Source: Bdellovibrionales bacterium
GTDB lineage: Bacteria > Bdellovibrionota > Bdellovibrionia > Bdellovibrionales > JAMPXM01
Direction of reading: 5' to 3'
Assembly (NCBI GenBank): GCA_043739185.1
Contig: JAYUEN010000387.1
Coordinates: 1 to 64,000 of the forward strand
Length of the DNA stretch: 64,000 nucleotides
Positions 1-64,000 of this stretch are shown here, piece after piece. The position numbers and the translations under genes are program-made. The notes under the pieces were generated by a model, which was given only the letters and a program-made list of their open reading frames with translations, searched no databases and was not told where the DNA came from. Each line of letters opens with the position of its first letter. Position 1 is the first letter of the stretch.

Positions 1-123
1 AGTCCAAAACCAGACCCGAAAAACTCCCAAATAACGCAAAAGCTTAAAAATACTTATCCACAGGAATTCAACTATAAGAAGAAAGAACCCAGGTCAATGC
101 ATAAGTATGTTTTTGTTTATTAT

Positions 124-236
124 AGAATTCAAATCAGTTTTTGCGGCAGCAGCAGCGGTCAACAGTTTTGCTGTTTCAGTGTTCAGTTGCAGTAACTGAA
201 TGCGGTTTGCCAGCGCCTGAAGTAATCAATAGCTTA
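124..236 (+). repeat. Dispersed intergenic element, copy 1 (degenerate)
   Basis: AGAATTCAAATCAGTTTTTGCGGCAGCAGCAGCGGTCAACAG...CTGTTTCAGT aligns with copies at 3889, 35758, 49610, 51984; abuts stop of the 237..653 gene. Confidence 0.8.
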
Positions 237-653
237 TCAACAATTTGGAAACTCAGAGCGACTGACAGAGTGATTTTCGCGAAAAGGTTTGAGCTGGGAG
301 TTGGTGCCGCGATGGTACTTTTGCCAACTGACTTGTTGAGCTTTGAGCCCTTCCGCTAAAAAATCAATTAAGCTTTGAATTTTTAAATCAAATTGAGAAG
401 TGAAGATTTCAAGCCCTACATATTTTAAATCCGTATTCGAGTGAAGATTAAAGTGTGAATCAGCTCCCAAGGCTACTCCCGAAACATTTGTATGGTGAAC
501 TTGAAAGAAATCGTGAACAATTTTAACTCCGGCAATACGGCATGCCTCAAGCATCAATTCTTTCATTTGATTCAGATTATTTACGAGGTCTTTTTCGCAA
601 TTTGTATATTCAACATGATAACTGAGACCTAACTGCCTAATCGCCATTTTCAA
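237..653 (-). CDS. speD: S-adenosylmethionine decarboxylase (SpeD)-like protein, divergent active site
   Basis: VSGVALGADSHFNLHS...YVGLEIFTS resembles SpeD (G.SG...ESH.SIHTWPE..YA.vDiFTC); next to a DUF4178 gene as in known speD/DUF4178 loci. Confidence 0.7.
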   Translation of the reverse strand: MKMAIRQLGLSYHVEYTNCEKDLVNNLNQMKELMLEACRIAGVKIVHDFFQVHHTNVSGVALGADSHFNLHSNTDLKYVGLEIFTSQFDLKIQSLIDFLAEGLKAQQVSWQKYHRGTNSQLKPFRENHSVSRSEFPNC

Positions 654-746
654 TCCATTTGTAAGAGGTGGACTTAAAAAGATATCATAAGGTCTTTGAG
701 TAAAATCTTAAGTTTATGTAAATTAATCGGACGCCTTGCGTCCTGC

Positions 747-857
747 TCAATGAAGAATATAATTTAGAATGTAAAACCCAATTAAATTTGAATAGGTGAG
801 TAATCCACAAACCAGAAGACAATAAAAAAAATACAATTTGACGTTGTGGTTGAGCAT
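747..857 (-). CDS. Small hydrophobic membrane peptide (36 aa, MLNHNVKLYFFYCLLVCGLLTYSNLIGFYILNYILH), below ORF-track cutoff
   Basis: ATG at 857, 1 nt after the DUF4178 stop; TGA 749-747; followed by GGACGC-CTT-GCGTCC hairpin (729-743). Confidence 0.5.
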   Translation of the reverse strand: MLNHNVKLYFFYCLLVCGLLTYSNLIGFYILNYILH

Positions 858-858
858 T

Positions 859-2667
859 CTAATTTCTCCCCTTTAGCCTTTTTAAGTTTCGCTTTCGCCG
901 AATCTCAAAGTTTTGATCAATTGCCAAAAGAACAAAACTTGGCATGCTGATGAGAAGGACTGCGAGAAAAAAGTTACTCCACGATTTGGCTCCATAGACA
1001 ACCGCTACTTTTAAATCAAAGCTTTCGCTCTTTGACTCAAGATTATTCAAAATTTTGAAGTTTAAAAGGTAAAGCCCGCTCGGAACACTTGAAACGAATT
1101 GAGACTCATGATTGTTCATTAAGGGAAATTTGAATTTCCTTTTATCTTGAAGGTCCAAAAGCTGGGCTTCAAATCGTAGTGGTAAAGATTTGAGACTATC
1201 GATTGAAAAACTAAGTGCCTGAGTTGCGCCCCTTAATTCAAACGGCTCGGTGCTTTGACTTGTTTCGTCCGAATCTTTAGAAAAATGAAGTTGACTCTGA
1301 TGAATAGTGCTTCCTGAGTTCTGTATGCTTCTCAATTGTACAAAAAAACAGACAGTCAAAAAAAGAATTTGAATAAATAGAATCTCTTTAACTAAATGAT
1401 GAAAAGGCGAAACTTGATGCGGAATAGAGCCCATTGGCTCGGGTAGGGTTTTAGTCAATTTAAAAGCCGAGGAAACTTGGCTTGGGTTCAAATAGCGCCC
1501 GAGGTAGATTTTTGTTTCAGATGCAAAAATTTCTTGGCTCAATTCGAAAGGTCGAAAGATAAAATGCCGCATTTTAAAAAGCTCATCCTTTTGTAATGGC
1601 CAAAAAAATTCGCCAGTTGCAAAAACCAAGCGCCATTCGGACTGGTGGCTATAATTGTATTTTTGCCCTCGGTAGGTGATGGGCAAGTCTTTGTTTGTTG
1701 GCTGTAAATCCGAAACACTACGGTTTATGCTCCAGTGGCCATGTTCACAGTCTAGCCAACGATATGAATTCGTCGGACTAAACAAAAGATAGCGAATCAT
1801 TTCGGTCTGTGGTGATTCAGCTTGAAGAAAGCGGACACATCCAATCACTTCGAAAAGCTCACCTAGTATTTTGCCTTTAGTACCGAGTGAAATGAGGGGG
1901 GTGAATTTATACTGAAGATCAAATTGCTTTAAGCTCATGTGATCATCTGAAGCAATATCAACAATAAAATAACAAGAATGGCAAACCGCCCGAAAAGAAA
2001 AGCTTTTAAAGCGTACTAAGAAATTACCTGAACAGTTGGGGCAAATAATCTTCTGTATACGGCCAGCGCCGTCTAAAGCTTTTAAGTTCTTGGCGTGAAG
2101 TTTTGCGAACTCTAAAATCTGCCCTCGTGAAATCATGGGCGGAAATTCAAATCTTGGGTCCTCTGTATATTCAAATTGATACAATATTGTTTTGGCGTCA
2201 GTACGATCTATCTCTTCGGCCCATAAGATCTGAGAGCGTTCACGTCCATTGCTTATTAGTAGACTTTCGCCATTTTCAAACTCAAGAATTGCTGAGTAAA
2301 TCTTTTGAACGCGAAGGCGCTTCCCGGCATAGGTAAAGATATCTTGCGGCCGAAGTGCAGACGGCTCAAAGCTTCTGGCAGATTCATTTGCCGCTTCAAA
2401 GAAAAATAAACTCCAAGTGCCTTGTGCCTCTCGGATCCAGCCCAACTTCGAATCTTCAAATAAAATAAGCCATTCGAGCCATGAAATCTGGTTGGTCACT
2501 TTTTTCTTGCATCCTATAACTGAAAAATTCTCGGAATTGAATTCACCCGTGCTACCAATTTGCAGGGGTGAGTCGTGCGCAGGTAAAATATGGCAATGTA
2601 CACAGATGTTTTGAAGCGTCTGAGGCGATTGTTGGGTAAGAGGTGCAGAGCAATGAATGCAGTTCAT
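859..2667 (-). CDS. DUF4178-like protein (two Zn-ribbon+DUF4178-like modules, C-terminal TM segments)
   Basis: CxxC..CxxC followed by LQIGSTG.F....F.VIG...W.EW; repeated as CPNC..CHSC..LGTKG...FEVIG...YRWL..EHGHW; ATGEFFW motif. Confidence 0.75.
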   Translation of the reverse strand: MNCIHCSAPLTQQSPQTLQNICVHCHILPAHDSPLQIGSTGEFNSENFSVIGCKKKVTNQISWLEWLILFEDSKLGWIREAQGTWSLFFFEAANESARSFEPSALRPQDIFTYAGKRLRVQKIYSAILEFENGESLLISNGRERSQILWAEEIDRTDAKTILYQFEYTEDPRFEFPPMISRGQILEFAKLHAKNLKALDGAGRIQKIICPNCSGNFLVRFKSFSFRAVCHSCYFIVDIASDDHMSLKQFDLQYKFTPLISLGTKGKILGELFEVIGCVRFLQAESPQTEMIRYLLFSPTNSYRWLDCEHGHWSINRSVSDLQPTNKDLPITYRGQKYNYSHQSEWRLVFATGEFFWPLQKDELFKMRHFIFRPFELSQEIFASETKIYLGRYLNPSQVSSAFKLTKTLPEPMGSIPHQVSPFHHLVKEILFIQILFLTVCFFVQLRSIQNSGSTIHQSQLHFSKDSDETSQSTEPFELRGATQALSFSIDSLKSLPLRFEAQLLDLQDKRKFKFPLMNNHESQFVSSVPSGLYLLNFKILNNLESKSESFDLKVAVVYGAKSWSNFFLAVLLISMPSFVLLAIDQNFEIRRKRNLKRLKGRN

Positions 2668-2702
2668 TGGGATACTTTACCTCAGATTGAGGCACTGTCT
2701 AT

Positions 2703-3662
2703 TTAGATCTTCCAGTAGAGGCTGAGGATGGTCGACATAAATTTGCTGTCAAAAATCGAACCCGACAAATCTGTATTTTTAGAATTGTCTTGTGAAAGCC
2801 AAATGACGAATTCAGGGGCAAATCGATATCCAAAACCATACTTATCATGAATATTATTTGTAAAATGATTGTCATAATAACCCGTGGCTTCGTATCGAAC
2901 TTCATTGCGAAACATAAAATTTGGAGTCATCTTTATAAGCCCGATGATGGAGCTATCACTATAAAAATTGCAATTGGCAACATATTGGGGGGAAGTAGGT
3001 GTCAGTGCCGACGTCAGAAAGGTTGGGGGAATTGCCTGTGGATCACTCATGGGTTCATTTTTAGTCAGGGCCACAGTGTCTGCGGCAGGAATATATGCAC
3101 TTTCGTAAAAGTACTCGTAATTGCGGCTCGAAATCGTAAATACAAATGGGTTAACGATAAAATCAATAAAGCTCTTGAGACCAGCTCCACCATATTCACT
3201 TTGACTTTGTGAGCTTCGCGAGGTGGGGATCGATGCTATGAGACTTAGGCCAGCATCCCAGCTCGAAGAGCTCTGCTCATTGGCAGGTGGAGAATAGACA
3301 TAAGTAATACTTAAATCGGCATCTTGTAAATCTGAGTTCGCGGCATTTTTTACAGACGTCATTTGATCATATTCAAGAGACATACTGAGCGACAGTTGCT
3401 TGCTTAAGCCATATCGGAGGCCGAGTTCGTTTGCTAAAAGATTATTCACACTTGCGGGAGTGAAATAAAAGCGATTGGTGATGCTTAAATCAATATTTGA
3501 GAGCAAACTTTTTTTCTCTATCGGGATTTGGGATTGATTTGTGCTTAGGGAAGTTGAATTCTGAGCAAAAGCCTGTGACCGAAATGCACATAAAATTAAA
3601 ACAGCTTTCACCAATTGAAAGGCATATTTTTTAATATTTACTAAAGCACTTTGGCAAAGCAT
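2703..3662 (-). CDS. Exported hypothetical protein, probable outer-membrane beta-barrel
   Basis: Signal peptide ending QAFA; alternating amphipathic strands; C-terminal LSLYWKI. Confidence 0.6.
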   Translation of the reverse strand: MLCQSALVNIKKYAFQLVKAVLILCAFRSQAFAQNSTSLSTNQSQIPIEKKSLLSNIDLSITNRFYFTPASVNNLLANELGLRYGLSKQLSLSMSLEYDQMTSVKNAANSDLQDADLSITYVYSPPANEQSSSSWDAGLSLIASIPTSRSSQSQSEYGGAGLKSFIDFIVNPFVFTISSRNYEYFYESAYIPAADTVALTKNEPMSDPQAIPPTFLTSALTPTSPQYVANCNFYSDSSIIGLIKMTPNFMFRNEVRYEATGYYDNHFTNNIHDKYGFGYRFAPEFVIWLSQDNSKNTDLSGSIFDSKFMSTILSLYWKI

Positions 3663-3717
3663 GGGGTCCTCTGGGTTCTGGCTTTCAGATTCATTTAAAT
3701 TGTCTCCTTAGGATCAA

Positions 3718-3733
3718 AGCAATTCGAATGCCT
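3718..3733 (-). promoter_or_regulatory. Putative sigma54 promoter (-24/-12)
   Basis: AGGCATTCGAATTGCT on minus strand = GG-N10-GC, 56 bp upstream of the 3662 start. Confidence 0.55.
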
Positions 3734-3888
3734 AAAAATATGAATGAGAAAGTGGATTGAAAACAATACGATGCTTGCTGGAGCTAAAATTTACGCCAGT
3801 TTGAAGGCTTGCTGAATTTTGCATTGACATGTCAATTTGGTCGACACCCCGTCCCTTTCTTCTTTTTGTTGGTCTCGTTTTAACTCTT

Positions 3889-3969
3889 AGAATTCAAAGC
3901 AGTTTAAACGGCAGCAGCGGCCGTCAACCGCTTCCAGTTTCGGTGATCGGCCTTCAGTGGGTCAGCTTA
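3889..3969 (+). repeat. Dispersed intergenic element, copy 2
   Basis: AGAATTCAAAGCAGTTTAAACGGCAGCAGCGGCCGTCAACCG...CAGTGGGTCAGCTTA; near-identical 5' part and 3' end to the copy at 49610. Confidence 0.85.
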
Positions 3970-4381
3970 TATAGGCATGCGCCTAATTGATCGGCCATTG
4001 GTTTTAAGAATTTTCGTAGTTATCAATTAGCTATGCGTCACTTCGTGAAACTCAAGTTTTGCTAGAGATTCTTGAGCAGGCAGATTTGAGTAAGATTGCC
4101 AATGAGTTAGGCGCAATGATCTACAAATTAAAAATGATTTAAAGTTGAAACCAAAGGAGCCAGATCGACAATCTGGCTCTGATTCGGGATCAGCTGCTGT
4201 TGACTGAATTCGGAATGCCTGACGCTGAAGTTTTCAACATTTTACCAACTAAAAGAAGTTAGAACCCATCCTGATGCGCGTTGCGTTTGACGTTTCAGGC
4301 TGACCTGCTTGACTGCTTTGACTTAGCAGCGTTGGGTTGCTAATAAATTCTTAGAAAAAAATCTTTAGAATGGGGAATTTT

Positions 4382-4843
4382 ATGAAAAACTTACTATTGG
4401 CTTTATTGATGATGGGCGCGAACTGTTTAGCAAGTTCTATTGCTTTTGCGGATGTCGGAATGCCAAAAAACTTCAGCCTGCTAGCGACTGTGGCTGGCCC
4501 AATAGTCAATGGTCAGATATCAGAAATTCATTTAAATCAATTTAAGCCCACTAAGGACCTGCAATGTAGCGAACTTGGGACTTATGATTATTCTGGTCCT
4601 GAGCTCAAATTAAATATTGGTGGGGAAGAATATGTAATGGATTCAAGCTTTTCAGCAGGTCTTGGCTTTGTTAGCGATACATGCGGGCTCGAGGCCTCAA
4701 ATATTTCATATATGTTGCTTAAATTTAATCATACTAAACTTGCGGCAAGCATTGGGGTTGAAATCGATTTAGTGCACAATCTCATTCGCATAGCTTCGCA
4801 TGAGCTCAGCAGCGCTGCTGGCAATATCACCTCTCACTATTAA
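4382..4843 (+). CDS. Exported hypothetical protein
   Basis: MKNLLLALL...IAFA signal peptide; alternative start 4370. Confidence 0.65.
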   Translation: MKNLLLALLMMGANCLASSIAFADVGMPKNFSLLATVAGPIVNGQISEIHLNQFKPTKDLQCSELGTYDYSGPELKLNIGGEEYVMDSSFSAGLGFVSDTCGLEASNISYMLLKFNHTKLAASIGVEIDLVHNLIRIASHELSSAAGNITSHY

Positions 4844-5012
4844 GTGAATCTTAGGCCGAGAAGTATAGCTCTTCTCGCTTGCCGCTCATTTGGCTTTTGT
4901 TAGCCTTTTGTAAGGAAGTAAATTAGTAATTCCAAAGCATTATCTACTGGCTAAAATAACTCAATCGTAATACTTTCCCGTGCACTTTAACCAATTGCAA
5001 AGGGAGAGTTTT

Positions 5013-6530
5013 ATGAAAAAATTCACTACTCAATTTCGCAACTCTTTTATTTTCATCTTTTTGGGGTTTTCAGTTTTGGGTTCCTTGGTTCAGGCGGCGG
5101 GCCTCCCGAATAAAACGGCAAGCCCTGTTATCGTGAACGGCCGGGTTCCTCAGCCACTCACTCCGATTCGAAGACTTTTAATGGATGACAGCGCATTTGC
5201 TGACCAAAAAATTAAATCCGAAAACTTCATGATTCAAAATTTGAATATTCCTGGGGTTCGACCCGGAATCATTGTGGCCTCTCCAAGTCAAAATGCACCA
5301 AATTATTTTTTTCATTGGATTCGTGATGCCGCAATTACCTTCATGCAAGTGCAAAACTTATATTTGACTGATGCTGGGGGCATCCGAAACTCAATTCAAT
5401 CTTGGATGACTTCACATATGTCTCTCAATATCGGGTTTCAAGCTATTCCAAATCTAATGGCAGGATTGGGTGAGCCTAAATTTAATTTTGATGGCTCGGC
5501 CTTTCAAGGGCCGTGGGGGCGTCCGCAAACCGATGGTCCCGCATTGCGCGCGATTAGTTTTATTTATTTTTTAAATACGGTCATTAAAGAAAACTGGCCA
5601 AATCAAAATGAAATTTTGGCTCGGCTTTACAGTCCGACCATGCCCAATCACAGTTTGATAAAATTAGATCTCGAATACGTTGCTCACAACTGGAATATTT
5701 CTTCATTTGATTTATGGGAAGAAGCCTATGGTGCGCACTTTTTTACATTAATGGTGCAACGAAGAGCTTTGATGGCTGGGGCTCAGCTTGCACGCCGACT
5801 CGGCGACAACGGAGCAGCCCAATTCTATTCGCAACAGGCGCAAAGTATAGGTCAAGCGCTACAAGCGTTTTGGAATTCCAATCTAAATTATATTCTTACC
5901 AGCATAAATGTTTTGAGTGGTCCGAGAAAAGTTACATCGCTTGATTCTTCCGTATTACTTGCTGCACTTTATGGTGATATTGGAGATGGCTATTATGCTC
6001 CTTATGACGATCGCGTATTGGCAACATTGCAGGCGCTGAAAGATGTTTTTCAAAAAGAATATCCTCTCAATAGGGACCCAAATTTAGGCGTGGCAATGGG
6101 AAGGTATCCTGAGGATACTTATGATGGCGTGAATACAAATAGTATCGGGAATCCATGGTTTATCGCAAGCCAAGCTGCCGCAGAAGTCTATTATCGAACA
6201 GCACTTCATCTTCTTCAGGTAAAACAATTGCAAATCAATCCAATCAATTTGAGGTTTTTCAATAGTTTAATGAATGGTCAAACCATATTCAAGAATGGTC
6301 AAGTTATTGCCAATAATGATGCTGCAATTAAAGCAATTGCCCAACAATTGTTCGCACAGGGTGATCGTGAACTTGAGTTGACCCTTATGCATCGAGGAAG
6401 TGATGGCGCATTGTCAGAACAAATCAATCGAAATTCTGGTTATATGCAAGGCGCGGTTAACCTTACTTGGAGTCACGCGAGTTATTTATCCGCATTGGCA
6501 TGGCGCAATTATATTCGAAACCAAATGTAA
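5013..6530 (+). CDS. Secreted glucoamylase, glycoside hydrolase family 15
   Basis: NYFFHWIRDAA, WGRPQTDGPALRA, DLWEE, GRYPEDTY, GNPW, LSEQ, LTWSHAS motifs; signal peptide; RBS GGGAG. Confidence 0.92.
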   Translation: MKKFTTQFRNSFIFIFLGFSVLGSLVQAAGLPNKTASPVIVNGRVPQPLTPIRRLLMDDSAFADQKIKSENFMIQNLNIPGVRPGIIVASPSQNAPNYFFHWIRDAAITFMQVQNLYLTDAGGIRNSIQSWMTSHMSLNIGFQAIPNLMAGLGEPKFNFDGSAFQGPWGRPQTDGPALRAISFIYFLNTVIKENWPNQNEILARLYSPTMPNHSLIKLDLEYVAHNWNISSFDLWEEAYGAHFFTLMVQRRALMAGAQLARRLGDNGAAQFYSQQAQSIGQALQAFWNSNLNYILTSINVLSGPRKVTSLDSSVLLAALYGDIGDGYYAPYDDRVLATLQALKDVFQKEYPLNRDPNLGVAMGRYPEDTYDGVNTNSIGNPWFIASQAAAEVYYRTALHLLQVKQLQINPINLRFFNSLMNGQTIFKNGQVIANNDAAIKAIAQQLFAQGDRELELTLMHRGSDGALSEQINRNSGYMQGAVNLTWSHASYLSALAWRNYIRNQM

Positions 6531-6545
6531 AAGTGGGGATTTGAA

Positions 6546-8429
6546 ATGCAGTCCAAATTGAATAATGCTTTGTCCGTTCTGCAAAAAATTGGACAAGCAT
6601 TGATGATTCCTGTTTCGGTATTACCTGCGGCCGGGCTGCTCGTTGCCCTCGGTCGAATCTTAAAGGATTTTGATAAAAGCGGAGCCTTGGTTGGCCAAGT
6701 TCTATTTTCCGGCGGGCTTGCCATATTTGAACAGCTCCCTTTAATTTTTGCAATTGGTGTGGCAATCGGATTTACCGGTGGAGCAGGGATTGCGGGCCTA
6801 GCAGCGGCTGCAAGCTACTTCACGTTGATTAATATTTTAAAGGTTATCAGTGATCACGAAAAGCTATCTCTAGCTATAAATACAGGGGTATTTGGCGGCA
6901 TCATCGTGGGTCTCTTGGTTGCGCAAATTTACAATCGCTTTCAGAATATAAAGTTGCCTCAAATATTAGGTTTTTTCTCAGGCAAACGTTTTGTGCCAAT
7001 TATGAGTGTGGCCATGACTTTCATCTTGGCGCTTGCCTTGGGCTATTTGTGGCCCCCCATTCAAAGCGCAATTTATGACTTTGGTAATTCTGTCAATGGC
7101 TCAGCACTTGGGCCGGCATTTTATGCAGCAGGTAAGCGGCTACTCATACCGGTGGGGCTCCATCATGTTTACTATCCATCTTTTTTGTATGAGTTTGGAC
7201 AATATGTGACTTCGGCAGGACAAATTGTAAAGGGTGATTCAGCCAGGTATTTCGCCGGTGATATGAGTGCCGGTCGTATGATGGCATCTGAATTTCCGAT
7301 TATGCTTTTTGGCCTTCCGGCGGCAGCCTTTGCCATGTTTTTAGCGGCACCAAAAGCAAAGAGAAAAGCAGTCGGTGGAGTGATGCTATCGGCGGCACTG
7401 ACTTCAATTATTACCGGAATTACCGAGCCAATTGAGTTTGCTTTTATTTTTGTAGCACCCTTGCTTTATGTGCTTCATGTGGGCTTTGCCTTTTTAGCCG
7501 GAATATTAACTGCGCATTTCGACCTTCATTTGGGCTATACCTTTTCGGCCTCTTTGATTGACTTTGCACTTGGATATTTCAATCAAAAAAACAGTCAGTA
7601 TTTGTTTTTGGTAATTGGCCCCCTCATTTCTCTTCTTTACTTTTCAAGTTTTTATTTCGCTATTCGTTTCTTCAATTTTCAGACTCCTGGTCGCGAGATT
7701 GAAAAAAGCGAAAACTCTCTGAAAGTTCAAAAATTCTCAGACTCCGATTTGGCAAAAAATGTTTTGCTGGCACTTGGTGGGAGGCTCAATATTCAAAGTC
7801 TAGACGCCTGTATCACTCGCCTCAGAGTTGTGGTGCGTGATTCTGGTTTGGTCGATCAAGCCAAATTAAAGGCGCTGGGTGCTGCCGGAGTGATGCAGTC
7901 AGGAACCAATGTACAAGCAATATTTGGAGTAGAATCTGATTTCTTAAAAGAGGAAATTAAAATTCAAATGCGCTTGGGCCGCTTCGTAAGCCCAGGGCTC
8001 GGCCGAATCATGAATTTGTCAGAGGTTCCGGACGCAACTTTTTCAGGAAAAATCTTAGGCGATGGTTTTGCCATTGAGCCAAGCGAGGGCAAAATATATT
8101 CACCATGCATAGGTGAAATCACCACGGTGTTTCCGACTCGTCATGCGATTGGAATGTTGTCAGATGATGGACTTGAAGTCTTGATTCACGTCGGAATTGA
8201 TAGCGTTTTAATGAAGGGTGAGGGCTTTTCGAGCTTAGTGAAAGTTGGGGATCGCATTAAAATTGGTGATCTACTCATTCAGTTTGACTTAGCTTTGGTT
8301 GAGCTAAAAGCGAAATCCACAATTACACCTATCATAATAACGAATATGGATTCTGTAAAGAACCTGCGGCTACTTGAGACAGGTAAAGTTGGCCTCAAGC
8401 ATGATGTTTTAGAATTTGAATTTAATTGA
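6546..8429 (+). CDS. ptsG: PTS glucose-family EIICBA transporter
   Basis: LQKIGQALMIPVSVLPAAGLL, GLHH, GITEPIEF (EIIC); DACITRLR (EIIB); DATFS...GDGFAI, LIHVGID (EIIA). Confidence 0.92.
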   Translation: MQSKLNNALSVLQKIGQALMIPVSVLPAAGLLVALGRILKDFDKSGALVGQVLFSGGLAIFEQLPLIFAIGVAIGFTGGAGIAGLAAAASYFTLINILKVISDHEKLSLAINTGVFGGIIVGLLVAQIYNRFQNIKLPQILGFFSGKRFVPIMSVAMTFILALALGYLWPPIQSAIYDFGNSVNGSALGPAFYAAGKRLLIPVGLHHVYYPSFLYEFGQYVTSAGQIVKGDSARYFAGDMSAGRMMASEFPIMLFGLPAAAFAMFLAAPKAKRKAVGGVMLSAALTSIITGITEPIEFAFIFVAPLLYVLHVGFAFLAGILTAHFDLHLGYTFSASLIDFALGYFNQKNSQYLFLVIGPLISLLYFSSFYFAIRFFNFQTPGREIEKSENSLKVQKFSDSDLAKNVLLALGGRLNIQSLDACITRLRVVVRDSGLVDQAKLKALGAAGVMQSGTNVQAIFGVESDFLKEEIKIQMRLGRFVSPGLGRIMNLSEVPDATFSGKILGDGFAIEPSEGKIYSPCIGEITTVFPTRHAIGMLSDDGLEVLIHVGIDSVLMKGEGFSSLVKVGDRIKIGDLLIQFDLALVELKAKSTITPIIITNMDSVKNLRLLETGKVGLKHDVLEFEFN

Positions 8430-8440
8430 GAGGGGAAATT

Positions 8441-8701
8441 GTGGAAGTAGTTGTGAAGCTATTAAACGAAGAAGGAATGCACGCACGCCCAGCAGGAATA
8501 TTAGTTAAGCGAGTGGGGATGTTTCAATCTAAAATTGAACTGCAATACAATGGTAAAACCGCCAATGCAAAATCACTCTTAAGTATTATGGGGTTGGGAC
8601 TAACCGCCAATGCAGAGTTTACCATTAAAGCCGAAGGTATAGACGCCGAGTTGGCTTTGACTAGCTTGTCCGAAATGGTTCAAAGTAAATTTAAACTATG
8701 A
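8441..8701 (+). CDS. ptsH: Phosphocarrier protein HPr
   Basis: GMHARPA (His15) and AKSLLSIMGL (Ser46); GTG start after GAGGGG (alternative 8426). Confidence 0.95.
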   Translation: MEVVVKLLNEEGMHARPAGILVKRVGMFQSKIELQYNGKTANAKSLLSIMGLGLTANAEFTIKAEGIDAELALTSLSEMVQSKFKL

Positions 8702-10482
8702 AGGATGCTCGAATGAAGGCGATACCTGTTTCTCCTGGGCTTGCTATGGGCAAAGTTTATAAAATGCCTGAGCAGAAAAATCATTCTCATATTCCGCGTA
8801 TTGTTGAAAATAGCGAAGTGGAACTCCAAAAATTAAATTTAGCTATTTCAAACGCCTTGCTTGAAATGAAAGAAATTGTATCACGATTAAACAAATCCTC
8901 GCAAAATCAACAAGCTGAGATTTTTGAAGCTCACGCTTTGATGATCGAAGATCCTGAGCTAGTCGATCGGGCAAAGGACCTGATCCTACAAGGAAAATTG
9001 AGTGCGGTTTGGGCTTATAAAGAGGCCAGTGACGAGTTTGCCGGCATGCTCGCTGGACTAGAAGATTCCTATTTGCGTGAACGAGCCGCCGATGTAAAAG
9101 ATATCGCCAGTCGAGTGATGGCTCATCTACTGGGGCAAAAGAGCATTAATTTAGAAAATGTTCCGCCAAACTCCATTTTGATAGCCGAAGATATAAGTCC
9201 ATCTCAGATGGCGTCGCTTAATCCAAAGCTAGTAAAGGGGATCATAACTGAATTGGGCGGAAAAACTTCACATACGGCTATAATCGCGCGAGCTCTTGAG
9301 ATTCCGGCGCTTGCGGGAGCAAGTGGGATTATGGCCCAAGTAGAAGATTCAAATCTTGTCTTACTAGATGCCTTGAGTGGTGAAATTGAAATTGAGCCAA
9401 GCATTGAGTCTTGTCTGGCGTTTGAAAAAAAGATACAGGAGTTGAGCAAATCGAAGGCTGAGCTCAATCAATATAAAAATCTAAAATCTGAAACAAGAGA
9501 CAAAAAATGCATTTTGTTAGGTGCAAATATTGGCGGACATCTAGATATTCCGTCGCTAATTGAGAATGATGCTGAAGCGGTGGGTTTATATCGCACTGAA
9601 TTTGTTTTTTTAAACCACAATCGAATTCCAAGTCGAAAAGAACAGTATCAAGCCTATCGAGAAGTTTTTGAAGCTTTGGGCACTAAGCATTGTGTGATCC
9701 GCACGCTTGATATAGGTGGTGACAAGCAACTCGAGGGGCTTTCAGTTGCCGCTGAAATGAATCCGTTTCTGGGCTTAAGGGGAATTCGGCTATGTCTTCA
9801 GGAGCGTGGCATTTTTAAGGATCAGATCAAGGCGATTTTGATGGCGGGCTTGGGACATTCGATCGGAATTATGATTCCGATGATTTCAAATATTGAAGAA
9901 ATTCTTCAAACGAAATCTGTATTAAATGAATGTGAACAAGAGCTTAAAGCAGAGGGAAAGCTTTTCTGCCAAGATTATCAATTTGGCGTGATGATTGAAG
10001 TTCCTAGCGCGGCCATGATCGTCGATCTGATTGCAAAACACGTCGACTTCATAAGTATAGGCACCAATGATTTGACTCAATATGTTTGTGCCGTTGATCG
10101 CTTAAACGACAAAGTTGAAAAACTTTATGATCCGTTCAATCCTGGCTTTTTGAGAATTATGAATCGAATTTTGAGTGCAGCCAGTGAAGTTCAACTACAT
10201 TCAGGGATCTGCGGATCCCTTGCTCATTCGGAATTGCTAGTTCCATTGTTTATTGGCATGGGAGTGAATGAATTGAGTATGACATCTCAACATTTGCTAT
10301 CAACTCGTCGCCTTGTACGCAGCTTATCTTTTGTAGATTGTAAGCTTTTAGTTAAAAAGGTCATGTCATTTGAAACGAGTTTTGAAATAAAATCTTGTTT
10401 AGAAGAATTCAGCCAAAATCTTTCGCTTCAGATTAGTGCCGATTCAATGATCCCAAATGAAAAGAAATTAGGTCTCGTTTAA
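8698..10482 (+). CDS. ptsI: PTS enzyme I
   Basis: GGKTSHTAIIAR, GLYRTEF, RTLDIGGDK, NPFLGLRGIR, SIGTNDLTQY; ATGA overlap with ptsH. Confidence 0.95.
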   Translation: MKDARMKAIPVSPGLAMGKVYKMPEQKNHSHIPRIVENSEVELQKLNLAISNALLEMKEIVSRLNKSSQNQQAEIFEAHALMIEDPELVDRAKDLILQGKLSAVWAYKEASDEFAGMLAGLEDSYLRERAADVKDIASRVMAHLLGQKSINLENVPPNSILIAEDISPSQMASLNPKLVKGIITELGGKTSHTAIIARALEIPALAGASGIMAQVEDSNLVLLDALSGEIEIEPSIESCLAFEKKIQELSKSKAELNQYKNLKSETRDKKCILLGANIGGHLDIPSLIENDAEAVGLYRTEFVFLNHNRIPSRKEQYQAYREVFEALGTKHCVIRTLDIGGDKQLEGLSVAAEMNPFLGLRGIRLCLQERGIFKDQIKAILMAGLGHSIGIMIPMISNIEEILQTKSVLNECEQELKAEGKLFCQDYQFGVMIEVPSAAMIVDLIAKHVDFISIGTNDLTQYVCAVDRLNDKVEKLYDPFNPGFLRIMNRILSAASEVQLHSGICGSLAHSELLVPLFIGMGVNELSMTSQHLLSTRRLVRSLSFVDCKLLVKKVMSFETSFEIKSCLEEFSQNLSLQISADSMIPNEKKLGLV

Positions 10483-10484
10483 TA

Positions 10485-12308
10485 CTACTCGGTTAGGGAC
10501 TGCCAGCGTTTATATAAACTTTCAACTTCAGTTTGTTGTTTTTTTAGACTGGTGGTCAATTCTGAAAGCTTTTGAAATTGCGACAGATTTTCTGGCAGAG
10601 TCATTTGAACCTGAATTTCAGAAAGTTTCTCTTCAGCAATTTGAATCTTAGCTTCAATGCCTTCAAGCTCACGCTGATCTTTAAAGCTTAATTTTTTCTT
10701 ACTTAGAGAGCCGAGCTCTGGTTTCGCCAAAGTCTCTTCTTTGTTGCCTTTTGTTTTCGAATTTAAATTACTCGCATTTGGAGTTTTGAGATTGGCTTGA
10801 TAGTCCTGCCACTGTAAGAAACTTGAGAAGCTAACGAGCTCGGTAGAGCCCTCAATAAAGGCGAGAATTTGATTTGAGACTTGATCCATAAAATACCGAT
10901 CATGAGTCACCAAAATTATGGCGCCATCAAAATCCTTCAATGCTTCTTCAAGGACATTCAGGGTATCGATATCAAGATCATTGGTCGGTTCATCTAAAAC
11001 CAGAACTTGATCCTTATTCATCATGAGCATGGCAATTAAGAGTCTGCTTTGCTCTCCACCTGAAAGTTTTTTAACTGGCATATCCATTTGATCATGCCTA
11101 AAACGAAATTTGGTCAAATAGGATTTTGCATGCATGGGTTGACCTTGAACTTGCACATAGTCCCCATCGGGACAGATGTTCTTCAAGACGCTGATCTCGG
11201 GATTCAAACTGTTCTTACTTTGTTCGAAATAAGAAATGGTCATTTGGTCGGTTAACCAGACTTCGCCCTTATCGGGTTTAATATCGCCCAATAGGGTGCG
11301 AATCAAAGTTGATTTGCCGCAGCCGTTATTTCCTAATATACCAACACGCGTTTTTGGCCCAAGCAGAAAAGAGAAATTTTCAAAAAGAGTTTTTCCGCCG
11401 AGTTTCTTTGAAATGTGCTTGGCTTCAAGAATTTTTTTAGGCGCGCGGCCGACTTCTCCAAAATCTACCAAAATCTTTTTATTTGAGTTGCGCTCCTTTA
11501 AGTCCTGAACTTCTGAAGATAGATCGCCGGCGCGTTCAATTCTGGCTTTTTGCTTTGTTTGACGAGCTTTGGCCCCGCGTCTGAGCCATTCGGTTTCGCG
11601 TCTCAAGGTATTCTTTTTTACGCTTTCAAGATTTCTTTGTGCTTCAAGGCCAGCTTCTTTGAAGTCGACAAAATCAGAGTAGCTGCCTGAAAACTTGATC
11701 AAACCCTCAGGATTTCTTTTGTCCAAATCAAAAATGAAGTCACAGGTATTTTGCAGAAAAAGTCGATCATGGGTAACCATCAAAGATGCTAGCTGTGTTT
11801 GTTTGTTTAAAAAATCTTCGAGCCACATGATACTCTTTAAATCCAAATGGTTGGTTGGCTCGTCAAGAAGTAAAAGATTTGGTTTCTTAACGAGCTCGCA
11901 TGCCAAAGCTGCGCGCTTCTTCCAGCCGCCAGAAAGCTCGTTTAAGAGCGCGTCTTCGCCAAATTGATCAAGTTCAAGGCGGGAAATCATTTCTTGGGAA
12001 ATCAAAATGTTTTCATAATCATAAGGATCTTCAGTCGCGCCAACCACGGTTTCGTAAAGCCGACTTTCTGGAGCAAAATGCGGGCTTTGGTGTAAATATC
12101 CAACTTTAATTTGATTCGATAGACTGAGATCGCCCTTATCTTGAGTCTGCAGTTTTGCGAGAATTTGCAAGAGCGTGGACTTCCCAGCGCCATTGGGTCC
12201 GATAAGTCCAATTTTTTGACCGCTCTCAATTGAAAAACTAATGTCTTTAAAGAGCGTTTGAATTCCAAAAGCTTTTGAAATTTTATAAGCCGAAGCTAGT
12301 ACTGCCAT
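10485..12308 (-). CDS. uup: ABC-F family ATPase Uup
   Basis: Two ABC domains (GPNGAGKST, LSGG, LDEPTNHLD; GNNGCGKST, LSGGE, LDEPTNDLD), RRGAKARQTKQKAR linker, KKLSFK C-terminal coil. Confidence 0.9.
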   Translation of the reverse strand: MAVLASAYKISKAFGIQTLFKDISFSIESGQKIGLIGPNGAGKSTLLQILAKLQTQDKGDLSLSNQIKVGYLHQSPHFAPESRLYETVVGATEDPYDYENILISQEMISRLELDQFGEDALLNELSGGWKKRAALACELVKKPNLLLLDEPTNHLDLKSIMWLEDFLNKQTQLASLMVTHDRLFLQNTCDFIFDLDKRNPEGLIKFSGSYSDFVDFKEAGLEAQRNLESVKKNTLRRETEWLRRGAKARQTKQKARIERAGDLSSEVQDLKERNSNKKILVDFGEVGRAPKKILEAKHISKKLGGKTLFENFSFLLGPKTRVGILGNNGCGKSTLIRTLLGDIKPDKGEVWLTDQMTISYFEQSKNSLNPEISVLKNICPDGDYVQVQGQPMHAKSYLTKFRFRHDQMDMPVKKLSGGEQSRLLIAMLMMNKDQVLVLDEPTNDLDIDTLNVLEEALKDFDGAIILVTHDRYFMDQVSNQILAFIEGSTELVSFSSFLQWQDYQANLKTPNASNLNSKTKGNKEETLAKPELGSLSKKKLSFKDQRELEGIEAKIQIAEEKLSEIQVQMTLPENLSQFQKLSELTTSLKKQQTEVESLYKRWQSLTE

Positions 12309-12323
12309 ATAAAGGACCCAATT

Positions 12324-13154
12324 TTAAGTAATGAAGTTCTCAGTTTGATGACTTTGCTTGAATTTGGCAATTGAATCTTGAGATTCTTCTACTTTCGCGA
12401 ATTCAACAAAAAGACTATTATCTAGCAATACCTTTGGGTTGATTCCGAGCTTGAAGAGCTCGAGCCAAAGCTTTTTTCCTTCGGGTTTCTTTCGACGGGC
12501 CCGCCTGTAACAACTCCAATTGAACCAAAGAATAAACGGATAAAAAATAAACATGAGAAGCAGGGAGGTATCATTGACTCTAGTTGAGTGAATTTTGTGT
12601 ATTTTAAATCCGGCCAATTCAGCAAACAAACGGAGCTTGAAAATCCCAATTAGAAAAATATGTCCATAATAAACTGATTCTGATTTTTCAGCGGTGAACC
12701 ACAGGCTGTCAATTTCATTGGGCGGCATATACTTGCCAAAATACTCGCTCTCACCAAGCATATAGCTCAAGCGACTGCGCAGATTTGAATAATTTGGAGT
12801 GGTGATGAGCAAACGGCCGCCGGGTTTCAAAACTCTCGAGAACTCACAAAACATGTGAATCTGATCAGCAATATGTTCAACACCTTCTTGGCAAATGACA
12901 AAGTCTGCTAGGCCAGAAGCAATTGGTAGATCTTTTTTAAGATCCGCATAGTGACATTCAATGTCTTTTTCATGAAAAAACTCTGGAATGAGATCGTATG
13001 CGACTACTTTTGCCCCCAGGTCTTTTAATTTTCTCGAAGTCACGCCATTGCCGGCGGGCAGATCAAGCGCAATTTTATTTTTAAGGCTCAGGTGATTTTG
13101 ATCTATCCAGAGATTCACAAAATACTTGATTTCTTTAGGGCCAAAAAATTTCAT
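12324..13154 (-). CDS. Class I SAM-dependent methyltransferase
   Basis: LDLPAGNG, D.VICQEGVEH, RVLKPGGRLLITTPN. Confidence 0.85.
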   Translation of the reverse strand: MKFFGPKEIKYFVNLWIDQNHLSLKNKIALDLPAGNGVTSRKLKDLGAKVVAYDLIPEFFHEKDIECHYADLKKDLPIASGLADFVICQEGVEHIADQIHMFCEFSRVLKPGGRLLITTPNYSNLRSRLSYMLGESEYFGKYMPPNEIDSLWFTAEKSESVYYGHIFLIGIFKLRLFAELAGFKIHKIHSTRVNDTSLLLMFIFYPFILWFNWSCYRRARRKKPEGKKLWLELFKLGINPKVLLDNSLFVEFAKVEESQDSIAKFKQSHQTENFIT

Positions 13155-13215
13155 TAATTCTCATTCAGAAATTATAATAGGGATTCTCGTTAGCTATTTA
13201 AGCCTTTTGTGCAGA

Positions 13216-14022
13216 TTAATTCAATCCCAATTTCCCATTTGGGGGGGGGATGGGCTCTATACCAATAGGCGTGGGAATTTTGATAGCATAGCCACAGTAA
13301 GAGGCTTTGAGTGAATCTGTGAAACTAAAAGTAAATTCAGAAGAAACCACACGCTTTAAGAACCCAAGCAGTACCCTTAGATTGAAGAGATTGGGCTTTA
13401 AACCCTTCATTTCTCGAACTTCGAGCTTGGCTATGTGGCAATATTTCTTTAGCTCGAAGGGCTTAATAAACAATCGCAAAATATGCATATTCTTAGGCGT
13501 ATTTCTCACGAAAATTTCAACAGCTTTAATGACCAGAAGCCAAGAAAATAGATTGCGATTAAAAGTGTGAAAGAAGAAGACGCCACCGGGTCTTAAAACC
13601 CGCGAAATTTCGGCAATGTATATTTCAGGATTTTCGACATGTTCTAAAAAATCCATCGCAGTGACCACATCAAAAGTATTACTTTTAAATGGGAGATGGG
13701 CCGCATTTGCAAGTGAATAGTGAACACTTGAGGTTTCGTCGTATTTTCGGGCGATCTGCAAGCTCGACTCTGACAAATCAATTGCGTGAATTGAATAGCC
13801 TTGCTTTGCTAGATAATTGCTGAGAAATCCGCCGCCACATCCGACGTCTAAAATTTCAATTTGAGAGTTTGAAAGTTCACGGCCAAGTAAAGTTTTAATT
13901 TTTGCAAAAATCCAGGGATTTCGTAATTGAGACTCGGCTCGAAGTAACGCCACCGGATTGTCTTGCGATTCGTACCAGCGGCTTCCGAGCTCTTGATAGA
14001 TGCTATTATCAACGCTATTCAT
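13216..14022 (-). CDS. ubiG: UbiG-like O-methyltransferase
   Basis: ILDVGCGGGFLS, FDVVTAMDFLEHV, LRPGG.FFFHTFNRN, FIKP.EL. Confidence 0.8.
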   Translation of the reverse strand: MNSVDNSIYQELGSRWYESQDNPVALLRAESQLRNPWIFAKIKTLLGRELSNSQIEILDVGCGGGFLSNYLAKQGYSIHAIDLSESSLQIARKYDETSSVHYSLANAAHLPFKSNTFDVVTAMDFLEHVENPEIYIAEISRVLRPGGVFFFHTFNRNLFSWLLVIKAVEIFVRNTPKNMHILRLFIKPFELKKYCHIAKLEVREMKGLKPNLFNLRVLLGFLKRVVSSEFTFSFTDSLKASYCGYAIKIPTPIGIEPIPPPNGKLGLN

Positions 14023-14461
14023 TTTGGGTCCTTTTTATAAATTGCCAAAAGACTATTTGATACAACATAAAAGCAAAAATGAATCCTATTTGTATTATTA
14101 TTACATTTTGAAATTCACCTGCCCTCCACAGAGCAAACAAGGCGTAAAAACAAATTGGATGCAGAAGAAAAAGAATTGCATGAAGCCAATGTTCAGCGCC
14201 ATTGCATTCGCGGGCATGTACGAATTCATCTTTGGTGACAAAAAGGCAGCTGAAAATACAGAGCAGTGCAAAAGCAAATATATTATTTTCAGAGGGAAGT
14301 TTGAGAGCTGCGAAACTCCAGCAAAGAAGGATGCTCAAGCTATCTAAAGGATGCCCGATGCGTTCCCATTTTGGTAGGCCTCGTTTGTAATGATAATAAA
14401 ATTCGTCAATTGAAATGATCAGGGCTTGCAAAAAGATCGGAATTCCACAAAGTAAGATCAT
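14015..14461 (-). CDS. Conserved membrane protein (DE..H / E..GHP.D / KDE.VH / EH..H)
   Basis: About 4-5 hydrophobic segments; overlaps both the PKS and ubiG-like genes. Confidence 0.7.
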   Translation of the reverse strand: MILLCGIPIFLQALIISIDEFYYHYKRGLPKWERIGHPLDSLSILLCWSFAALKLPSENNIFAFALLCIFSCLFVTKDEFVHARECNGAEHWLHAILFLLHPICFYALFALWRAGEFQNVIIIQIGFIFAFMLYQIVFWQFIKRTQNE

Positions 14462-15585
14462 AATTTCTCAAAGAGGCCACCGAAAATAGTTAGTCCAGGG
14501 CCAAATGCCAAACTCACTATTTTTGTTTTTGCTGAGATAGTTTGATCATCTAAAAGGTCTTGCCAGATATGCGGGAGAGTGGCTGAGGACATATTTCCAA
14601 AACGAAACAGAACACTTTTTGCATGTCGTACTTGATCGTCTCTCAGTTTTAAAAGATCTTGTAGTGACTCTATAATTCTTGGTCCCCCCGGATGAATTGC
14701 AAATAAACAGTTTTCAAATTGAACTTCAAAATCCTTTAAGAAAGCTACAATATGATTTGCAATGACTGAAGGAACCTCTTTTGAAAGCGACATTTGCATG
14801 CCAAAGTTTGAAGTGAACCAAGTCATGAGTTCTGCCGAATCAGGAATGATAAATTCCTTCACTTTCAAGATGCGAAATCCGGAGTAGGGGGTTTCAGTCG
14901 AAACACTGTATTTTATAAATCCATCTGCAAATAAGCTCTGCACAACAATTTGTTCAGGAGAGTGATTATTTGGATCGAGATGCAGGGAGCAGATTTCAGT
15001 ATGGACCAAGTCGACTTCGCTTTTTGACTGAGCTGCAAAGGCTTGCGCCATTCGAATCGCAGGCAGAGAGGCATAGCATCCCATATGGTATGCGTGAGTA
15101 ATCCGAGTGAGTGAGCTCCAATTTTTTAAAGCTACAAGATGTTGAGCGCCACTTGGTGAAACATATCCAGTGCAAGTGATATGAATTAAATGCTCGGGCG
15201 CTTGGTGCTCTGCCGGATAAAATTCCTCAAAAATTTGTTTGCACTTTTTTGAAAAATACATGGTCCGTTCAAGCATGGTCGCACCAGACAATGATCCTTG
15301 CGAAATTTTATAAATGAGCAAGTTTAAAAAGTTTCGCTCCTTTGGGTTATCTGTATGAATTCCGCGGTTTGAAATTTTCTCAGGCGAGCACGCAAATCGA
15401 TCGACAAATCTCTTCACTTTAGCATATTCGTCTGTTGAAATATCCCAGGCTAAATCGTTTCGTCCTTGTGCGCAGATTTTAGCTTGCAAATGTGCGCGTA
15501 CCAGCCATTCAAGTAAAAATTCTTGAGATACCTCGAATTTGGGGCGAATCCTGTTAAATTTAGAAATATAAGAAAATTCGGACAT
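14458..15585 (-). CDS. Type III polyketide synthase (chalcone/stilbene synthase family)
   Basis: Catalytic triad MGCYA / IHPGG / GNMSSAT; LFADG; AFGPGLT. Confidence 0.9.
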   Translation of the reverse strand: MSEFSYISKFNRIRPKFEVSQEFLLEWLVRAHLQAKICAQGRNDLAWDISTDEYAKVKRFVDRFACSPEKISNRGIHTDNPKERNFLNLLIYKISQGSLSGATMLERTMYFSKKCKQIFEEFYPAEHQAPEHLIHITCTGYVSPSGAQHLVALKNWSSLTRITHAYHMGCYASLPAIRMAQAFAAQSKSEVDLVHTEICSLHLDPNNHSPEQIVVQSLFADGFIKYSVSTETPYSGFRILKVKEFIIPDSAELMTWFTSNFGMQMSLSKEVPSVIANHIVAFLKDFEVQFENCLFAIHPGGPRIIESLQDLLKLRDDQVRHAKSVLFRFGNMSSATLPHIWQDLLDDQTISAKTKIVSLAFGPGLTIFGGLFEKL

Positions 15586-15738
15586 AGCGTGCCTAACATC
15601 AACCTTAGCCTTGCAGAGGTCAATTTAATACTTTCAGGTCCGCATTATGAGTTGGCTAATGCATTGGTTCTGGCAAAATGACCGCTTATTTAGATGAAGT
15701 GCAGCGAATGAGATGCGTGAAATTGAAGAGGAGTGAGA

Positions 15739-16440
15739 GTGAATAAAGTCGAATTGAAGACAAAAGATCAAACTACGATGACTTGTTATTTTTCTGAACC
15801 CAAAACTAAGGTTCAGGCTGGCGTTATCATATTGCAAGAAGCTTTTGGCGTGAATGCTCATATTCAAGAACTAACTCTAAAGTTTGCCAAAGAGGGCTAT
15901 CTTGCGATTGCGCCAGAACTCTACCATCGAACTGCAGAGTCTGGCTGGACTTGCGATTACAATAATTTTAAAGCTGCTGAAAATCATTTCTCCGCCATAA
16001 ATGAAAACGGAATTATTGAGGACGTTGGCGCCTGTTATGATTGGATTCACGAGCGGTATCAAATTCAAGAGATCGCCTCGATAGGTTACTGTATGGGCGG
16101 CCGGGCAAGTTTCATCGCTAACTCAAGCGTCCCCTTGAAAGCGGCGATTTCATATTACGGTGGTCGAATCGTTCCTAATTATTTGAGCTTGGCTTCTAGC
16201 CAAAGAGCTCCACTTTTATTTTTTTGGGGAGGTCAGGATACGGGGATACCTCAAGAACAAATCCGCAGCCTAACTGAGGCTCTGACGGCATCAAAAAAGA
16301 CTTATACCAATATTGTGATTTCAGATGCTGGCCACGGATTCTCAACTGACGACCGGGCGTCTTTTCACCCATTGGCTTCGCAACTTGCTTGGGCCACAAG
16401 TTTAGAGTTTCTAAAGATCAATTTAGTCACTAAGAATTAA
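15739..16440 (+). CDS. Dienelactone hydrolase family protein
   Basis: QEAFGVN, GYCMGG nucleophile, AGHGF; GTG start after GAGGAG (alternative 15733). Confidence 0.9.
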   Translation: MNKVELKTKDQTTMTCYFSEPKTKVQAGVIILQEAFGVNAHIQELTLKFAKEGYLAIAPELYHRTAESGWTCDYNNFKAAENHFSAINENGIIEDVGACYDWIHERYQIQEIASIGYCMGGRASFIANSSVPLKAAISYYGGRIVPNYLSLASSQRAPLLFFWGGQDTGIPQEQIRSLTEALTASKKTYTNIVISDAGHGFSTDDRASFHPLASQLAWATSLEFLKINLVTKN

Positions 16441-16457
16441 GGGCCCTAAGCTCAGTA

Positions 16458-17309
16458 TCAATGGCAGACCAAATTTAAAGTTTCAGCGTTCAGCGCGTTT
16501 TCACGCGCGATATTACAAGCCTTTGAGCTCAAGCTTGCCATGACATCCCAGTTTGAAAAAATATTAGAAGCCTTACCCTTTACCACAGCAGCCAAATAAT
16601 CATGATTTTGAAAGCGAATATAAACTGGGCTGCCGCTATCGCCCTCTTCGACACGCGAAGTGGAGCGTGATTCGATCCAGCCACCACCATTATAAGAAAA
16701 ACTATTTAAGACTGCTGAACGTTTAAAGTCGGTAGTATTGGTGTCCCAATAATTAATACTTACTATTTGAAATAGGGCTGAACTTAAATTCTGTTTTACT
16801 ACCAACCAAATTTTTTGAGGAACTATATTTGCAAAAATAAAATTTGGCTCGAGCTCAAGTTTCTCATTGAGCAAGATGAGCGCAACGTCTTCTCCCGGTG
16901 GAATTTGGACTTTGACCCCTTGGCTTAATATTTTGTTTTGAAGATACTTTGACAAAATAAAGTGAGCCGAGAGGTCCTTCTTAAGATAGGGAACAAATCC
17001 GATGCGAACCAATTTTCCGTCGATCTTGCGATTCACGTATTTGTAGGCGCCTACTTCAAGGTGTAGTCGATTTTTTGAAAGTGCTAAGCTTTCGGCAAGG
17101 CAATGCGCAGCGGTTATCAATACTTGGTTTGAAAGAAGAGTGGCATTGCAGTAGCCATTCACCTCGTCTCCGTTATCACCCAGTACAATTGCGCTTATCA
17201 AAACATTATTTTGAAAACTGGGCTCTTCGTTTGCCGTAGAGTTTGTAAGGGCTTTTGCATGGATTGAGAGGAAGATTACTAGGGGAATTAGTTTAAGCAA
17301 GAATCGCAT
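16458..17309 (-). CDS. Secreted trypsin-like (S1) serine protease
   Basis: Signal peptide; ITAAHC, DVAL, GDSGSP. Confidence 0.85.
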   Translation of the reverse strand: MRFLLKLIPLVIFLSIHAKALTNSTANEEPSFQNNVLISAIVLGDNGDEVNGYCNATLLSNQVLITAAHCLAESLALSKNRLHLEVGAYKYVNRKIDGKLVRIGFVPYLKKDLSAHFILSKYLQNKILSQGVKVQIPPGEDVALILLNEKLELEPNFIFANIVPQKIWLVVKQNLSSALFQIVSINYWDTNTTDFKRSAVLNSFSYNGGGWIESRSTSRVEEGDSGSPVYIRFQNHDYLAAVVKGKASNIFSNWDVMASLSSKACNIARENALNAETLNLVCH

Positions 17310-17327
17310 CTATGACTCCGATATTTG

Positions 17328-17362
17328 AGCCCAGATTAAGCCCAGATTAAGCTCAAGACTTA
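17328..17362. promoter_or_regulatory. 11-bp direct repeats upstream of the protease gene (possible regulator site)
   Basis: AGCCCAGATTA x2 exact, then degenerate AGCTCAAGACTTA. Confidence 0.4.
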
Positions 17363-17421
17363 TCAGCGAGAGGCTTGATTTGCATAGCGAAATTTTTAGA
17401 TTGCAGATTTGATGCGCAAGG

Positions 17422-17901
17422 CTACTGAATGGCTAATACTTCGTATTCCAGAATTTTTTTAGCACTTTCAACCACCGCGATATCGCCAATTTTCAGACCC
17501 AAAAGGGCTTCGCCCAATGGCGCATTTGGAGTGATGATTTGGATCGGCTGTGACTCTATTGTGAGTTGAATTCCGCCGCCCTTGGACATGAGAAACACCC
17601 AGCTCCTTTTACCCTCAAATTCAACTTCAATCAGCGCCGTAGATGAGATCGCTTCGGTACTCTTGAAATTCTTGATTTCAATATTTTTAAAAACAAACAA
17701 TAATTCTTCAATTTCGCCTACACGTTTTGCCTGTGCTCCAGCCAAATAGGATGCTTCGAGGGCTCTCGTATCATATTCATTTTCGGGCTTACTTTCTTCA
17801 TTGGTTGCGGCATCATAAGTCGCTCGGGCCGCGTCTTGTAGGACCTTAAGGTCAAGCTCGAGCTTTTCACAAATTGCACTTATGATTTTTTGCTTATTCA
17901 A
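17422..17901 (-). CDS. GreA/GreB family elongation factor-like protein
   Basis: ENEYDTRALEASYLA.AQ..R coiled-coil tip; ITP.APLG.ALLG...GD. Confidence 0.85.
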   Translation of the reverse strand: MNKQKIISAICEKLELDLKVLQDAARATYDAATNEESKPENEYDTRALEASYLAGAQAKRVGEIEELLFVFKNIEIKNFKSTEAISSTALIEVEFEGKRSWVFLMSKGGGIQLTIESQPIQIITPNAPLGEALLGLKIGDIAVVESAKKILEYEVLAIQ

Positions 17902-17928
17902 GTTGTTTTCTCCTTCAAAGAGTGAAGT

Positions 17929-19386
17929 CTATTTAAACAATAATTGGCAAGAATTAGAAACAATAAATGAAGTCCTCGACCAAGGCATTTTTAATGGAGT
18001 CTTAGGTGCGAATTTGTGCTCCCAAAACTCAAGCATTGCTTTGCCATTTTGCTCCATTATTGCATCAACCGGAATAGGTCCCATATCAACTAAATAAGCA
18101 GTGCCGTCTCGAACCACAATATTGTCAGGAGCAATATCCAGTTTTATCAAACTCAAATTTGCCATCGCCAAAGCTTTGGAATGCAAATCAAGCACGGACT
18201 TCGCAACTCCTGCATCTAAATGGTCATGGGTTTTTATATAAGCCTCAAGGCTTGGTCCCTTAATGTATTCGCTTAATATCCATTGTCCCTCGGGGTCAAA
18301 AGCCAATATCTCAGGGCTATCAATTTGAAATTTCATCTTTGCCCAATGTTGTACGTTGACAATTCTTTTATTGGTTTCGCGACCCTTTTTATTGCGTGCC
18401 ATTTTGATCGCAATTTCAACGCCATTTTTTTCAATTACAAATACATCGGCTTCAAGTCCACTGCCTAAATATTTTTTAACCGGAAAAATCTCCTCGCCGA
18501 TTTTGACCGTCATTAAATTCTTGTGACGCTTTAATTTGACGACCATTGCCTTTGTATTTTCAAAGAGGCCGATGGATTTCAACATAGAAATTGCCTTTCG
18601 AGAGGTCCAATTTTTCAATCCAGACAAGGGTGTCGCATGATTATTGTCGAGAGTGTCGAGATACAATCCGCGGCCTAAAATGACCTCAATGCTACTCGGA
18701 GCAATTAGTTTTGAAAGTTCGCTCAATTTGAATTGAATTTCTGGTGAAGTTCGATCGGCGAAATATAAGTCAAGATTATGGTGAATATAGCTTCGCGCTT
18801 TTGAGGATGAAATTCCAGCAGGTCCTTCGGGCATAAGGTGCACATTTCGAGCCGCCAAATTTCTTGGGAGATGATAATTTTCGGCATGATCGCGGGGAAC
18901 GACCAGAGTCTCATCAGGGTGAATGAGAAAAAGTAAATAAGGAAGCGAACTTTCGGCCACATCTTGGCCAACAACGAGGTCTATTTGTACGTTCGGATTG
19001 ATTTCGCGAATTTTTTTGTAGAAGGCATTAAATGGATTGAATCCCTGAGATAGGGCGGCCCATTCGCCATCGAGAGGATAAGTCAAATTGGGATGCCGAT
19101 TTAGTGCGGCGTCGATCAGTTGAACTCTTACCTCAAATGGTTGTGGCTTTTTATGAACGGGGCTACCAGTTGGCAAAATGATCACTAAATCTGCGCCAGA
19201 GGCCTTTAAAGAAATTTCAGCAGTTTCAATATGGCCAAGACTTACGGGATCGTAAGTGCCTGGCATAATAAGAATTTTTTTTGCAGATTTAATTTTCTCA
19301 TAATCAAGAGGTACGCCAAAGCTCAATGAACTAAATCCGAGAAAACATACGAGTAGGCTAGCTAAAAAAAATCCGAATGACTTCAT
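17929..19386 (-). CDS. Exported NadD-like nucleotidyltransferase fused to a protein-kinase-like domain
   Basis: Signal peptide; PGTYDPVSLGH, P.HK, VVGQD, ISSS..R (NadD-like); YLGSG, AIK, D..PDN, VDMG (kinase fold); C-terminal CQLLFK. Confidence 0.7.
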   Translation of the reverse strand: MKSFGFFLASLLVCFLGFSSLSFGVPLDYEKIKSAKKILIMPGTYDPVSLGHIETAEISLKASGADLVIILPTGSPVHKKPQPFEVRVQLIDAALNRHPNLTYPLDGEWAALSQGFNPFNAFYKKIREINPNVQIDLVVGQDVAESSLPYLLFLIHPDETLVVPRDHAENYHLPRNLAARNVHLMPEGPAGISSSKARSYIHHNLDLYFADRTSPEIQFKLSELSKLIAPSSIEVILGRGLYLDTLDNNHATPLSGLKNWTSRKAISMLKSIGLFENTKAMVVKLKRHKNLMTVKIGEEIFPVKKYLGSGLEADVFVIEKNGVEIAIKMARNKKGRETNKRIVNVQHWAKMKFQIDSPEILAFDPEGQWILSEYIKGPSLEAYIKTHDHLDAGVAKSVLDLHSKALAMANLSLIKLDIAPDNIVVRDGTAYLVDMGPIPVDAIMEQNGKAMLEFWEHKFAPKTPLKMPWSRTSFIVSNSCQLLFK

Positions 19387-19701
19387 ATTAAAATAACCTT
19401 AATAAAGGGTCCAAGATTAGCTTAAACACATGGGCGCTAAGCTCGCAAATTGCCTATGGGTCTTAAACTAAGCGAATTCGCTGCCAAATCAGGGACTTAA
19501 TCAATTCAAGCTGAGCTGCATTTCATGAAATTTTTATCTTAAGCGAGCCGAAATCGGGCAGGTCTTTTGTCCGGTCCAAAAAGCTAAATCAGTATTCGGA
19601 AATGTTCTCAAAACGCCGAATAGATTCAGCGATCAAAGTGAAAAAATTTTGCTAAATCGATGATTTCAAATCGTATTTTTATAAGGGCGAAAAACAAACA
19701 A

Positions 19702-22700
19702 ATGAGCCAGCCTCAGGATATTAGCCAAAGAAGTATTTCATGGGTTTTGCATTCCCCCATTCGCCTGTTTGGGGTGCTTTTCATTTCAACGAGTTTGGTA
19801 TTTGGTTTTAGTTTTGCGTTTGTGTACGATATGATTCACCAATCCGATCGTGAAGTTGCTGAAAAGAATATTTTAAATTCAAGTGCGCTGGTAAATAAAG
19901 TTGTTGCAGAACACTTTGGCGGATTGATTTCTTATTTAGAGAGCTATGCCAATCGAGAGAAATTCGATGAACATTTGCTCAAAAAAAATTATAAAGCTGC
20001 ACAGGAACAACTTCAAAATATGGTGATCAATAATAAAGGCATAGATGTGGCCTTTTTCACTAGTACCACCGGCGAGATTCTACTTCTTTATCCGGACGAT
20101 CCTCAAGTTGTTGGCAAAAATTTTGCTTATCGCCAGTGGTTTCAGGCCGTTTCGAAAAGCGGGCATTCAATTGTTTCAGAGATTTATCGAACCGCCACTG
20201 GCGCCAAACCAAGTGTCGTCGCCGTTTCGACGCCAGTTAAGAATGCAATGGGTAAAATTGTAGGATATTTATCAAGCTTAAGCCAAACTCAGCAGCTTGC
20301 CAAATGGGCAATGGATCATCGACTCACCGAAAATGGTAGCGTTCTCTTAATTGATCAATCAGGAAACCTCGCGTTCGAAGACGACTCGAAAGGCTATGAT
20401 GCCCTAAAAATGAAAGCTAAGTTTCAAAGTCTTAGTCTTTTTGCAGGCAGGGCATTTTCTTTCGAAGCGCAAGATCCGCTCAGTGCTAAGCCCAGCCTAA
20501 TCGGTTCTTCAAAAGTTCCGGGATTAGAATGGAATGTTTTAGTCAGTGAGCCCCTTGATGAAATCTTTGAGCAAGAAAAAATGATTTTGCGAGGGCTGGT
20601 CGTATTCTTCACAATTGTGGCTTTCAGTTTGGTCGCCTGGTGTTTTTATTGGTTGAGTAGCATCCGAAAACTTCAGCAGAAAAGGATGCGAGACCACAAT
20701 GAACTTTTAGTTGCCAAGAAAAAGCTTGAGAACTTAATTTCAAATACAGATGTTGTCTTATTTGCAATTGATAAAAATGGTATCGTAACAAGTGTCGAAG
20801 GAAAAGGCCGCGAAGCAGCTCGTCAAGGAAGCAAGGATGGTTTAGGTAGATCTATATTTGAAATTCTAAAGGGTAACCATGAGCTCTCATCAGCAGTAAA
20901 ACGGGCACTTAGTGGTGAAAAGCAAAATATTCGGATCCAACTCAATGGACTTTGGCATGAAGTTTCTTATTCTCCCATTTTTGATTTAGAAAATAAACCT
21001 AATGGACTAACTGGTATCGCGCTCAATATCGATAAGCAAGTGAGTTCACAAAATCAACTAACGGAGGCACAAGATCGTCTTCAGACTCTTTTAAAACACG
21101 TCCCCTTTGCGTTTTGGGCCATTGATACCAATCGTAAGTTTGTTTTTCGCAATGGTATTGGAGTCAGTGCAACTGGTTTGACCTCCGCGCAAATGATTGA
21201 TCGCTCAATTGATGAAGTTTATAAAGATCATCCGCATGTCATAGTTGCTATGGATCGTGCCTTGGCCGGCGAATCATTTGTTGAGGTGACTCAGATCGGA
21301 ATACGCTGGTACGAAGTGACCTTTACTTCGATTCGCGACTCAGTTGAAAAAGTTGTCGGAATTTCAGGGATGACAATTGATATTACGGATCGTAAACATC
21401 ATCAAGACGAAAAGGCAGAGTTAGAGATTCGCGCTCGTGCGGCCAATGAAGCCTCTAAATTGAAGTCTGAATTCTTGGCAAATATGAGCCATGAAATCAG
21501 AACGCCGATCAATGGGGTTATGGGTATGGTCAATTTGTTGCTGGATACCGCTCTCACGAATGAGCAGATTGAATTCGCTAGTACCATCAAATCAAGTTCA
21601 GATTCTCTTCTCAATATTATCAATGATATTTTGGATTTTTCAAAAGTTGAGTCCGGCAAGCTTGAAATTGAGAGCTTGGATTTTGACATCGTAGAATTTG
21701 GTTTGGATTTAGAGAAACTGTTCAAAATGATGGCCGAGAAAAAGGGCCTTCAGTTTCATTTTCAAGTTGGCAAAATAAAGCATCAAGTGTTTAAGGGTGA
21801 CATCGGAAGAATTCGTCAGGTGCTCAACAATTTAGTCGGAAATGCAATAAAGTTTACGAAGGCGGGAAGCGTTAGTGTACAGATTCAATCCTTAGAGGAT
21901 AATTCAACAGATTCTCATTTCAAATTTTTAGTTGAAGACACCGGCATCGGAATGTCTAAAACCTACCAAGAAAAAATGTTTCAAGCATTTTCCCAAGCCG
22001 ATGCCTCGATTACAAGAAGGTTCGGCGGTACGGGATTGGGGCTTTCAATTTGCAAAAAGTTAGTAGAGCTTATGGGTGGCAAAATTGGCCTTCTCAGTAA
22101 AGAGGGCGAGGGGACAACTTTTTGGTTTGAGCTGAGACTTGAAAAATCTCAAAAAATTCTCGCCCGAGACGAGGAAATTGTATTGGCCGTGGCAAAATCC
22201 CAAACTAAAAAGTACAGAATATTGGTGGCAGAAGACAATACCACCAATCAAAAGATTGTCGCCGCTCAATTGGCTAAGATGGGCTACCATGCCGATCTAG
22301 TTGCAAACGGTGAAGAGGCATTGCAGGCTTTACAGCTTTTGCCCTATGATATGGTTTTAATGGATTGCCAAATGCCTGAGATGGATGGCTATGAAGCCAC
22401 ACAGATAATACGAGCCAATATGGACTCTCAATTTTCTCATATTCCCATTATTGCATTGACTGCAAATGCTTTGGCTGGCGATCGCGAGCGCTGCCTGACC
22501 GCAGGTATGAACGACTATTTATCAAAGCCTTTTTCGACAAAAGATTTGGCAGCTAAGATTAGTCGTTGGTTGCATCAGCCCGTTCAAGTGCCATCATCTT
22601 CAGAGGCTACTACGTCCTTGTCGGCTGACTCCTCACTTGATGAAAACTGTTTAAATGAATTGCGTGACCTCGGCGGGGGTACAAATGCCATCATATTAGA

Positions 22701-22980
22701 GATTGGTGAGCTTTTACTCATCAATCTACCAAAGGAAATAGCAGCGTTGAAGTTTGCTCTTCGCGATAAGAATTCAAATGATTTGGCGGCAATTGCTCAT
22801 AAAGTGAAGTCAGGCTGCGCTAGCTTTGGCGCGCTTGGTCTTGCGAAATATCTCACCGAGCTCGAAAGCTTTGCCAAAGCTGGTGACCTTAAAGGGGTTT
22901 CCCAAGCGATCAATAAAATTGAACTTGAGTTCGGGCGAGTTGAAAGTGACTTTACCCAAAAGTATAAACTCGCCTCTTAG
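19702..22980 (+). CDS. Hybrid sensor histidine kinase (Cache-PAS-PAS-HisKA-HATPase-REC-HPt)
   Basis: FLANMSHEIRTP, NAIKFT, DTGIG, GGTGLGL, LMDCQMP, AHKVKSG; alternative start 19660. Confidence 0.93.
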   Translation: MSQPQDISQRSISWVLHSPIRLFGVLFISTSLVFGFSFAFVYDMIHQSDREVAEKNILNSSALVNKVVAEHFGGLISYLESYANREKFDEHLLKKNYKAAQEQLQNMVINNKGIDVAFFTSTTGEILLLYPDDPQVVGKNFAYRQWFQAVSKSGHSIVSEIYRTATGAKPSVVAVSTPVKNAMGKIVGYLSSLSQTQQLAKWAMDHRLTENGSVLLIDQSGNLAFEDDSKGYDALKMKAKFQSLSLFAGRAFSFEAQDPLSAKPSLIGSSKVPGLEWNVLVSEPLDEIFEQEKMILRGLVVFFTIVAFSLVAWCFYWLSSIRKLQQKRMRDHNELLVAKKKLENLISNTDVVLFAIDKNGIVTSVEGKGREAARQGSKDGLGRSIFEILKGNHELSSAVKRALSGEKQNIRIQLNGLWHEVSYSPIFDLENKPNGLTGIALNIDKQVSSQNQLTEAQDRLQTLLKHVPFAFWAIDTNRKFVFRNGIGVSATGLTSAQMIDRSIDEVYKDHPHVIVAMDRALAGESFVEVTQIGIRWYEVTFTSIRDSVEKVVGISGMTIDITDRKHHQDEKAELEIRARAANEASKLKSEFLANMSHEIRTPINGVMGMVNLLLDTALTNEQIEFASTIKSSSDSLLNIINDILDFSKVESGKLEIESLDFDIVEFGLDLEKLFKMMAEKKGLQFHFQVGKIKHQVFKGDIGRIRQVLNNLVGNAIKFTKAGSVSVQIQSLEDNSTDSHFKFLVEDTGIGMSKTYQEKMFQAFSQADASITRRFGGTGLGLSICKKLVELMGGKIGLLSKEGEGTTFWFELRLEKSQKILARDEEIVLAVAKSQTKKYRILVAEDNTTNQKIVAAQLAKMGYHADLVANGEEALQALQLLPYDMVLMDCQMPEMDGYEATQIIRANMDSQFSHIPIIALTANALAGDRERCLTAGMNDYLSKPFSTKDLAAKISRWLHQPVQVPSSSEATTSLSADSSLDENCLNELRDLGGGTNAIILEIGELLLINLPKEIAALKFALRDKNSNDLAAIAHKVKSGCASFGALGLAKYLTELESFAKAGDLKGVSQAINKIELEFGRVESDFTQKYKLAS

Positions 22981-23031
22981 ACTGCCCCTTAGATGTTTGA
23001 CCTCTACTGCAGCTTCGTGATTGACTAGGCT

Positions 23032-23391
23032 ATGAATATCTCACTCAAAGGCTTCATCTTTTTGATAGCAATTTTACATTTTTACTTTTTGTGCCTTGAG
23101 ATGTTTTTTTGGACAAAGCCCTTTGGCCAAAAGCAATTTCGAATGACAAAGGAGTATGCAGCTTCAACTGCAAAGCTAGCGGCCAACCAAGGGCTATACA
23201 ATGGATTTTTAGCGGCAGGTCTCATTTGGTCTACGATTTCTTCGAATTCACAATTTTCAAAAGAATTGGGAATGTTTTTTCTAAGTTGTGTGGTGGTTGC
23301 GGGGATATATGGTGGCTACTCGGTCAATCGACGCATATTTTTCATTCAAGCATTGCCCGCCTTAATTGTTCTTTTCATACTTTTGTATTGA
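23032..23391 (+). CDS. DUF1304 family membrane protein
   Basis: H.YF..LEMF.W, ANQGLYNGFLA, YG..S...I...Q. Confidence 0.85.
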   Translation: MNISLKGFIFLIAILHFYFLCLEMFFWTKPFGQKQFRMTKEYAASTAKLAANQGLYNGFLAAGLIWSTISSNSQFSKELGMFFLSCVVVAGIYGGYSVNRRIFFIQALPALIVLFILLY

Positions 23392-23400
23392 GGTATTAAA

Positions 23401-24306
23401 ATGGATCGCAGTATTCAGGTTTGTAATATTTTATCTCGTATCGTAGTCGGAGGGATGTTTCGCTCTGACTATTCGACTAAAAGCTTGCGGCGAAATATGA
23501 ATCTGATTTCAGCAATTCCGCAAGCAGTACTTAAAAGACGCTCGCCAACAACAGAAATCGAAGCCGTCAACATTGATGGTTTAGAGGCCGAGTTTATTTC
23601 GACTCAGGCAAATCATGCAGGAATTTTGCTCTATTTGCATGGCGGTGGATACTTTATGGGATCGATTGCAACTCATCGCAGAAGCGCGTGGGAAGTATCA
23701 CATCACTGCAACCTAAAAGTTCTTTTGATTAATTATCGACTGGCACCCGAGCATCCTTATCCCGCAGCTTTAGATGACGCGAAAAAGGCTTACCGGTTTT
23801 TAAAAAATAAATTTCCGCATCTGCCAGTCTCAGTGGGCGGAGATTCGGCTGGTGGCGGCTTGAGTCTCGCTTTAACAATGGCACTTCGAGATGAAGGCGA
23901 GCCGCTGCCTGCGCGCCTATTTGCAGTGTCACCTTGGGCCAATTTAAATGTTGAAGGCGAATCTATCAAGCGTAACCATGCCAATGATTTTTGGCTGAAA
24001 GAAAAGGTACTCAAGCGTTGGGCCTCGTTGTATTTTGCGAAGAACGCGCCCCATCAGCCTTATATCTCGCCTGCGCTCGGAAGTTTTGAAAAATTTCCTC
24101 CGTTCTTAATTTTTTGCGGTGATCAAGAAATTCTGCAAAGTGATTCTGAGCAAGTTTTTGATAAAGCAAAAAAAGCAGGCGTGAATGTAAAATTACATAT
24201 CGGAAAGAATATGCAGCATGTGTGGTTTCTAGCATTTCCTTTTTTAGCTGAAAGTAAACGTGCCTTTTTAGCTCTTCAAGAATTTTTTGGAAGTTCAAAT
24301 GAGTGA
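23401..24306 (+). CDS. Alpha/beta hydrolase (HSL-family esterase)
   Basis: HGGGY, YRLAPEHPYPA, GDSAGG, HVW. Confidence 0.9.
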   Translation: MDRSIQVCNILSRIVVGGMFRSDYSTKSLRRNMNLISAIPQAVLKRRSPTTEIEAVNIDGLEAEFISTQANHAGILLYLHGGGYFMGSIATHRRSAWEVSHHCNLKVLLINYRLAPEHPYPAALDDAKKAYRFLKNKFPHLPVSVGGDSAGGGLSLALTMALRDEGEPLPARLFAVSPWANLNVEGESIKRNHANDFWLKEKVLKRWASLYFAKNAPHQPYISPALGSFEKFPPFLIFCGDQEILQSDSEQVFDKAKKAGVNVKLHIGKNMQHVWFLAFPFLAESKRAFLALQEFFGSSNE

Positions 24307-24550
24307 AGAACTTGCAGCTCCCATTGAAGTACCGGTCGAGGCGCTAAGTGATGAGACTTTAACTGCAGTTATTGAGTCCTTTATTTTGCGTGAGGCAACC
24401 GATTACGGTCGGGAAGAGTTATCGCATGAAACGAAGGTCTTAAGGCTTCGAAAGCAATTGGCAAAAGCTGAGATCAAATTAATTTTTGATGCCAATACCG
24501 AGTCGATTACATTTATAACCCAAAAAGATTGGGCGAAGCTGAGGCCTTAA
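24299..24550 (+). CDS. yheU: YheU (UPF0270) family protein
   Basis: L...TL..VIESFILREATDYG..E. Confidence 0.8.
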   Translation: MSEELAAPIEVPVEALSDETLTAVIESFILREATDYGREELSHETKVLRLRKQLAKAEIKLIFDANTESITFITQKDWAKLRP

Positions 24551-25645
24551 ATGTTTGAAGAATTAAAAGCTAAAATTGCAAAATTCAAACATCAACATGA
24601 GTCTAAGCTCGACTTGGTGTTTTTCGTGGGTGGCTTTGCCTTTGATGCTTTTATGGTCTCAGATGTCGATGAGCCTTTGGCCATTTTTCAGCAGGCACTT
24701 TATTTACTCATAATTGCCACTTTGATTCATTTTGAATTGCTTTTTCGACTGAGAAAATGGCGACCAAGTGATCGGATCGCCAAATTTTGGAACTATCGCA
24801 ACCTATTGCTTCACTTTTTGTTGGGAACCCTTCTCAATATTTACTCAATTTTTTATATAAAGAGTGCATCGTTCATCAATAGTTTGATTTTTCTCTTTTT
24901 GATGGCAGCTATGATTCTGGGTAATGAACTCCCTATAATTAAGAAATCAAAAGTAAGTTTCAAGGTGGGTCTTTTTGCTATTTGTTTGTTTTCTTATATT
25001 TCAATTTTATTTCCACTGGTTTTGGGTTTTATCGGTTGGACTCCCTTTATACTTTCGAGTATCACAACTTCAGTTTTGTTTTTCTTGCAGTTTAAGTTTT
25101 TACAAAAAAAAATTAATGATGCGCGTTTGTTGTTTCGGGCAACACTTTTTCCGAGTATCTCGGTTTTAGTGGTCTTTGTGTTTTTTTATTTTATGGGGTG
25201 GATACCGCCAGTTCCCTTGAGCGTCAAAGAGCAAGGTATTTATCATTTGGTTGAAAAAAAAGAAGGCACTTGGCTGCTTTCGTCCGAGCGGGACGATTGG
25301 AAGTTTTGGCAAAAGGGCGATCAAGATTTTAAGGCTGAGGCTGGGGATAAAATTTATTTTTATGCTCAGATATATTCGCCCGCCCGTTTTGCAGACGAGG
25401 TTTATGTGCAATTTTCTCACTTAGATGCCAAGGGAAACTGGCACTCTGCAGATCATATTCCACTGAAAATATTTGGAGGCCGTAAAGAAGGTTTTCGAGG
25501 TCTCGCAATCAAATCCAATTATGAAACCGGAAAGTGGCGGGTACAGGTGGTGACCGCGACCCATCAAGAAATTTCGCGGCTCTATTTTGAGGTCAGCTCT
25601 GTCGCGGCAAATCCGGTACGCGCGTTCAAAGTGATCACTCGCTAG
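24551..25645 (+). CDS. Multi-pass membrane protein with DUF2914-like C-terminal domain
   Basis: Multiple TM segments, IPPVPL, I.GGR.EGFRG, G.WRV.V.T. Confidence 0.7.
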   Translation: MFEELKAKIAKFKHQHESKLDLVFFVGGFAFDAFMVSDVDEPLAIFQQALYLLIIATLIHFELLFRLRKWRPSDRIAKFWNYRNLLLHFLLGTLLNIYSIFYIKSASFINSLIFLFLMAAMILGNELPIIKKSKVSFKVGLFAICLFSYISILFPLVLGFIGWTPFILSSITTSVLFFLQFKFLQKKINDARLLFRATLFPSISVLVVFVFFYFMGWIPPVPLSVKEQGIYHLVEKKEGTWLLSSERDDWKFWQKGDQDFKAEAGDKIYFYAQIYSPARFADEVYVQFSHLDAKGNWHSADHIPLKIFGGRKEGFRGLAIKSNYETGKWRVQVVTATHQEISRLYFEVSSVAANPVRAFKVITR

Positions 25646-26024
25646 TTGCAACGGGATCAATGAGAAGAACCATCTGACAAGCGCTACACTCTTTTCGAAG
25701 TGGCCACTTGAAACTTAAGTTTCTAATTTCAAAATCAATTTGACAATTGGGACACACAATTTTTTCAGAATTCATTTCAAAAGGAAGATTGAATTTCAAA
25801 GTTCCGATCACAATGCCAAAAACTAAAAAGCCAGGCACCAATAAAAAATGCGCTACCGGAATGAAAACGCAGATCAGTGCTATGGCCCAGCTTAGGGCCA
25901 ATGCTTTTATTCCCGCAAAAATTCTCTCACGTTTAAAAAGTGTTCGAATCAGGGCTTTTGAGTAATTGAAATTGTCAGCATTCATGGCAACCAAGACTCG
26001 CAGTTTGACGCTTTGAGGGTTCAT
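25635..26024 (-). CDS. Hypothetical membrane protein with Zn-ribbon
   Basis: Two TM segments (IPVAHF), CPNC...CSAC. Confidence 0.65.
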   Translation of the reverse strand: MNPQSVKLRVLVAMNADNFNYSKALIRTLFKRERIFAGIKALALSWAIALICVFIPVAHFLLVPGFLVFGIVIGTLKFNLPFEMNSEKIVCPNCQIDFEIRNLSFKWPLRKECSACQMVLLIDPVATSE

Positions 26025-26030
26025 CTTTAA

Positions 26031-27245
26031 TTAACCAATTCGAAATTGTTTTCTTAAGGCCAAAATCGGGAGGCTCACCATAAGAAAAATACCAACATAA
26101 GCAAAGCCCAATATTTTCATAGCGTGATCTGGCCCCCCGTGATCAAGTGCTCGACCTATAATTGGTCCAAACACTATAAATAAAGCTCTCATGCCAAGAC
26201 TTCCGACGGAATTAATGGTCGCCCGCATCTCGGCTGGAACTCGAGAATTAATTGCATCTTGAAAAATAACTTGATTCAAGCCTCGGCAGACCGGGAATGC
26301 CATTGTAAAAATAAGACCAATGAGTCCGCCAGTAAATCCCATTCCGAAATAACCAATGATGGGCATGAGTCCAATAATGATAACCACTCGAGTAGAGCCA
26401 AAACGAGTTTCAAAGCGATGGGCGAATCGACTAATCAAGGCAACCAAAACGCAATTGGCAGCCCATAGATATCCAAAGAATGTATAGTCAAGTCCACGCG
26501 ATTTCCAATAAGGCTGTAGGCTCCAAACCGCACAGTAAGTTGCAAAGCCATAAAGAATAAAACTTGAAAGTATCAGGCTGAGAAGTTTGGAATGTCCAAA
26601 TAATGCCTTACCAATTTGTCGAAAATTTTTGAGATGAGATTCGCGAGAAAGTTTTTGTCCGGAGGGTTCATAAACACTGAAGGCAAATAAAACCGTCATC
26701 CAAACACTCATGGCATTTGCATATGCCGGCCAGTTTAATGAAATGCCTGCAAGCAGTCCGCCGAGAACTGAGGCGATGGCTTCGCCGATACTCAAATAAA
26801 AAACGCGTCTACCTAAAAATTTTGCCTTACTTCCGGCAATATTTAGTTTTTCAATTGAGTGATACAATATGGCAATATCACATCCAGATTGAAGACTCAG
26901 ACCAATTCCGACGACAATTTCGTAGACAACAAAGTCTAAAAATGTTTGGCCAAACCAAAGTATCTGAAAGCCAAGGGCGGAAATGATGCTTCCTATAACA
27001 AGAGTTTTTTTGCGCCCGAAGAGATCGGCTAAGTAGCCTGCGGGTGCATCAAATAAAATGAGCGCAAATCCAAAAACTCCTTGCAGCATAAAAATTTCTT
27101 GTAAGCTCAGGCCTTTCTTTTGCCAAAATGGCACAATGACAGGAATGACGATCAAAAAAGATTGAAAAAATGAATATCCGTAAAGTTTAAAGAAATTTCT
27201 CTCGAGCCTAATTTTCTCAAGTGATTCGGAATCGCTAGGTGTCAT
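26031..27245 (-). CDS. MFS transporter
   Basis: GYLADLFGRKK motif A, ~12 TM, RATINS. Confidence 0.88.
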   Translation of the reverse strand: MTPSDSESLEKIRLERNFFKLYGYSFFQSFLIVIPVIVPFWQKKGLSLQEIFMLQGVFGFALILFDAPAGYLADLFGRKKTLVIGSIISALGFQILWFGQTFLDFVVYEIVVGIGLSLQSGCDIAILYHSIEKLNIAGSKAKFLGRRVFYLSIGEAIASVLGGLLAGISLNWPAYANAMSVWMTVLFAFSVYEPSGQKLSRESHLKNFRQIGKALFGHSKLLSLILSSFILYGFATYCAVWSLQPYWKSRGLDYTFFGYLWAANCVLVALISRFAHRFETRFGSTRVVIIIGLMPIIGYFGMGFTGGLIGLIFTMAFPVCRGLNQVIFQDAINSRVPAEMRATINSVGSLGMRALFIVFGPIIGRALDHGGPDHAMKILGFAYVGIFLMVSLPILALRKQFRIG

Positions 27246-27384
27246 GAACTAAGTCTAAATCAAAATGGTACGGAAGATAAAGTTCGAAAAGCGATTTTTT
27301 GGATAGCGCATTCAAAAGGGGAGGCATTTGGGCTCGACCTTGAGTTTGCAAAAGGGCTGAGTACACAACCATAAGGAGGTTTGT

Positions 27385-27618
27385 ATGAGAAAAATCACTT
27401 CAGTTTTAGCCTTGGCTGCAGCCTTGGCACTAGCGGCACCACAGGCTATGGCGGCGACAAAAGGCGCCGGACACAAAATAGCGGTGGTAAAGCCAATTAA
27501 TAGGGTGAAAAAATCCACCCTGAGAAAGAATACCGCAATGGCTGCAAAACGAGTCACGAAAAAGCGAATCGTGTCTCATCGCAAGTTTCAAAAACAAAAA
27601 CCGGCCTCAGCTGTATAG
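27385..27618 (+). CDS. Small exported Lys/Arg-rich peptide
   Basis: Strong RBS AAGGAGG; AMA signal cleavage; 17 K/R and no D/E in the 54-aa mature part; own terminator. Confidence 0.75.
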   Translation: MRKITSVLALAAALALAAPQAMAATKGAGHKIAVVKPINRVKKSTLRKNTAMAAKRVTKKRIVSHRKFQKQKPASAV

Positions 27619-27637
27619 ACGGGTTCTATGTTTTTTG

Positions 27638-27674
27638 AAGGCGCAGCGAGACTGGACTCACGCTGCGCCTTTTT
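27638..27674 (+). terminator. Rho-independent terminator
   Basis: AAGGCGCAGCG / CGCTGCGCCTT stem followed by a T-run. Confidence 0.8.
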
Positions 27675-27726
27675 AATTTTCATGCAGACATTGAATTTGT
27701 ACCTCTGAAATGCTATCCCAAAAGCA

Positions 27727-28407
27727 ATGAAGAAAATTTGGCTTTTGGTTAAATTATTTTTTAATCTAATTCGTGTATCTATATCGCCATCTCAAACGGG
27801 AGCCGTACTTGGCATCGGCGAAAGTCTTTATGGGCTCGGCTTTGTCGATAAGATGAAAGAACGATTGGATTCTATTCCTGAATGCGTTCAAATTATGAAT
27901 CAACGAAAACTTTTGGCCCCTTTTGATCTTAAGGCATTGCAAAAGCTTCCCAATGGGAGCTTTGGGCGATGTTACGCTGATCATATGATTGGGCGAGGCT
28001 TGAGTCCTGATTTTTATAAACATATTAAAGTTACCAACGCGCAGACTTTTAGCATGATGAGGCTTCGACAGACACATGACCTTTGGCATGTCATTACCGG
28101 ATTTGATACCTCCGTAACCGGCGAAATTGGCTTACAAGCATTTTACTATGCTCAATTGAGAACGCCCCTGGCCCCCATTCTCATTGGTGGAAGTCTGTTG
28201 ACCGCAAGTATTAAAAATCGGGCTTCGCTGGTGAAAATTTTTGAAAGCATTGTTTCAGGTTGGCAATTGGGAATCCGAGCAAAATGTCTTTTTGCAGTAG
28301 ATTGGGAAGCGAATTGGCAGACGCCACTCAAACAATTTCAACAGGAGCTACTCGGAGAGGGTGCGATTTTGAATATGAACAATGGCAATGCGAGTATTTT
28401 GGTTTGA
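27727..28407 (+). CDS. Coq4 family protein
   Basis: LP.GSFG..Y, THDLWHVITG, GEIGLQAF. Confidence 0.8.
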   Translation: MKKIWLLVKLFFNLIRVSISPSQTGAVLGIGESLYGLGFVDKMKERLDSIPECVQIMNQRKLLAPFDLKALQKLPNGSFGRCYADHMIGRGLSPDFYKHIKVTNAQTFSMMRLRQTHDLWHVITGFDTSVTGEIGLQAFYYAQLRTPLAPILIGGSLLTASIKNRASLVKIFESIVSGWQLGIRAKCLFAVDWEANWQTPLKQFQQELLGEGAILNMNNGNASILV

Positions 28408-28944
28408 GCTTTGAAGTTGAAGCTCATGACAACCTTCGAGTCTTAGGCTGTCTAGGACACATAGTTCGTAATTTCCGATCTTAAGGGATTCCGCGACGCA
28501 AACTATGAAGTGAATTCCATCTTCTAATTTTAATTTTGAATTCGACTTCTCAAGTCTTTCTATGCGCATGCTCGCAATGACCCATTTGGGATTGAAGATG
28601 AGGCCAAGATCGACCGCAGCATCTCCTTGCAACTCACAATGTACTTCTTCAATTCCTTCAAACTCAAAGATCGTAAATGCCTTTAGTAAATGTGAACTCT
28701 TTTTTGAGCCTTGAATCTTCAATTCAAGTGCGCCGCCTGAAATGACACTTAGGAGTCTCGAGTGTTCTGGGAAGATTGAAAATGCACCGCTTTCAGTGAT
28801 GCGGGCGGAGCTTAGCCTCCATAAAAAATGAGAAGTCGTAAAGTCAGCTTCAGCGGGAAAGATCTCGATTTGAGATGTTGTTCCTTTGCCGTTTTTCCAG
28901 GGGCTTTGAAGGTATTGAGATTTTTTCATTAATTTCATAATCAC
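28348..28944 (-). CDS. HutD/Ves family protein
   Basis: PWKNGKGTT.QI, F.WRLS.A, FS.FP..R. Confidence 0.85.
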   Translation of the reverse strand: MIMKLMKKSQYLQSPWKNGKGTTSQIEIFPAEADFTTSHFLWRLSSARITESGAFSIFPEHSRLLSVISGGALELKIQGSKKSSHLLKAFTIFEFEGIEEVHCELQGDAAVDLGLIFNPKWVIASMRIERLEKSNSKLKLEDGIHFIVCVAESLKIGNYELCVLDSLRLEGCHELQLQSSNQNTRIAIVHIQNRTLSE

Positions 28945-29726
28945 GAATTCATTTCGACGGCTCTCATTGAAAGCGAACCCATTTGCATTTCTTCATAAAT
29001 AAATTTCGGCTGATCCGACTCATCACTTGCGCCTAATACATAAAGTAGGGGTAAATAATGCTCGAGCGTGGGTAAAGCCTGACGCCACAAGCTCTGATAC
29101 CTTGGCACTTCATTAAATAAGTGGCTCATGTTTTTATCGATAATTGCATTTTTGATGTGTTCATCAAACTCAAGTGCCCACGCAAAGGCTTTTGGATTTG
29201 GGCCCCAATCAATGGCGCGCAGATTATGAGTTATATTTCCACTTCCGATAATTAGGACCCCATCCTCGCGAATTGGCTTTAGATTTTTTGCCAATTCAAA
29301 ATGCTCTTTAAGAGAGAGGTTTTGGTCCATGCTTAGTTGTAAGACCGGAATTTGGGCCTTTGGATATAAATGAATTAGAATAGACCAACTACCATGATCT
29401 AAGCCCCACTCTGGTGTGCTTTCTGCTGAATTTGCTTTGAGTAGTTGCGTGATTTGATCTGCCAATTCTAAATCTCCCGGAGCGGGATACTGAACTTGAT
29501 AGAGTTCCTTTGGAAATCCCCCAAAATCATGAATGGTCTTGGGTGAACTGCTCTTTAAAACCTTAGTACCTGGGGTTTCCCAATGAGCTGATATACACAA
29601 AATGGCCTCTGGCTTTGCGAGGCGCTCACCAGTTCGATTTAAAAAACGGCTAAAGTCATTTTGCGCAAGCGCATTCATGGGGGAGCCGTGGCCGAAAAAT
29701 ATGCAAGGCATTTTAGCTGATTTCAT
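28941..29726 (-). CDS. ygiD: 4,5-DOPA extradiol dioxygenase (LigB family)
   Basis: GHGSPMNA, SAHW, DFGGFP, GLDHG.W, GSGNITHNL, PT.EHYLPL. Confidence 0.9.
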   Translation of the reverse strand: MKSAKMPCIFFGHGSPMNALAQNDFSRFLNRTGERLAKPEAILCISAHWETPGTKVLKSSSPKTIHDFGGFPKELYQVQYPAPGDLELADQITQLLKANSAESTPEWGLDHGSWSILIHLYPKAQIPVLQLSMDQNLSLKEHFELAKNLKPIREDGVLIIGSGNITHNLRAIDWGPNPKAFAWALEFDEHIKNAIIDKNMSHLFNEVPRYQSLWRQALPTLEHYLPLLYVLGASDESDQPKFIYEEMQMGSLSMRAVEMNS

Positions 29727-29801
29727 ATCTCCTCCGAATTTCAGAAGGAGATTAAATTATGAATTGCGTTTTGTCTTGGCCGAAAACATCATACTTTGAA
29801 A

Positions 29802-30419
29802 TTATTTTCCATCTACTTCGATTTGAGCTTTGATGTCATCGTCTGACATATGATCTTCACAATCGCTTGCCTCGTGTACGGCTTCAAAGCGTGAGCCTCT
29901 GAGTGAAGAGACTTTGTTGCTTGCAACCTTCATTAAAACCATTTTGCCTTTTTGCAAATGGGCGCCAATCATTTGGCAAGCTGTTTTTGACATACAGGCT
30001 GTCTTTGGATGGGAGTCGTCACTTGAAACACTTTGAATGACGGGTTTGACTGGAGAGCCTGAACCGTCTTCATCATCTTCTGAATTGCAAACTGAAGCGG
30101 ATACTGGTGGTTTATTGGCGCACATTTTATTACCAGATAAAGAAGAGCTGTTTGATAAAATATGCAGTTCATCCTGATCGTCGGATTCTTGCTCACCGAT
30201 GCAGGTTAAGACACAAATTCCTTGATCAGAAGGAGGCGCTACAATTGGCGTGCTCCCAGGTGAGCCAGGTGAAGTTCCTGTACCTGTAACTCCGCCTTGA
30301 ACAAGGGATTTACTGCTTATAGACGCAAAATTGACTTGTGAGCAGTTTTGGAACATTGAAAGCAGAGCAATGGCTGAGCCTGCCGCAACGAAGATACGAG
30401 TTAATCCTGTCAATTTCAT
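29802..30419 (-). CDS. Cys-rich exported lipoprotein-like protein with FQNC motif
   Basis: Hydrophobic leader ending FQNC, G/P/T linker, 8 Cys, acidic runs. Confidence 0.7.
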   Translation of the reverse strand: MKLTGLTRIFVAAGSAIALLSMFQNCSQVNFASISSKSLVQGGVTGTGTSPGSPGSTPIVAPPSDQGICVLTCIGEQESDDQDELHILSNSSSLSGNKMCANKPPVSASVCNSEDDEDGSGSPVKPVIQSVSSDDSHPKTACMSKTACQMIGAHLQKGKMVLMKVASNKVSSLRGSRFEAVHEASDCEDHMSDDDIKAQIEVDGK

Positions 30420-30452
30420 TCTGGACCCCCTTGAACTAGTAAGGATCTAAAA

Positions 30453-30469
30453 TGCAGGATTGAATCCAA
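30453..30469 (-). promoter_or_regulatory. Putative sigma54 promoter
   Basis: TTGGATTCAATCCTGCA = GG-N10-GC, 34 bp upstream of 30419. Confidence 0.4.
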
Positions 30470-30556
30470 GCCCTCTGCTATTTGGTGAAGTTGAACTTAG
30501 ATCAGTGCATAAAGATTTCGAATCTGAAAATACTTTCGACAATCCCTTGGGTTTTT

Positions 30557-30569
30557 TCTCAAAATGAGA
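30557..30569. promoter_or_regulatory. Palindrome TCTCA-AAA-TGAGA (candidate activator/NAP site)
   Basis: Identical 13-mer at 49545-49557; both lie upstream of minus-strand lipoprotein genes. Confidence 0.45.
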
Positions 30570-30575
30570 TTTATT

Positions 30576-31688
30576 CTAGTTTTTTAAATAAAGGACGGCA
30601 TTTTCTGCGGGAGACAATTCAGGGTCTGATATATGTTTAAAGGCCTCTTCGAGCTGTCCGCTTCTAAATGCACTAATAATTGCGGGATCAATATAAGAAT
30701 TAAGAGCAACTGACGGCGTATTGTGAAGGCGCTCAGAGGCCTTTACAGCTGCGAGCTTTATGGCCTCATCTTGATTAGGCTCCTCTTGTGGGCCAAGAGA
30801 ATGTAGCGTTTCAACGGCTTGAGTCGTTCCGACCCAAGTGCGAAAATCCTTGGCAGAGAATTGCGTTCCAATATGGTTTTTAATGTACTGATTAACCTCA
30901 GGTGCTTTTACGTCAAACAGCCTTTCATCCGATCCTTTGGTGCTAACTTGGCCCTTCAAAACGCGGGCAATTGCTTTGTCATCGACGATGATATCTTGGG
31001 GAATTCCCTCTTTGGCAATGAATTGAAAGCGCACTTTGGCTCCGCGAATTTGAACATGGTCCGCGCGCAAAGTTGTTAACCCAAAGGAAGGAAATTCGCC
31101 TTGGGCGTATTTTTCTCCGCCAATGCGAATTCCGCCAACTTCAAGCAATCGAACGACCGCTGCAATTTGTGAGTCCTGAAAACGCGCTGAACCTTGCAAA
31201 TCTCGAGAAACAGCAATTCGTAGTTTTGAAATAGCCTCTCCAAATTCCTTCATTCTCTCAAATTTAGCGGCGGCAAGTACCTTTTCATTCCAGTCCTCAT
31301 GGTATCGATATTGTGCGCGAGCACGGCTATCTAGGGCCCTTGCCTGAATATGGGCAAGCGGGTCTTGAGCAATCCAAACTTGCGAATATCCGGGTGGAAT
31401 TTTCAGTTCATTGATTCGTCTCAGGGTACTTGGATCTTGAACCACTTCACCTTGGTCAGTTTTATAAATAAAACTAACTTTATCTTCGGGCTTCGGCTGA
31501 GCAGCATTTTCGCGAATATAGCCTTTCCCGGGTGTCAACGAGTAGTGTAGACCTGAGGCCAAAGCCAATTGAACTGAGATCTCATGTTTGCTTAGGCTTT
31601 TAAATAGTGAAAGACAAGCGACGGGTGAGGCGAAACTCACCTGGCCAGAAAACACTAAGAGAAGGCTTAGAAATAAAAAACTTCGCAT
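30576..31688 (-). CDS. DNA topoisomerase IB with N-terminal signal peptide
   Basis: IPPGY..VWI, QYRYH..W, RIG...Y, SFGLTTL, F.AK, KDFRTW, LHNT....SYIDP (catalytic Tyr); MRSFLFLSLLLVFSGQVSFA leader then CLSLF. Confidence 0.88.
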   Translation of the reverse strand: MRSFLFLSLLLVFSGQVSFASPVACLSLFKSLSKHEISVQLALASGLHYSLTPGKGYIRENAAQPKPEDKVSFIYKTDQGEVVQDPSTLRRINELKIPPGYSQVWIAQDPLAHIQARALDSRARAQYRYHEDWNEKVLAAAKFERMKEFGEAISKLRIAVSRDLQGSARFQDSQIAAVVRLLEVGGIRIGGEKYAQGEFPSFGLTTLRADHVQIRGAKVRFQFIAKEGIPQDIIVDDKAIARVLKGQVSTKGSDERLFDVKAPEVNQYIKNHIGTQFSAKDFRTWVGTTQAVETLHSLGPQEEPNQDEAIKLAAVKASERLHNTPSVALNSYIDPAIISAFRSGQLEEAFKHISDPELSPAENAVLYLKN

Positions 31689-31887
31689 GATAAAGCCTGT
31701 TTGCGATCTCGATGCCAAAGGAGAGTTAAAATCGGAATCATTATAAAGCAGCGCAGGCCCCCTCGGCTTAAATTTAACTTTTTGTGTGACAAAATTCGTC
31801 GCTTGCAAAGATATTTTTTTCAATTTGGGTTTGCCTCTTCCCAGGTGCCTTTGGTCTTGATAATGATGAGAGTCAAAGAGGCAAACA

Positions 31888-33279
31888 TTGAATTCATCCC
31901 TATTTAGTTCCCTTCCTATATCTGAAAAAATTTTGAAAGTAGTAGAGGAATTGGGATTTAAAGCCATGACTCCAATTCAAGAGCAGGCTCTGCCAATTTT
32001 ACTCAGCGGACGCGATCTCATTGGTCAATCGAAAACAGGAAGTGGCAAGACCGCTGCTTTTGCGATACCGATTTTGCAAAAAATCGATCTTTCAAATCGC
32101 AGTCTTCAGGCAATTGTTATTTGTCCTACCAGAGAATTGAGTACGCAAGTGACGGGTGAATTTCGCAAGCTTGCCCGTAAGTTAGAGGGGCTTCAGGTTT
32201 TGAATTTATCGGGTGGACAGCCCGCAAGACCGCAAATCGATGCGCTTCGTTTGGGAATTCATATTGCGGTAGGAACTTCAGGTCGAATTCTCGATCTACT
32301 CGATCGTAGAGAGCTGGATTTTAGGAGCCTTAAAACATTGGTTTTAGATGAAGCGGATAAGCTTCTTGAATTGGGTTTTCAGGATGAAATCTCTGCAATT
32401 CTAGAGGCTCCAACGGCAAAGCGACAGACGCTTTTTATCTCAGCAACTTTTCCGGATGAGATAAAAAGCTTGAGCCTGCAATACCAAAAAAACCCTGTTC
32501 ATCTTCGCATTGAGGAGGCGCTTGAAGGCGCAAATCTGATTGAAGAAATTGCCTATGAAGTGGGTGAAGAAGAAAAGTCAGACTTGCTATTACGAGTCTT
32601 GCAGCAACATCCCGCAAAGTCCGTACTTATTTTTTGCAATCAAAAGACCACAGTCGATGAGTTGATTCATTTAATAGAAAAAGACGAAGTGAGTTGTGCG
32701 GCATTGCATGGCAATTTAGAACAACGCGATCGACAACTAGTGATGGCGATGTTTCGTAATGGCAGTTATCGAATTTTAGTGGCGACAGATGTTGCGGCTC
32801 GAGGAATTGACATTGATCACCTAGATTTGGTGATCAATTATGATTTTCCGATGAATGCAGAGGTTTATATACATCGAATTGGGCGAACCGGAAGGGCGGG
32901 TCGCGAGGGCGTTGCCGTCACCTTGGTAAAGCAGAATGAAGACTTGAAATTATTTGAAATTGAAAAATCTCGAGACAAACGACTCAGTCGTCCCAACTTG
33001 GGTTTCAAAAACCAACATGGCTTAAGTTCCTACTATCGCGAATCGTCAATGAAAACCCTTTGGATTTCGGGTGGTCGTAAAGACAAGCTAAGACCAGGAG
33101 ATATTTTAGGGGCCCTGACAAGAGAAGGTGCGGGTTTGAAATCTTCAGAAATTGGCAAGATTGATGTCTTTGATAATATGTCCCTCGTGGCAATTGCCAG
33201 TAAAGAAGCCGGCCGAGCATTTGAAGAATTGCGTGTAGGTAAAATTAAGGGCCGAAAATTTCAAGTGCGTTTGATATGA
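31888..33279 (+). CDS. dbpA: ATP-dependent RNA helicase DbpA
   Basis: Q motif, GSGKT, PTREL, DEAD, SAT, HRIGRTGR, C-terminal GGRKDKLRPGDILGAL domain. Confidence 0.93.
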   Translation: MNSSLFSSLPISEKILKVVEELGFKAMTPIQEQALPILLSGRDLIGQSKTGSGKTAAFAIPILQKIDLSNRSLQAIVICPTRELSTQVTGEFRKLARKLEGLQVLNLSGGQPARPQIDALRLGIHIAVGTSGRILDLLDRRELDFRSLKTLVLDEADKLLELGFQDEISAILEAPTAKRQTLFISATFPDEIKSLSLQYQKNPVHLRIEEALEGANLIEEIAYEVGEEEKSDLLLRVLQQHPAKSVLIFCNQKTTVDELIHLIEKDEVSCAALHGNLEQRDRQLVMAMFRNGSYRILVATDVAARGIDIDHLDLVINYDFPMNAEVYIHRIGRTGRAGREGVAVTLVKQNEDLKLFEIEKSRDKRLSRPNLGFKNQHGLSSYYRESSMKTLWISGGRKDKLRPGDILGALTREGAGLKSSEIGKIDVFDNMSLVAIASKEAGRAFEELRVGKIKGRKFQVRLI

Positions 33280-33791
33280 GAATTGCAGTGGTCGGAAACG
33301 CTGCTGGCGGAAAAACAAAATTAAGTCGAAAATTAGGTGAGCGTTATTCGATTGGTGTAACCCATATTGATTCTATTCAATTCTTGCCAGGAATGATCAT
33401 CCGTCCTCACGCAGAAACTATTAAAACACTTAGGACGGTTGCTCTTAAGCAGAGTTGGATCATTGATGGTTATGGCCCTCTAGATATTATCGAAGAAAGA
33501 TTTCTGATTGCGGACCATATCATATTTATTGATCTCCCGGTGTGGCGCCATTTACTTTGGGCAGTGAAGCGCCAATTCGAAAATATTTTCAAAAAAAGAG
33601 CCGAGCTTCCCGAGAATTGCAATGAACAAAAATTTTCTCATTTTAAAAAATTGTTGAAAAGCATTTGGGTTGCTCATCAAAAAATGCGACCTGAACTATT
33701 AAAGATCTTCAATCGAGAGCATCTGTTGCCAAAGCTGATCTGGGTTCGGAGCCTCAGTGATCTGAAAAAATTGTCCGAATCAGGAATCTAA
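33276..33791 (+). CDS. Adenylate-kinase-like P-loop protein (FlaR/topology modulation family)
   Basis: RIAVVGNAAGGKT, H.D, WIIDG. Confidence 0.75.
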   Translation: MRIAVVGNAAGGKTKLSRKLGERYSIGVTHIDSIQFLPGMIIRPHAETIKTLRTVALKQSWIIDGYGPLDIIEERFLIADHIIFIDLPVWRHLLWAVKRQFENIFKKRAELPENCNEQKFSHFKKLLKSIWVAHQKMRPELLKIFNREHLLPKLIWVRSLSDLKKLSESGI

Positions 33792-34517
33792 TTCTAGCTC
33801 TAACTGACGCTTTACCAAGCGCCTTAATTCTCTCTTTTGGGCCTCTGAAGTATTCAAAAACTTGAGTCCGACGCCGGGTGGATAATCGCCAAATTGTTTT
33901 TGACTGACCCGGATGACTTGGGCCTGGCAGCGAAGCGTCTGCAATTGATCAAGTTTCAAATTGATTTCGAGTCTATCTAGTTCTTCAAACTCATCCATAA
34001 TCTGATTGAGCGAATTGAATGTTAAGAAAACACCGGTATCAGATAGGTCAAAGGTAATGGCTCTTAGATGCTGATTTTTCGTTTCAATTTGTGCGGGAAT
34101 CAAAAGCTCCGCTCTCGGGGATCGAGTCCACCAATGAAGCTTCGAGTTCTCTATTAGTTTCATTTGGCTTGGATGCAGAATCGGCACAAATATCGAAACC
34201 AGCGCCACACTGGCAATTGTGGTTTCAAAAAATGAATAGTCAAGTGAGTCGAGGCCGACGAGCAGATTATTGAAAATACCCAACAAAGCAAAAGCCGGAA
34301 TTGAGATTTTGAGTTGAGGATGAACTATAAAAGTTTGAATCGAAACGATGATTCCGGCTCCCATAAAGAGCAGATTATTCCAGGGCAATTGCTCGAAGGC
34401 TAAATTCATATCTCTTAGCGGATGTTCATAAAGCCACATCACTTGCGCCGGAATGCCAAGAATCAAGAGTAAAATAAGTGCACTCAATAAGTTAAAATAG
34501 ATTGGCTTTTTATTCAT
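33780..34517 (-). CDS. Membrane protein with C-terminal PilZ domain
   Basis: 4 TM, WW.RSPR, DLSDTG, GVGLKF; ATG 34517 after GAGGAG. Confidence 0.78.
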   Translation of the reverse strand: MNKKPIYFNLLSALILLLILGIPAQVMWLYEHPLRDMNLAFEQLPWNNLLFMGAGIIVSIQTFIVHPQLKISIPAFALLGIFNNLLVGLDSLDYSFFETTIASVALVSIFVPILHPSQMKLIENSKLHWWTRSPRAELLIPAQIETKNQHLRAITFDLSDTGVFLTFNSLNQIMDEFEELDRLEINLKLDQLQTLRCQAQVIRVSQKQFGDYPPGVGLKFLNTSEAQKRELRRLVKRQLELELDS

Positions 34518-35601
34518 GAATCTCCTCACTGAAGCGATCACAAAAACTCATCACGCGATTGACATATTTTCTGGCGGCGTCTAATCCGGCGCCACGCTTG
34601 AGCCAATCATGATGATTCTGTTCAATTGCTTGAGAGACTCTGTAGGGACCCGAATTGTAACTTGCAAGCACGACGCGGCTGGTGTCTTGTTCTAAATTCG
34701 AAAAGTGAGCTTGTAAGAGTCCCGCCTTATCTGACCGACTCCAGTAAGACTCAAGCTGTCGAATATAAGTTGAGCCGCCATTAATAGAATACTCGGGATT
34801 GAGTCGCCATTCGTTAGTAGAGTTGAGTTGACCTTGTTGAAGCATGAATTTTATATATCCAAGTGGTAATTCATTTAAACCGGGATAGCGCGGCCAATTG
34901 CTATGAACTTTTAGTATTTCTTGCTCTCCGATGGGCGTGATTTGGGTGAGTCCCATAGCTCGCGAATAACTGAAGGCATTGTTTTGAAAGCCGGACTCTT
35001 GAGCAATAAGCCCCGCCAGCAAAAAGGGATTGATTTCGTTTGCTTCGGCGAAGGCATTTATAAATTTCAATGTATTGGGCTCGACATCAAAATCCTCTAT
35101 GAATGTTAAAGCTTTATTTGCCTTCAAATTACATTTTGGTTTTTGATACTCGGCCGCAATCATGGGAGTGCTGTTGTTTCTTTGATAAGAAACAACAATT
35201 TCTCCATCGAGGTCCGAACGCAGTCGTACCACTGGCATTTTCAATTTGAGCCAGCGATTTTGTCTCGGCTCCCATTCAATAATAGAGTGCTGAATGAAAT
35301 GGCGAGTGACATCCCGTCGATCAAAATAAATCTTCAGTTGATAATCTTCTGGGATACCTTCGTCATCTGAAATGGTAATTTCAAGCGAAGATTTCTTATG
35401 CAAGATTTGCCGGTTCGGAAAAAAACTAATTTGCCGATTGATTGCAAGATGCTCATTGCTTCCGATCAATGCGCGAATAGAGACATTGAGCTTGTTTGCA
35501 AAAAGGGTGGCGGGCCCCAGAGGTGAGGTGGGTCCTGCGCAGCCTATGATCCCCGGAAATAGCATCCAAGCCATTGGGAAGAATTTCGGAAGATAGCTCA
35601 T
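34510..35601 (-). CDS. Lytic transglycosylase (SLT family), probable lipoprotein
   Basis: AQESGF, AMGLTQI, ASYNSGP, YV.RV; IIGC lipobox; start uncertain (35601-35679). Confidence 0.82.
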   Translation of the reverse strand: MSYLPKFFPMAWMLFPGIIGCAGPTSPLGPATLFANKLNVSIRALIGSNEHLAINRQISFFPNRQILHKKSSLEITISDDEGIPEDYQLKIYFDRRDVTRHFIQHSIIEWEPRQNRWLKLKMPVVRLRSDLDGEIVVSYQRNNSTPMIAAEYQKPKCNLKANKALTFIEDFDVEPNTLKFINAFAEANEINPFLLAGLIAQESGFQNNAFSYSRAMGLTQITPIGEQEILKVHSNWPRYPGLNELPLGYIKFMLQQGQLNSTNEWRLNPEYSINGGSTYIRQLESYWSRSDKAGLLQAHFSNLEQDTSRVVLASYNSGPYRVSQAIEQNHHDWLKRGAGLDAARKYVNRVMSFCDRFSEEIHE

Positions 35602-35757
35602 CTGTACATTTTGCTGCATATCTTTGGAGATTGATAATGAATCCCTTTTTGAAGCGCAAATTTTGTGGGGGTGTTTCAATCTAGAAAAATGTTTGAAAAA
35701 GTGCTTAATCTTTTTTCATGCGAGATTCATTGGGTTGGGATGCTCTTGGGAGTGGTA

Positions 35758-35798
35758 CAGTTTTAACGGCAGCCGCCGCGGTAAGTTTTGCAGCTTCG
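35758..35798 (+). repeat. Dispersed intergenic element, copy 3 (core only), fused to the left inverted-repeat arm
   Basis: CAGTTTTAACGGCAGCCGCCGCGGTAAGTTTTGCAGCTTCG matches the core of the other copies. Confidence 0.75.
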
Positions 35799-35829
35799 GC
35801 AGAGCGCCTACGAGACTGCATTTTGGCAA
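35799..35829. repeat. 31-bp perfect inverted repeat, left arm
   Basis: GCAGAGCGCCTACGAGACTGCATTTTGGCAA is the exact reverse complement of 36135-36165. Confidence 0.97.
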
Positions 35830-35835
35830 AAGCAC

Positions 35836-35851
35836 AGGCACAGGCTTTGCT
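35836..35851 (+). promoter_or_regulatory. Putative sigma54 promoter of the C1B peptidase
   Basis: AGGCACAGGCTTTGCT = GGCAC-N5-TTGC; TGTAAC-TTC-GTTACA palindrome downstream at 35881-35895. Confidence 0.65.
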
Positions 35852-35971
35852 CAGGTAGCTCTCGACCCATAAAAAAACTGTGTAACTTCGTTACAGATCT
35901 TGAATTAAGTGACAATTCTTGACATCGAAGCTGCGCAATTTGGGTCTAAAATCAATTGGAGGACTTTCCGT

Positions 35972-37534
35972 ATGGTGTTTTCGCAGCAACAATTAAGACT
36001 AGTTCAATTCACGTTTGCAATTGTTCTCTCCTCTAGCTTGGGTGTGAGCATGGCCTTCGCTGGCGGCGACCAATGCGAAAGCATCTTTGTTTCTACAAAG
36101 AGCAAAAGACAAATTGGCGTGAGCGAAGATTTTGTTGCCAAAATGCAGTCTCGTAGGCGCTCTGCTGCAGACAAAATGTTACAAAAATTTACCACGGAGA
36201 AGGGTCTTGCAGCACCCATGAACACGAGCCCCAAACATGACAATAACTATAGTTTCGAACTCCCGGAAGGTACTATAAAGGATCAGCAAAGGTCAGGCCG
36301 TTGTTGGATATTTGCTTCTCTCACGGCCATTGAAAATTTTTATTTAGGCAAAGGCAATTTAATGCCAGACGCCGAGTTTTCAAGAACCTATCTGCAATTT
36401 TTTAATATGCTCGAGCGTTCAAGCTCGCATTTAGAAAAGGTAATTGATTTAAGAAGAAACTCACAGCGCATTAGCAGCTCTACAATCTTACAAAGGATTG
36501 CACCTAAGATCGCGGACGGTGGCTATGTTGAAGATATTATCTTTTTAATTAAGAAATACGGCTTGGTCACCACAAGTGCAATGCCCGAAACTCTTAATTC
36601 ATTGAACACCGACCTATTGTTGGCTGAATTGAATTCTTATTTACAAGTTAAAAGTTATGAGATGTGGAATTTGTCTGAAAACTTCGACTCAGAGGCGCGT
36701 GCACTTCATGATCGTATCGTGAGGGGTCAGGCTGAAAACACCACAAAATATGATAAGGTGAGTTTGCAGGCCCTAAGCGAAGCTCAATTGCAAATATTAG
36801 AAGCGAAAAAGGAAGAGATATTAGGCGGAGTCTGGTTGATTCTTGAAAAAGCTCTGGGAACACCGCCGAAAACATTCACCGCTAAAGTACCAGTGACCAA
36901 TCCCAAGACGGGCGTTGCTCAAACTAAAATTCGCAAATTTGAGCCGCAAAAATTTGTGACCGACTATATGAAATTTAATCCTGAGGATTGGATCAATGTT
37001 TCTAATTTGAGAAATCGTCCTCGTGATCAAGTTTATCAAGTTAAATACCAAGACATGAACCGTGTGATACGAAGACTCAATTTAGATCCGGTACGAATGA
37101 TGAATTTGGTGAAAGCACAATTAAAAGCGGGTATGCCAGTACCGTTCGATTCGAACTTTGGCCCAGGAGTCAATCGCAAGACAGGTGATATGGAGCCTGG
37201 AACCGATGACTTAAAGGGAATGTTTCCTTATAAACAAGGCCAAGCGCCTAGGCGCTTGAGTAAATCAGAATTGGATATTTTAGGAATTTTAACCGCTGAT
37301 CACGAAACGGTTTTCATGGGATATGATCAACCAGAAGGATATGCGAATCCAATAAAGTTCAAGGTTGAAAATTCATGGAGTGATCAATATGGCAACGGCG
37401 GGAACTTCAACCTATCGGCGCAATGGTTTGATTTGTATGTAGACGGGATTATGATTCATAAATCAATGCTATCTCCAGAGGAGCTTGCGATTTTCAATGG
37501 CAAGCCTATCATTTTAAAAGCAACTAATGAGTGA
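35972..37534 (+). CDS. C1B family cysteine aminopeptidase (PepC/bleomycin hydrolase-like), exported
   Basis: Q..SGRCWIFA, DGG, KYGLV...MPE, DHE, KVENSW; signal peptide ending AFA then CESIF; RBS GGAGG. Confidence 0.88.
   Translation: MVFSQQQLRLVQFTFAIVLSSSLGVSMAFAGGDQCESIFVSTKSKRQIGVSEDFVAKMQSRRRSAADKMLQKFTTEKGLAAPMNTSPKHDNNYSFELPEGTIKDQQRSGRCWIFASLTAIENFYLGKGNLMPDAEFSRTYLQFFNMLERSSSHLEKVIDLRRNSQRISSSTILQRIAPKIADGGYVEDIIFLIKKYGLVTTSAMPETLNSLNTDLLLAELNSYLQVKSYEMWNLSENFDSEARALHDRIVRGQAENTTKYDKVSLQALSEAQLQILEAKKEEILGGVWLILEKALGTPPKTFTAKVPVTNPKTGVAQTKIRKFEPQKFVTDYMKFNPEDWINVSNLRNRPRDQVYQVKYQDMNRVIRRLNLDPVRMMNLVKAQLKAGMPVPFDSNFGPGVNRKTGDMEPGTDDLKGMFPYKQGQAPRRLSKSELDILGILTADHETVFMGYDQPEGYANPIKFKVENSWSDQYGNGGNFNLSAQWFDLYVDGIMIHKSMLSPEELAIFNGKPIILKATNE
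36135..36165. repeat. 31-bp perfect inverted repeat, right arm (inside the peptidase CDS)
   Basis: TTGCCAAAATGCAGTCTCGTAGGCGCTCTGC, encoding (V)AKMQSRRRS(A). Confidence 0.97.
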
Positions 37535-37553
37535 TATTTTTGAAGTTAAATGT

Positions 37554-37581
37554 CTGGCAGGACTTCTAAATGTCTTGCCAG
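37554..37581. terminator. Hairpin between convergent genes (likely bidirectional terminator)
   Basis: CTGGCAGGAC / GTCTTGCCAG stem. Confidence 0.55.
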
Positions 37582-37596
37582 CTTTTGACCTCGAAT

Positions 37597-38949
37597 TTAT
37601 CTAATCGTAAAACTATGTTCGCTCGTTTTTGCCTGAGTAGCTTGATTCAGGCGGCTGCGAATACGACCGCGCACAAAATCAATATGTTCTCTTAAGCTAT
37701 AAATATAATCTGAATAGTCTAGAGGTACCTTGAGGTGATTCACTTTCATTTCAAAGGCATCTAATTTATCTAGGTGTTCAAGATATTTTTCTGGAGTAGA
37801 GTCGGGATGAAGTTGGGTCTCAATAAATTTCAACTCCCCATAGCGCTGAAAAATACGATTTCGAATGCGCCAAACGTAAATTTTTGGAACCACCTTTATC
37901 ATTGGCAAAATGATGGCCGCGACCGGTATCACCAAGAGCAAGAAGCGATCAAGGAGAGTCGCGAGCCAAAAGGGCAAAAACCTTTGCCAAAATGGCGTAC
38001 CTGATTTGTAAAAACTTTTAGCTTCTTCGCGCAATGAAAACTGATAATCTTTATCAACCGGAAATTCATCTTTCCTTTCAAAAAGTCCGGGTGAACTATG
38101 CACTTGTACCGCGGCCTTCAACAATAAATAGACGAGCGCAGGGTGAAGATCGTCCCTTACAAGCAGAGTAATGGTGGGCGAGACCAAATTAATATCTTCA
38201 GCCGGGATATTATTTTTCAAATCAAAAGCGCCGTGAGGAAGAGTCAAATGATGTAAAAAAGGAATCTGCCTAGTTATTGCCTCAGCCTGATCTAGGTTCA
38301 TGAGTTTGACGCTAGGATCATGCATCAGCTTTTCAATGAGCGGATCTTCACCCGTTCTTAAAAAAAGTGCAACTGTCGCCTCGCCTGACTTGATTGCATC
38401 AACTGCGTTTTGAGAGCCAATTTCTAGGAGTTGAGTATTTTCAGCTGTGACTCCGGCACTTTTTAAGATTCTTTGTGCTAAAATATTGGTCCCAGAATTC
38501 GCTCTTCCAATTGCGATTTTCTGTCCCATAAGATCCGATAGTTTACTGGGGGTCTTTTGACCAGAATAAAAAATCCAAATTGGTTCATAGTAGAGGCTTC
38601 CCAAAGAAGAAAGGTCTGGAGCTTCCTCTGCATTGCCAAGCCCGTCTTGCACAAATCCAACCTGGACATCTGAACTTTCGTCTTTAAGCCTTTTGAGGTT
38701 TTCAGAGGGGCCTTGGGAGGCTTTGGTGATGAGTTCAACACCATCTTCTTTCAATATGTCCTTATAAAGCTTGGCGTAGGATTGATAGTCATCTTGATCT
38801 TCGCCAGTTGAAATAACGATGCGATTGGGTGGTGCGGGATTTACAAATTTATATGCAATCACGGCGACGCTAAGGGTGATCAGACAAGCGGGGACAAATG
38901 CAAAAAGGATGTCCCTAAGGGATCTGCCAAAATATATTTTTTTATTCAT
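37597..38949 (-). CDS. TAXI-family TRAP solute-binding protein with TM anchors
   Basis: PAPP.RIVISTG, G..EN, VQDG, LYYEP.W, IAIG...SGT, PFWQRFLPFW. Confidence 0.82.
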   Translation of the reverse strand: MNKKIYFGRSLRDILFAFVPACLITLSVAVIAYKFVNPAPPNRIVISTGEDQDDYQSYAKLYKDILKEDGVELITKASQGPSENLKRLKDESSDVQVGFVQDGLGNAEEAPDLSSLGSLYYEPIWIFYSGQKTPSKLSDLMGQKIAIGRANSGTNILAQRILKSAGVTAENTQLLEIGSQNAVDAIKSGEATVALFLRTGEDPLIEKLMHDPSVKLMNLDQAEAITRQIPFLHHLTLPHGAFDLKNNIPAEDINLVSPTITLLVRDDLHPALVYLLLKAAVQVHSSPGLFERKDEFPVDKDYQFSLREEAKSFYKSGTPFWQRFLPFWLATLLDRFLLLVIPVAAIILPMIKVVPKIYVWRIRNRIFQRYGELKFIETQLHPDSTPEKYLEHLDKLDAFEMKVNHLKVPLDYSDYIYSLREHIDFVRGRIRSRLNQATQAKTSEHSFTIR

Positions 38950-39072
38950 AGCTGCCAATAATAACATCAGAAATTGATCAGGCTCAACGCTAATTGTGTT
39001 CAAGTTTTGATTTGCAGCGCGTAGCCTTTTCATTTGCTTGTGAGTAGCATGCATTGCTAGGATTCTTATCTT

Positions 39073-42045
39073 ATGAAAAAAGTGCTTTTTCGCATAATGA
39101 CAGGCCTCTTTAGCTTTTTATTTGTCCTATTGGTGCTGGTGTATATCGGAGTGAAGTTTCTTGGTACTGAGGAGGGCTCTCGATGGGTATTGACCAAGGC
39201 GCAAAAAGTCTTAGCGCAAAAATTTGCTACCGAGCTACAGTTTTCTGAGGCCCAAATCAGATTGTTTTCAGGCATACATTTTAAAGATTTGAAAATAGAT
39301 TCAAAATTGAATGGCAATCGAATTCAGATTCAAATTTCAAGATTTGATATCGACTACATCATTGAGAATTTTTCTCGAAAAGTCTTGATTGAACGATTGT
39401 CAATTGAGCGCCCAAGTTTTCAGGTGCAATTGAATATAGACGCTTCTCCGAAAGCTAAGCCGCAAGAATTTTCTTCAAAAGAGAATGTGCCGCTTGTAGT
39501 GCTTTTAGCAAAATTTTTAGAATCCCCTCTTGTGAGCGTCACAATGAGGCGATTTGAGCTATCCGAATTTGACCTCGATCTTCACCTAAAGGCTGGTGAG
39601 AATAGTTTAACTGCTGTCATTAAGAATTTAAATATCAGAGCATCTGGCCAGCTTTCCGAAAATCATTTGAGTCTAGAAAGTGAAGTGAAAGCGAACCACG
39701 CCAATCATGTGGAGATTTCAGGCCGAGATAGGCATTTGGCTTTGGATTGGGATTTGAATACAAAAGGCAATATCAAGATTGAAAAGAACGGGCAAAACTG
39801 GAGCTATTCAATACCTGAAAATTTTGTGAATTTTGAATTGCAGAACTTGATTGTACAAATGAGTGAGCTTGAGACACAAACGCAGCTACAGTTACCATGG
39901 GTCAAGATTAAGTCTGAAACAAATTTGCTTGCTGAAACTGAGCACGCCTTTGAATTTGATTCGGGTTCTTTAAAATCTGCACATGATAATTCGCAGATTC
40001 AGACAAGCCCCTTTAGCTTGATAAAGCGTTCTCTAGATCAAGCCATGAGCCTTAAGTTTGGCAGTTATGAGGCTGCCATAACGGCAGAATTAAAGAAAGA
40101 TGTTGAACTGAATGTGAAATCCATTTTGCATCAACTTGATTTTCCGTCCCAATTGAATATGCCAATTGATTTGAAGCTAGGTGCTCAGGCTAATATTTCT
40201 TTGGATCTTAAACATTTTGCAGCTCACTTTGCTGCTGGGCTCTCCGAAATTGATTTGTCTTTGGGCCAATTCACCATTGGTAGAAACCAAGCTAAGGATC
40301 CTTGGGAGTTGATGGGGAATGTGCAAATTTTTCTCGATCCAAAGCTGGCAAAAAAAATGAAATCAGGGGCTGAGCTTTCGAAAATGGGTCGTATCGAAAT
40401 CAATTCGAAATTAAGTGGTAAGCTTTCAAATGAACAGCGGCTGCATTTGGATACTCAAACTGATATTGCAAAAATTATTTTACCTGTGTCTAAAAAGAGC
40501 TTTGCGATTCACATTTCCTCAGCAAATGATTTTCAGAAATCATCTGCTCCTGATGGGCGCGACTTAGGAGTCGGGGTAAACTCCACTTCAGAGCTAAAGC
40601 TTTCAAATCCAGAAATTGGCGAATGGAAAGTGAATTCAAATTCTGAAGTTCATTTAGACAATTTAAATAAGAAAGAGATTATAGGAAAAATTGAATTGAG
40701 CGAACTGAGTGCTGGTGATAGCGATTTGTTGCCCGCTAAATTGGTACAGCCTGTAGTAATGTCTCATCATTTGAGTATGAACCAAGAGGATTTAAGCTTC
40801 GAGCTAAAAGGCTTAGCGCCCGCAATTGAAATCACAAAATTAGGAATTCTTGGTGATACGAAATTCAATGTGAATTTAAAGGGTGACCATTTGAGCACTG
40901 AGAAAAACTTCAAGATTCAAGTCGAGATGGATCAGGGCCCATTGAAGCTCAATGTAGTGAATGCGAGTTTGGCAGCAATTCCAATTGCAAGTATGAAGAT
41001 GAATTTGGCAGCTACATTAAAGCAGCAGACGTTGTTCAACCTTGAGAAATTGCAATTTAATTTGAATCAGGATTTGGTGCGGGTGACTGCTGACGGAACT
41101 GGTAATTTGAAAACCAAAGATGTGCAAATTCAAATAAATAACCAAATGAATTTTCCGCGATCTTTACCTGAGCTTTTTGGCCAAAAGGTGACGGGCGAAG
41201 TATTAGTTCCCATGAATTTTTCGGTTCGGCACGGCAAGGATATTAATATAGACGGGACTGTAGAGTTAAAGAAAATGGGCGTTCAGCACGACGATATTTC
41301 GCTTTCTGGCCTCAGCGGACGTATTCCTTTTTCTGAACATTTAATATTAGAAAAGGATCATATTAGGTTTACAGAATTGGTGACGCAGAATGCTTTTGAG
41401 CGAGTGAATTTTGAACGTCTGCGCCCCTTATTGCAAAGCTCAGAACTTATCACAATTGATAAAATACATTGGCAAGAAAAAGTATATGGTCCACTCGTAG
41501 GTTTTTTTTCGATTCGACAGAATATGTTTATTCTTCATGAATTTAGTCTCGATTTGGGCTCAGGAAGTATTTATGGCGAAGTGGCCTTTGATGCTTATCC
41601 TAAAAACCTTCAATTGGGTCTGCTTTCTCGCGTTACCGGGCTCGATTTAGCTCAGGTTTTGCCGCGGAAGTTTTTAAAGAAAATACCTGAGGGCGACAAA
41701 ACGATAAGCGCGCGTACAGGCTTTGTGTTTTCGCTCAACCGAGCCATTCTTAATGGCCGCATAGATGTAACCCAAATTGGAAGTGCCCAGATGATAACGC
41801 TAATCAATTTATTGGACCCACAGTTTCAAGATGATAAAATGAATAAAATGAGAACACTCTTAGAAGTGGGTTATCCCACCGCAGTAGCGATGAATTTTAA
41901 TCAAGGTTTTTTAGATTTGGATTTGGATTTGACTGCACTTGGTATTAATCAGCACCAGGCTTTGCGATCTATTCCTCTATCTGGATTTTTATTAAAGCCA
42001 ACTGCAGAAATTGTTTCTGCAAGTCAGAAAGGACCCCTCAAATGA
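39073..42045 (+). CDS. AsmA/YdbH-like intermembrane (lipid-bridge) protein
   Basis: N-terminal TM anchor, long beta-rich body, GLSGRIPF; followed by a small lipoprotein. Confidence 0.55.
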   Translation: MKKVLFRIMTGLFSFLFVLLVLVYIGVKFLGTEEGSRWVLTKAQKVLAQKFATELQFSEAQIRLFSGIHFKDLKIDSKLNGNRIQIQISRFDIDYIIENFSRKVLIERLSIERPSFQVQLNIDASPKAKPQEFSSKENVPLVVLLAKFLESPLVSVTMRRFELSEFDLDLHLKAGENSLTAVIKNLNIRASGQLSENHLSLESEVKANHANHVEISGRDRHLALDWDLNTKGNIKIEKNGQNWSYSIPENFVNFELQNLIVQMSELETQTQLQLPWVKIKSETNLLAETEHAFEFDSGSLKSAHDNSQIQTSPFSLIKRSLDQAMSLKFGSYEAAITAELKKDVELNVKSILHQLDFPSQLNMPIDLKLGAQANISLDLKHFAAHFAAGLSEIDLSLGQFTIGRNQAKDPWELMGNVQIFLDPKLAKKMKSGAELSKMGRIEINSKLSGKLSNEQRLHLDTQTDIAKIILPVSKKSFAIHISSANDFQKSSAPDGRDLGVGVNSTSELKLSNPEIGEWKVNSNSEVHLDNLNKKEIIGKIELSELSAGDSDLLPAKLVQPVVMSHHLSMNQEDLSFELKGLAPAIEITKLGILGDTKFNVNLKGDHLSTEKNFKIQVEMDQGPLKLNVVNASLAAIPIASMKMNLAATLKQQTLFNLEKLQFNLNQDLVRVTADGTGNLKTKDVQIQINNQMNFPRSLPELFGQKVTGEVLVPMNFSVRHGKDINIDGTVELKKMGVQHDDISLSGLSGRIPFSEHLILEKDHIRFTELVTQNAFERVNFERLRPLLQSSELITIDKIHWQEKVYGPLVGFFSIRQNMFILHEFSLDLGSGSIYGEVAFDAYPKNLQLGLLSRVTGLDLAQVLPRKFLKKIPEGDKTISARTGFVFSLNRAILNGRIDVTQIGSAQMITLINLLDPQFQDDKMNKMRTLLEVGYPTAVAMNFNQGFLDLDLDLTALGINQHQALRSIPLSGFLLKPTAEIVSASQKGPLK

Positions 42046-42335
42046 AATATCTAAAAATCTTTGGCGCGCTAATGAGTTTGGGCATTCTCGGTAGTCTGTT
42101 TGGTTGTGCGCCGCAAATTTATGTGGTCGACCGCCAAAGTGTATTCGAGCAGGAATCGGCAGGTGAGTGGCCACAGTTTGAACAAGAAGTCTTGGGGAAA
42201 TCGGTTGCGACCGGTGCCGAGCCATTTGCGAAGATTCCTATCACCAATAAAAAGGCCCGTCTTTACAAAGTTCTCAATGGTGAACTCGTAGCTTTACCTG
42301 AAAAGCCAACTTCGAACAAAGTGGATAAAAAATGA
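42042..42335 (+). CDS. Small lipoprotein (YnbE/YdbL-like context)
   Basis: LFGC lipobox; ATGA overlaps on both sides. Confidence 0.6.
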   Translation: MKYLKIFGALMSLGILGSLFGCAPQIYVVDRQSVFEQESAGEWPQFEQEVLGKSVATGAEPFAKIPITNKKARLYKVLNGELVALPEKPTSNKVDKK

Positions 42336-45300
42336 TGAAGATCTTCTTAGTTGGCATTTTACTATTTGCAGGCAAGGTTCAAGCGACAATAGTTTCGGAT
42401 CGAATCGCGGCAACGAATCGGCTGCTGCCTTTGAAAAAAGTAACGGTCGGTCCTGATGACCAATATCATGGGTCTGTCGATACCAAAGGGGAGATTTTAG
42501 TCTATACATACAAGACAAATTTGGTGCCGCACCTGCGTGTGCAAGAACTAAAGAGCGGTGACGTTCGGGATTTTTTACCACTTACCGCAGACTCGCAGGA
42601 GCCGAGCATCGGACCAAGTGGCTTGGTCGCATTTACCTATTTTAAATTCAATGCAAAGGGAGATATCTGTTACGCCGGATTGCCAAACTTCGCAAAGCCT
42701 GCCAATAACAATCCCGAAATTCATTGTCTCGCCCGTACCTCAAGCGAAAAGTTCGAAGCCAGATCAAATTCATTTTGGAAATCAAACGACGAAATTGGCT
42801 ACGTTGTCGACGCGATAGGTGAAAATCCACGTCGGATTGTTACAGAAAATATTCACACAGGAAATAAGACAATACTCACATCAGGGAAAATATACTCTCC
42901 CAATATGCAGGCCGGCGGACATTATTTAACTTTTATAAAAATGGACAAAGATGAGTCCGTATCCAAATCAAATGTAAATCGTGAAATCGTTTTGTTGGAC
43001 CTTGTAAATCGCAAAGAATTCAGTTTGCGATTTGCACTTCCCGGAATTTCAGGCTTTCCAGCCTTATCGGCTGATGAGTCGATGCTTTATTTTAGCCACT
43101 ATCCGAACGATTCAAATGGTGACAATATTCTTGATGGCAGCGACAACGGAGTCATCTTTCGCATTCCGGTTTCAAAAATATTTAGTAATCAAGATAAGGA
43201 TCTGATTTTTCCTGAGCAGCTCACTTCTCTCGAGAGCAGTTGTAGTTTTCCTCACCCATTTAAAGATTCGGTTTATTTGACCTGTGCCTTTGAAGGAAGT
43301 CTCGATATCTATCAGATGCCTGCCAGTGGAATTGTTCCGGTCAATTGGTCGAGACAAATACTTGATAATGCTTTGATCACCAGTCGCAGTTATCAGGAGC
43401 GTATCTTAAATCTCAATACTGAGAAATATAGATTTTCAGAAACCAAACAAATAACAAATGAGCGGCTATTAAATAATCATATTTTAGCAGATGAAACGGC
43501 GGCCGCGCGTAGTTATTTAGATGAGATAATGAAAACTAAGCTTGGCGCAAATGAAAAGTCATTTTATGCGCTAGTAAAAATCTATTTGGAATCGCGCGAA
43601 CTAAAGAAAATGCAAGCATCCTCTGATGTGACCAGGATCTTTAGAGGTCAAATAGCGCAATTTGAACATCAAGTTGCGAGTATAAAATCAGAGGCGAGTT
43701 TTAATTTGATTCTTCGGGGTCTCCTCAAGCTCTATACTGAAGACTTTCACGAGGCTGCAAATTTTTTAGCACAGGTTCGTGCGGCTTCTCAAATGAAGCC
43801 GCTGGAGCGTTATTTGTATTTTGAATTGGCAGATCAAAGTCTTTCACGTGAACTACCTAAAAGCGAAGCTAAGCTATTAGATGCATATCATATCATGATG
43901 ACGGCACCTGAGCTCGATGAAGAGGCGCATATTTACTACGCCTTTCGTCTCCTAGATAAAATTGAACAGCAGCACAAAGAACTTCCCGAAAGAATTAAGG
44001 TCATTGACACTGCCAAAAAATTTCTTGTTAAGCCAGTCCTCACTTTACTTGATTCTGAAACTTGTGTCCTTCGATTAATTCTTGCGGGTGATTCTGAAAA
44101 GCCGAAAGTTTATTCTGAGCTCGATCGCTTTATGAGCGAAACAAGAGAAGATTATTTTTTGAGAAAAGCTCTTTATGTACGCGCGATACTCAACTTCACG
44201 ACGGCTGCGCAATTTACTTATATGGATTTGGTGGCGACTGCATGGTTAAAGTATACTACGCAAAAAGATACAGAGTTTATCTATGCGCGTGAAGTGGTAC
44301 AGGGTTCGGCACTTGACCAAGCCTATGCAAATGTAGCGGTGGCAAATGACAATTTTGCGAGTAGTTTCTTTTATGAATCTTTAAGCTTAACCGACGATCT
44401 AGAGTCGCATTACGGTTTTGTCCAATCAATGAACCGCAGAAATTTGCGTAGCACCATTGATGATCGATACAAGAATCTCGTACAAAGATCATTTATTGAC
44501 GACAATTTTAAGTTTGTTCAGGCCTTGCTTATTCTGATCGATCAAAATACTCATGCTCAAGCGGACCGGCATCTCACGGCACATTTAGATCAGGCAATTG
44601 AAAAACTGGTGGCGATGTCGCAAGATCGGGACTCGCCGGCGCGCTATTTATTGCTTGGTTCTTGTTATCTTGAAAAGCTCTTAAGAACCGCAAAGGGTCT
44701 TGAGTTTTCAGCAGAGCTTTTGCAGAAAGCCAATCGCACTCTGATGTTGGCATATGATTTGGGTCGAGATAATGTTCGTATTCAAGCAGCAACTTTAATG
44801 AACCTTGGGATTTTACAAGCTCGGGTTCAAAACCAAGGGCTCGCAGTTCGTTTTTTTAAAGAGCGTAAAACTCTTGGTTTTGTTTCTGCTGTTGAGAAGG
44901 CAGCCTTTGAATGGAGCTACGCACGCGCTTTATTTTTGAGCCATCAACCTGAGTTAGCGGCAGAAGAATTAACTGAAGTAGCAGCAAGTGAAATGAAGCC
45001 GGCATTATTAGAGCGCAAGGCCTTTTATTTGATGTCTGCACAAAAATATGATCGAGCTGTTCTGGCTTATGAAGAACTATTCAAAGCTAAACCACAAATT
45101 GATGCTATTAGTTTCGCAAAAATAAACCTCAGTCTTGGCTTTGCGCTTTTGAAAAACCAACAAGAAAAAGAAGCCAAAAATCATCTTGTGCAAGCTGTTC
45201 AGTCGTTAGACAGGCTTGCTGTTTTGGGTCGTGGCGCCGAGCGTTCAGTTGAGTTCAATCCCAATAGATTGAAGGCATTTGCCTATGGCTTTCTAGCTCA

Positions 45301-45850
45301 AATCGGAAATCCAAATGAACGTAAAGATGCACTTCTTAAACGTTATGCGCTCCTAGAACAAAGCTCAAATCTGGTTGAGGATCAGCTCAATGTCATGATT
45401 CAAGCAAGACTTCAATTGGCTAAGCTTACAACTACTGAGCTAAACGAGAAAAGCCAATATCTCAGAGAAGCAGTAAGTTTAAGTGAAAAACTAGCCAAGG
45501 AAAGTGGATATTTGTCGCACGCCATTTACCAATCAAGTGTTGCAGCTTTGATTGAAGGATTTTTGCACCCTAAGATGTTTACAGATTCAGAATCAAAAAG
45601 CATCGTCGCCTTGGTTCAGAGTTGTATGCATTCATATGAAAGTCAGAAGATCTCCCAAGCTTTTTTGAACTTTCAAAATCTCAAGCTTAAAGTTTTAGAG
45701 GCCGCCTATAGTGCGATACTCAATCATCGAGCCTCCTCAAAGGATGAGATTAAAGCACTTATGTCTGCTCCGTTAGCAATGAATGTAAAAGAAGGTCTTC
45801 CTAAAGAATGGGAAAATATGACAAAGCTAAGCGCAGCCCTTAGTTATTAG
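42332..45850 (+). CDS. Large exported protein: TolB-like beta-propeller plus TPR-like helical region
   Basis: Signal peptide; PSIGPSG, SPNM, FPALSAD propeller repeats; DSNGDNILDGSD Ca-loop; helical repeats. Confidence 0.6.
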   Translation: MMKIFLVGILLFAGKVQATIVSDRIAATNRLLPLKKVTVGPDDQYHGSVDTKGEILVYTYKTNLVPHLRVQELKSGDVRDFLPLTADSQEPSIGPSGLVAFTYFKFNAKGDICYAGLPNFAKPANNNPEIHCLARTSSEKFEARSNSFWKSNDEIGYVVDAIGENPRRIVTENIHTGNKTILTSGKIYSPNMQAGGHYLTFIKMDKDESVSKSNVNREIVLLDLVNRKEFSLRFALPGISGFPALSADESMLYFSHYPNDSNGDNILDGSDNGVIFRIPVSKIFSNQDKDLIFPEQLTSLESSCSFPHPFKDSVYLTCAFEGSLDIYQMPASGIVPVNWSRQILDNALITSRSYQERILNLNTEKYRFSETKQITNERLLNNHILADETAAARSYLDEIMKTKLGANEKSFYALVKIYLESRELKKMQASSDVTRIFRGQIAQFEHQVASIKSEASFNLILRGLLKLYTEDFHEAANFLAQVRAASQMKPLERYLYFELADQSLSRELPKSEAKLLDAYHIMMTAPELDEEAHIYYAFRLLDKIEQQHKELPERIKVIDTAKKFLVKPVLTLLDSETCVLRLILAGDSEKPKVYSELDRFMSETREDYFLRKALYVRAILNFTTAAQFTYMDLVATAWLKYTTQKDTEFIYAREVVQGSALDQAYANVAVANDNFASSFFYESLSLTDDLESHYGFVQSMNRRNLRSTIDDRYKNLVQRSFIDDNFKFVQALLILIDQNTHAQADRHLTAHLDQAIEKLVAMSQDRDSPARYLLLGSCYLEKLLRTAKGLEFSAELLQKANRTLMLAYDLGRDNVRIQAATLMNLGILQARVQNQGLAVRFFKERKTLGFVSAVEKAAFEWSYARALFLSHQPELAAEELTEVAASEMKPALLERKAFYLMSAQKYDRAVLAYEELFKAKPQIDAISFAKINLSLGFALLKNQQEKEAKNHLVQAVQSLDRLAVLGRGAERSVEFNPNRLKAFAYGFLAQIGNPNERKDALLKRYALLEQSSNLVEDQLNVMIQARLQLAKLTTTELNEKSQYLREAVSLSEKLAKESGYLSHAIYQSSVAALIEGFLHPKMFTDSESKSIVALVQSCMHSYESQKISQAFLNFQNLKLKVLEAAYSAILNHRASSKDEIKALMSAPLAMNVKEGLPKEWENMTKLSAALSY

Positions 45851-46310
45851 GAGCTCCGGCATTGATCCAAGCGAGGATCGATGCTTCTTCTGCGGGTGTA
45901 ATATTTTGATCACTTAAGTGGGTTGCATAGGTCGTGCAACCACTTTTGCCAGCAAAATTATTTACATGATAATCTTGAAACAATACTCCCGCCAGATAGG
46001 ATTGAGTCGGCGCATTTGCAGCTACGATTTTAATTCCGCTACAGGTACCTGTGCTAGAGGTGCCGGCGACATAATTTGCAAGCAAAGTAGAATAAGCAGT
46101 AGCCGAAGTTGTGAAATCGAGATGTACGCCATTGGTATTGTAGGCTGGTGTTCCTGGCACATGGCATTGAGCACAGGCTGTTTTTAACATGCTTGTGTAG
46201 ATAGTAGAAAAATTGGCGGAGGTATCAGCAGCCTTATCTCCGCAATTGCTAAGAAAAAAAGGGATCAAGCCTAAGACGAAAACAAACAGTAATTTTCGCA
46301 AAAATAGCAT
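45840..46310 (-). CDS. Monoheme cytochrome c lipoprotein
   Basis: LSNC lipobox, CAQCH heme motif, I.AWI.AGAP C-terminus. Confidence 0.75.
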   Translation of the reverse strand: MLFLRKLLFVFVLGLIPFFLSNCGDKAADTSANFSTIYTSMLKTACAQCHVPGTPAYNTNGVHLDFTTSATAYSTLLANYVAGTSSTGTCSGIKIVAANAPTQSYLAGVLFQDYHVNNFAGKSGCTTYATHLSDQNITPAEEASILAWINAGAPNN

Positions 46311-46453
46311 TTCAGAACTCCTCTAATATAAAGACTGCCTATGAAGTTTGTCATTAATCGATAAGTTGGGCCAAAATTCAAGAAATATCTAGAATGTGTC
46401 CGCTTTCCTAACTTGTCGCGAGGTGAAGTGGATAGCAGTGCCTTGCCGTGGAC

Positions 46454-47467
46454 CTACTGTAAATGTGCAAGGCTTGGTTTCAGCATGAGGATGGCGCCTT
46501 TGCAGGTGAAATGGACGCCATCTCCCCAGTAGCTCACACTGCCATCATCGCCTGGAATCCCGGCGAAATAGTTTAAAATATGTATATTGGGGATTTGCAG
46601 CGCACTTAGCTTTTGTGCCCACTCTTGATGTGCCTTATAAATATTTGGATAATCTTCCTTTAGGCTTTTCATGAAGACTGGATTGTAGGGCGCAATTAAT
46701 ACATAAACCTCTATATTTTTTGTACTCAACAACGTCATTTTATTAACAAAGAGCTGCCAGTAGTGTTCTGAGGCGGGATGATTAAAAATCGAAAGTCGGT
46801 AGCGATCGAAATCGGTGACAATATCTTTATTTAAGGCAGATGTTGTTTTCTCGCCAGGATAATTTGCACTTTCACAGCGCTCGTAATTTAAGTCATTGCC
46901 GCTGCCAAGATCTAATGCCTTTTGGTTCTTCTTTTTAAAACGAGCCACCGAAGCATTGAGCGTGAGATGATCAAAAAGTGAAGTCAATTTACTCTGCATC
47001 GATAGTGCATTGAGCTCAGGAAATTCAGAAGTAATATACTTGCCCAAAGCCTCTGTACTCTTCATTTTGACATCTAAGATCTCAGGAATGAGTTCAAAAA
47101 AATCAGCCTGCCAAATCACTTTACGAATCGGGTTGTGAGCAAGAGCTATATTTAAAAAGGCAAATTTGGCTTGAAGCTCGGTGCCACCAACTGAAAGGTT
47201 CAAAGCGGGATGTCCGGTGATTTTCTCTAGCCAAATGGGCGAGGTCGTTTCACCTCGAGAGGAGCCCACCATTACCAATTCAGTTTTAGGATGAGCTAAA
47301 ATAATTTGACCAATATGATAGTAGGTGTTGACGTTGATAGTCGTCGTATCAATGCTTTTGCATCGATAGTAGCACATAGGATCAACGGCAAAATTAAAAC
47401 TCGTGACCGCCAGAAAAAGTCCGCCGGCAATTATGAAAAAGCTAAATGTGGCTAAACGTGCATTCAC
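46454..47467 (-). CDS. SGNH-like protein (MBOAT partner)
   Basis: N-terminal TM with VDP, GSSR, DGVH. Confidence 0.7.
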   Translation of the reverse strand: MNARLATFSFFIIAGGLFLAVTSFNFAVDPMCYYRCKSIDTTTINVNTYYHIGQIILAHPKTELVMVGSSRGETTSPIWLEKITGHPALNLSVGGTELQAKFAFLNIALAHNPIRKVIWQADFFELIPEILDVKMKSTEALGKYITSEFPELNALSMQSKLTSLFDHLTLNASVARFKKKNQKALDLGSGNDLNYERCESANYPGEKTTSALNKDIVTDFDRYRLSIFNHPASEHYWQLFVNKMTLLSTKNIEVYVLIAPYNPVFMKSLKEDYPNIYKAHQEWAQKLSALQIPNIHILNYFAGIPGDDGSVSYWGDGVHFTCKGAILMLKPSLAHLQ

Positions 47468-47479
47468 AAAAATTTCATC

Positions 47480-48898
47480 CTAAAACTGAAAATACAAAAA
47501 AGGTGAATCTTCACTCATAAACATTATGCAAACAATTAAAAGAAAAGCGATTCCGGCCGCAGTCCAAATATTAGTTCTAAACTTAACTTGCCAAGTATTC
47601 TTAGCATAAAAACTCAAAAAGAAAGCCACGATCAAAGCCGCTATGAAGCGGCTTTGATAGCGTTCGGCTGCGAATCTCAAATCCCAAGTAAGATGAGTAT
47701 TTAACAAAAACACTTTTTCAAGCCATAAGAGTGCTACTGAAAAACTGGGAGCTCTGAAAAAAACCCAGCCTATATTAATTAATAAAAAGGTGAGAGCGAA
47801 CTTTAAATATTTATTTTGGATGCCTTTGTAATTTCGGTCTTTGCAGAAGCGCTCGGTCGCCAATAGGCAGCCGTGAAAGCCACCCCAGATTGCGTAAGTC
47901 CAATTGCCTCCGTGCCAAAGTCCACCAATCATCATGGTTAAGAATAAATTGCGATAGGTTTTAATTTGGCTACCGCGATTTCCGCCGAGAGAGATATACA
48001 AATAGTCTTTTAGCCAAGAAGACAAGCTGATGTGCCAACGTTGCCAAAATTCTGTAATTGAAAAAGACTTATAGGGTGAATTGAAATTTTGAGGAAAATC
48101 AATATTCATCATCAGGCCGAGGCCGACAGCCATATCTGAATAGCCGCTGAAATCAAAATAAAGCTGCATGGTATAGCCAAGCATTGCCAAAATGGCTTCG
48201 CTATTTGAAGCAAGTTTTAGATTGTCTACAACCGGAATAACGACTGCTGAAAGCATATCAGCGAGCAGAATCTTTTTTGAAAGTCCGCAGACAAAAAAGC
48301 AAATTCCTCGCCAAAAATTCTCAAAATTAAAAATATAAGTCTTTGGGCTTTCAAGCTGGGGAACAATTTGATTGTGCCTTACAAGGGGGCCTGAAATTTG
48401 ATGGGGAAAAAGTGTCACATAGCCAGCAAAGGACAAGAGGTCGGCATGTGCATCAGAGGTGCCACGATAAACATCAATGACGTAGGACATACTTTGAAAG
48501 GTGTAGAATGAAATGCCGATTGGCAAAACAATTGAAAGAATCGGTAGCCCAGTGATCGGTGCTCCGTGAAGAAGACTCGCAAGTGAGTTCAAACTATCTG
48601 CAAATAAATTATAATATTTGAAAAAAAACAAAATCGATAAATTGATAATAACAGAAAATAAAAGCAAAAGACGTTTGCGATATTTGGTTTCAGAATTATA
48701 AATTCCGCGCGCAACGTAAAAGTCGACAATGACGGTGAAAATTAAAAAGAAAACAAGTTTGGCGCTCCAATAGCTATAAAAACCAAGGCTTGCCAATAAC
48801 AAAAAAGTGAGCTGCGCCCGACGTTTTGGTATGAGATAGTAGCCTAAAAGTACCATTGGCAAAAAGCCAAAGATAAAAATATATGAATTAAAGAGCAT
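47480..48898 (-). CDS. MBOAT O-acyltransferase (AlgI/DltB-like)
   Basis: MLFNS, LPIGISFYTFQ, YFDFSGYSDMA, FWQRWHISLS, GLWHG, PFLYFQF. Confidence 0.92.
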   Translation of the reverse strand: MLFNSYIFIFGFLPMVLLGYYLIPKRRAQLTFLLLASLGFYSYWSAKLVFFLIFTVIVDFYVARGIYNSETKYRKRLLLLFSVIINLSILFFFKYYNLFADSLNSLASLLHGAPITGLPILSIVLPIGISFYTFQSMSYVIDVYRGTSDAHADLLSFAGYVTLFPHQISGPLVRHNQIVPQLESPKTYIFNFENFWRGICFFVCGLSKKILLADMLSAVVIPVVDNLKLASNSEAILAMLGYTMQLYFDFSGYSDMAVGLGLMMNIDFPQNFNSPYKSFSITEFWQRWHISLSSWLKDYLYISLGGNRGSQIKTYRNLFLTMMIGGLWHGGNWTYAIWGGFHGCLLATERFCKDRNYKGIQNKYLKFALTFLLINIGWVFFRAPSFSVALLWLEKVFLLNTHLTWDLRFAAERYQSRFIAALIVAFFLSFYAKNTWQVKFRTNIWTAAGIAFLLIVCIMFMSEDSPFLYFQF

Positions 48899-48955
48899 TT
48901 CTCTTTATACGAGACTTTTACGAATACGAGCAATCAAAAAGCTCTTAGGGACTGG

Positions 48956-49459
48956 CTAATTAACGATGGTAATAGTACTCGTCATCGCATTGTGAAATCC
49001 ACAATTGTAGAAGAGGGTATTCGGAGCATTGGCGGGCACGATAAAGGTGAGAGCTCCGCTCATAACGCCATTGCCGGTAACCCCATTGGTATAGGCATTG
49101 GTAGTGTCTGAGCCCTGTACACTCATTATATAAAATGGATGTCCATTTGCCGTAACATTAAACACATAGGTTTTTCCTCTTTGCAGGGTAAGAGGCATAT
49201 TGGCAACACCATTAACTAAATATGCAGTGGCCCCGCTATTCACCACCGTAAAACTAGCTGTCGCCATTGGCGTAGGCGTTGGAGTTGCCGGCGGGGCAGT
49301 TGGGGCAGCTGTTGGCGCAGCTGTCGGGGCAGCCGTTGGATAGGGATTATTTGCTGAAGAGGCACTTGAAGTTGGCGTGACATTGCTCAGAGGTTTAAAG
49401 CCGCTATCGCCACAGCCGATCATAAGAAATAAACAAAATAGCACTAAGAGTTTATTCAT
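48956..49459 (-). CDS. Cupredoxin-like (type-1 Cu) lipoprotein with Pro/Thr/Ala linker
   Basis: MIGC lipobox, (PTAA)n linker, GHPFYI and YNCGFHNAM (H...C-x2-H-x2-M); RBS GGGGAG. Confidence 0.75.
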   Translation of the reverse strand: MNKLLVLFCLFLMIGCGDSGFKPLSNVTPTSSASSANNPYPTAAPTAAPTAAPTAPPATPTPTPMATASFTVVNSGATAYLVNGVANMPLTLQRGKTYVFNVTANGHPFYIMSVQGSDTTNAYTNGVTGNGVMSGALTFIVPANAPNTLFYNCGFHNAMTSTITIVN

Positions 49460-49544
49460 TTCATCTCCCCGTTTTAATAGGCTAGGTGGATTATTCAATT
49501 TTGTAAAGACAACTAAGCAAGTGCCCAGTCAATCGTCGATTAAA

Positions 49545-49557
49545 TCTCAAAATGAGA
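49545..49557. promoter_or_regulatory. Palindrome TCTCA-AAA-TGAGA
   Basis: Identical to 30557-30569. Confidence 0.45.
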
Positions 49558-49609
49558 CAGTCTTGCTCTATAACTAGTTGTTGGGCTCAATCTTTTATTT
49601 GATTTCTTT

Positions 49610-49694
49610 AGGATTCAAATCAGTTTAAACGGCAGCAGCGGCTGTCAACCGAATTACTGTTTCAGTTTCAGTCTCAGTCTTTAGTGGGTCAGCT
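49610..49694 (+). repeat. Dispersed intergenic element, copy 4
   Basis: AGGATTCAAATCAGTTTAAACGGCAGCAGCGGCTGTCAACCG...CTGTTTCAGT...AGTGGGTCAGCT; abuts the stop codon at 49693. Confidence 0.88.
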
Positions 49695-50460
49695 AATTGG
49701 TGATTGTAATGGTTCCGGTCATTGAGGAGTGAACGGAGCAATCATAGTAAAGAGTATTGGGCGCACCTGCAGGCACAACAAACGTAAGAGTTCCGCTTTG
49801 TGTGCCATTACCGGTAACCCCACTGTTATAGGCGTTTGCGGTATTGGTGCCCTGTACACTCATAATGTAAAACGGGTGACCGCTGGCAGTAATACTAAAG
49901 GTATAGGTTTGGCCTCTTTGAAGAGTGAGTGCTGCATTTGCACTTCCGTTCATAAGATAGCTTGAGGCTCCACTATTGACCACGGTGAAGCTCGTAGTTC
50001 CGGCGGCGGGTGATGCAGGAGTCGGCGTGCCGGAATCACTTGCGCAGCCAAAATTTGCAAATAAAAAAATAATTGCCAACAACTTTTGAAGCTTGGGTAA
50101 AATTTTGGCCCATGCTTCGGGTTTAAAACCGACCAAGCCAAAGTCTTCTCCAAGCAAAAATGGCCGCTTTACTAATTTGCCATTTTCTGAAAGTAGGTTG
50201 AGAGCTTTGGAATCTGAAAGTCCTGCTTTGAACTGCTCCGCTATTTTTAGCTCTCGGTACTGAATTCCTGATGTATTAAATAGATCTTTAATTGTGCCGC
50301 CTCGGGCCTTTAAATGTTCGAGCATGGATTTGAGCTCAGTCGTACTGGGTGGTGTTTCGACTATTGCGATGCGCTCAAAACTTAAGTTTTTCTCGGTCAA
50401 AAACTTGATGGCTTTTTGGCAGGTGCTACACTTTTTATATTCGAAAATTTTTGTTTTCAT
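49693..50460 (-). CDS. ArsC/Spx (YffB-like) domain fused in frame to TM/lipobox and a cupredoxin-like domain
   Basis: CSTCQKA, FNTSG..YR, LVKRP, VGF; then LLAIIFLFANFGC; then GHPFYI...YDCSVHSSM, paralogous to 48956..49459. Confidence 0.8.
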   Translation of the reverse strand: MKTKIFEYKKCSTCQKAIKFLTEKNLSFERIAIVETPPSTTELKSMLEHLKARGGTIKDLFNTSGIQYRELKIAEQFKAGLSDSKALNLLSENGKLVKRPFLLGEDFGLVGFKPEAWAKILPKLQKLLAIIFLFANFGCASDSGTPTPASPAAGTTSFTVVNSGASSYLMNGSANAALTLQRGQTYTFSITASGHPFYIMSVQGTNTANAYNSGVTGNGTQSGTLTFVVPAGAPNTLYYDCSVHSSMTGTITITN

Positions 50461-50525
50461 GTGGACATTTGCTACCAGACTATGTTTTCTGTCAAACCGA
50501 TTCCGAATCAAAAGGAGAAATTCGA

Positions 50526-50918
50526 ATGAAGTACCTACATACGATGATACGCGTAAAGAATTTGGATTCTTCGATCCGCTTTTACCAAGATGTTTTGGGC
50601 ATGAATTTAATTTCAAAAGATGATTATCCAGAGGGAAAATTCACTCTTGCTTTTTTAAGTTACGGAAACACCAAGAGTGATCCCTGCATTGAACTTACCT
50701 TTAATTGGGGGCGAGAAAGCTATGAACTCGGAGATGCCTTTGGCCATATTGCGTTTTCGACAAATGATATTTATAAAACCTGTGAGCAGGTCAAGGCATT
50801 AGGTGGGAAGATAGCAAGAGAGCCTGGCCCGATGAAGCACGGCACAACTATCATCGCCTTTTTAGAAGACCCGAATGGATATAAAATCGAGCTCATTCAG
50901 AGTAAGACTCATCTCTAA
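50526..50918 (+). CDS. gloA: Lactoylglutathione lyase (glyoxalase I)
   Basis: HTMIRV, IELTFNW, FGHIAF, REPGP.K.G, DPNGYKIELI; RBS AGGAG. Confidence 0.95.
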   Translation: MKYLHTMIRVKNLDSSIRFYQDVLGMNLISKDDYPEGKFTLAFLSYGNTKSDPCIELTFNWGRESYELGDAFGHIAFSTNDIYKTCEQVKALGGKIAREPGPMKHGTTIIAFLEDPNGYKIELIQSKTHL

Positions 50919-50988
50919 TTTTTTCATGGGGCAAAATTCTTAAGATTGCCGCCAAGCTGCCACTAAATATGAAATTTTTTAAAAGAAG

Positions 50989-51016
50989 AGCGCAAACATA
51001 TATTTTAGTTTGCGCT
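50989..51016. terminator. Hairpin between convergent genes
   Basis: AGCGCAAAC / GTTTGCGCT stem. Confidence 0.55.
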
Positions 51017-51023
51017 ATTGATA

Positions 51024-51815
51024 TTACTTAGAGGTCTTTTGATAAGTCGAGCGAGTCGAATTGCCAGTATTAGGAAAGAGATCATTGATATAATCTTTTT
51101 TAATATTTGGAGCGACAACACCTGGTTTGCACTGTTTCACAACTTCACACATTGCTGAAGAGTTTAACAGACTTCCGATTTTATCTTTTAAATAAGCTCC
51201 TACAAGCGATTTATCATAAGCCATTGAAAGTCTCTGGAGGGCGAGATCGGTTTGATCAACCTTACTACTAAACTCTTGAAAGCTCGTGCGCACATCCATT
51301 TTCCTAAGATTTTTATCCATAGTATCAATCAGATCAGCAAGTGCGGCTGCTTCTTTCTTTTTGTCAGCAGCATTTGCATTGACCGCAGCTTGATAGGCGG
51401 TTTTTTTATTCGCAAAATCATTGATCGCAGCAGTTCGTGATCCCGCAATAGAATTTACGGTGCCGCCCATTGCGACTCGTTCAGCTTTGATTCTATTGAG
51501 TTCGGCAGTTTGCGTGGCAACCGCGGCCCGCAATCCCGGACCATCCGTGCCGCCTGTGCCCTGTCCCCAATTGAAAGGGCCAAAACCTCCAGCTGCTTTT
51601 TCGAGCGCAGCTTGGGCATCATCAACCTTACTTTGCTGCGCCAAAACAGATCTATTTAATTCATCAAGCGAAGTATTTGCTGCCAAGAGTCTTGTGGTCA
51701 TATCAGCTAAAGAGGTTTCAAGATCTTTTTGATTTGGTTGGGCAGGTACGGGAACTTGAGCTGCTATTGAGCCCAGTGAAAAAAGACATAAGAGTGCGAT
51801 TGTTAAAAGTTTCAT
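51024..51815 (-). CDS. Exported coiled-coil hypothetical protein
   Basis: Signal peptide, heptad-like Ala/Lys-rich helices, RBS GGAGG. Confidence 0.7.
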   Translation of the reverse strand: MKLLTIALLCLFSLGSIAAQVPVPAQPNQKDLETSLADMTTRLLAANTSLDELNRSVLAQQSKVDDAQAALEKAAGGFGPFNWGQGTGGTDGPGLRAAVATQTAELNRIKAERVAMGGTVNSIAGSRTAAINDFANKKTAYQAAVNANAADKKKEAAALADLIDTMDKNLRKMDVRTSFQEFSSKVDQTDLALQRLSMAYDKSLVGAYLKDKIGSLLNSSAMCEVVKQCKPGVVAPNIKKDYINDLFPNTGNSTRSTYQKTSK

Positions 51816-51983
51816 AAATATCCTCCAGATAATCTAATCTTAAAAAACGACCTAAGTTATGACAAGTCCAGATGGCTAGAGTGAACCAAACGAGACTATA
51901 TCTAGTCCTTGTTTCAAAAATGTTTCGTTTGTAATAGGGAATAGGCACGATCTCTTTTTTTTTGGTGGTCCAGCTTCTACAGA

Positions 51984-52062
51984 AGATTTTAAATCAGTTT
52001 GAAGGGCAGCCGCGGCGGTATACAGTCTCACTGTTTCGGTCTCGGGTTTCAGGGTAAAGGGT
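51984..52062 (+). repeat. Dispersed intergenic element, copy 5
   Basis: AGATTTTAAATCAGTTTGAAGGGCAGCCGCGGCGGTATACAG...CTGTTTCGGT; abuts the stop at 52063. Confidence 0.75.
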
Positions 52063-52662
52063 TCACTCCAAAGTATTCTGTCCGCCATCATCTAATTTTT
52101 TTGGAGCCTTCCAATAATTATATTGAGGAGTCCAGTCTTCGGCTCCTAGTCCAGCTAGACTGAGGATATGCCATTGGGAGCAAAAAAGATCGCCAGGACC
52201 GAATTTAGAAGAGTTCTTCTTATAAATTTCGCCGCCTTTTCTGGTATAGCAAACAATACCAGGCATATTCGACTCACCCGGAATCACGGATTGCTCTCTA
52301 ATATAGTCGCCGCCACCGTGAGAAACCATTTGAAAGCGCCAGCCTCTTGAATTTGCGAATTGTTTTTGCGTAAGCGGGGAGTCCTTTGACATCATAACCA
52401 CTGAAAACTGATTTTCAAGATGTGGCAAAAAGCCATTTAAGCCATCTCCCCAAAGTGTGCAATAGCGACAGCCCTGGCCCATATTATGAATGGCAAAAAG
52501 AATGTCTTTGCCAGCGAATAAATCGAGCAAGCTCAGCCTGCCGTTTTGACTAGTGAACTCATAGTTTTTTATCGGGCTCGGTTTATTATCTTTTCTTAAT
52601 TTTTCAAGCTTTTGAGTCAATTCATAAATTTCTTTTTCAGTCTTTTGAATTTCGTCTGTCAT
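52063..52662 (-). CDS. DUF899 family thioredoxin-like protein
   Basis: Y.F....G..SL.DLF.GK, HNMG.GC.YCT.W.DG, RGW.F. Confidence 0.8.
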   Translation of the reverse strand: MTDEIQKTEKEIYELTQKLEKLRKDNKPSPIKNYEFTSQNGRLSLLDLFAGKDILFAIHNMGQGCRYCTLWGDGLNGFLPHLENQFSVVMMSKDSPLTQKQFANSRGWRFQMVSHGGGDYIREQSVIPGESNMPGIVCYTRKGGEIYKKNSSKFGPGDLFCSQWHILSLAGLGAEDWTPQYNYWKAPKKLDDGGQNTLE

Positions 52663-52681
52663 GATTTTCTCCTGGTTCAAA

Positions 52682-53266
52682 TTACATTGATTCAAATTCT
52701 TTATTCGTTTGCTTTGACATATCAGGAGAATTCTTTGGTTCGCCCAGGGCGGCGCCGGGACGCGACCAAAGATCTTGACCTGCGGCGACTGAGCGCTTGA
52801 TATTCTCTGAACTCAATTCAACTGTGCCTTCGCAAACGCAAAGATAGGTGGCGCCTTCGCGATCTTCAAGTAAAAATTTTGTACCGCGAACGCCTGCGAC
52901 TGCAGTTCTCGTTTTAAATTTATAGTTTTTAACATCCGGCTTTTTTAAAAAATGAATAAAACTTTGGCCCTTGAGGAGAGTGAGGCTTTTTGCAAAAAGT
53001 TTTCCTTCGCCTTCAATAACGAGTTGTCCACCGGATTTTAAGCGAAGTTTGTGACCATCGGGATAGAGTAAATCAATTTGCGCTTTCGGATCATCTGCGA
53101 CTTTGATGAGACCGGCTCGGGAAATTTGATCTCCTGCTTTCAGGATTTGGCTTCCAAATTGGATCTCTCCGGTTAACTTAGTTACCTTTAAATTCATTTG
53201 TCCTGCAAAACTAAGTGGCGTTGCTAAAAATAAAAATCCCATTAAAAAAAACTTTACAATAATCAT
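52682..53266 (-). CDS. Exported FecR-domain protein
   Basis: Signal peptide; TRTAVAGVRGTKF, CVCEG.V. Confidence 0.8.
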   Translation of the reverse strand: MIIVKFFLMGFLFLATPLSFAGQMNLKVTKLTGEIQFGSQILKAGDQISRAGLIKVADDPKAQIDLLYPDGHKLRLKSGGQLVIEGEGKLFAKSLTLLKGQSFIHFLKKPDVKNYKFKTRTAVAGVRGTKFLLEDREGATYLCVCEGTVELSSENIKRSVAAGQDLWSRPGAALGEPKNSPDMSKQTNKEFESM

Positions 53267-53491
53267 TATGTTTCCGCCTTATGTCGTATTGTGGAGGAGA
53301 AGAAGTCTAAATGTCAAAATGTGCGTAGCGCGCTAGGGCAATATTAAATTGGATTCAAATCTTTATTAATAAGGCCGCTAGTTTTTTATTTTTATCTTCA
53401 GACAAAAAGCCTTTAAGCAAAGTAAATTTTTACCCCTCGCATTCACTGAAAATATTTTTTAGGTTTTGTCGTCCTTTTTGCCATAAGGAGC

Positions 53492-54028
53492 TCAGCGGTG
53501 CCGAGTGATCTCACCTTGAATCGATTCGTCATTTATTTGAATGCTGAACGTAGAATCTTGAAACAGTATTCCCCAGTTATTGTTTCGCTGAAGATTTTCC
53601 GAAAGAATTTTTAAAAAATCATTCTGAAAGGAAAAAACTTCGATCTTATCAAACTGAAATATATCTGAAGACTTCATTTCTTCAAACCAAAGCTTTGGAT
53701 CTTTATAGGTATAAACTTTAACTTTCTGAGCGGCCTTTGAGGCGCTGTGCAATCTTTTGGCGCTGGGGTTTCCGATTTCAATCCAAAGTAAGAGCCCGCC
53801 CCGTGGGTCCTTGATAAACAAAGGAGCTTGATCCGGATCACCCAAACCTTGAGCTGAAAACTCAAGAGCGGACTCAAAATTCAAAAGAAAAGCAATGGCT
53901 CGAGTCATTAAAAAAAGTAAAGACTCTGATGGATGCATTGCCAGTCGAAAATCAATACTTTCATAAAGACCACGATCAATATCAGAAAAATCAATTTTAA
54001 ATCTATAGAGTGTTGACGGCCGCGCCAT
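53492..54028 (-). CDS. yaeQ: YaeQ family protein
   Basis: D.DRG.Y, A.HPSE, WIEIG.P...RL..A.K. Confidence 0.88.
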   Translation of the reverse strand: MARPSTLYRFKIDFSDIDRGLYESIDFRLAMHPSESLLFLMTRAIAFLLNFESALEFSAQGLGDPDQAPLFIKDPRGGLLLWIEIGNPSAKRLHSASKAAQKVKVYTYKDPKLWFEEMKSSDIFQFDKIEVFSFQNDFLKILSENLQRNNNWGILFQDSTFSIQINDESIQGEITRHR

Positions 54029-54291
54029 CTAAAGAGCTTAAGCTCAAAATTTCTAATGGGCAAGGGGGCTTAAGTGCCTTGAGCGCTACTTATCCGACAT
54101 TGGCACCGTGCTTTTGCATAGTTCAGTACTTATTGGGCTCGTAAAACCTTTAAAGAGTAAACAAGAGGTGTGTATGAAAAAGCTATTTACAATTTTTGGC
54201 AATATCACCCTTATTCTGTCAGGATTTTAGACAGCATTTGCACCCGAAAAATATTTGAGAATGGGTGGCCTTGATGGGCAATCGATTGAGA

Positions 54292-56589
54292 ATGTATTTA
54301 AATTTTAAACTTTTTGCACTTCGTCTTCTGATCGGAGTTTTTTGTATGCTTTTCAAAAGTATGGCCTTTGCGACCATAACAATTCACGAAATTAAAGCCA
54401 ATGAAGATATACAAACTTATTTAAATAGAACTGCGGGTAACGTTGATGCCACTTCCTTTCGCCAAATCTTAGGCGCTGCTTCAGATTTTAAAGAAGGCGA
54501 TGAGAGTATTGGTCTGAGTGCTCATGATGAGGTTTCGCGCCAAAGAGCAAGACAGTTGCTCGCAAACACGAAGGTCCTTGCATTAGTTGAAAGTTCATAC
54601 CTCGGCTCAGATTCGCAAGAGCAAATGATTCGCTCTTCAATAGACACCCCAATTTATAAATCGTTGCGGGATAAAAGCGTAGGCGAACTCAAAAGCTTTT
54701 TGCTGGGGGCTTCTGAGTTCGAGATCAAGAAAATCATGCCGGGACTTCACAGTGATGTAATTGCAGCGCTTGTAAAACTTATGTCAAATGAAGAGCTCAT
54801 ACAAATTGGACAGAAAGTTTTCAATCCATTGCCAAATAGTTCGATCGGAAAAAAAGGATATTTAAGTGCACGGCTTCAACCCAACTCCTCGACCGATCAT
54901 CCTGGTGACATTCGCTGGCAGGTTTTCAATGGCTGGGCATTTGGCGTTGGGGACCTCATGTTGGGAAGCAATCCGGCTTCAAGTACCCCTGAAATTGTTC
55001 ATCGGACGGAATTGCTTTTAAAAGACCTCGTCGAAAGCTTTGGCCTACGAGACGTACTTCCTTGGACAGTGCTTTCACATATAGATATTCAAAATACTGT
55101 TGAGCAAAAAGATCCGGGCAGTACGCGATTGTGGTTTCAAAGTATTGCTGGGAACGATGAGACCAATGCTGTTTTTGGAACTTCAGCCGCCAGCTTGATG
55201 GAGTATGCAAGAAAGCGAAAGGGCCAAAATTTTGGTTTGTACCTCGAGGCAGGACAAGGATCGGAAGTTACCAACGGGCACAGCAATGGACTTGATATGG
55301 GCACTCTCGAATCACGAAAGTACGGCTTGGCGCGGGCTTTAAAACACGCCCAAGGTGGAGAAAAATCTTGGATGGTAGTTAACGACGTCGCAGGATTTAT
55401 CGGGCCTGAAGTCTTTCGTAGCAAAGAGCAGCTGGTTCGAGTGGCGCTCGAAGATACGGTAATGGGAAAATTGCATGGCCTGACAATGGGGCTAGATATT
55501 TGCTCGACCTTTCATATGCCAATTACTCCAAAGGATTTACGCTGGGCAATTGATCACATCATGCCGGCCAATCCGGCCTATTTGATGGCGTTGCCAACGC
55601 ACAATGATCCCATGCTGAGTTACAACACGACGCCCTTTCAAGAGCATTTAAGAATTCGCCAGAAGTTTAAATACAAATATGATGAAAGAATGAAAGCGTT
55701 TTTTATTAGATTGGGAATAATCGATATTGGCGGAGAGCCAACGGAGCACTTTGGTGATCCAATTTGGGTTTACTATCAATATCAAAAAACTCGTGGTGTA
55801 ACTCAGAGTTATTCTGAATTTAAAAAACGGGCAGAAATTGAAATGCAAGAAGTGCAAAGACGTGGAGTGGCTTTATCGATTGGCTTTGGCAAAAATGTTT
55901 GGGATTTTAATGCAGACCTTGATCGTTCACTTGAAGCTTTAGATGCAGCTGCCAGAGCCAGCATTCATGCCCCGTTAAATGCTGATTTCTTAACGAAATA
56001 CTTTCCGAACTCCTTGCAATTGAATACTCAATCTGAAAATCGCGATCAATATTTGTCGAAGCCAATTTCGGGTGAGACTTTGTCCGAATTTTCGAAGGCG
56101 CAACTCTTGAAATTAAATATCGGATCAAGTGATGTCATTCTGGTCATTTCGGATGGACTCAATTCAGATTCACTGATGGATGCAGGACATTTAGAGCCCT
56201 ATCTCCAAGAGTTGAAATTGCAATTGCAGAATCGCGGGCTCAAAATTCATCCTGATCCGATAATTGTTCACAATGCCAGAGTGCGAGTTTCCTATCGCAT
56301 TGGTGAAGAACTATTTGCTCATTTCACTCAGACGGATCAAATCAAGTCTGTGATCAATATTGTCGGGGAGCGTCCCGGTAACGGGCACAATACTTATTCG
56401 GCATATCTTGCAACGGCAAGCGTGAGTGCATGGAAAGAAAAAAATCATGACCATGATCGCACCGAACTCGTATCTGGAATTTCAGATACATCTCTTGAGC
56501 CAAGACAAGCGGCTCAAGACAGTGTCGAGAAGATATTACTCAAAACTCAATTCATTCTCGGTAAGCAATGCATCGCTTTGTTCAACTGA
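54292..56589 (+). CDS. eutB: Ethanolamine ammonia-lyase EutB-EutC fusion with signal-like N-terminus
   Basis: RLQPN, GD..LG.NP, FQSIAG, E.GQGS, N.V.GFIGPE, LED..MGKL.G..MG.D.C.T (EutB); ISDGL, RV, VGERPG (EutC); leader ending AFA; C-terminal CIALFN. Confidence 0.85.
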   Translation: MYLNFKLFALRLLIGVFCMLFKSMAFATITIHEIKANEDIQTYLNRTAGNVDATSFRQILGAASDFKEGDESIGLSAHDEVSRQRARQLLANTKVLALVESSYLGSDSQEQMIRSSIDTPIYKSLRDKSVGELKSFLLGASEFEIKKIMPGLHSDVIAALVKLMSNEELIQIGQKVFNPLPNSSIGKKGYLSARLQPNSSTDHPGDIRWQVFNGWAFGVGDLMLGSNPASSTPEIVHRTELLLKDLVESFGLRDVLPWTVLSHIDIQNTVEQKDPGSTRLWFQSIAGNDETNAVFGTSAASLMEYARKRKGQNFGLYLEAGQGSEVTNGHSNGLDMGTLESRKYGLARALKHAQGGEKSWMVVNDVAGFIGPEVFRSKEQLVRVALEDTVMGKLHGLTMGLDICSTFHMPITPKDLRWAIDHIMPANPAYLMALPTHNDPMLSYNTTPFQEHLRIRQKFKYKYDERMKAFFIRLGIIDIGGEPTEHFGDPIWVYYQYQKTRGVTQSYSEFKKRAEIEMQEVQRRGVALSIGFGKNVWDFNADLDRSLEALDAAARASIHAPLNADFLTKYFPNSLQLNTQSENRDQYLSKPISGETLSEFSKAQLLKLNIGSSDVILVISDGLNSDSLMDAGHLEPYLQELKLQLQNRGLKIHPDPIIVHNARVRVSYRIGEELFAHFTQTDQIKSVINIVGERPGNGHNTYSAYLATASVSAWKEKNHDHDRTELVSGISDTSLEPRQAAQDSVEKILLKTQFILGKQCIALFN

Positions 56590-57804
56590 TTTGGCTTCGG
56601 CTTCTTCAATGAAGTCGAGACTCTTACCAAAACTTTCGGACAAAATATAAATTGAAAACATGGCAATTGAATAGACGACGGCAGAAAGAATAAACGCAGA
56701 AGTTTGTGAGCCAAAATGTCCACGCAAAAATAAAAATGAAAAGTTCAGCGGGATAACGGCTGATCTGATTAGATTCGGCACTGAAGTCGCAGCTGTCGAT
56801 CGTAGATTTGTTCCAAATTGTTCGGCTGTTAAAGTAATCAAGACTGCCCAATAGCCACAAGTTAAGCCTAAGAAAAAGCAGGCGATATAAAAAAGTTTAG
56901 TATTGGTTCCGACGCCAAAAAGAAATGCCAACATCAAACAAATGCCGAAAGCGAGACTAATAAGGATAGCTCTTCTTCGACTTTTTAAGAACTGGCTCAG
57001 AAGGCCGCATAAAACATCACCCAAAGTCAGGCCTATCATGCCCCAAAGAAGAGATTGTCCAGCCGTCACTCCTACCAAACCCGCTTCTTTTGAAAGCTCA
57101 GGTGAAAAAGTAAAGAGAATCCCTGTCGTGAAGTAAACCGGAACCCCAGCGAGGACACACAGCGCGTAACGTTTCAAGCGAGACCCGGTAAATAGTAATT
57201 TAAGATCTCCACGATGAGTATTTTGTTTTGCCTTATTAAAAATGCTTGAATCTACCATGCTGAATCTTGCAAATAATAAAACTAATCCCATAAGGCCACC
57301 GATGATATAGGCGGTCTGCCAGTCGAGATATTGTCCTGAAAGTGAGGCCGCGACCGAACCCAATAAACCCAGGGCTGCAATCATGGTAGTCCCGTAGCCG
57401 CGAATTTCAGGAGCTAGGCTTTCACTGACGAGCGTAACCGCGGCACCAAGTTCACCAGCAAGGCCGACTCCGGCTAAAAATCTTAAGAGTGCATAGGTGG
57501 GAATATTAGTTGCAAAAGCATTTAGAAGATTTGCCACCGAATACAAGATTATAGAGCCAAACAAAACAGAGAGGCGGCCCTTTTTATCACCGAGTACTCC
57601 CCAAAGCAGACCTCCTAAAAGCATTCCCACCGCAAGCATATTTATGAGAAATACGCTTGTAGAAAGAATCTGCTCTGGCGAAGCATTGGGAAGAATAGCC
57701 TTGAGTGAGTTGATTCGCACCACGCCAAAAATGGTGAGATCAAACATATCTACGAAATACCCTAGGCCAGCTACTAGAACGGTTAAGTTAAAAGCTTTTT
57801 TCAT
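56536..57804 (-). CDS. MFS transporter
   Basis: LGYFVD.FD, GVLGDKKGR, RFLAG.GLAGELG, EQFGTNLRST; alternative start 57816. Confidence 0.9.
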   Translation of the reverse strand: MKKAFNLTVLVAGLGYFVDMFDLTIFGVVRINSLKAILPNASPEQILSTSVFLINMLAVGMLLGGLLWGVLGDKKGRLSVLFGSIILYSVANLLNAFATNIPTYALLRFLAGVGLAGELGAAVTLVSESLAPEIRGYGTTMIAALGLLGSVAASLSGQYLDWQTAYIIGGLMGLVLLFARFSMVDSSIFNKAKQNTHRGDLKLLFTGSRLKRYALCVLAGVPVYFTTGILFTFSPELSKEAGLVGVTAGQSLLWGMIGLTLGDVLCGLLSQFLKSRRRAILISLAFGICLMLAFLFGVGTNTKLFYIACFFLGLTCGYWAVLITLTAEQFGTNLRSTAATSVPNLIRSAVIPLNFSFLFLRGHFGSQTSAFILSAVVYSIAMFSIYILSESFGKSLDFIEEAEAKSVEQSDALLTENELSFE

Positions 57805-57928
57805 AGCGAAGGTCATACTTAATTCTGCAGCTAAATGCTATTGAAAAAGTTCTATACATAAACCGCCCCTTTTGAGCTCTATTTTATTCGATTTAGGGCT
57901 TCAAAGCCCATTTACTCTCGGCGCTGGT

Positions 57929-57944
57929 GGGCACGAAAGATGCA
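57929..57944 (+). promoter_or_regulatory. Putative sigma54 promoter
   Basis: GGGCACGAAAGATGCA = GG-N10-GC, ~50 bp upstream of 57996. Confidence 0.5.
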
Positions 57945-57995
57945 CTTCTAAGACCATATACATTCGTTTATGAATGAAATGAGAAGGAGATTGTT

Positions 57996-58232
57996 ATGAA
58001 ATTAGGAATGCGTTCTTTATTCGTTCTTGCCGCTGGTATCTATATGATCGCTGCTAGTGCTTGTAGCACCACTGAGAAGGCTCCAGAGCAAGCTGCCGCA
58101 GTTGAAGCTCCCGCAATTGCACCTGAATTGGCTCCTGCTCCTGTTGTGACTCAGGCGCCATCAATCGCGCAGAATGATTCAAGTAGTACTAAAGGTTTAT
58201 GGGGAGCTAGCTCCACTGGCCGCAGCCACTAA
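57996..58232 (+). CDS. Small Ala/Pro-rich lipoprotein
   Basis: RBS AAGGAG, ASAC lipobox. Confidence 0.7.
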   Translation: MKLGMRSLFVLAAGIYMIAASACSTTEKAPEQAAAVEAPAIAPELAPAPVVTQAPSIAQNDSSSTKGLWGASSTGRSH

Positions 58233-58979
58233 TTGTTCACGAATGGCCTTTGAGACTTCTCGAAGGCTTTGATCGAGAGCTTCGGTATAATAGATGAGTT
58301 TGCTCGTGCTCACGAAGCGAACTCGTGGGCTTAGCTCACTTATTGATTTTTCAAAATGTTTAGAAGACAAACACGATAACATTCCAAAAATTTGATTTTG
58401 TTTAAATTGGGAAGAGCCCATTGCGGCAAGAACCTTATTTATTCCGGGCTTATTAGAGCGATACCAGTTGAAATCGACATCTTTTGTTGCGCTCATTTTA
58501 GGGGGTGAAAAGTCGGGCCCTCCGCCATCTCGTGAGTGGCCAATATAAAAAGTCGCAAATGCTGAATTGAGTCCTGATAAAAGATTATTTTCTGAAATCA
58601 ATGATTGGACATTTTGGTAAGGATTTTGGCGATTGAGATCGTCATTTGGGCCCACCGAACTAGGGGTAAGCTTGATTCGTACATTCAAGTTATTGGTTTT
58701 AGATAAAGAAAAAATTCTATTGAATGAGTCGCCATCCTGATCATCTCTGATAAAGCCGCAGATATTATTTTTAGCTTGTTTGCATGGCCTCGTTAAAAAC
58801 TGAATGAGGTAGAGTCGCTCATAGCGGTCGCCTACAAAAAGTGTGGGGCGAGTGTCTTTGTATCCAAAGGCAATGCGGATATCGACAGAGTGTTGATTAA
58901 TAATTTGCTGGTTAGGGCAATTTAAATTTAAAAACTGCAATAGTGTGCAGACAAATTTCGGAGCGAAATTGAAGTTCAA
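58197..58979 (-). CDS. Hypothetical protein with YIGHS...LSC (possible His-Cys peptidase fold)
   Basis: TTG start overlapping the upstream TGA, after GGAGG; FGYKD.RP, YIGHSRDGGGPDF. Confidence 0.6.
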   Translation of the reverse strand: MNFNFAPKFVCTLLQFLNLNCPNQQIINQHSVDIRIAFGYKDTRPTLFVGDRYERLYLIQFLTRPCKQAKNNICGFIRDDQDGDSFNRIFSLSKTNNLNVRIKLTPSSVGPNDDLNRQNPYQNVQSLISENNLLSGLNSAFATFYIGHSRDGGGPDFSPPKMSATKDVDFNWYRSNKPGINKVLAAMGSSQFKQNQIFGMLSCLSSKHFEKSISELSPRVRFVSTSKLIYYTEALDQSLREVSKAIREQLVAAASGASSP

Positions 58980-59737
58980 ACGCTGCCTCCACTCAAGAGC
59001 GTGCATAGCCTTAAGACATCCGGTGGAGTCCTCGGATCTTCAAAGGGCTTGCACTTCTTTAGAAGAGGAATGGAGCTGGCGCGCATTCTCGACGGAATTT
59101 CGCGTAATAGATAAAGAGCTTGCCACCTCATTTGAATGATCGGTGATTCGAGTGCGATCTGAATGAGTTGAACATAGCTCGTGGGACCACCGTCTCTTAG
59201 CAAGTAGCTGCGGGCATAGTTGAGAACCGCTGATTTGACCTCATACCAACTTTGCTCATATATCAGCTTGAGCTCCTCACTTGTGAATGGTTGTGCGATT
59301 TGAGATAGTGTATCGAGCAACAGGCTTTGGGCTGCAGGCGAAACTCCGCAGGTCTTGGCGCATAAAAGACGTTCACGATAAATACCGGCAATCATCGCTT
59401 GATTTTTTGCGGTTAACAGAGCGTCGATGCTGAGGTAAAAGACTCCAGAGGAATCGGTTTTAGCGAGCTCTAATAAGTCGGGAAGAAAATCCTCAAAGCC
59501 AAGAGAAGAAATGACATCTAAGGCAAGATTGCGTTTTGAAGCTTTGAGTTCTTTCTTTAGAATTTTTTTGAGATGAGGAATTTTAAGTAATTTATGAATT
59601 GCCTTTTTTCGAACACCTTCAGATTCACCGGTTAAGCGCAATGCTTCTAGTGTCCAATCTGTCTTTTGGCTTGGAGCTTTTGCCGCCCAAGCCGAAGTGT
59701 ATAAAAATGTCAGAGAAAGCAAAATTAAAAGTCGCAT
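58976..59737 (-). CDS. Exported HEAT-repeat-like protein
   Basis: Signal peptide ending AWA; VRKKAI, VKSAVL, MRWQAL helical repeats. Confidence 0.65.
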   Translation of the reverse strand: MRLLILLSLTFLYTSAWAAKAPSQKTDWTLEALRLTGESEGVRKKAIHKLLKIPHLKKILKKELKASKRNLALDVISSLGFEDFLPDLLELAKTDSSGVFYLSIDALLTAKNQAMIAGIYRERLLCAKTCGVSPAAQSLLLDTLSQIAQPFTSEELKLIYEQSWYEVKSAVLNYARSYLLRDGGPTSYVQLIQIALESPIIQMRWQALYLLREIPSRMRASSIPLLKKCKPFEDPRTPPDVLRLCTLLSGGSV

Positions 59738-59799
59738 GAAGTCTTATTATCGGTAAGAGTGCCATCGACTATGACACTCGACTTCAGTCCTTTTAAAAT

Positions 59800-60759
59800 T
59801 TAGTCATTGGCAGCTCTTTGGGCGCGGCTAGTTTTAATATCAGCCTTAAGCAATTGCATTTTCTGGCGCCATTCTTGTCTTAACTTCGAGGCTTCAGCCT
59901 TCATCAAATTTCGTTTTGCGTGTTTCATATGAGCGCGAGCCACTTCGATTTCGCTGCGAATAGAGGCTTCGTTAAGTTGAACTTTGCTTTCGTAAATCTT
60001 TTTCCAGTAACCACCAAAGCCCATGACTTTGCCGCCAGCTCCCCAACCCAATCCAAAGCCCATGACAAAACATCGGCTGGCGGTTGCCACTTTTTTAAAG
60101 TCTTCGATGATAAGAGAGTGATCTTGATGTGACTTCATTTGTTTAAAAGCTGCCTTAAGGCCGGCCAAATCTTTTCCGTCTACTCCAATAGCGAATTCAG
60201 CATCCATGTCTTTCACAAAGCCCACGTCGCCTGTAAGACCAAGGGCATATCCTTCATAGTCTGCAACTTTATCCAGATTAAATACAAGGTCGACATAAAC
60301 GCCACGGCTGAGCATCGCGCCAGCGCCTGCTTCTAAGTCAATGAAGGGAAACACACCAAATCCCACGGTGCCATCATCTTGCATTAAAAAAAGTAATTCC
60401 GTGCCGATATCGCCGCCAACCATAAAACCAGCATCGGTATCGATACCTACAGCAATTCCAACAGGAAGAGGAAGATTATGCTTATATGCTGAAGCAATTA
60501 ATTTATCCATTTTCTCTTGAAATTTAGCCATGTATTTTTCGTTGGCGTCTTTTTTAGCCAATTCTAAAACTGCAACGCTCGCAACTTTAACTAAATTTTC
60601 GAGACGCTCCTTTGAATTCAGAGTCTTCTCTTCGGTGGCCTTTACGGCTTCTCCAGTAGGAGCTGCTTGCGAACTAGAGGCTACTTCAGTTGCAAAAGAA
60701 TAAGTGCTAACTAAATTAAGCGATAAACAAAGCAATAAAGCATGACTTAAAAGCTTCAT
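59800..60759 (-). CDS. Exported hypothetical protein
   Basis: MKLL...SFA signal; Gly-rich beta region; coiled C-terminus. Confidence 0.7.
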   Translation of the reverse strand: MKLLSHALLLCLSLNLVSTYSFATEVASSSQAAPTGEAVKATEEKTLNSKERLENLVKVASVAVLELAKKDANEKYMAKFQEKMDKLIASAYKHNLPLPVGIAVGIDTDAGFMVGGDIGTELLFLMQDDGTVGFGVFPFIDLEAGAGAMLSRGVYVDLVFNLDKVADYEGYALGLTGDVGFVKDMDAEFAIGVDGKDLAGLKAAFKQMKSHQDHSLIIEDFKKVATASRCFVMGFGLGWGAGGKVMGFGGYWKKIYESKVQLNEASIRSEIEVARAHMKHAKRNLMKAEASKLRQEWRQKMQLLKADIKTSRAQRAAND

Positions 60760-60808
60760 GGGATACCTTTCATTAATAGAATAATCTAATCTTGAGTGAC
60801 CTAGCGTC

Positions 60809-60824
60809 TGCACGGCTTATGCCT
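60809..60824 (-). promoter_or_regulatory. Putative sigma54 promoter
   Basis: AGGCATAAGCCGTGCA = GG-N10-GC, 50 bp upstream of 60759. Confidence 0.45.
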
Positions 60825-61068
60825 TTTTTAAAATGCAGTCAGCAGCGCTTAGTTTGCTTCTGGGTGAAAGTTGAGTGCCGAAATCTGTCACTAATGTTTA
60901 TAAAATGGACATAGATGGTCGCTATTTCGAAATTTGCTAGGGCCTCATCCCTCTATTTCGGAAGGACCAGCATGAAAATCGAGAAGACCTAGGACCAACA
61001 ATATTGGTCCGCGGTCAATAAATTATAGATCGGCTCGAGACCTTTGAACTGAAAAAATATTCAGTCGC

Positions 61069-62148
61069 TTAGTTCTGCATTTCCTCAAGTAACTTCTTCA
61101 ATATTAAGTTCTGTTGCTCATCCGTTACTAAGTGTAACTTGTCACTATTGGCTTTGGCACGGATGGCAATTGCATCGAGTAGCGAAGCAAGGCGAATGCC
61201 TCCGGTAATGAGTTGTGACTCAATGACTGACTTCACATTTTTAGTCACATAATCAGTTGGTAATACCTGGGCATCGGAGTCAGCAAGAGTGGTCGCTGAA
61301 GATTCTCCAAGCGTTCCCTTGGTTTGGTCTGAATACCAACGGCAATAGCTTCGTTTTCGATAAGCCTGGGGATCGCCATTTAAATTGTCTGGGTAGATGC
61401 TCTCACGTAGTTGTGCTGAGGAGTCAAGCCAGCCACTCACTCTTTGCCCCAAGTCTTTTGAAAAACTAATGTCGTCGCTTGTGTTTAGAGTAATTTTACT
61501 TGCATTGAATTTATCTGTGGCTTTGGCCTTCATAGCGGAAATAAATTGTGGGTAATAGCTTAGTGGTTTGGTATTGTTATCTGCTTTATAGGTTTCGCCC
61601 AATTTTAGTACGAGTTCAGTATCCCAAAATGAATGAAAATTGAGGGGCTTACTTTTTTCGTTTAATTTTATGCGGCACTCATTGCCGCCGCGATCATAGC
61701 CATTGCCAACGTGTAAAGGTTGGTGAATGTCGCCTACAATATGAATCAAATATCGAAGTGCTATGAGCTTTTCTTCAGGTGTACTTTCATTAGCTTGAAT
61801 CAATATTTTACTTGCACCAACTATGGCGCCATAGGCGTCTTTAGGATCTTTATTGGGTCTATTGGCAAATGTAAATCCTGTAGGAATTTCTGAAAAATGA
61901 AAGGGAGCAAAATCAGAATCTCGACTTGAAAAGCGGGCGTCGTCGCGGACGTGGTCCGGCCAATTCGCGGCAACTGCCACAGGCTCTATGCCTAAAATGC
62001 CGCGTACAAAGTCTTTGGTCTCAGCTTGCATGCGCTCTTCAGCCACAGCCCCAACAATTTGATGGCCGAGATCTCCCCAGGCCAAAGCTGAATTTATTTT
62101 TAGCAAAGTCAAAGTCAGGATAAAAACAATTTTCATAGAATTCTCCAT
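61069..62148 (-). CDS. Secreted S1/P1 nuclease
   Basis: ALA|WGDLGH, W.D..R, HIVGDIHQPLH, DRGGN, HSFWD. Confidence 0.92.
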   Translation of the reverse strand: MENSMKIVFILTLTLLKINSALAWGDLGHQIVGAVAEERMQAETKDFVRGILGIEPVAVAANWPDHVRDDARFSSRDSDFAPFHFSEIPTGFTFANRPNKDPKDAYGAIVGASKILIQANESTPEEKLIALRYLIHIVGDIHQPLHVGNGYDRGGNECRIKLNEKSKPLNFHSFWDTELVLKLGETYKADNNTKPLSYYPQFISAMKAKATDKFNASKITLNTSDDISFSKDLGQRVSGWLDSSAQLRESIYPDNLNGDPQAYRKRSYCRWYSDQTKGTLGESSATTLADSDAQVLPTDYVTKNVKSVIESQLITGGIRLASLLDAIAIRAKANSDKLHLVTDEQQNLILKKLLEEMQN

Positions 62149-62363
62149 CTGAAAAAATTTTTAGTTTTCAGCTTTCTATGCAAGTTGTGCCAGATGCTAA
62201 AAAGGGCCAAGCTCACGAGAGTTCAAAAGAAAATGACTTTATAGAGCGCATCCTTTGTATTTTTTGCAAGAAGTAAAGTCTCAAATGCATCACTCTTTTA
62301 TGGAGGCTGGCAGATGACTTGCACTCTTTTTGAATCCTAAAGCGCAAAATTAAAGGAAATTGT

Positions 62364-63602
62364 ATGCTCAGGATTTTTGCCATTCCAATTGTAATATTAG
62401 TAGTGGGTTGCGCCGGCGGAGGTTCTTCGTCGTCTGTTACGAGTATCGACAAACCAAATATCCCAGGTAATAACGAAGGCACACCGCCGATTTCTCCCCA
62501 AACTTCTCGCGAAAAACCCGAGACTATCGAAAAGCCAAAAATTATTACTGAGATGGAGAATCTAGGATTCAGTGTAAGACTAGATGCTAAAGACAAAGAT
62601 GGATCTCAGGCGGCCCAATTGATTGAGGCGGTGAAATCAGACTTGCTCAATCATCATGAGCTTTTTTCGAAAATTGGATTTAATGATTATTTCGAATATG
62701 ACCCAATTAAGTTAGAGCTTCATTTGTCTCACGATTTTGATTCGAACCGAATTGAAATGCGGACAATTCTTGAAATGAGCGAATTTGGCAAGGCCCTGGG
62801 AAATATCACAATTGCTACGCCTGCACTTTATCCGCATATGGCCTGGCCCAAATTGAAAGCCAAAATTGAGCCATACAAAGACAAAATTAAATCAAGAGCG
62901 AAATATATACGCCACATTGAAACCTTTAATATTTCAGATCAATATTACCCTATGACAAGACTTCTTGCCGTCAATGAAGAATGGGATTCATCCTACCTTG
63001 AAACCGCCCTGAAAGAAGTTGACCAAAGTAAATTCTTTTTGGATCAGTTGCCAAATATTCGCTTGAATATCAATCGCGGCGCTATGAGTTTAAACTACGA
63101 TCAAAGCTATGAAAGTTTGCAATTGCTTACCCCATCGCTAAATTTATTGGGCCAGACTATGACAAAGTTTGAAATTGAGAGTCTCGGAATTGAAGATTCA
63201 ATTGGTCTCAACTGCAAATTTCACCTTAGTGAAGCGCGAAGAGAAGTGCGGATTTTTGCATTTACTAGTGAAAACATCAAAGACAATTCATGCTCAGTTT
63301 CAGAGTTGGTAAAGCGCATTGCCACCGACCTTGAAATTGAAAAGGAACTAAAGCTTAAAATCAGCGAAGAATATATGACTTCATCTTCGTCGATCAATCT
63401 CGGGCCATCAGCTGAAGGCTTGAAAATAATCGAGTCCCTTAAGAAAATTTTGGCTGAACGAAAAGACAAATTCAAAGAGGTGCGAATTTCAGACCACTTT
63501 CACAGCGAAGAAGTCTGTGAGCTAAAGCGCGACGTCTTAAGTATCACAAAGCATGCTTTTGATTTGGCTGCTACGAAAGCATGTATTCAAAAGCTTCAGT
63601 AG
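62364..63602 (+). CDS. Hypothetical lipoprotein
   Basis: VVGC lipobox, Ser/Pro linker, 412-aa ORF, RBS AAGGA. Confidence 0.7.
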   Translation: MLRIFAIPIVILVVGCAGGGSSSSVTSIDKPNIPGNNEGTPPISPQTSREKPETIEKPKIITEMENLGFSVRLDAKDKDGSQAAQLIEAVKSDLLNHHELFSKIGFNDYFEYDPIKLELHLSHDFDSNRIEMRTILEMSEFGKALGNITIATPALYPHMAWPKLKAKIEPYKDKIKSRAKYIRHIETFNISDQYYPMTRLLAVNEEWDSSYLETALKEVDQSKFFLDQLPNIRLNINRGAMSLNYDQSYESLQLLTPSLNLLGQTMTKFEIESLGIEDSIGLNCKFHLSEARREVRIFAFTSENIKDNSCSVSELVKRIATDLEIEKELKLKISEEYMTSSSSINLGPSAEGLKIIESLKKILAERKDKFKEVRISDHFHSEEVCELKRDVLSITKHAFDLAATKACIQKLQ

Positions 63603-63613
63603 GAAGAAGAAGT

Positions 63614-64000
63614 TTAATAATGTTTGGAAGTTTCGGAGCCAAACATAAATGAAAGTCCGGCCCCAACTTCAAAACCATTAACATTGCCGGCAATATCCTG
63701 ACTCTTACTATTTTGAATTGCGTTGTCACTTCCGCCCTCTTGAATGGCCCAAAACGGAATTCCGATATGATAAATTCCTTGAACATACCACGTGAAGGGG
63801 GATCTGGTGAAACCGCGCAGAGCAAGTCCCAAGCCAAAATCATAACCAACATTTCCATATTTTTTTGAGTCACTATTCGTTGAGATGGTATTCATATAGC
63901 CTGCGGCAAAAAAAGGTAGAGCAAGTTGAACATTGCCCCAGCTCGTATAAGGGTCGATAAGGCTAAAGAAAATATTGGCAAATAATTCTTGGTGGCTCAG
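63614..64000 (-). CDS. Outer-membrane beta-barrel-like protein, 5' end outside the window
   Basis: Frame stays open from 64000 to the stop at 63614; amphipathic strands (GFEVGAGLSFMF). Confidence 0.6.
   Translation of the reverse strand: MSHQELFANIFFSLIDPYTSWGNVQLALPFFAAGYMNTISTNSDSKKYGNVGYDFGLGLALRGFTRSPFTWYVQGIYHIGIPFWAIQEGGSDNAIQNSKSQDIAGNVNGFEVGAGLSFMFGSETSKHY

What the first reader, a model, noticed from the sequence alone, without database searches (positions are those of the whole stretch)
17929..56589. Candidate effector tag: signal peptide plus terminal C-x-x-[LI]-F motif on normally cytoplasmic enzymes
Seen: four unrelated, dispersed genes encode a Sec-type leader and the same short motif at a mature terminus. 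NadD/kinase ends CQLLFK* (17935-17949). TopoIB has FA|SPVA-CLSLF (31602-31616). C1B peptidase has FA|GGDQ-CESIF (36074-36088). EutBC ends CIALFN* (56569-56583). Known: these families act on ATP, DNA, AdoCbl or cytosolic peptides and are normally cytoplasmic. Internal control: the GH15, trypsin, SLT and S1/P1 hydrolases here lack the motif. Inference: a portable N- or C-terminal sorting or attachment signal, for example for delivery into prey/host cells or Cys-linked surface anchoring. I know no named system for it. Caveats: n=4, short motif, and the EutBC copy is encoded inside an overlap with the convergent MFS gene.
Basis: partly seen in the sequence, partly recalled or inferred. Interest (0 to 1): 0.85.

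Follow-up and report, generated by a model that had tools for sequence, protein, structure and literature searches.

The report
Terminal cysteine tag on predator effectors
About fifty unrelated exported proteins of a predatory Bdellovibrio-type bacterium, and many in its relatives, carry the same five-residue cysteine tag at one end or the other; it looks like an undescribed address label for enzymes that have to work inside the prey cell.

Summary
Confirmed and much wider than reported. All four motifs are at the stated coordinates. Genome-wide, C-x-x-[LIVM]-F sits just behind a predicted signal peptide (28 observed, 0.8 expected) or at the C-terminus (18 observed, 0.4 expected) of exported proteins; at least 51 genes carry it, never at both ends. 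It is usually the protein's only cysteine, is invariant in orthologs after a variable linker, and goes with the signal peptide (6 of 6 tagged orthologs have one, 0 of 10 untagged). It occurs across Bdellovibrionales, including B. bacteriovorus, where the tagged Fic enzyme (inferred to be Bd2033) peaks at prey entry. Cargo is enriched for enzymes needing ATP, NAD, acetyl-CoA, SAM or DNA, but ordinary hydrolases are tagged too, and most cargo has no family. It is not a lipobox, CaaX box or CTERM sorting signal; it works most like the mitochondrial Mia40 signal. Best reading: a periplasmic docking handle whose cysteine is disulfide-linked to a carrier that routes effectors into prey cytoplasm. 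No receptor was found; mechanism untested. Not found in print in my searches; this scan noted the N-terminal form twice on other DNA.

The parts
17929..19386 (-). Exported NadD-like nucleotidyltransferase + protein-kinase-like fusion, 485 aa, C-terminally tagged
   Evidence: Pfam PF01467, PF00069; Foldseek NadD and kinase hits; 4 of 4 homologs keep the tag
17935..17949 (-). Tag CQLLF (then K*); sole mature Cys; C and F invariant after an unconserved linker; tail unstructured in the model
19315..19386 (-). Predicted Sec signal peptide of the NadD/kinase protein
   Evidence: sequence; heuristic only
30576..31688 (-). Exported topoisomerase IB, N-terminally tagged; catalytic R, K, R, Y positions invariant
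   Evidence: Pfam PF01028, PF21338; alignment
31629..31688 (-). Predicted Sec signal peptide of TopoIB
31602..31616 (-). Tag CLSLF, 4 residues after the predicted cleavage site; sole mature Cys
   Evidence: present in 3 of 3 other homologs with a signal peptide, absent from 7 of 7 without
35972..37534 (+). Exported C1B (bleomycin-hydrolase-like) peptidase, N-terminally tagged
   Evidence: Pfam PF03051; orthologs CGNLF, CVNMF, distant CPALL
35972..36061 (+). Predicted Sec signal peptide of the C1B peptidase
36074..36088 (+). Tag CESIF; only one other mature Cys, in the papain-type catalytic region
54292..56589 (+). Exported fused EutB-EutC ethanolamine ammonia-lyase, C-terminally tagged
   Evidence: Pfam PF06751, PF05985; G001 ortholog tagged, three cytoplasmic EutB untagged
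54292..54372 (+). Predicted Sec signal peptide of EutBC
56569..56583 (+). Tag CIALF (then N*), inside the 54-nt overlap with the convergent MFS gene (56536-57816)
   Evidence: overlap absent in ortholog L163

Best explanation
C-x-x-[LIV]-F is a portable docking handle on a subclass of Sec-exported Bdellovibrionales proteins, mostly predation effectors. After Sec export the tag lies free at whichever mature end carries it (shown by sequence; free tail inferred from a low-confidence model). It forms about one turn and a half of amphipathic helix with Cys, +3 and +4 on one face (inferred by analogy to the Mia40 signal). A dedicated periplasmic receptor or carrier binds L/F and forms a mixed disulfide with the Cys, which is why the cargo has shed other cysteines (depletion shown; reason inferred). 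The carrier routes cargo across the predator outer membrane and the prey inner membrane; reduction in the prey cytoplasm releases enzymes that need ATP, NAD, acetyl-CoA, SAM, AdoCbl or DNA (inferred). Component odds: a functional recognition signal about 0.9; cargo mainly prey-directed about 0.65; disulfide as the chemistry about 0.5.
For: Enrichment 28/0.81 and 18/0.40, Cys-specific. Sole mature Cys in 27 of 47 G000 proteins; two or more other Cys in 8 of 47 vs 506 of 821 untagged exported proteins, p=2e-9; 32 of 44 complete tagged ORFs in relatives have no other Cys. Tag and signal peptide co-occur 6/6 vs 0/10 in TopoIB and EutB homologs (kin not independent). Invariant C and F after a variable linker. 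95 unrelated tagged families in the loci held. Cargo includes Fic, ADP-ribosyltransferase, GNAT, methyltransferase, pol-beta NTase, ATP-grasp, deformylase, papain-fold deamidase, none of the trypsins, subtilases or M13/M28 peptidases seen among untagged controls. The B. bacteriovorus type-strain Fic protein carries CEYVF as its only Cys; Bd2033 is in the entry-peak proteome cluster, is induced at 30 min and was a predation-defective transposon hit. The same Fic domain is alternatively the tip of polymorphic-toxin-like giants.
Against: No receptor, carrier or recurring neighbour gene was found; the one carrier candidate is in 2 of 151 order genomes. Many tagged proteins are ordinary hydrolases and 27 of 47 have no family; without the four window genes the cofactor enrichment in G000 is 3 of 16 vs 0 of 28, p=0.04. 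The probable Fic ortholog showed no fitness defect in a Tn-seq screen. Two other tagged type-strain proteins (Q6MM56, Q6MJD9) were not found in the proteome supplement, so timing rests on one protein. Lack of structural disulfides fits any reducing destination or an unfolding step and does not prove a mixed disulfide. 7 of 95 tagged families have a hydrophobic segment that could hold them in the predator's own membrane. Signal peptides are heuristic.
Confidence: 0.45

Rival explanations
1. The Cys is modified with a lipid or other anchor by an unknown enzyme that reads L/F, tethering cargo to the outer membrane or to vesicles that may fuse with prey.
For: Single free Cys near a terminus next to hydrophobic residues; Cys-containing CTERM signals are thought to be side-chain modified; no partner gene found.
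Against: 0 of 32 N-terminal tags match a lipobox and no C-terminal Cys is at -4; no transmembrane segment or Arg cluster; some Fic homologs carry a separate lipoprotein-like Cys plus the tag-like Cys, so the tag adds something a lipid anchor does not.
Confidence: 0.2
3. The tag is read non-covalently by a secretion system, chaperone or protease (export signal for a T2SS/Tad-type machine, or a timing/degradation signal); the Cys is a specificity residue or redox switch.
For: G000 has five secretins including GspD-, PilQ- and Tad-like ones; the tag is terminal and unstructured.
Against: Absolute Cys conservation with free x positions and loss of other cysteines is more simply explained by thiol chemistry; working at either terminus argues against directional threading.
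Confidence: 0.18
4. Chance, annotation artefact or a structural capping helix of each protein.
For: Five-residue motif; EutBC copy in a gene overlap.
Against: Poisson 4e-33 and 7e-24; profile found 4 held-out genes and real tags in 25 of 29 best hits of relatives; unrelated folds; no partner Cys.
Confidence: 0.02

Closest known systems
Mitochondrial MISS/ITS signal read by Mia40 (PMC2806287, passages seen)
   Same: Short amphipathic helix with a docking Cys and hydrophobic residues 3 and 4 away; portable; works upstream or downstream of the Cys; oxidising compartment.
   Different: Needs an aromatic at 7 (not conserved here in the Bdellovibrionales form); substrates are Cys-rich and end up with internal disulfides, whereas these are Cys-poor; eukaryotic; no homology claimed.
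Cys-containing C-terminal sorting signals MYXO-CTERM, JDVT-, Synerg-, CGP-CTERM (bioRxiv 10.1101/2023.06.07.544157, passages seen)
   Same: Dozens of unrelated signal-peptide proteins per genome share a terminal motif with an invariant Cys.
   Different: No transmembrane helix, no Arg cluster, also N-terminal; no NCBIfam model hit.
Single-disulfide cargo tethering in AB-type toxins, e.g. CdtB Cys269-PltA Cys214 (PMC4885037, passages seen)
   Same: An enzyme exported by Sec hangs on a delivery partner by one terminal Cys and would be released by reduction.
   Different: One fixed pair in one operon; here about 50 dispersed cargos share a generic tag and no delivery subunit is known.
Bacterial lipoprotein signal (lipobox, Lgt/LspA) and CaaX prenylation motif (definitions recalled)
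   Same: Cys close to a mature terminus.
   Different: Cys lies 2-7 residues behind an A-x-A site or 5-9 from the C-terminus; pattern tests failed.

Membership tests
Lipoprotein (SPII) signal | [LVI][ASTVI][GAS]C lipobox ending the signal peptide | tested here: not met
   0 of 32 N-terminal tags match; 15 tags are C-terminal
CaaX prenylation motif | Cys four residues from the C-terminus | tested here: not met
   Cys at -5 (2), -6 (9), -7 (2), -8 (1), -9 (1)
MYXO-CTERM-type sorting signals | Invariant Cys in a short signature motif shared by unrelated exported proteins | tested here: met
MYXO-CTERM-type sorting signals | Transmembrane helix then Arg cluster after the motif, C-terminal only | tested here: not met
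   0-4 residues follow C-terminal tags; 32 of 47 are N-terminal; no such model among NCBIfam hits shown for 55 proteins
MYXO-CTERM-type sorting signals | Cognate CPBP-family sortase | not tested
   not searched
MISS/ITS (Mia40) | Docking Cys with hydrophobic residues at 3 and 4 | tested here: met
   L/I/V/M at +3 and F at +4 (these positions are part of my search pattern, but LF is by far the commonest pair after a terminal Cys: 34 vs at most 7)
MISS/ITS (Mia40) | Aromatic residue at 7 | tested here: not met
   +7 is mostly D/S/Q/E; hydrophobic +7/+8 seen only in distant Fic homologs
MISS/ITS (Mia40) | Mixed disulfide with a CPC-type receptor | not testable with these tools
   needs thiol-trapping experiments; no receptor identified
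AB-type toxin disulfide tether | Co-encoded delivery (B) subunit | tested here: not met
   no recurring untagged neighbour specific to tagged genes; candidate module in 2 of 151 genomes
Prey-delivered effector | Reaches and acts in the prey cytoplasm | not testable with these tools
   indirect only: cofactor needs, entry-phase timing of Bd2033

The most novel reading that the evidence does not exclude
Bdellovibrionales have an undescribed two-step protein delivery pathway in which any Sec-exported enzyme bearing a five-residue Cys-helix at either end is covalently loaded on a carrier and released by reduction in the prey cytoplasm: a bacterial counterpart of the Mia40 signal used for predation. 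The tag would enumerate the cytoplasmic effector arsenal of each predator (Fic, ART, kinases, topoisomerase, primase-like and metabolic enzymes) and give a handle to fish out the machine.
Probability: 0.35. Interest if true: 0.95.

Novelty: categorically new. Interest (0 to 1): 0.82.

Why it matters
How Bdellovibrio, sitting in or on the prey envelope, gets enzymes to a prey cytoplasm that stays compartmentalised is an open question (PMC2797640, PMC11055950 passages; PMC12622784 calls secretion largely unexplored). A five-residue tag that marks tens of otherwise anonymous proteins per genome gives a predicted effector list, a one-residue mutation to test in a genetically tractable strain (Cys29 of the Fic protein), and bait for the receptor. 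Even if the cargo stays on the predator, a terminal Cys signal that works at either end has no counterpart among the sorting signals I compared.

Tried and rejected
A DNA pattern for the C-terminal tag was no better than its control in 41 genomes, so C-terminal tags were counted only in G000 and in ortholog sets. Profile search of 1.84 billion representatives returned 3 chance repeat proteins: too short a profile, no range outside the phylum obtained. No PDB chain with the tag. Atlas gave nothing for the tag region and only weak MafB/PT-TG-like leads (0.79-0.86) for the Cys-rich module. First named-genome scan with TopoIB found nothing. Neighbourhood analysis found no dedicated gene. The Cys-rich polymorphic-toxin-like module was rejected as general receptor (2 of 151; model pLDDT 33). 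A profile of the longer variant seen in distant Fic homologs retrieved only that family, so a second dialect is not shown beyond it. Five of 20 strict C-terminal hits were dropped by hand from the curated set (C180:17285, C285:604, C470:3805, C388:7056, C471:20641; repeat-, pilin- or lipoprotein-like); they remain in the objective counts where classed as SP. No complex prediction was run: no credible partner.
Full report
Observation. The four motifs translate exactly as stated and the four genes belong to the named families (NadD and kinase folds also by Foldseek). Each has a hydrophobic leader ending in a small-x-small site; I had no SignalP and used a heuristic that over-calls (1160 of 4358 ORFs as soluble exported).

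Chance. I called 4358 ORFs in the whole genome (4.85 Mb). C-x-x-[LIVM]-F begins 5-9 residues from the C-terminus in 20 ORFs, 18 of them in the signal-peptide class. Within that class the motif occurs 28 times 1-10 residues after the predicted cleavage site (0.81 expected from the internal rate) and 18 times at the C-terminus (0.40 expected); with any other residue in place of Cys the largest excesses are two- to threefold, and sevenfold for Trp on 3 counts. LF is the commonest pair after a terminal Cys (34, next 7). I curated 47 genes by hand (32 N, 15 C; five strict C-terminal hits dropped, see Tried and rejected); a profile of signal peptide plus tag built from 31 of them found 4 more that my ORF caller had missed, a held-out check. 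No curated N-tagged protein also has a C-terminal tag. Tagged genes are mildly clustered (11 of 47 vs 2.2) and have normal GC.

The cysteine. It is the only mature Cys in 27 of 47, with one more in 12. Other cysteines occur at 0.0017 per residue against 0.0098 in untagged exported and 0.0113 in cytoplasmic proteins; 8 of 47 vs 506 of 821 have two or more (p=2e-9). So it has no intramolecular partner, and the cargo lacks the structural disulfides typical of this organism's secretome. It is not a lipobox (0 of 32) or CaaX box. In the one usable model (pLDDT 70) the last 28 residues are below pLDDT 50 and not packed; the helix is therefore inferred, not shown.

Orthologs. NadD/kinase: 4 of 4 homologs (35-61% identical) end in the tag, C and F invariant after a linker that differs in length and sequence. 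TopoIB: the three other homologs with a signal peptide carry CESLF, CSELF, CEYLF; seven without lack it; one (L003) has a disrupted or uncalled start and was left out. EutBC: the fused, exported ortholog ends CETLFK* with no overlapping gene; three cytoplasmic EutB have neither leader nor tag. C1B: CGNLF and CVNMF in the two close orthologs, CPALL in a distant one. Tag and leader are thus gained together.

Range. The N-terminal profile hit 35 of 41 relatives at E 0.1; 25 of the 29 best hits inspected were true leader-plus-tag. In a phylum sample 38 of 151 genomes hit at E 0.02: 14 of 15 in family f11, 3 of 12 in f6, sporadic elsewhere, where several hits were leader-only but a few were real. 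Proteins from f11 have named B. bacteriovorus homologs, which places the window's genome in another family of the same order. Fic homologs in other orders carry a lone N-terminal Cys in a longer form (CxxHyHyxxHyF), not shown to extend beyond that family. Range outside the phylum was not obtained.

Cargo. The loci held contain 95 non-homologous tagged families. Most have no Pfam family (27 of 47 in G000; 41 of 63 in relatives). By hand, 6 of 20 annotated G000 proteins (NTase/kinase, TopoIB, EutBC, IucA-like weak, GNAT, ATP-grasp) and 7 of 22 in relatives (Fic, GNAT, methyltransferase weak, ADP-ribosyltransferase, pol-beta NTase, ATP-grasp, deformylase) need cytoplasmic co-substrates, against 0 of 28 annotated among 50 untagged exported neighbours (p=0.003 and 0.002; 3 of 16, p=0.04, without the window's four). 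But S1/P1, PLD, M48, papain and lyase domains are tagged too. The CP-ATP-grasp family is C-tagged in G000 and N-tagged in G018 (no direct BLAST hit between the parts held).

Link to experiments. Six of six named Bdellovibrio Fic proteins carry CE[YQ]VF as sole Cys, as does the type-strain member CAE79880.1, with a Fic-type HPVLNGNGRTTR motif (motif consensus recalled). The only Fido row of the HD100 proteome table is Bd2033, so I infer identity. It is in the entry-peak cluster (log2 change 1.77 at 1 h, then falling; PMC12546842 supplement rows and file 4 part 1), is induced at 30 min and was among Tudor's predation-defective transposon hits (PMC2797640 passage; Tudor 2008 not read), and has a Bacteriovorax marinus homolog among 15 shared predation-induced genes (PMC3526173 passage). 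Against: the 'cell filamentation protein' row of a Tn-seq screen shows no fitness loss (1.5-2.0; PMC6561027 supplement), and two other tagged HD100 proteins were not found in the proteome files (one scanned file unreadable, one cut). The same screen lists the DsbA-family Bd0789 as needed for predation (fitness 0.005), which fits thiol chemistry but could reflect pilin folding alone.

Machine. Not found. Neighbours recurring beside tagged genes are generic. A Cys-rich module that carries the same Fic domain on 1430-2230 aa proteins in another order has one G000 homolog but occurs in 2 of 151 order genomes. It does show that this Fic domain is used as a toxin-like tip, and that tag and large N-terminal module are alternatives. 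G000 has five secretins and four DsbA-like matches.

Mechanism and comparison. A lone, invariant Cys with two hydrophobic residues one turn away, at a free end, on Cys-poor cargo bound for an oxidising compartment is best read as a docking handle that forms a mixed disulfide. It works like the Mia40 MISS/ITS (PMC2806287 passages) and like single-disulfide tethers of AB toxins (PMC4885037 passages), but fails membership tests for these, for lipoproteins, CaaX and CTERM signals (bioRxiv 2023.06.07.544157 passages). Destination in prey cytoplasm and the disulfide are inferred; lipidation, tag-tag pairing and non-covalent recognition remain open.

Novelty. Full-text searches for CxxLF, CxxxF motif, Cys-x-x-Leu-Phe and C-x-x-L-F returned nothing relevant, and term searches in PMC11656739, PMC13689555, PMC12622784, PMC12546842, PMC7925074, PMC12034629, PMC12419801 and PMC11055950 (passages only) showed no such motif; subscription journals and bioRxiv supplements are not covered. 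Two earlier notes of this scan saw the N-terminal form on single operons of other genomes; I did not check those loci.

Noticed in passing
L219:9445-11916 (G000 C398:87444-89915); also L220:4037-5893 and L222:3445-6426: Exported proteins with a Cys-rich helical module followed by amphipathic/coiled-coil regions; the first is homologous to the N-terminus of 1430-2230 aa Fic-tipped proteins (L212-L217), and like them follows a small exported gene with two C-terminal cysteines. Looks like an unnamed polymorphic-toxin delivery module.
   Followed up: partly
L184, L188, L189, L190, L192, L193, L194: Fic homologs built as lipoprotein-like Cys, then an R-x-P-A motif, then the tag-like Cys helix; R-x-P-A may be a processing site that frees the tagged cargo.
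   Followed up: partly
G000 C386:91150-93180: Untagged PLD paralog has only two cysteines, one at each mature end (CIAQF, CDAMW), both tag-like; possibly an end-to-end disulfide and a clue to the tag's origin.
   Followed up: no
window 54292-56589: EutB and EutC are fused and exported in this genus, whereas other order members have split cytoplasmic genes.
   Followed up: partly
L203:1480-2298 (G000 C286): Lipoprotein DsbA-family protein with a long N-terminal helical extension, recalled as resembling DsbA2/ScsC isomerases; candidate enzyme acting on the tag.
   Followed up: no
window 30576-31967 and 31888-33279: The ORF-finder overlap of TopoIB with the divergent DEAD-box helicase is an artefact of an upstream start; the real start is 31688.
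   Followed up: yes
L120:5979-12862, L124:6237-12911, L125:4068-7738, L115:2511-6253: Tandem arrays of three to six tagged genes, partly paralogous, in relatives.
   Followed up: partly
G000 C1:5785, C94:7016, C120:8164, C229:658, C496:7028, C58:2816: Near-variants (CEDAF, CEEFI, CENFI, CESAF, CLSFF, CQDQF) as lone terminal Cys suggest about ten more tagged proteins than the strict count.
   Followed up: partly
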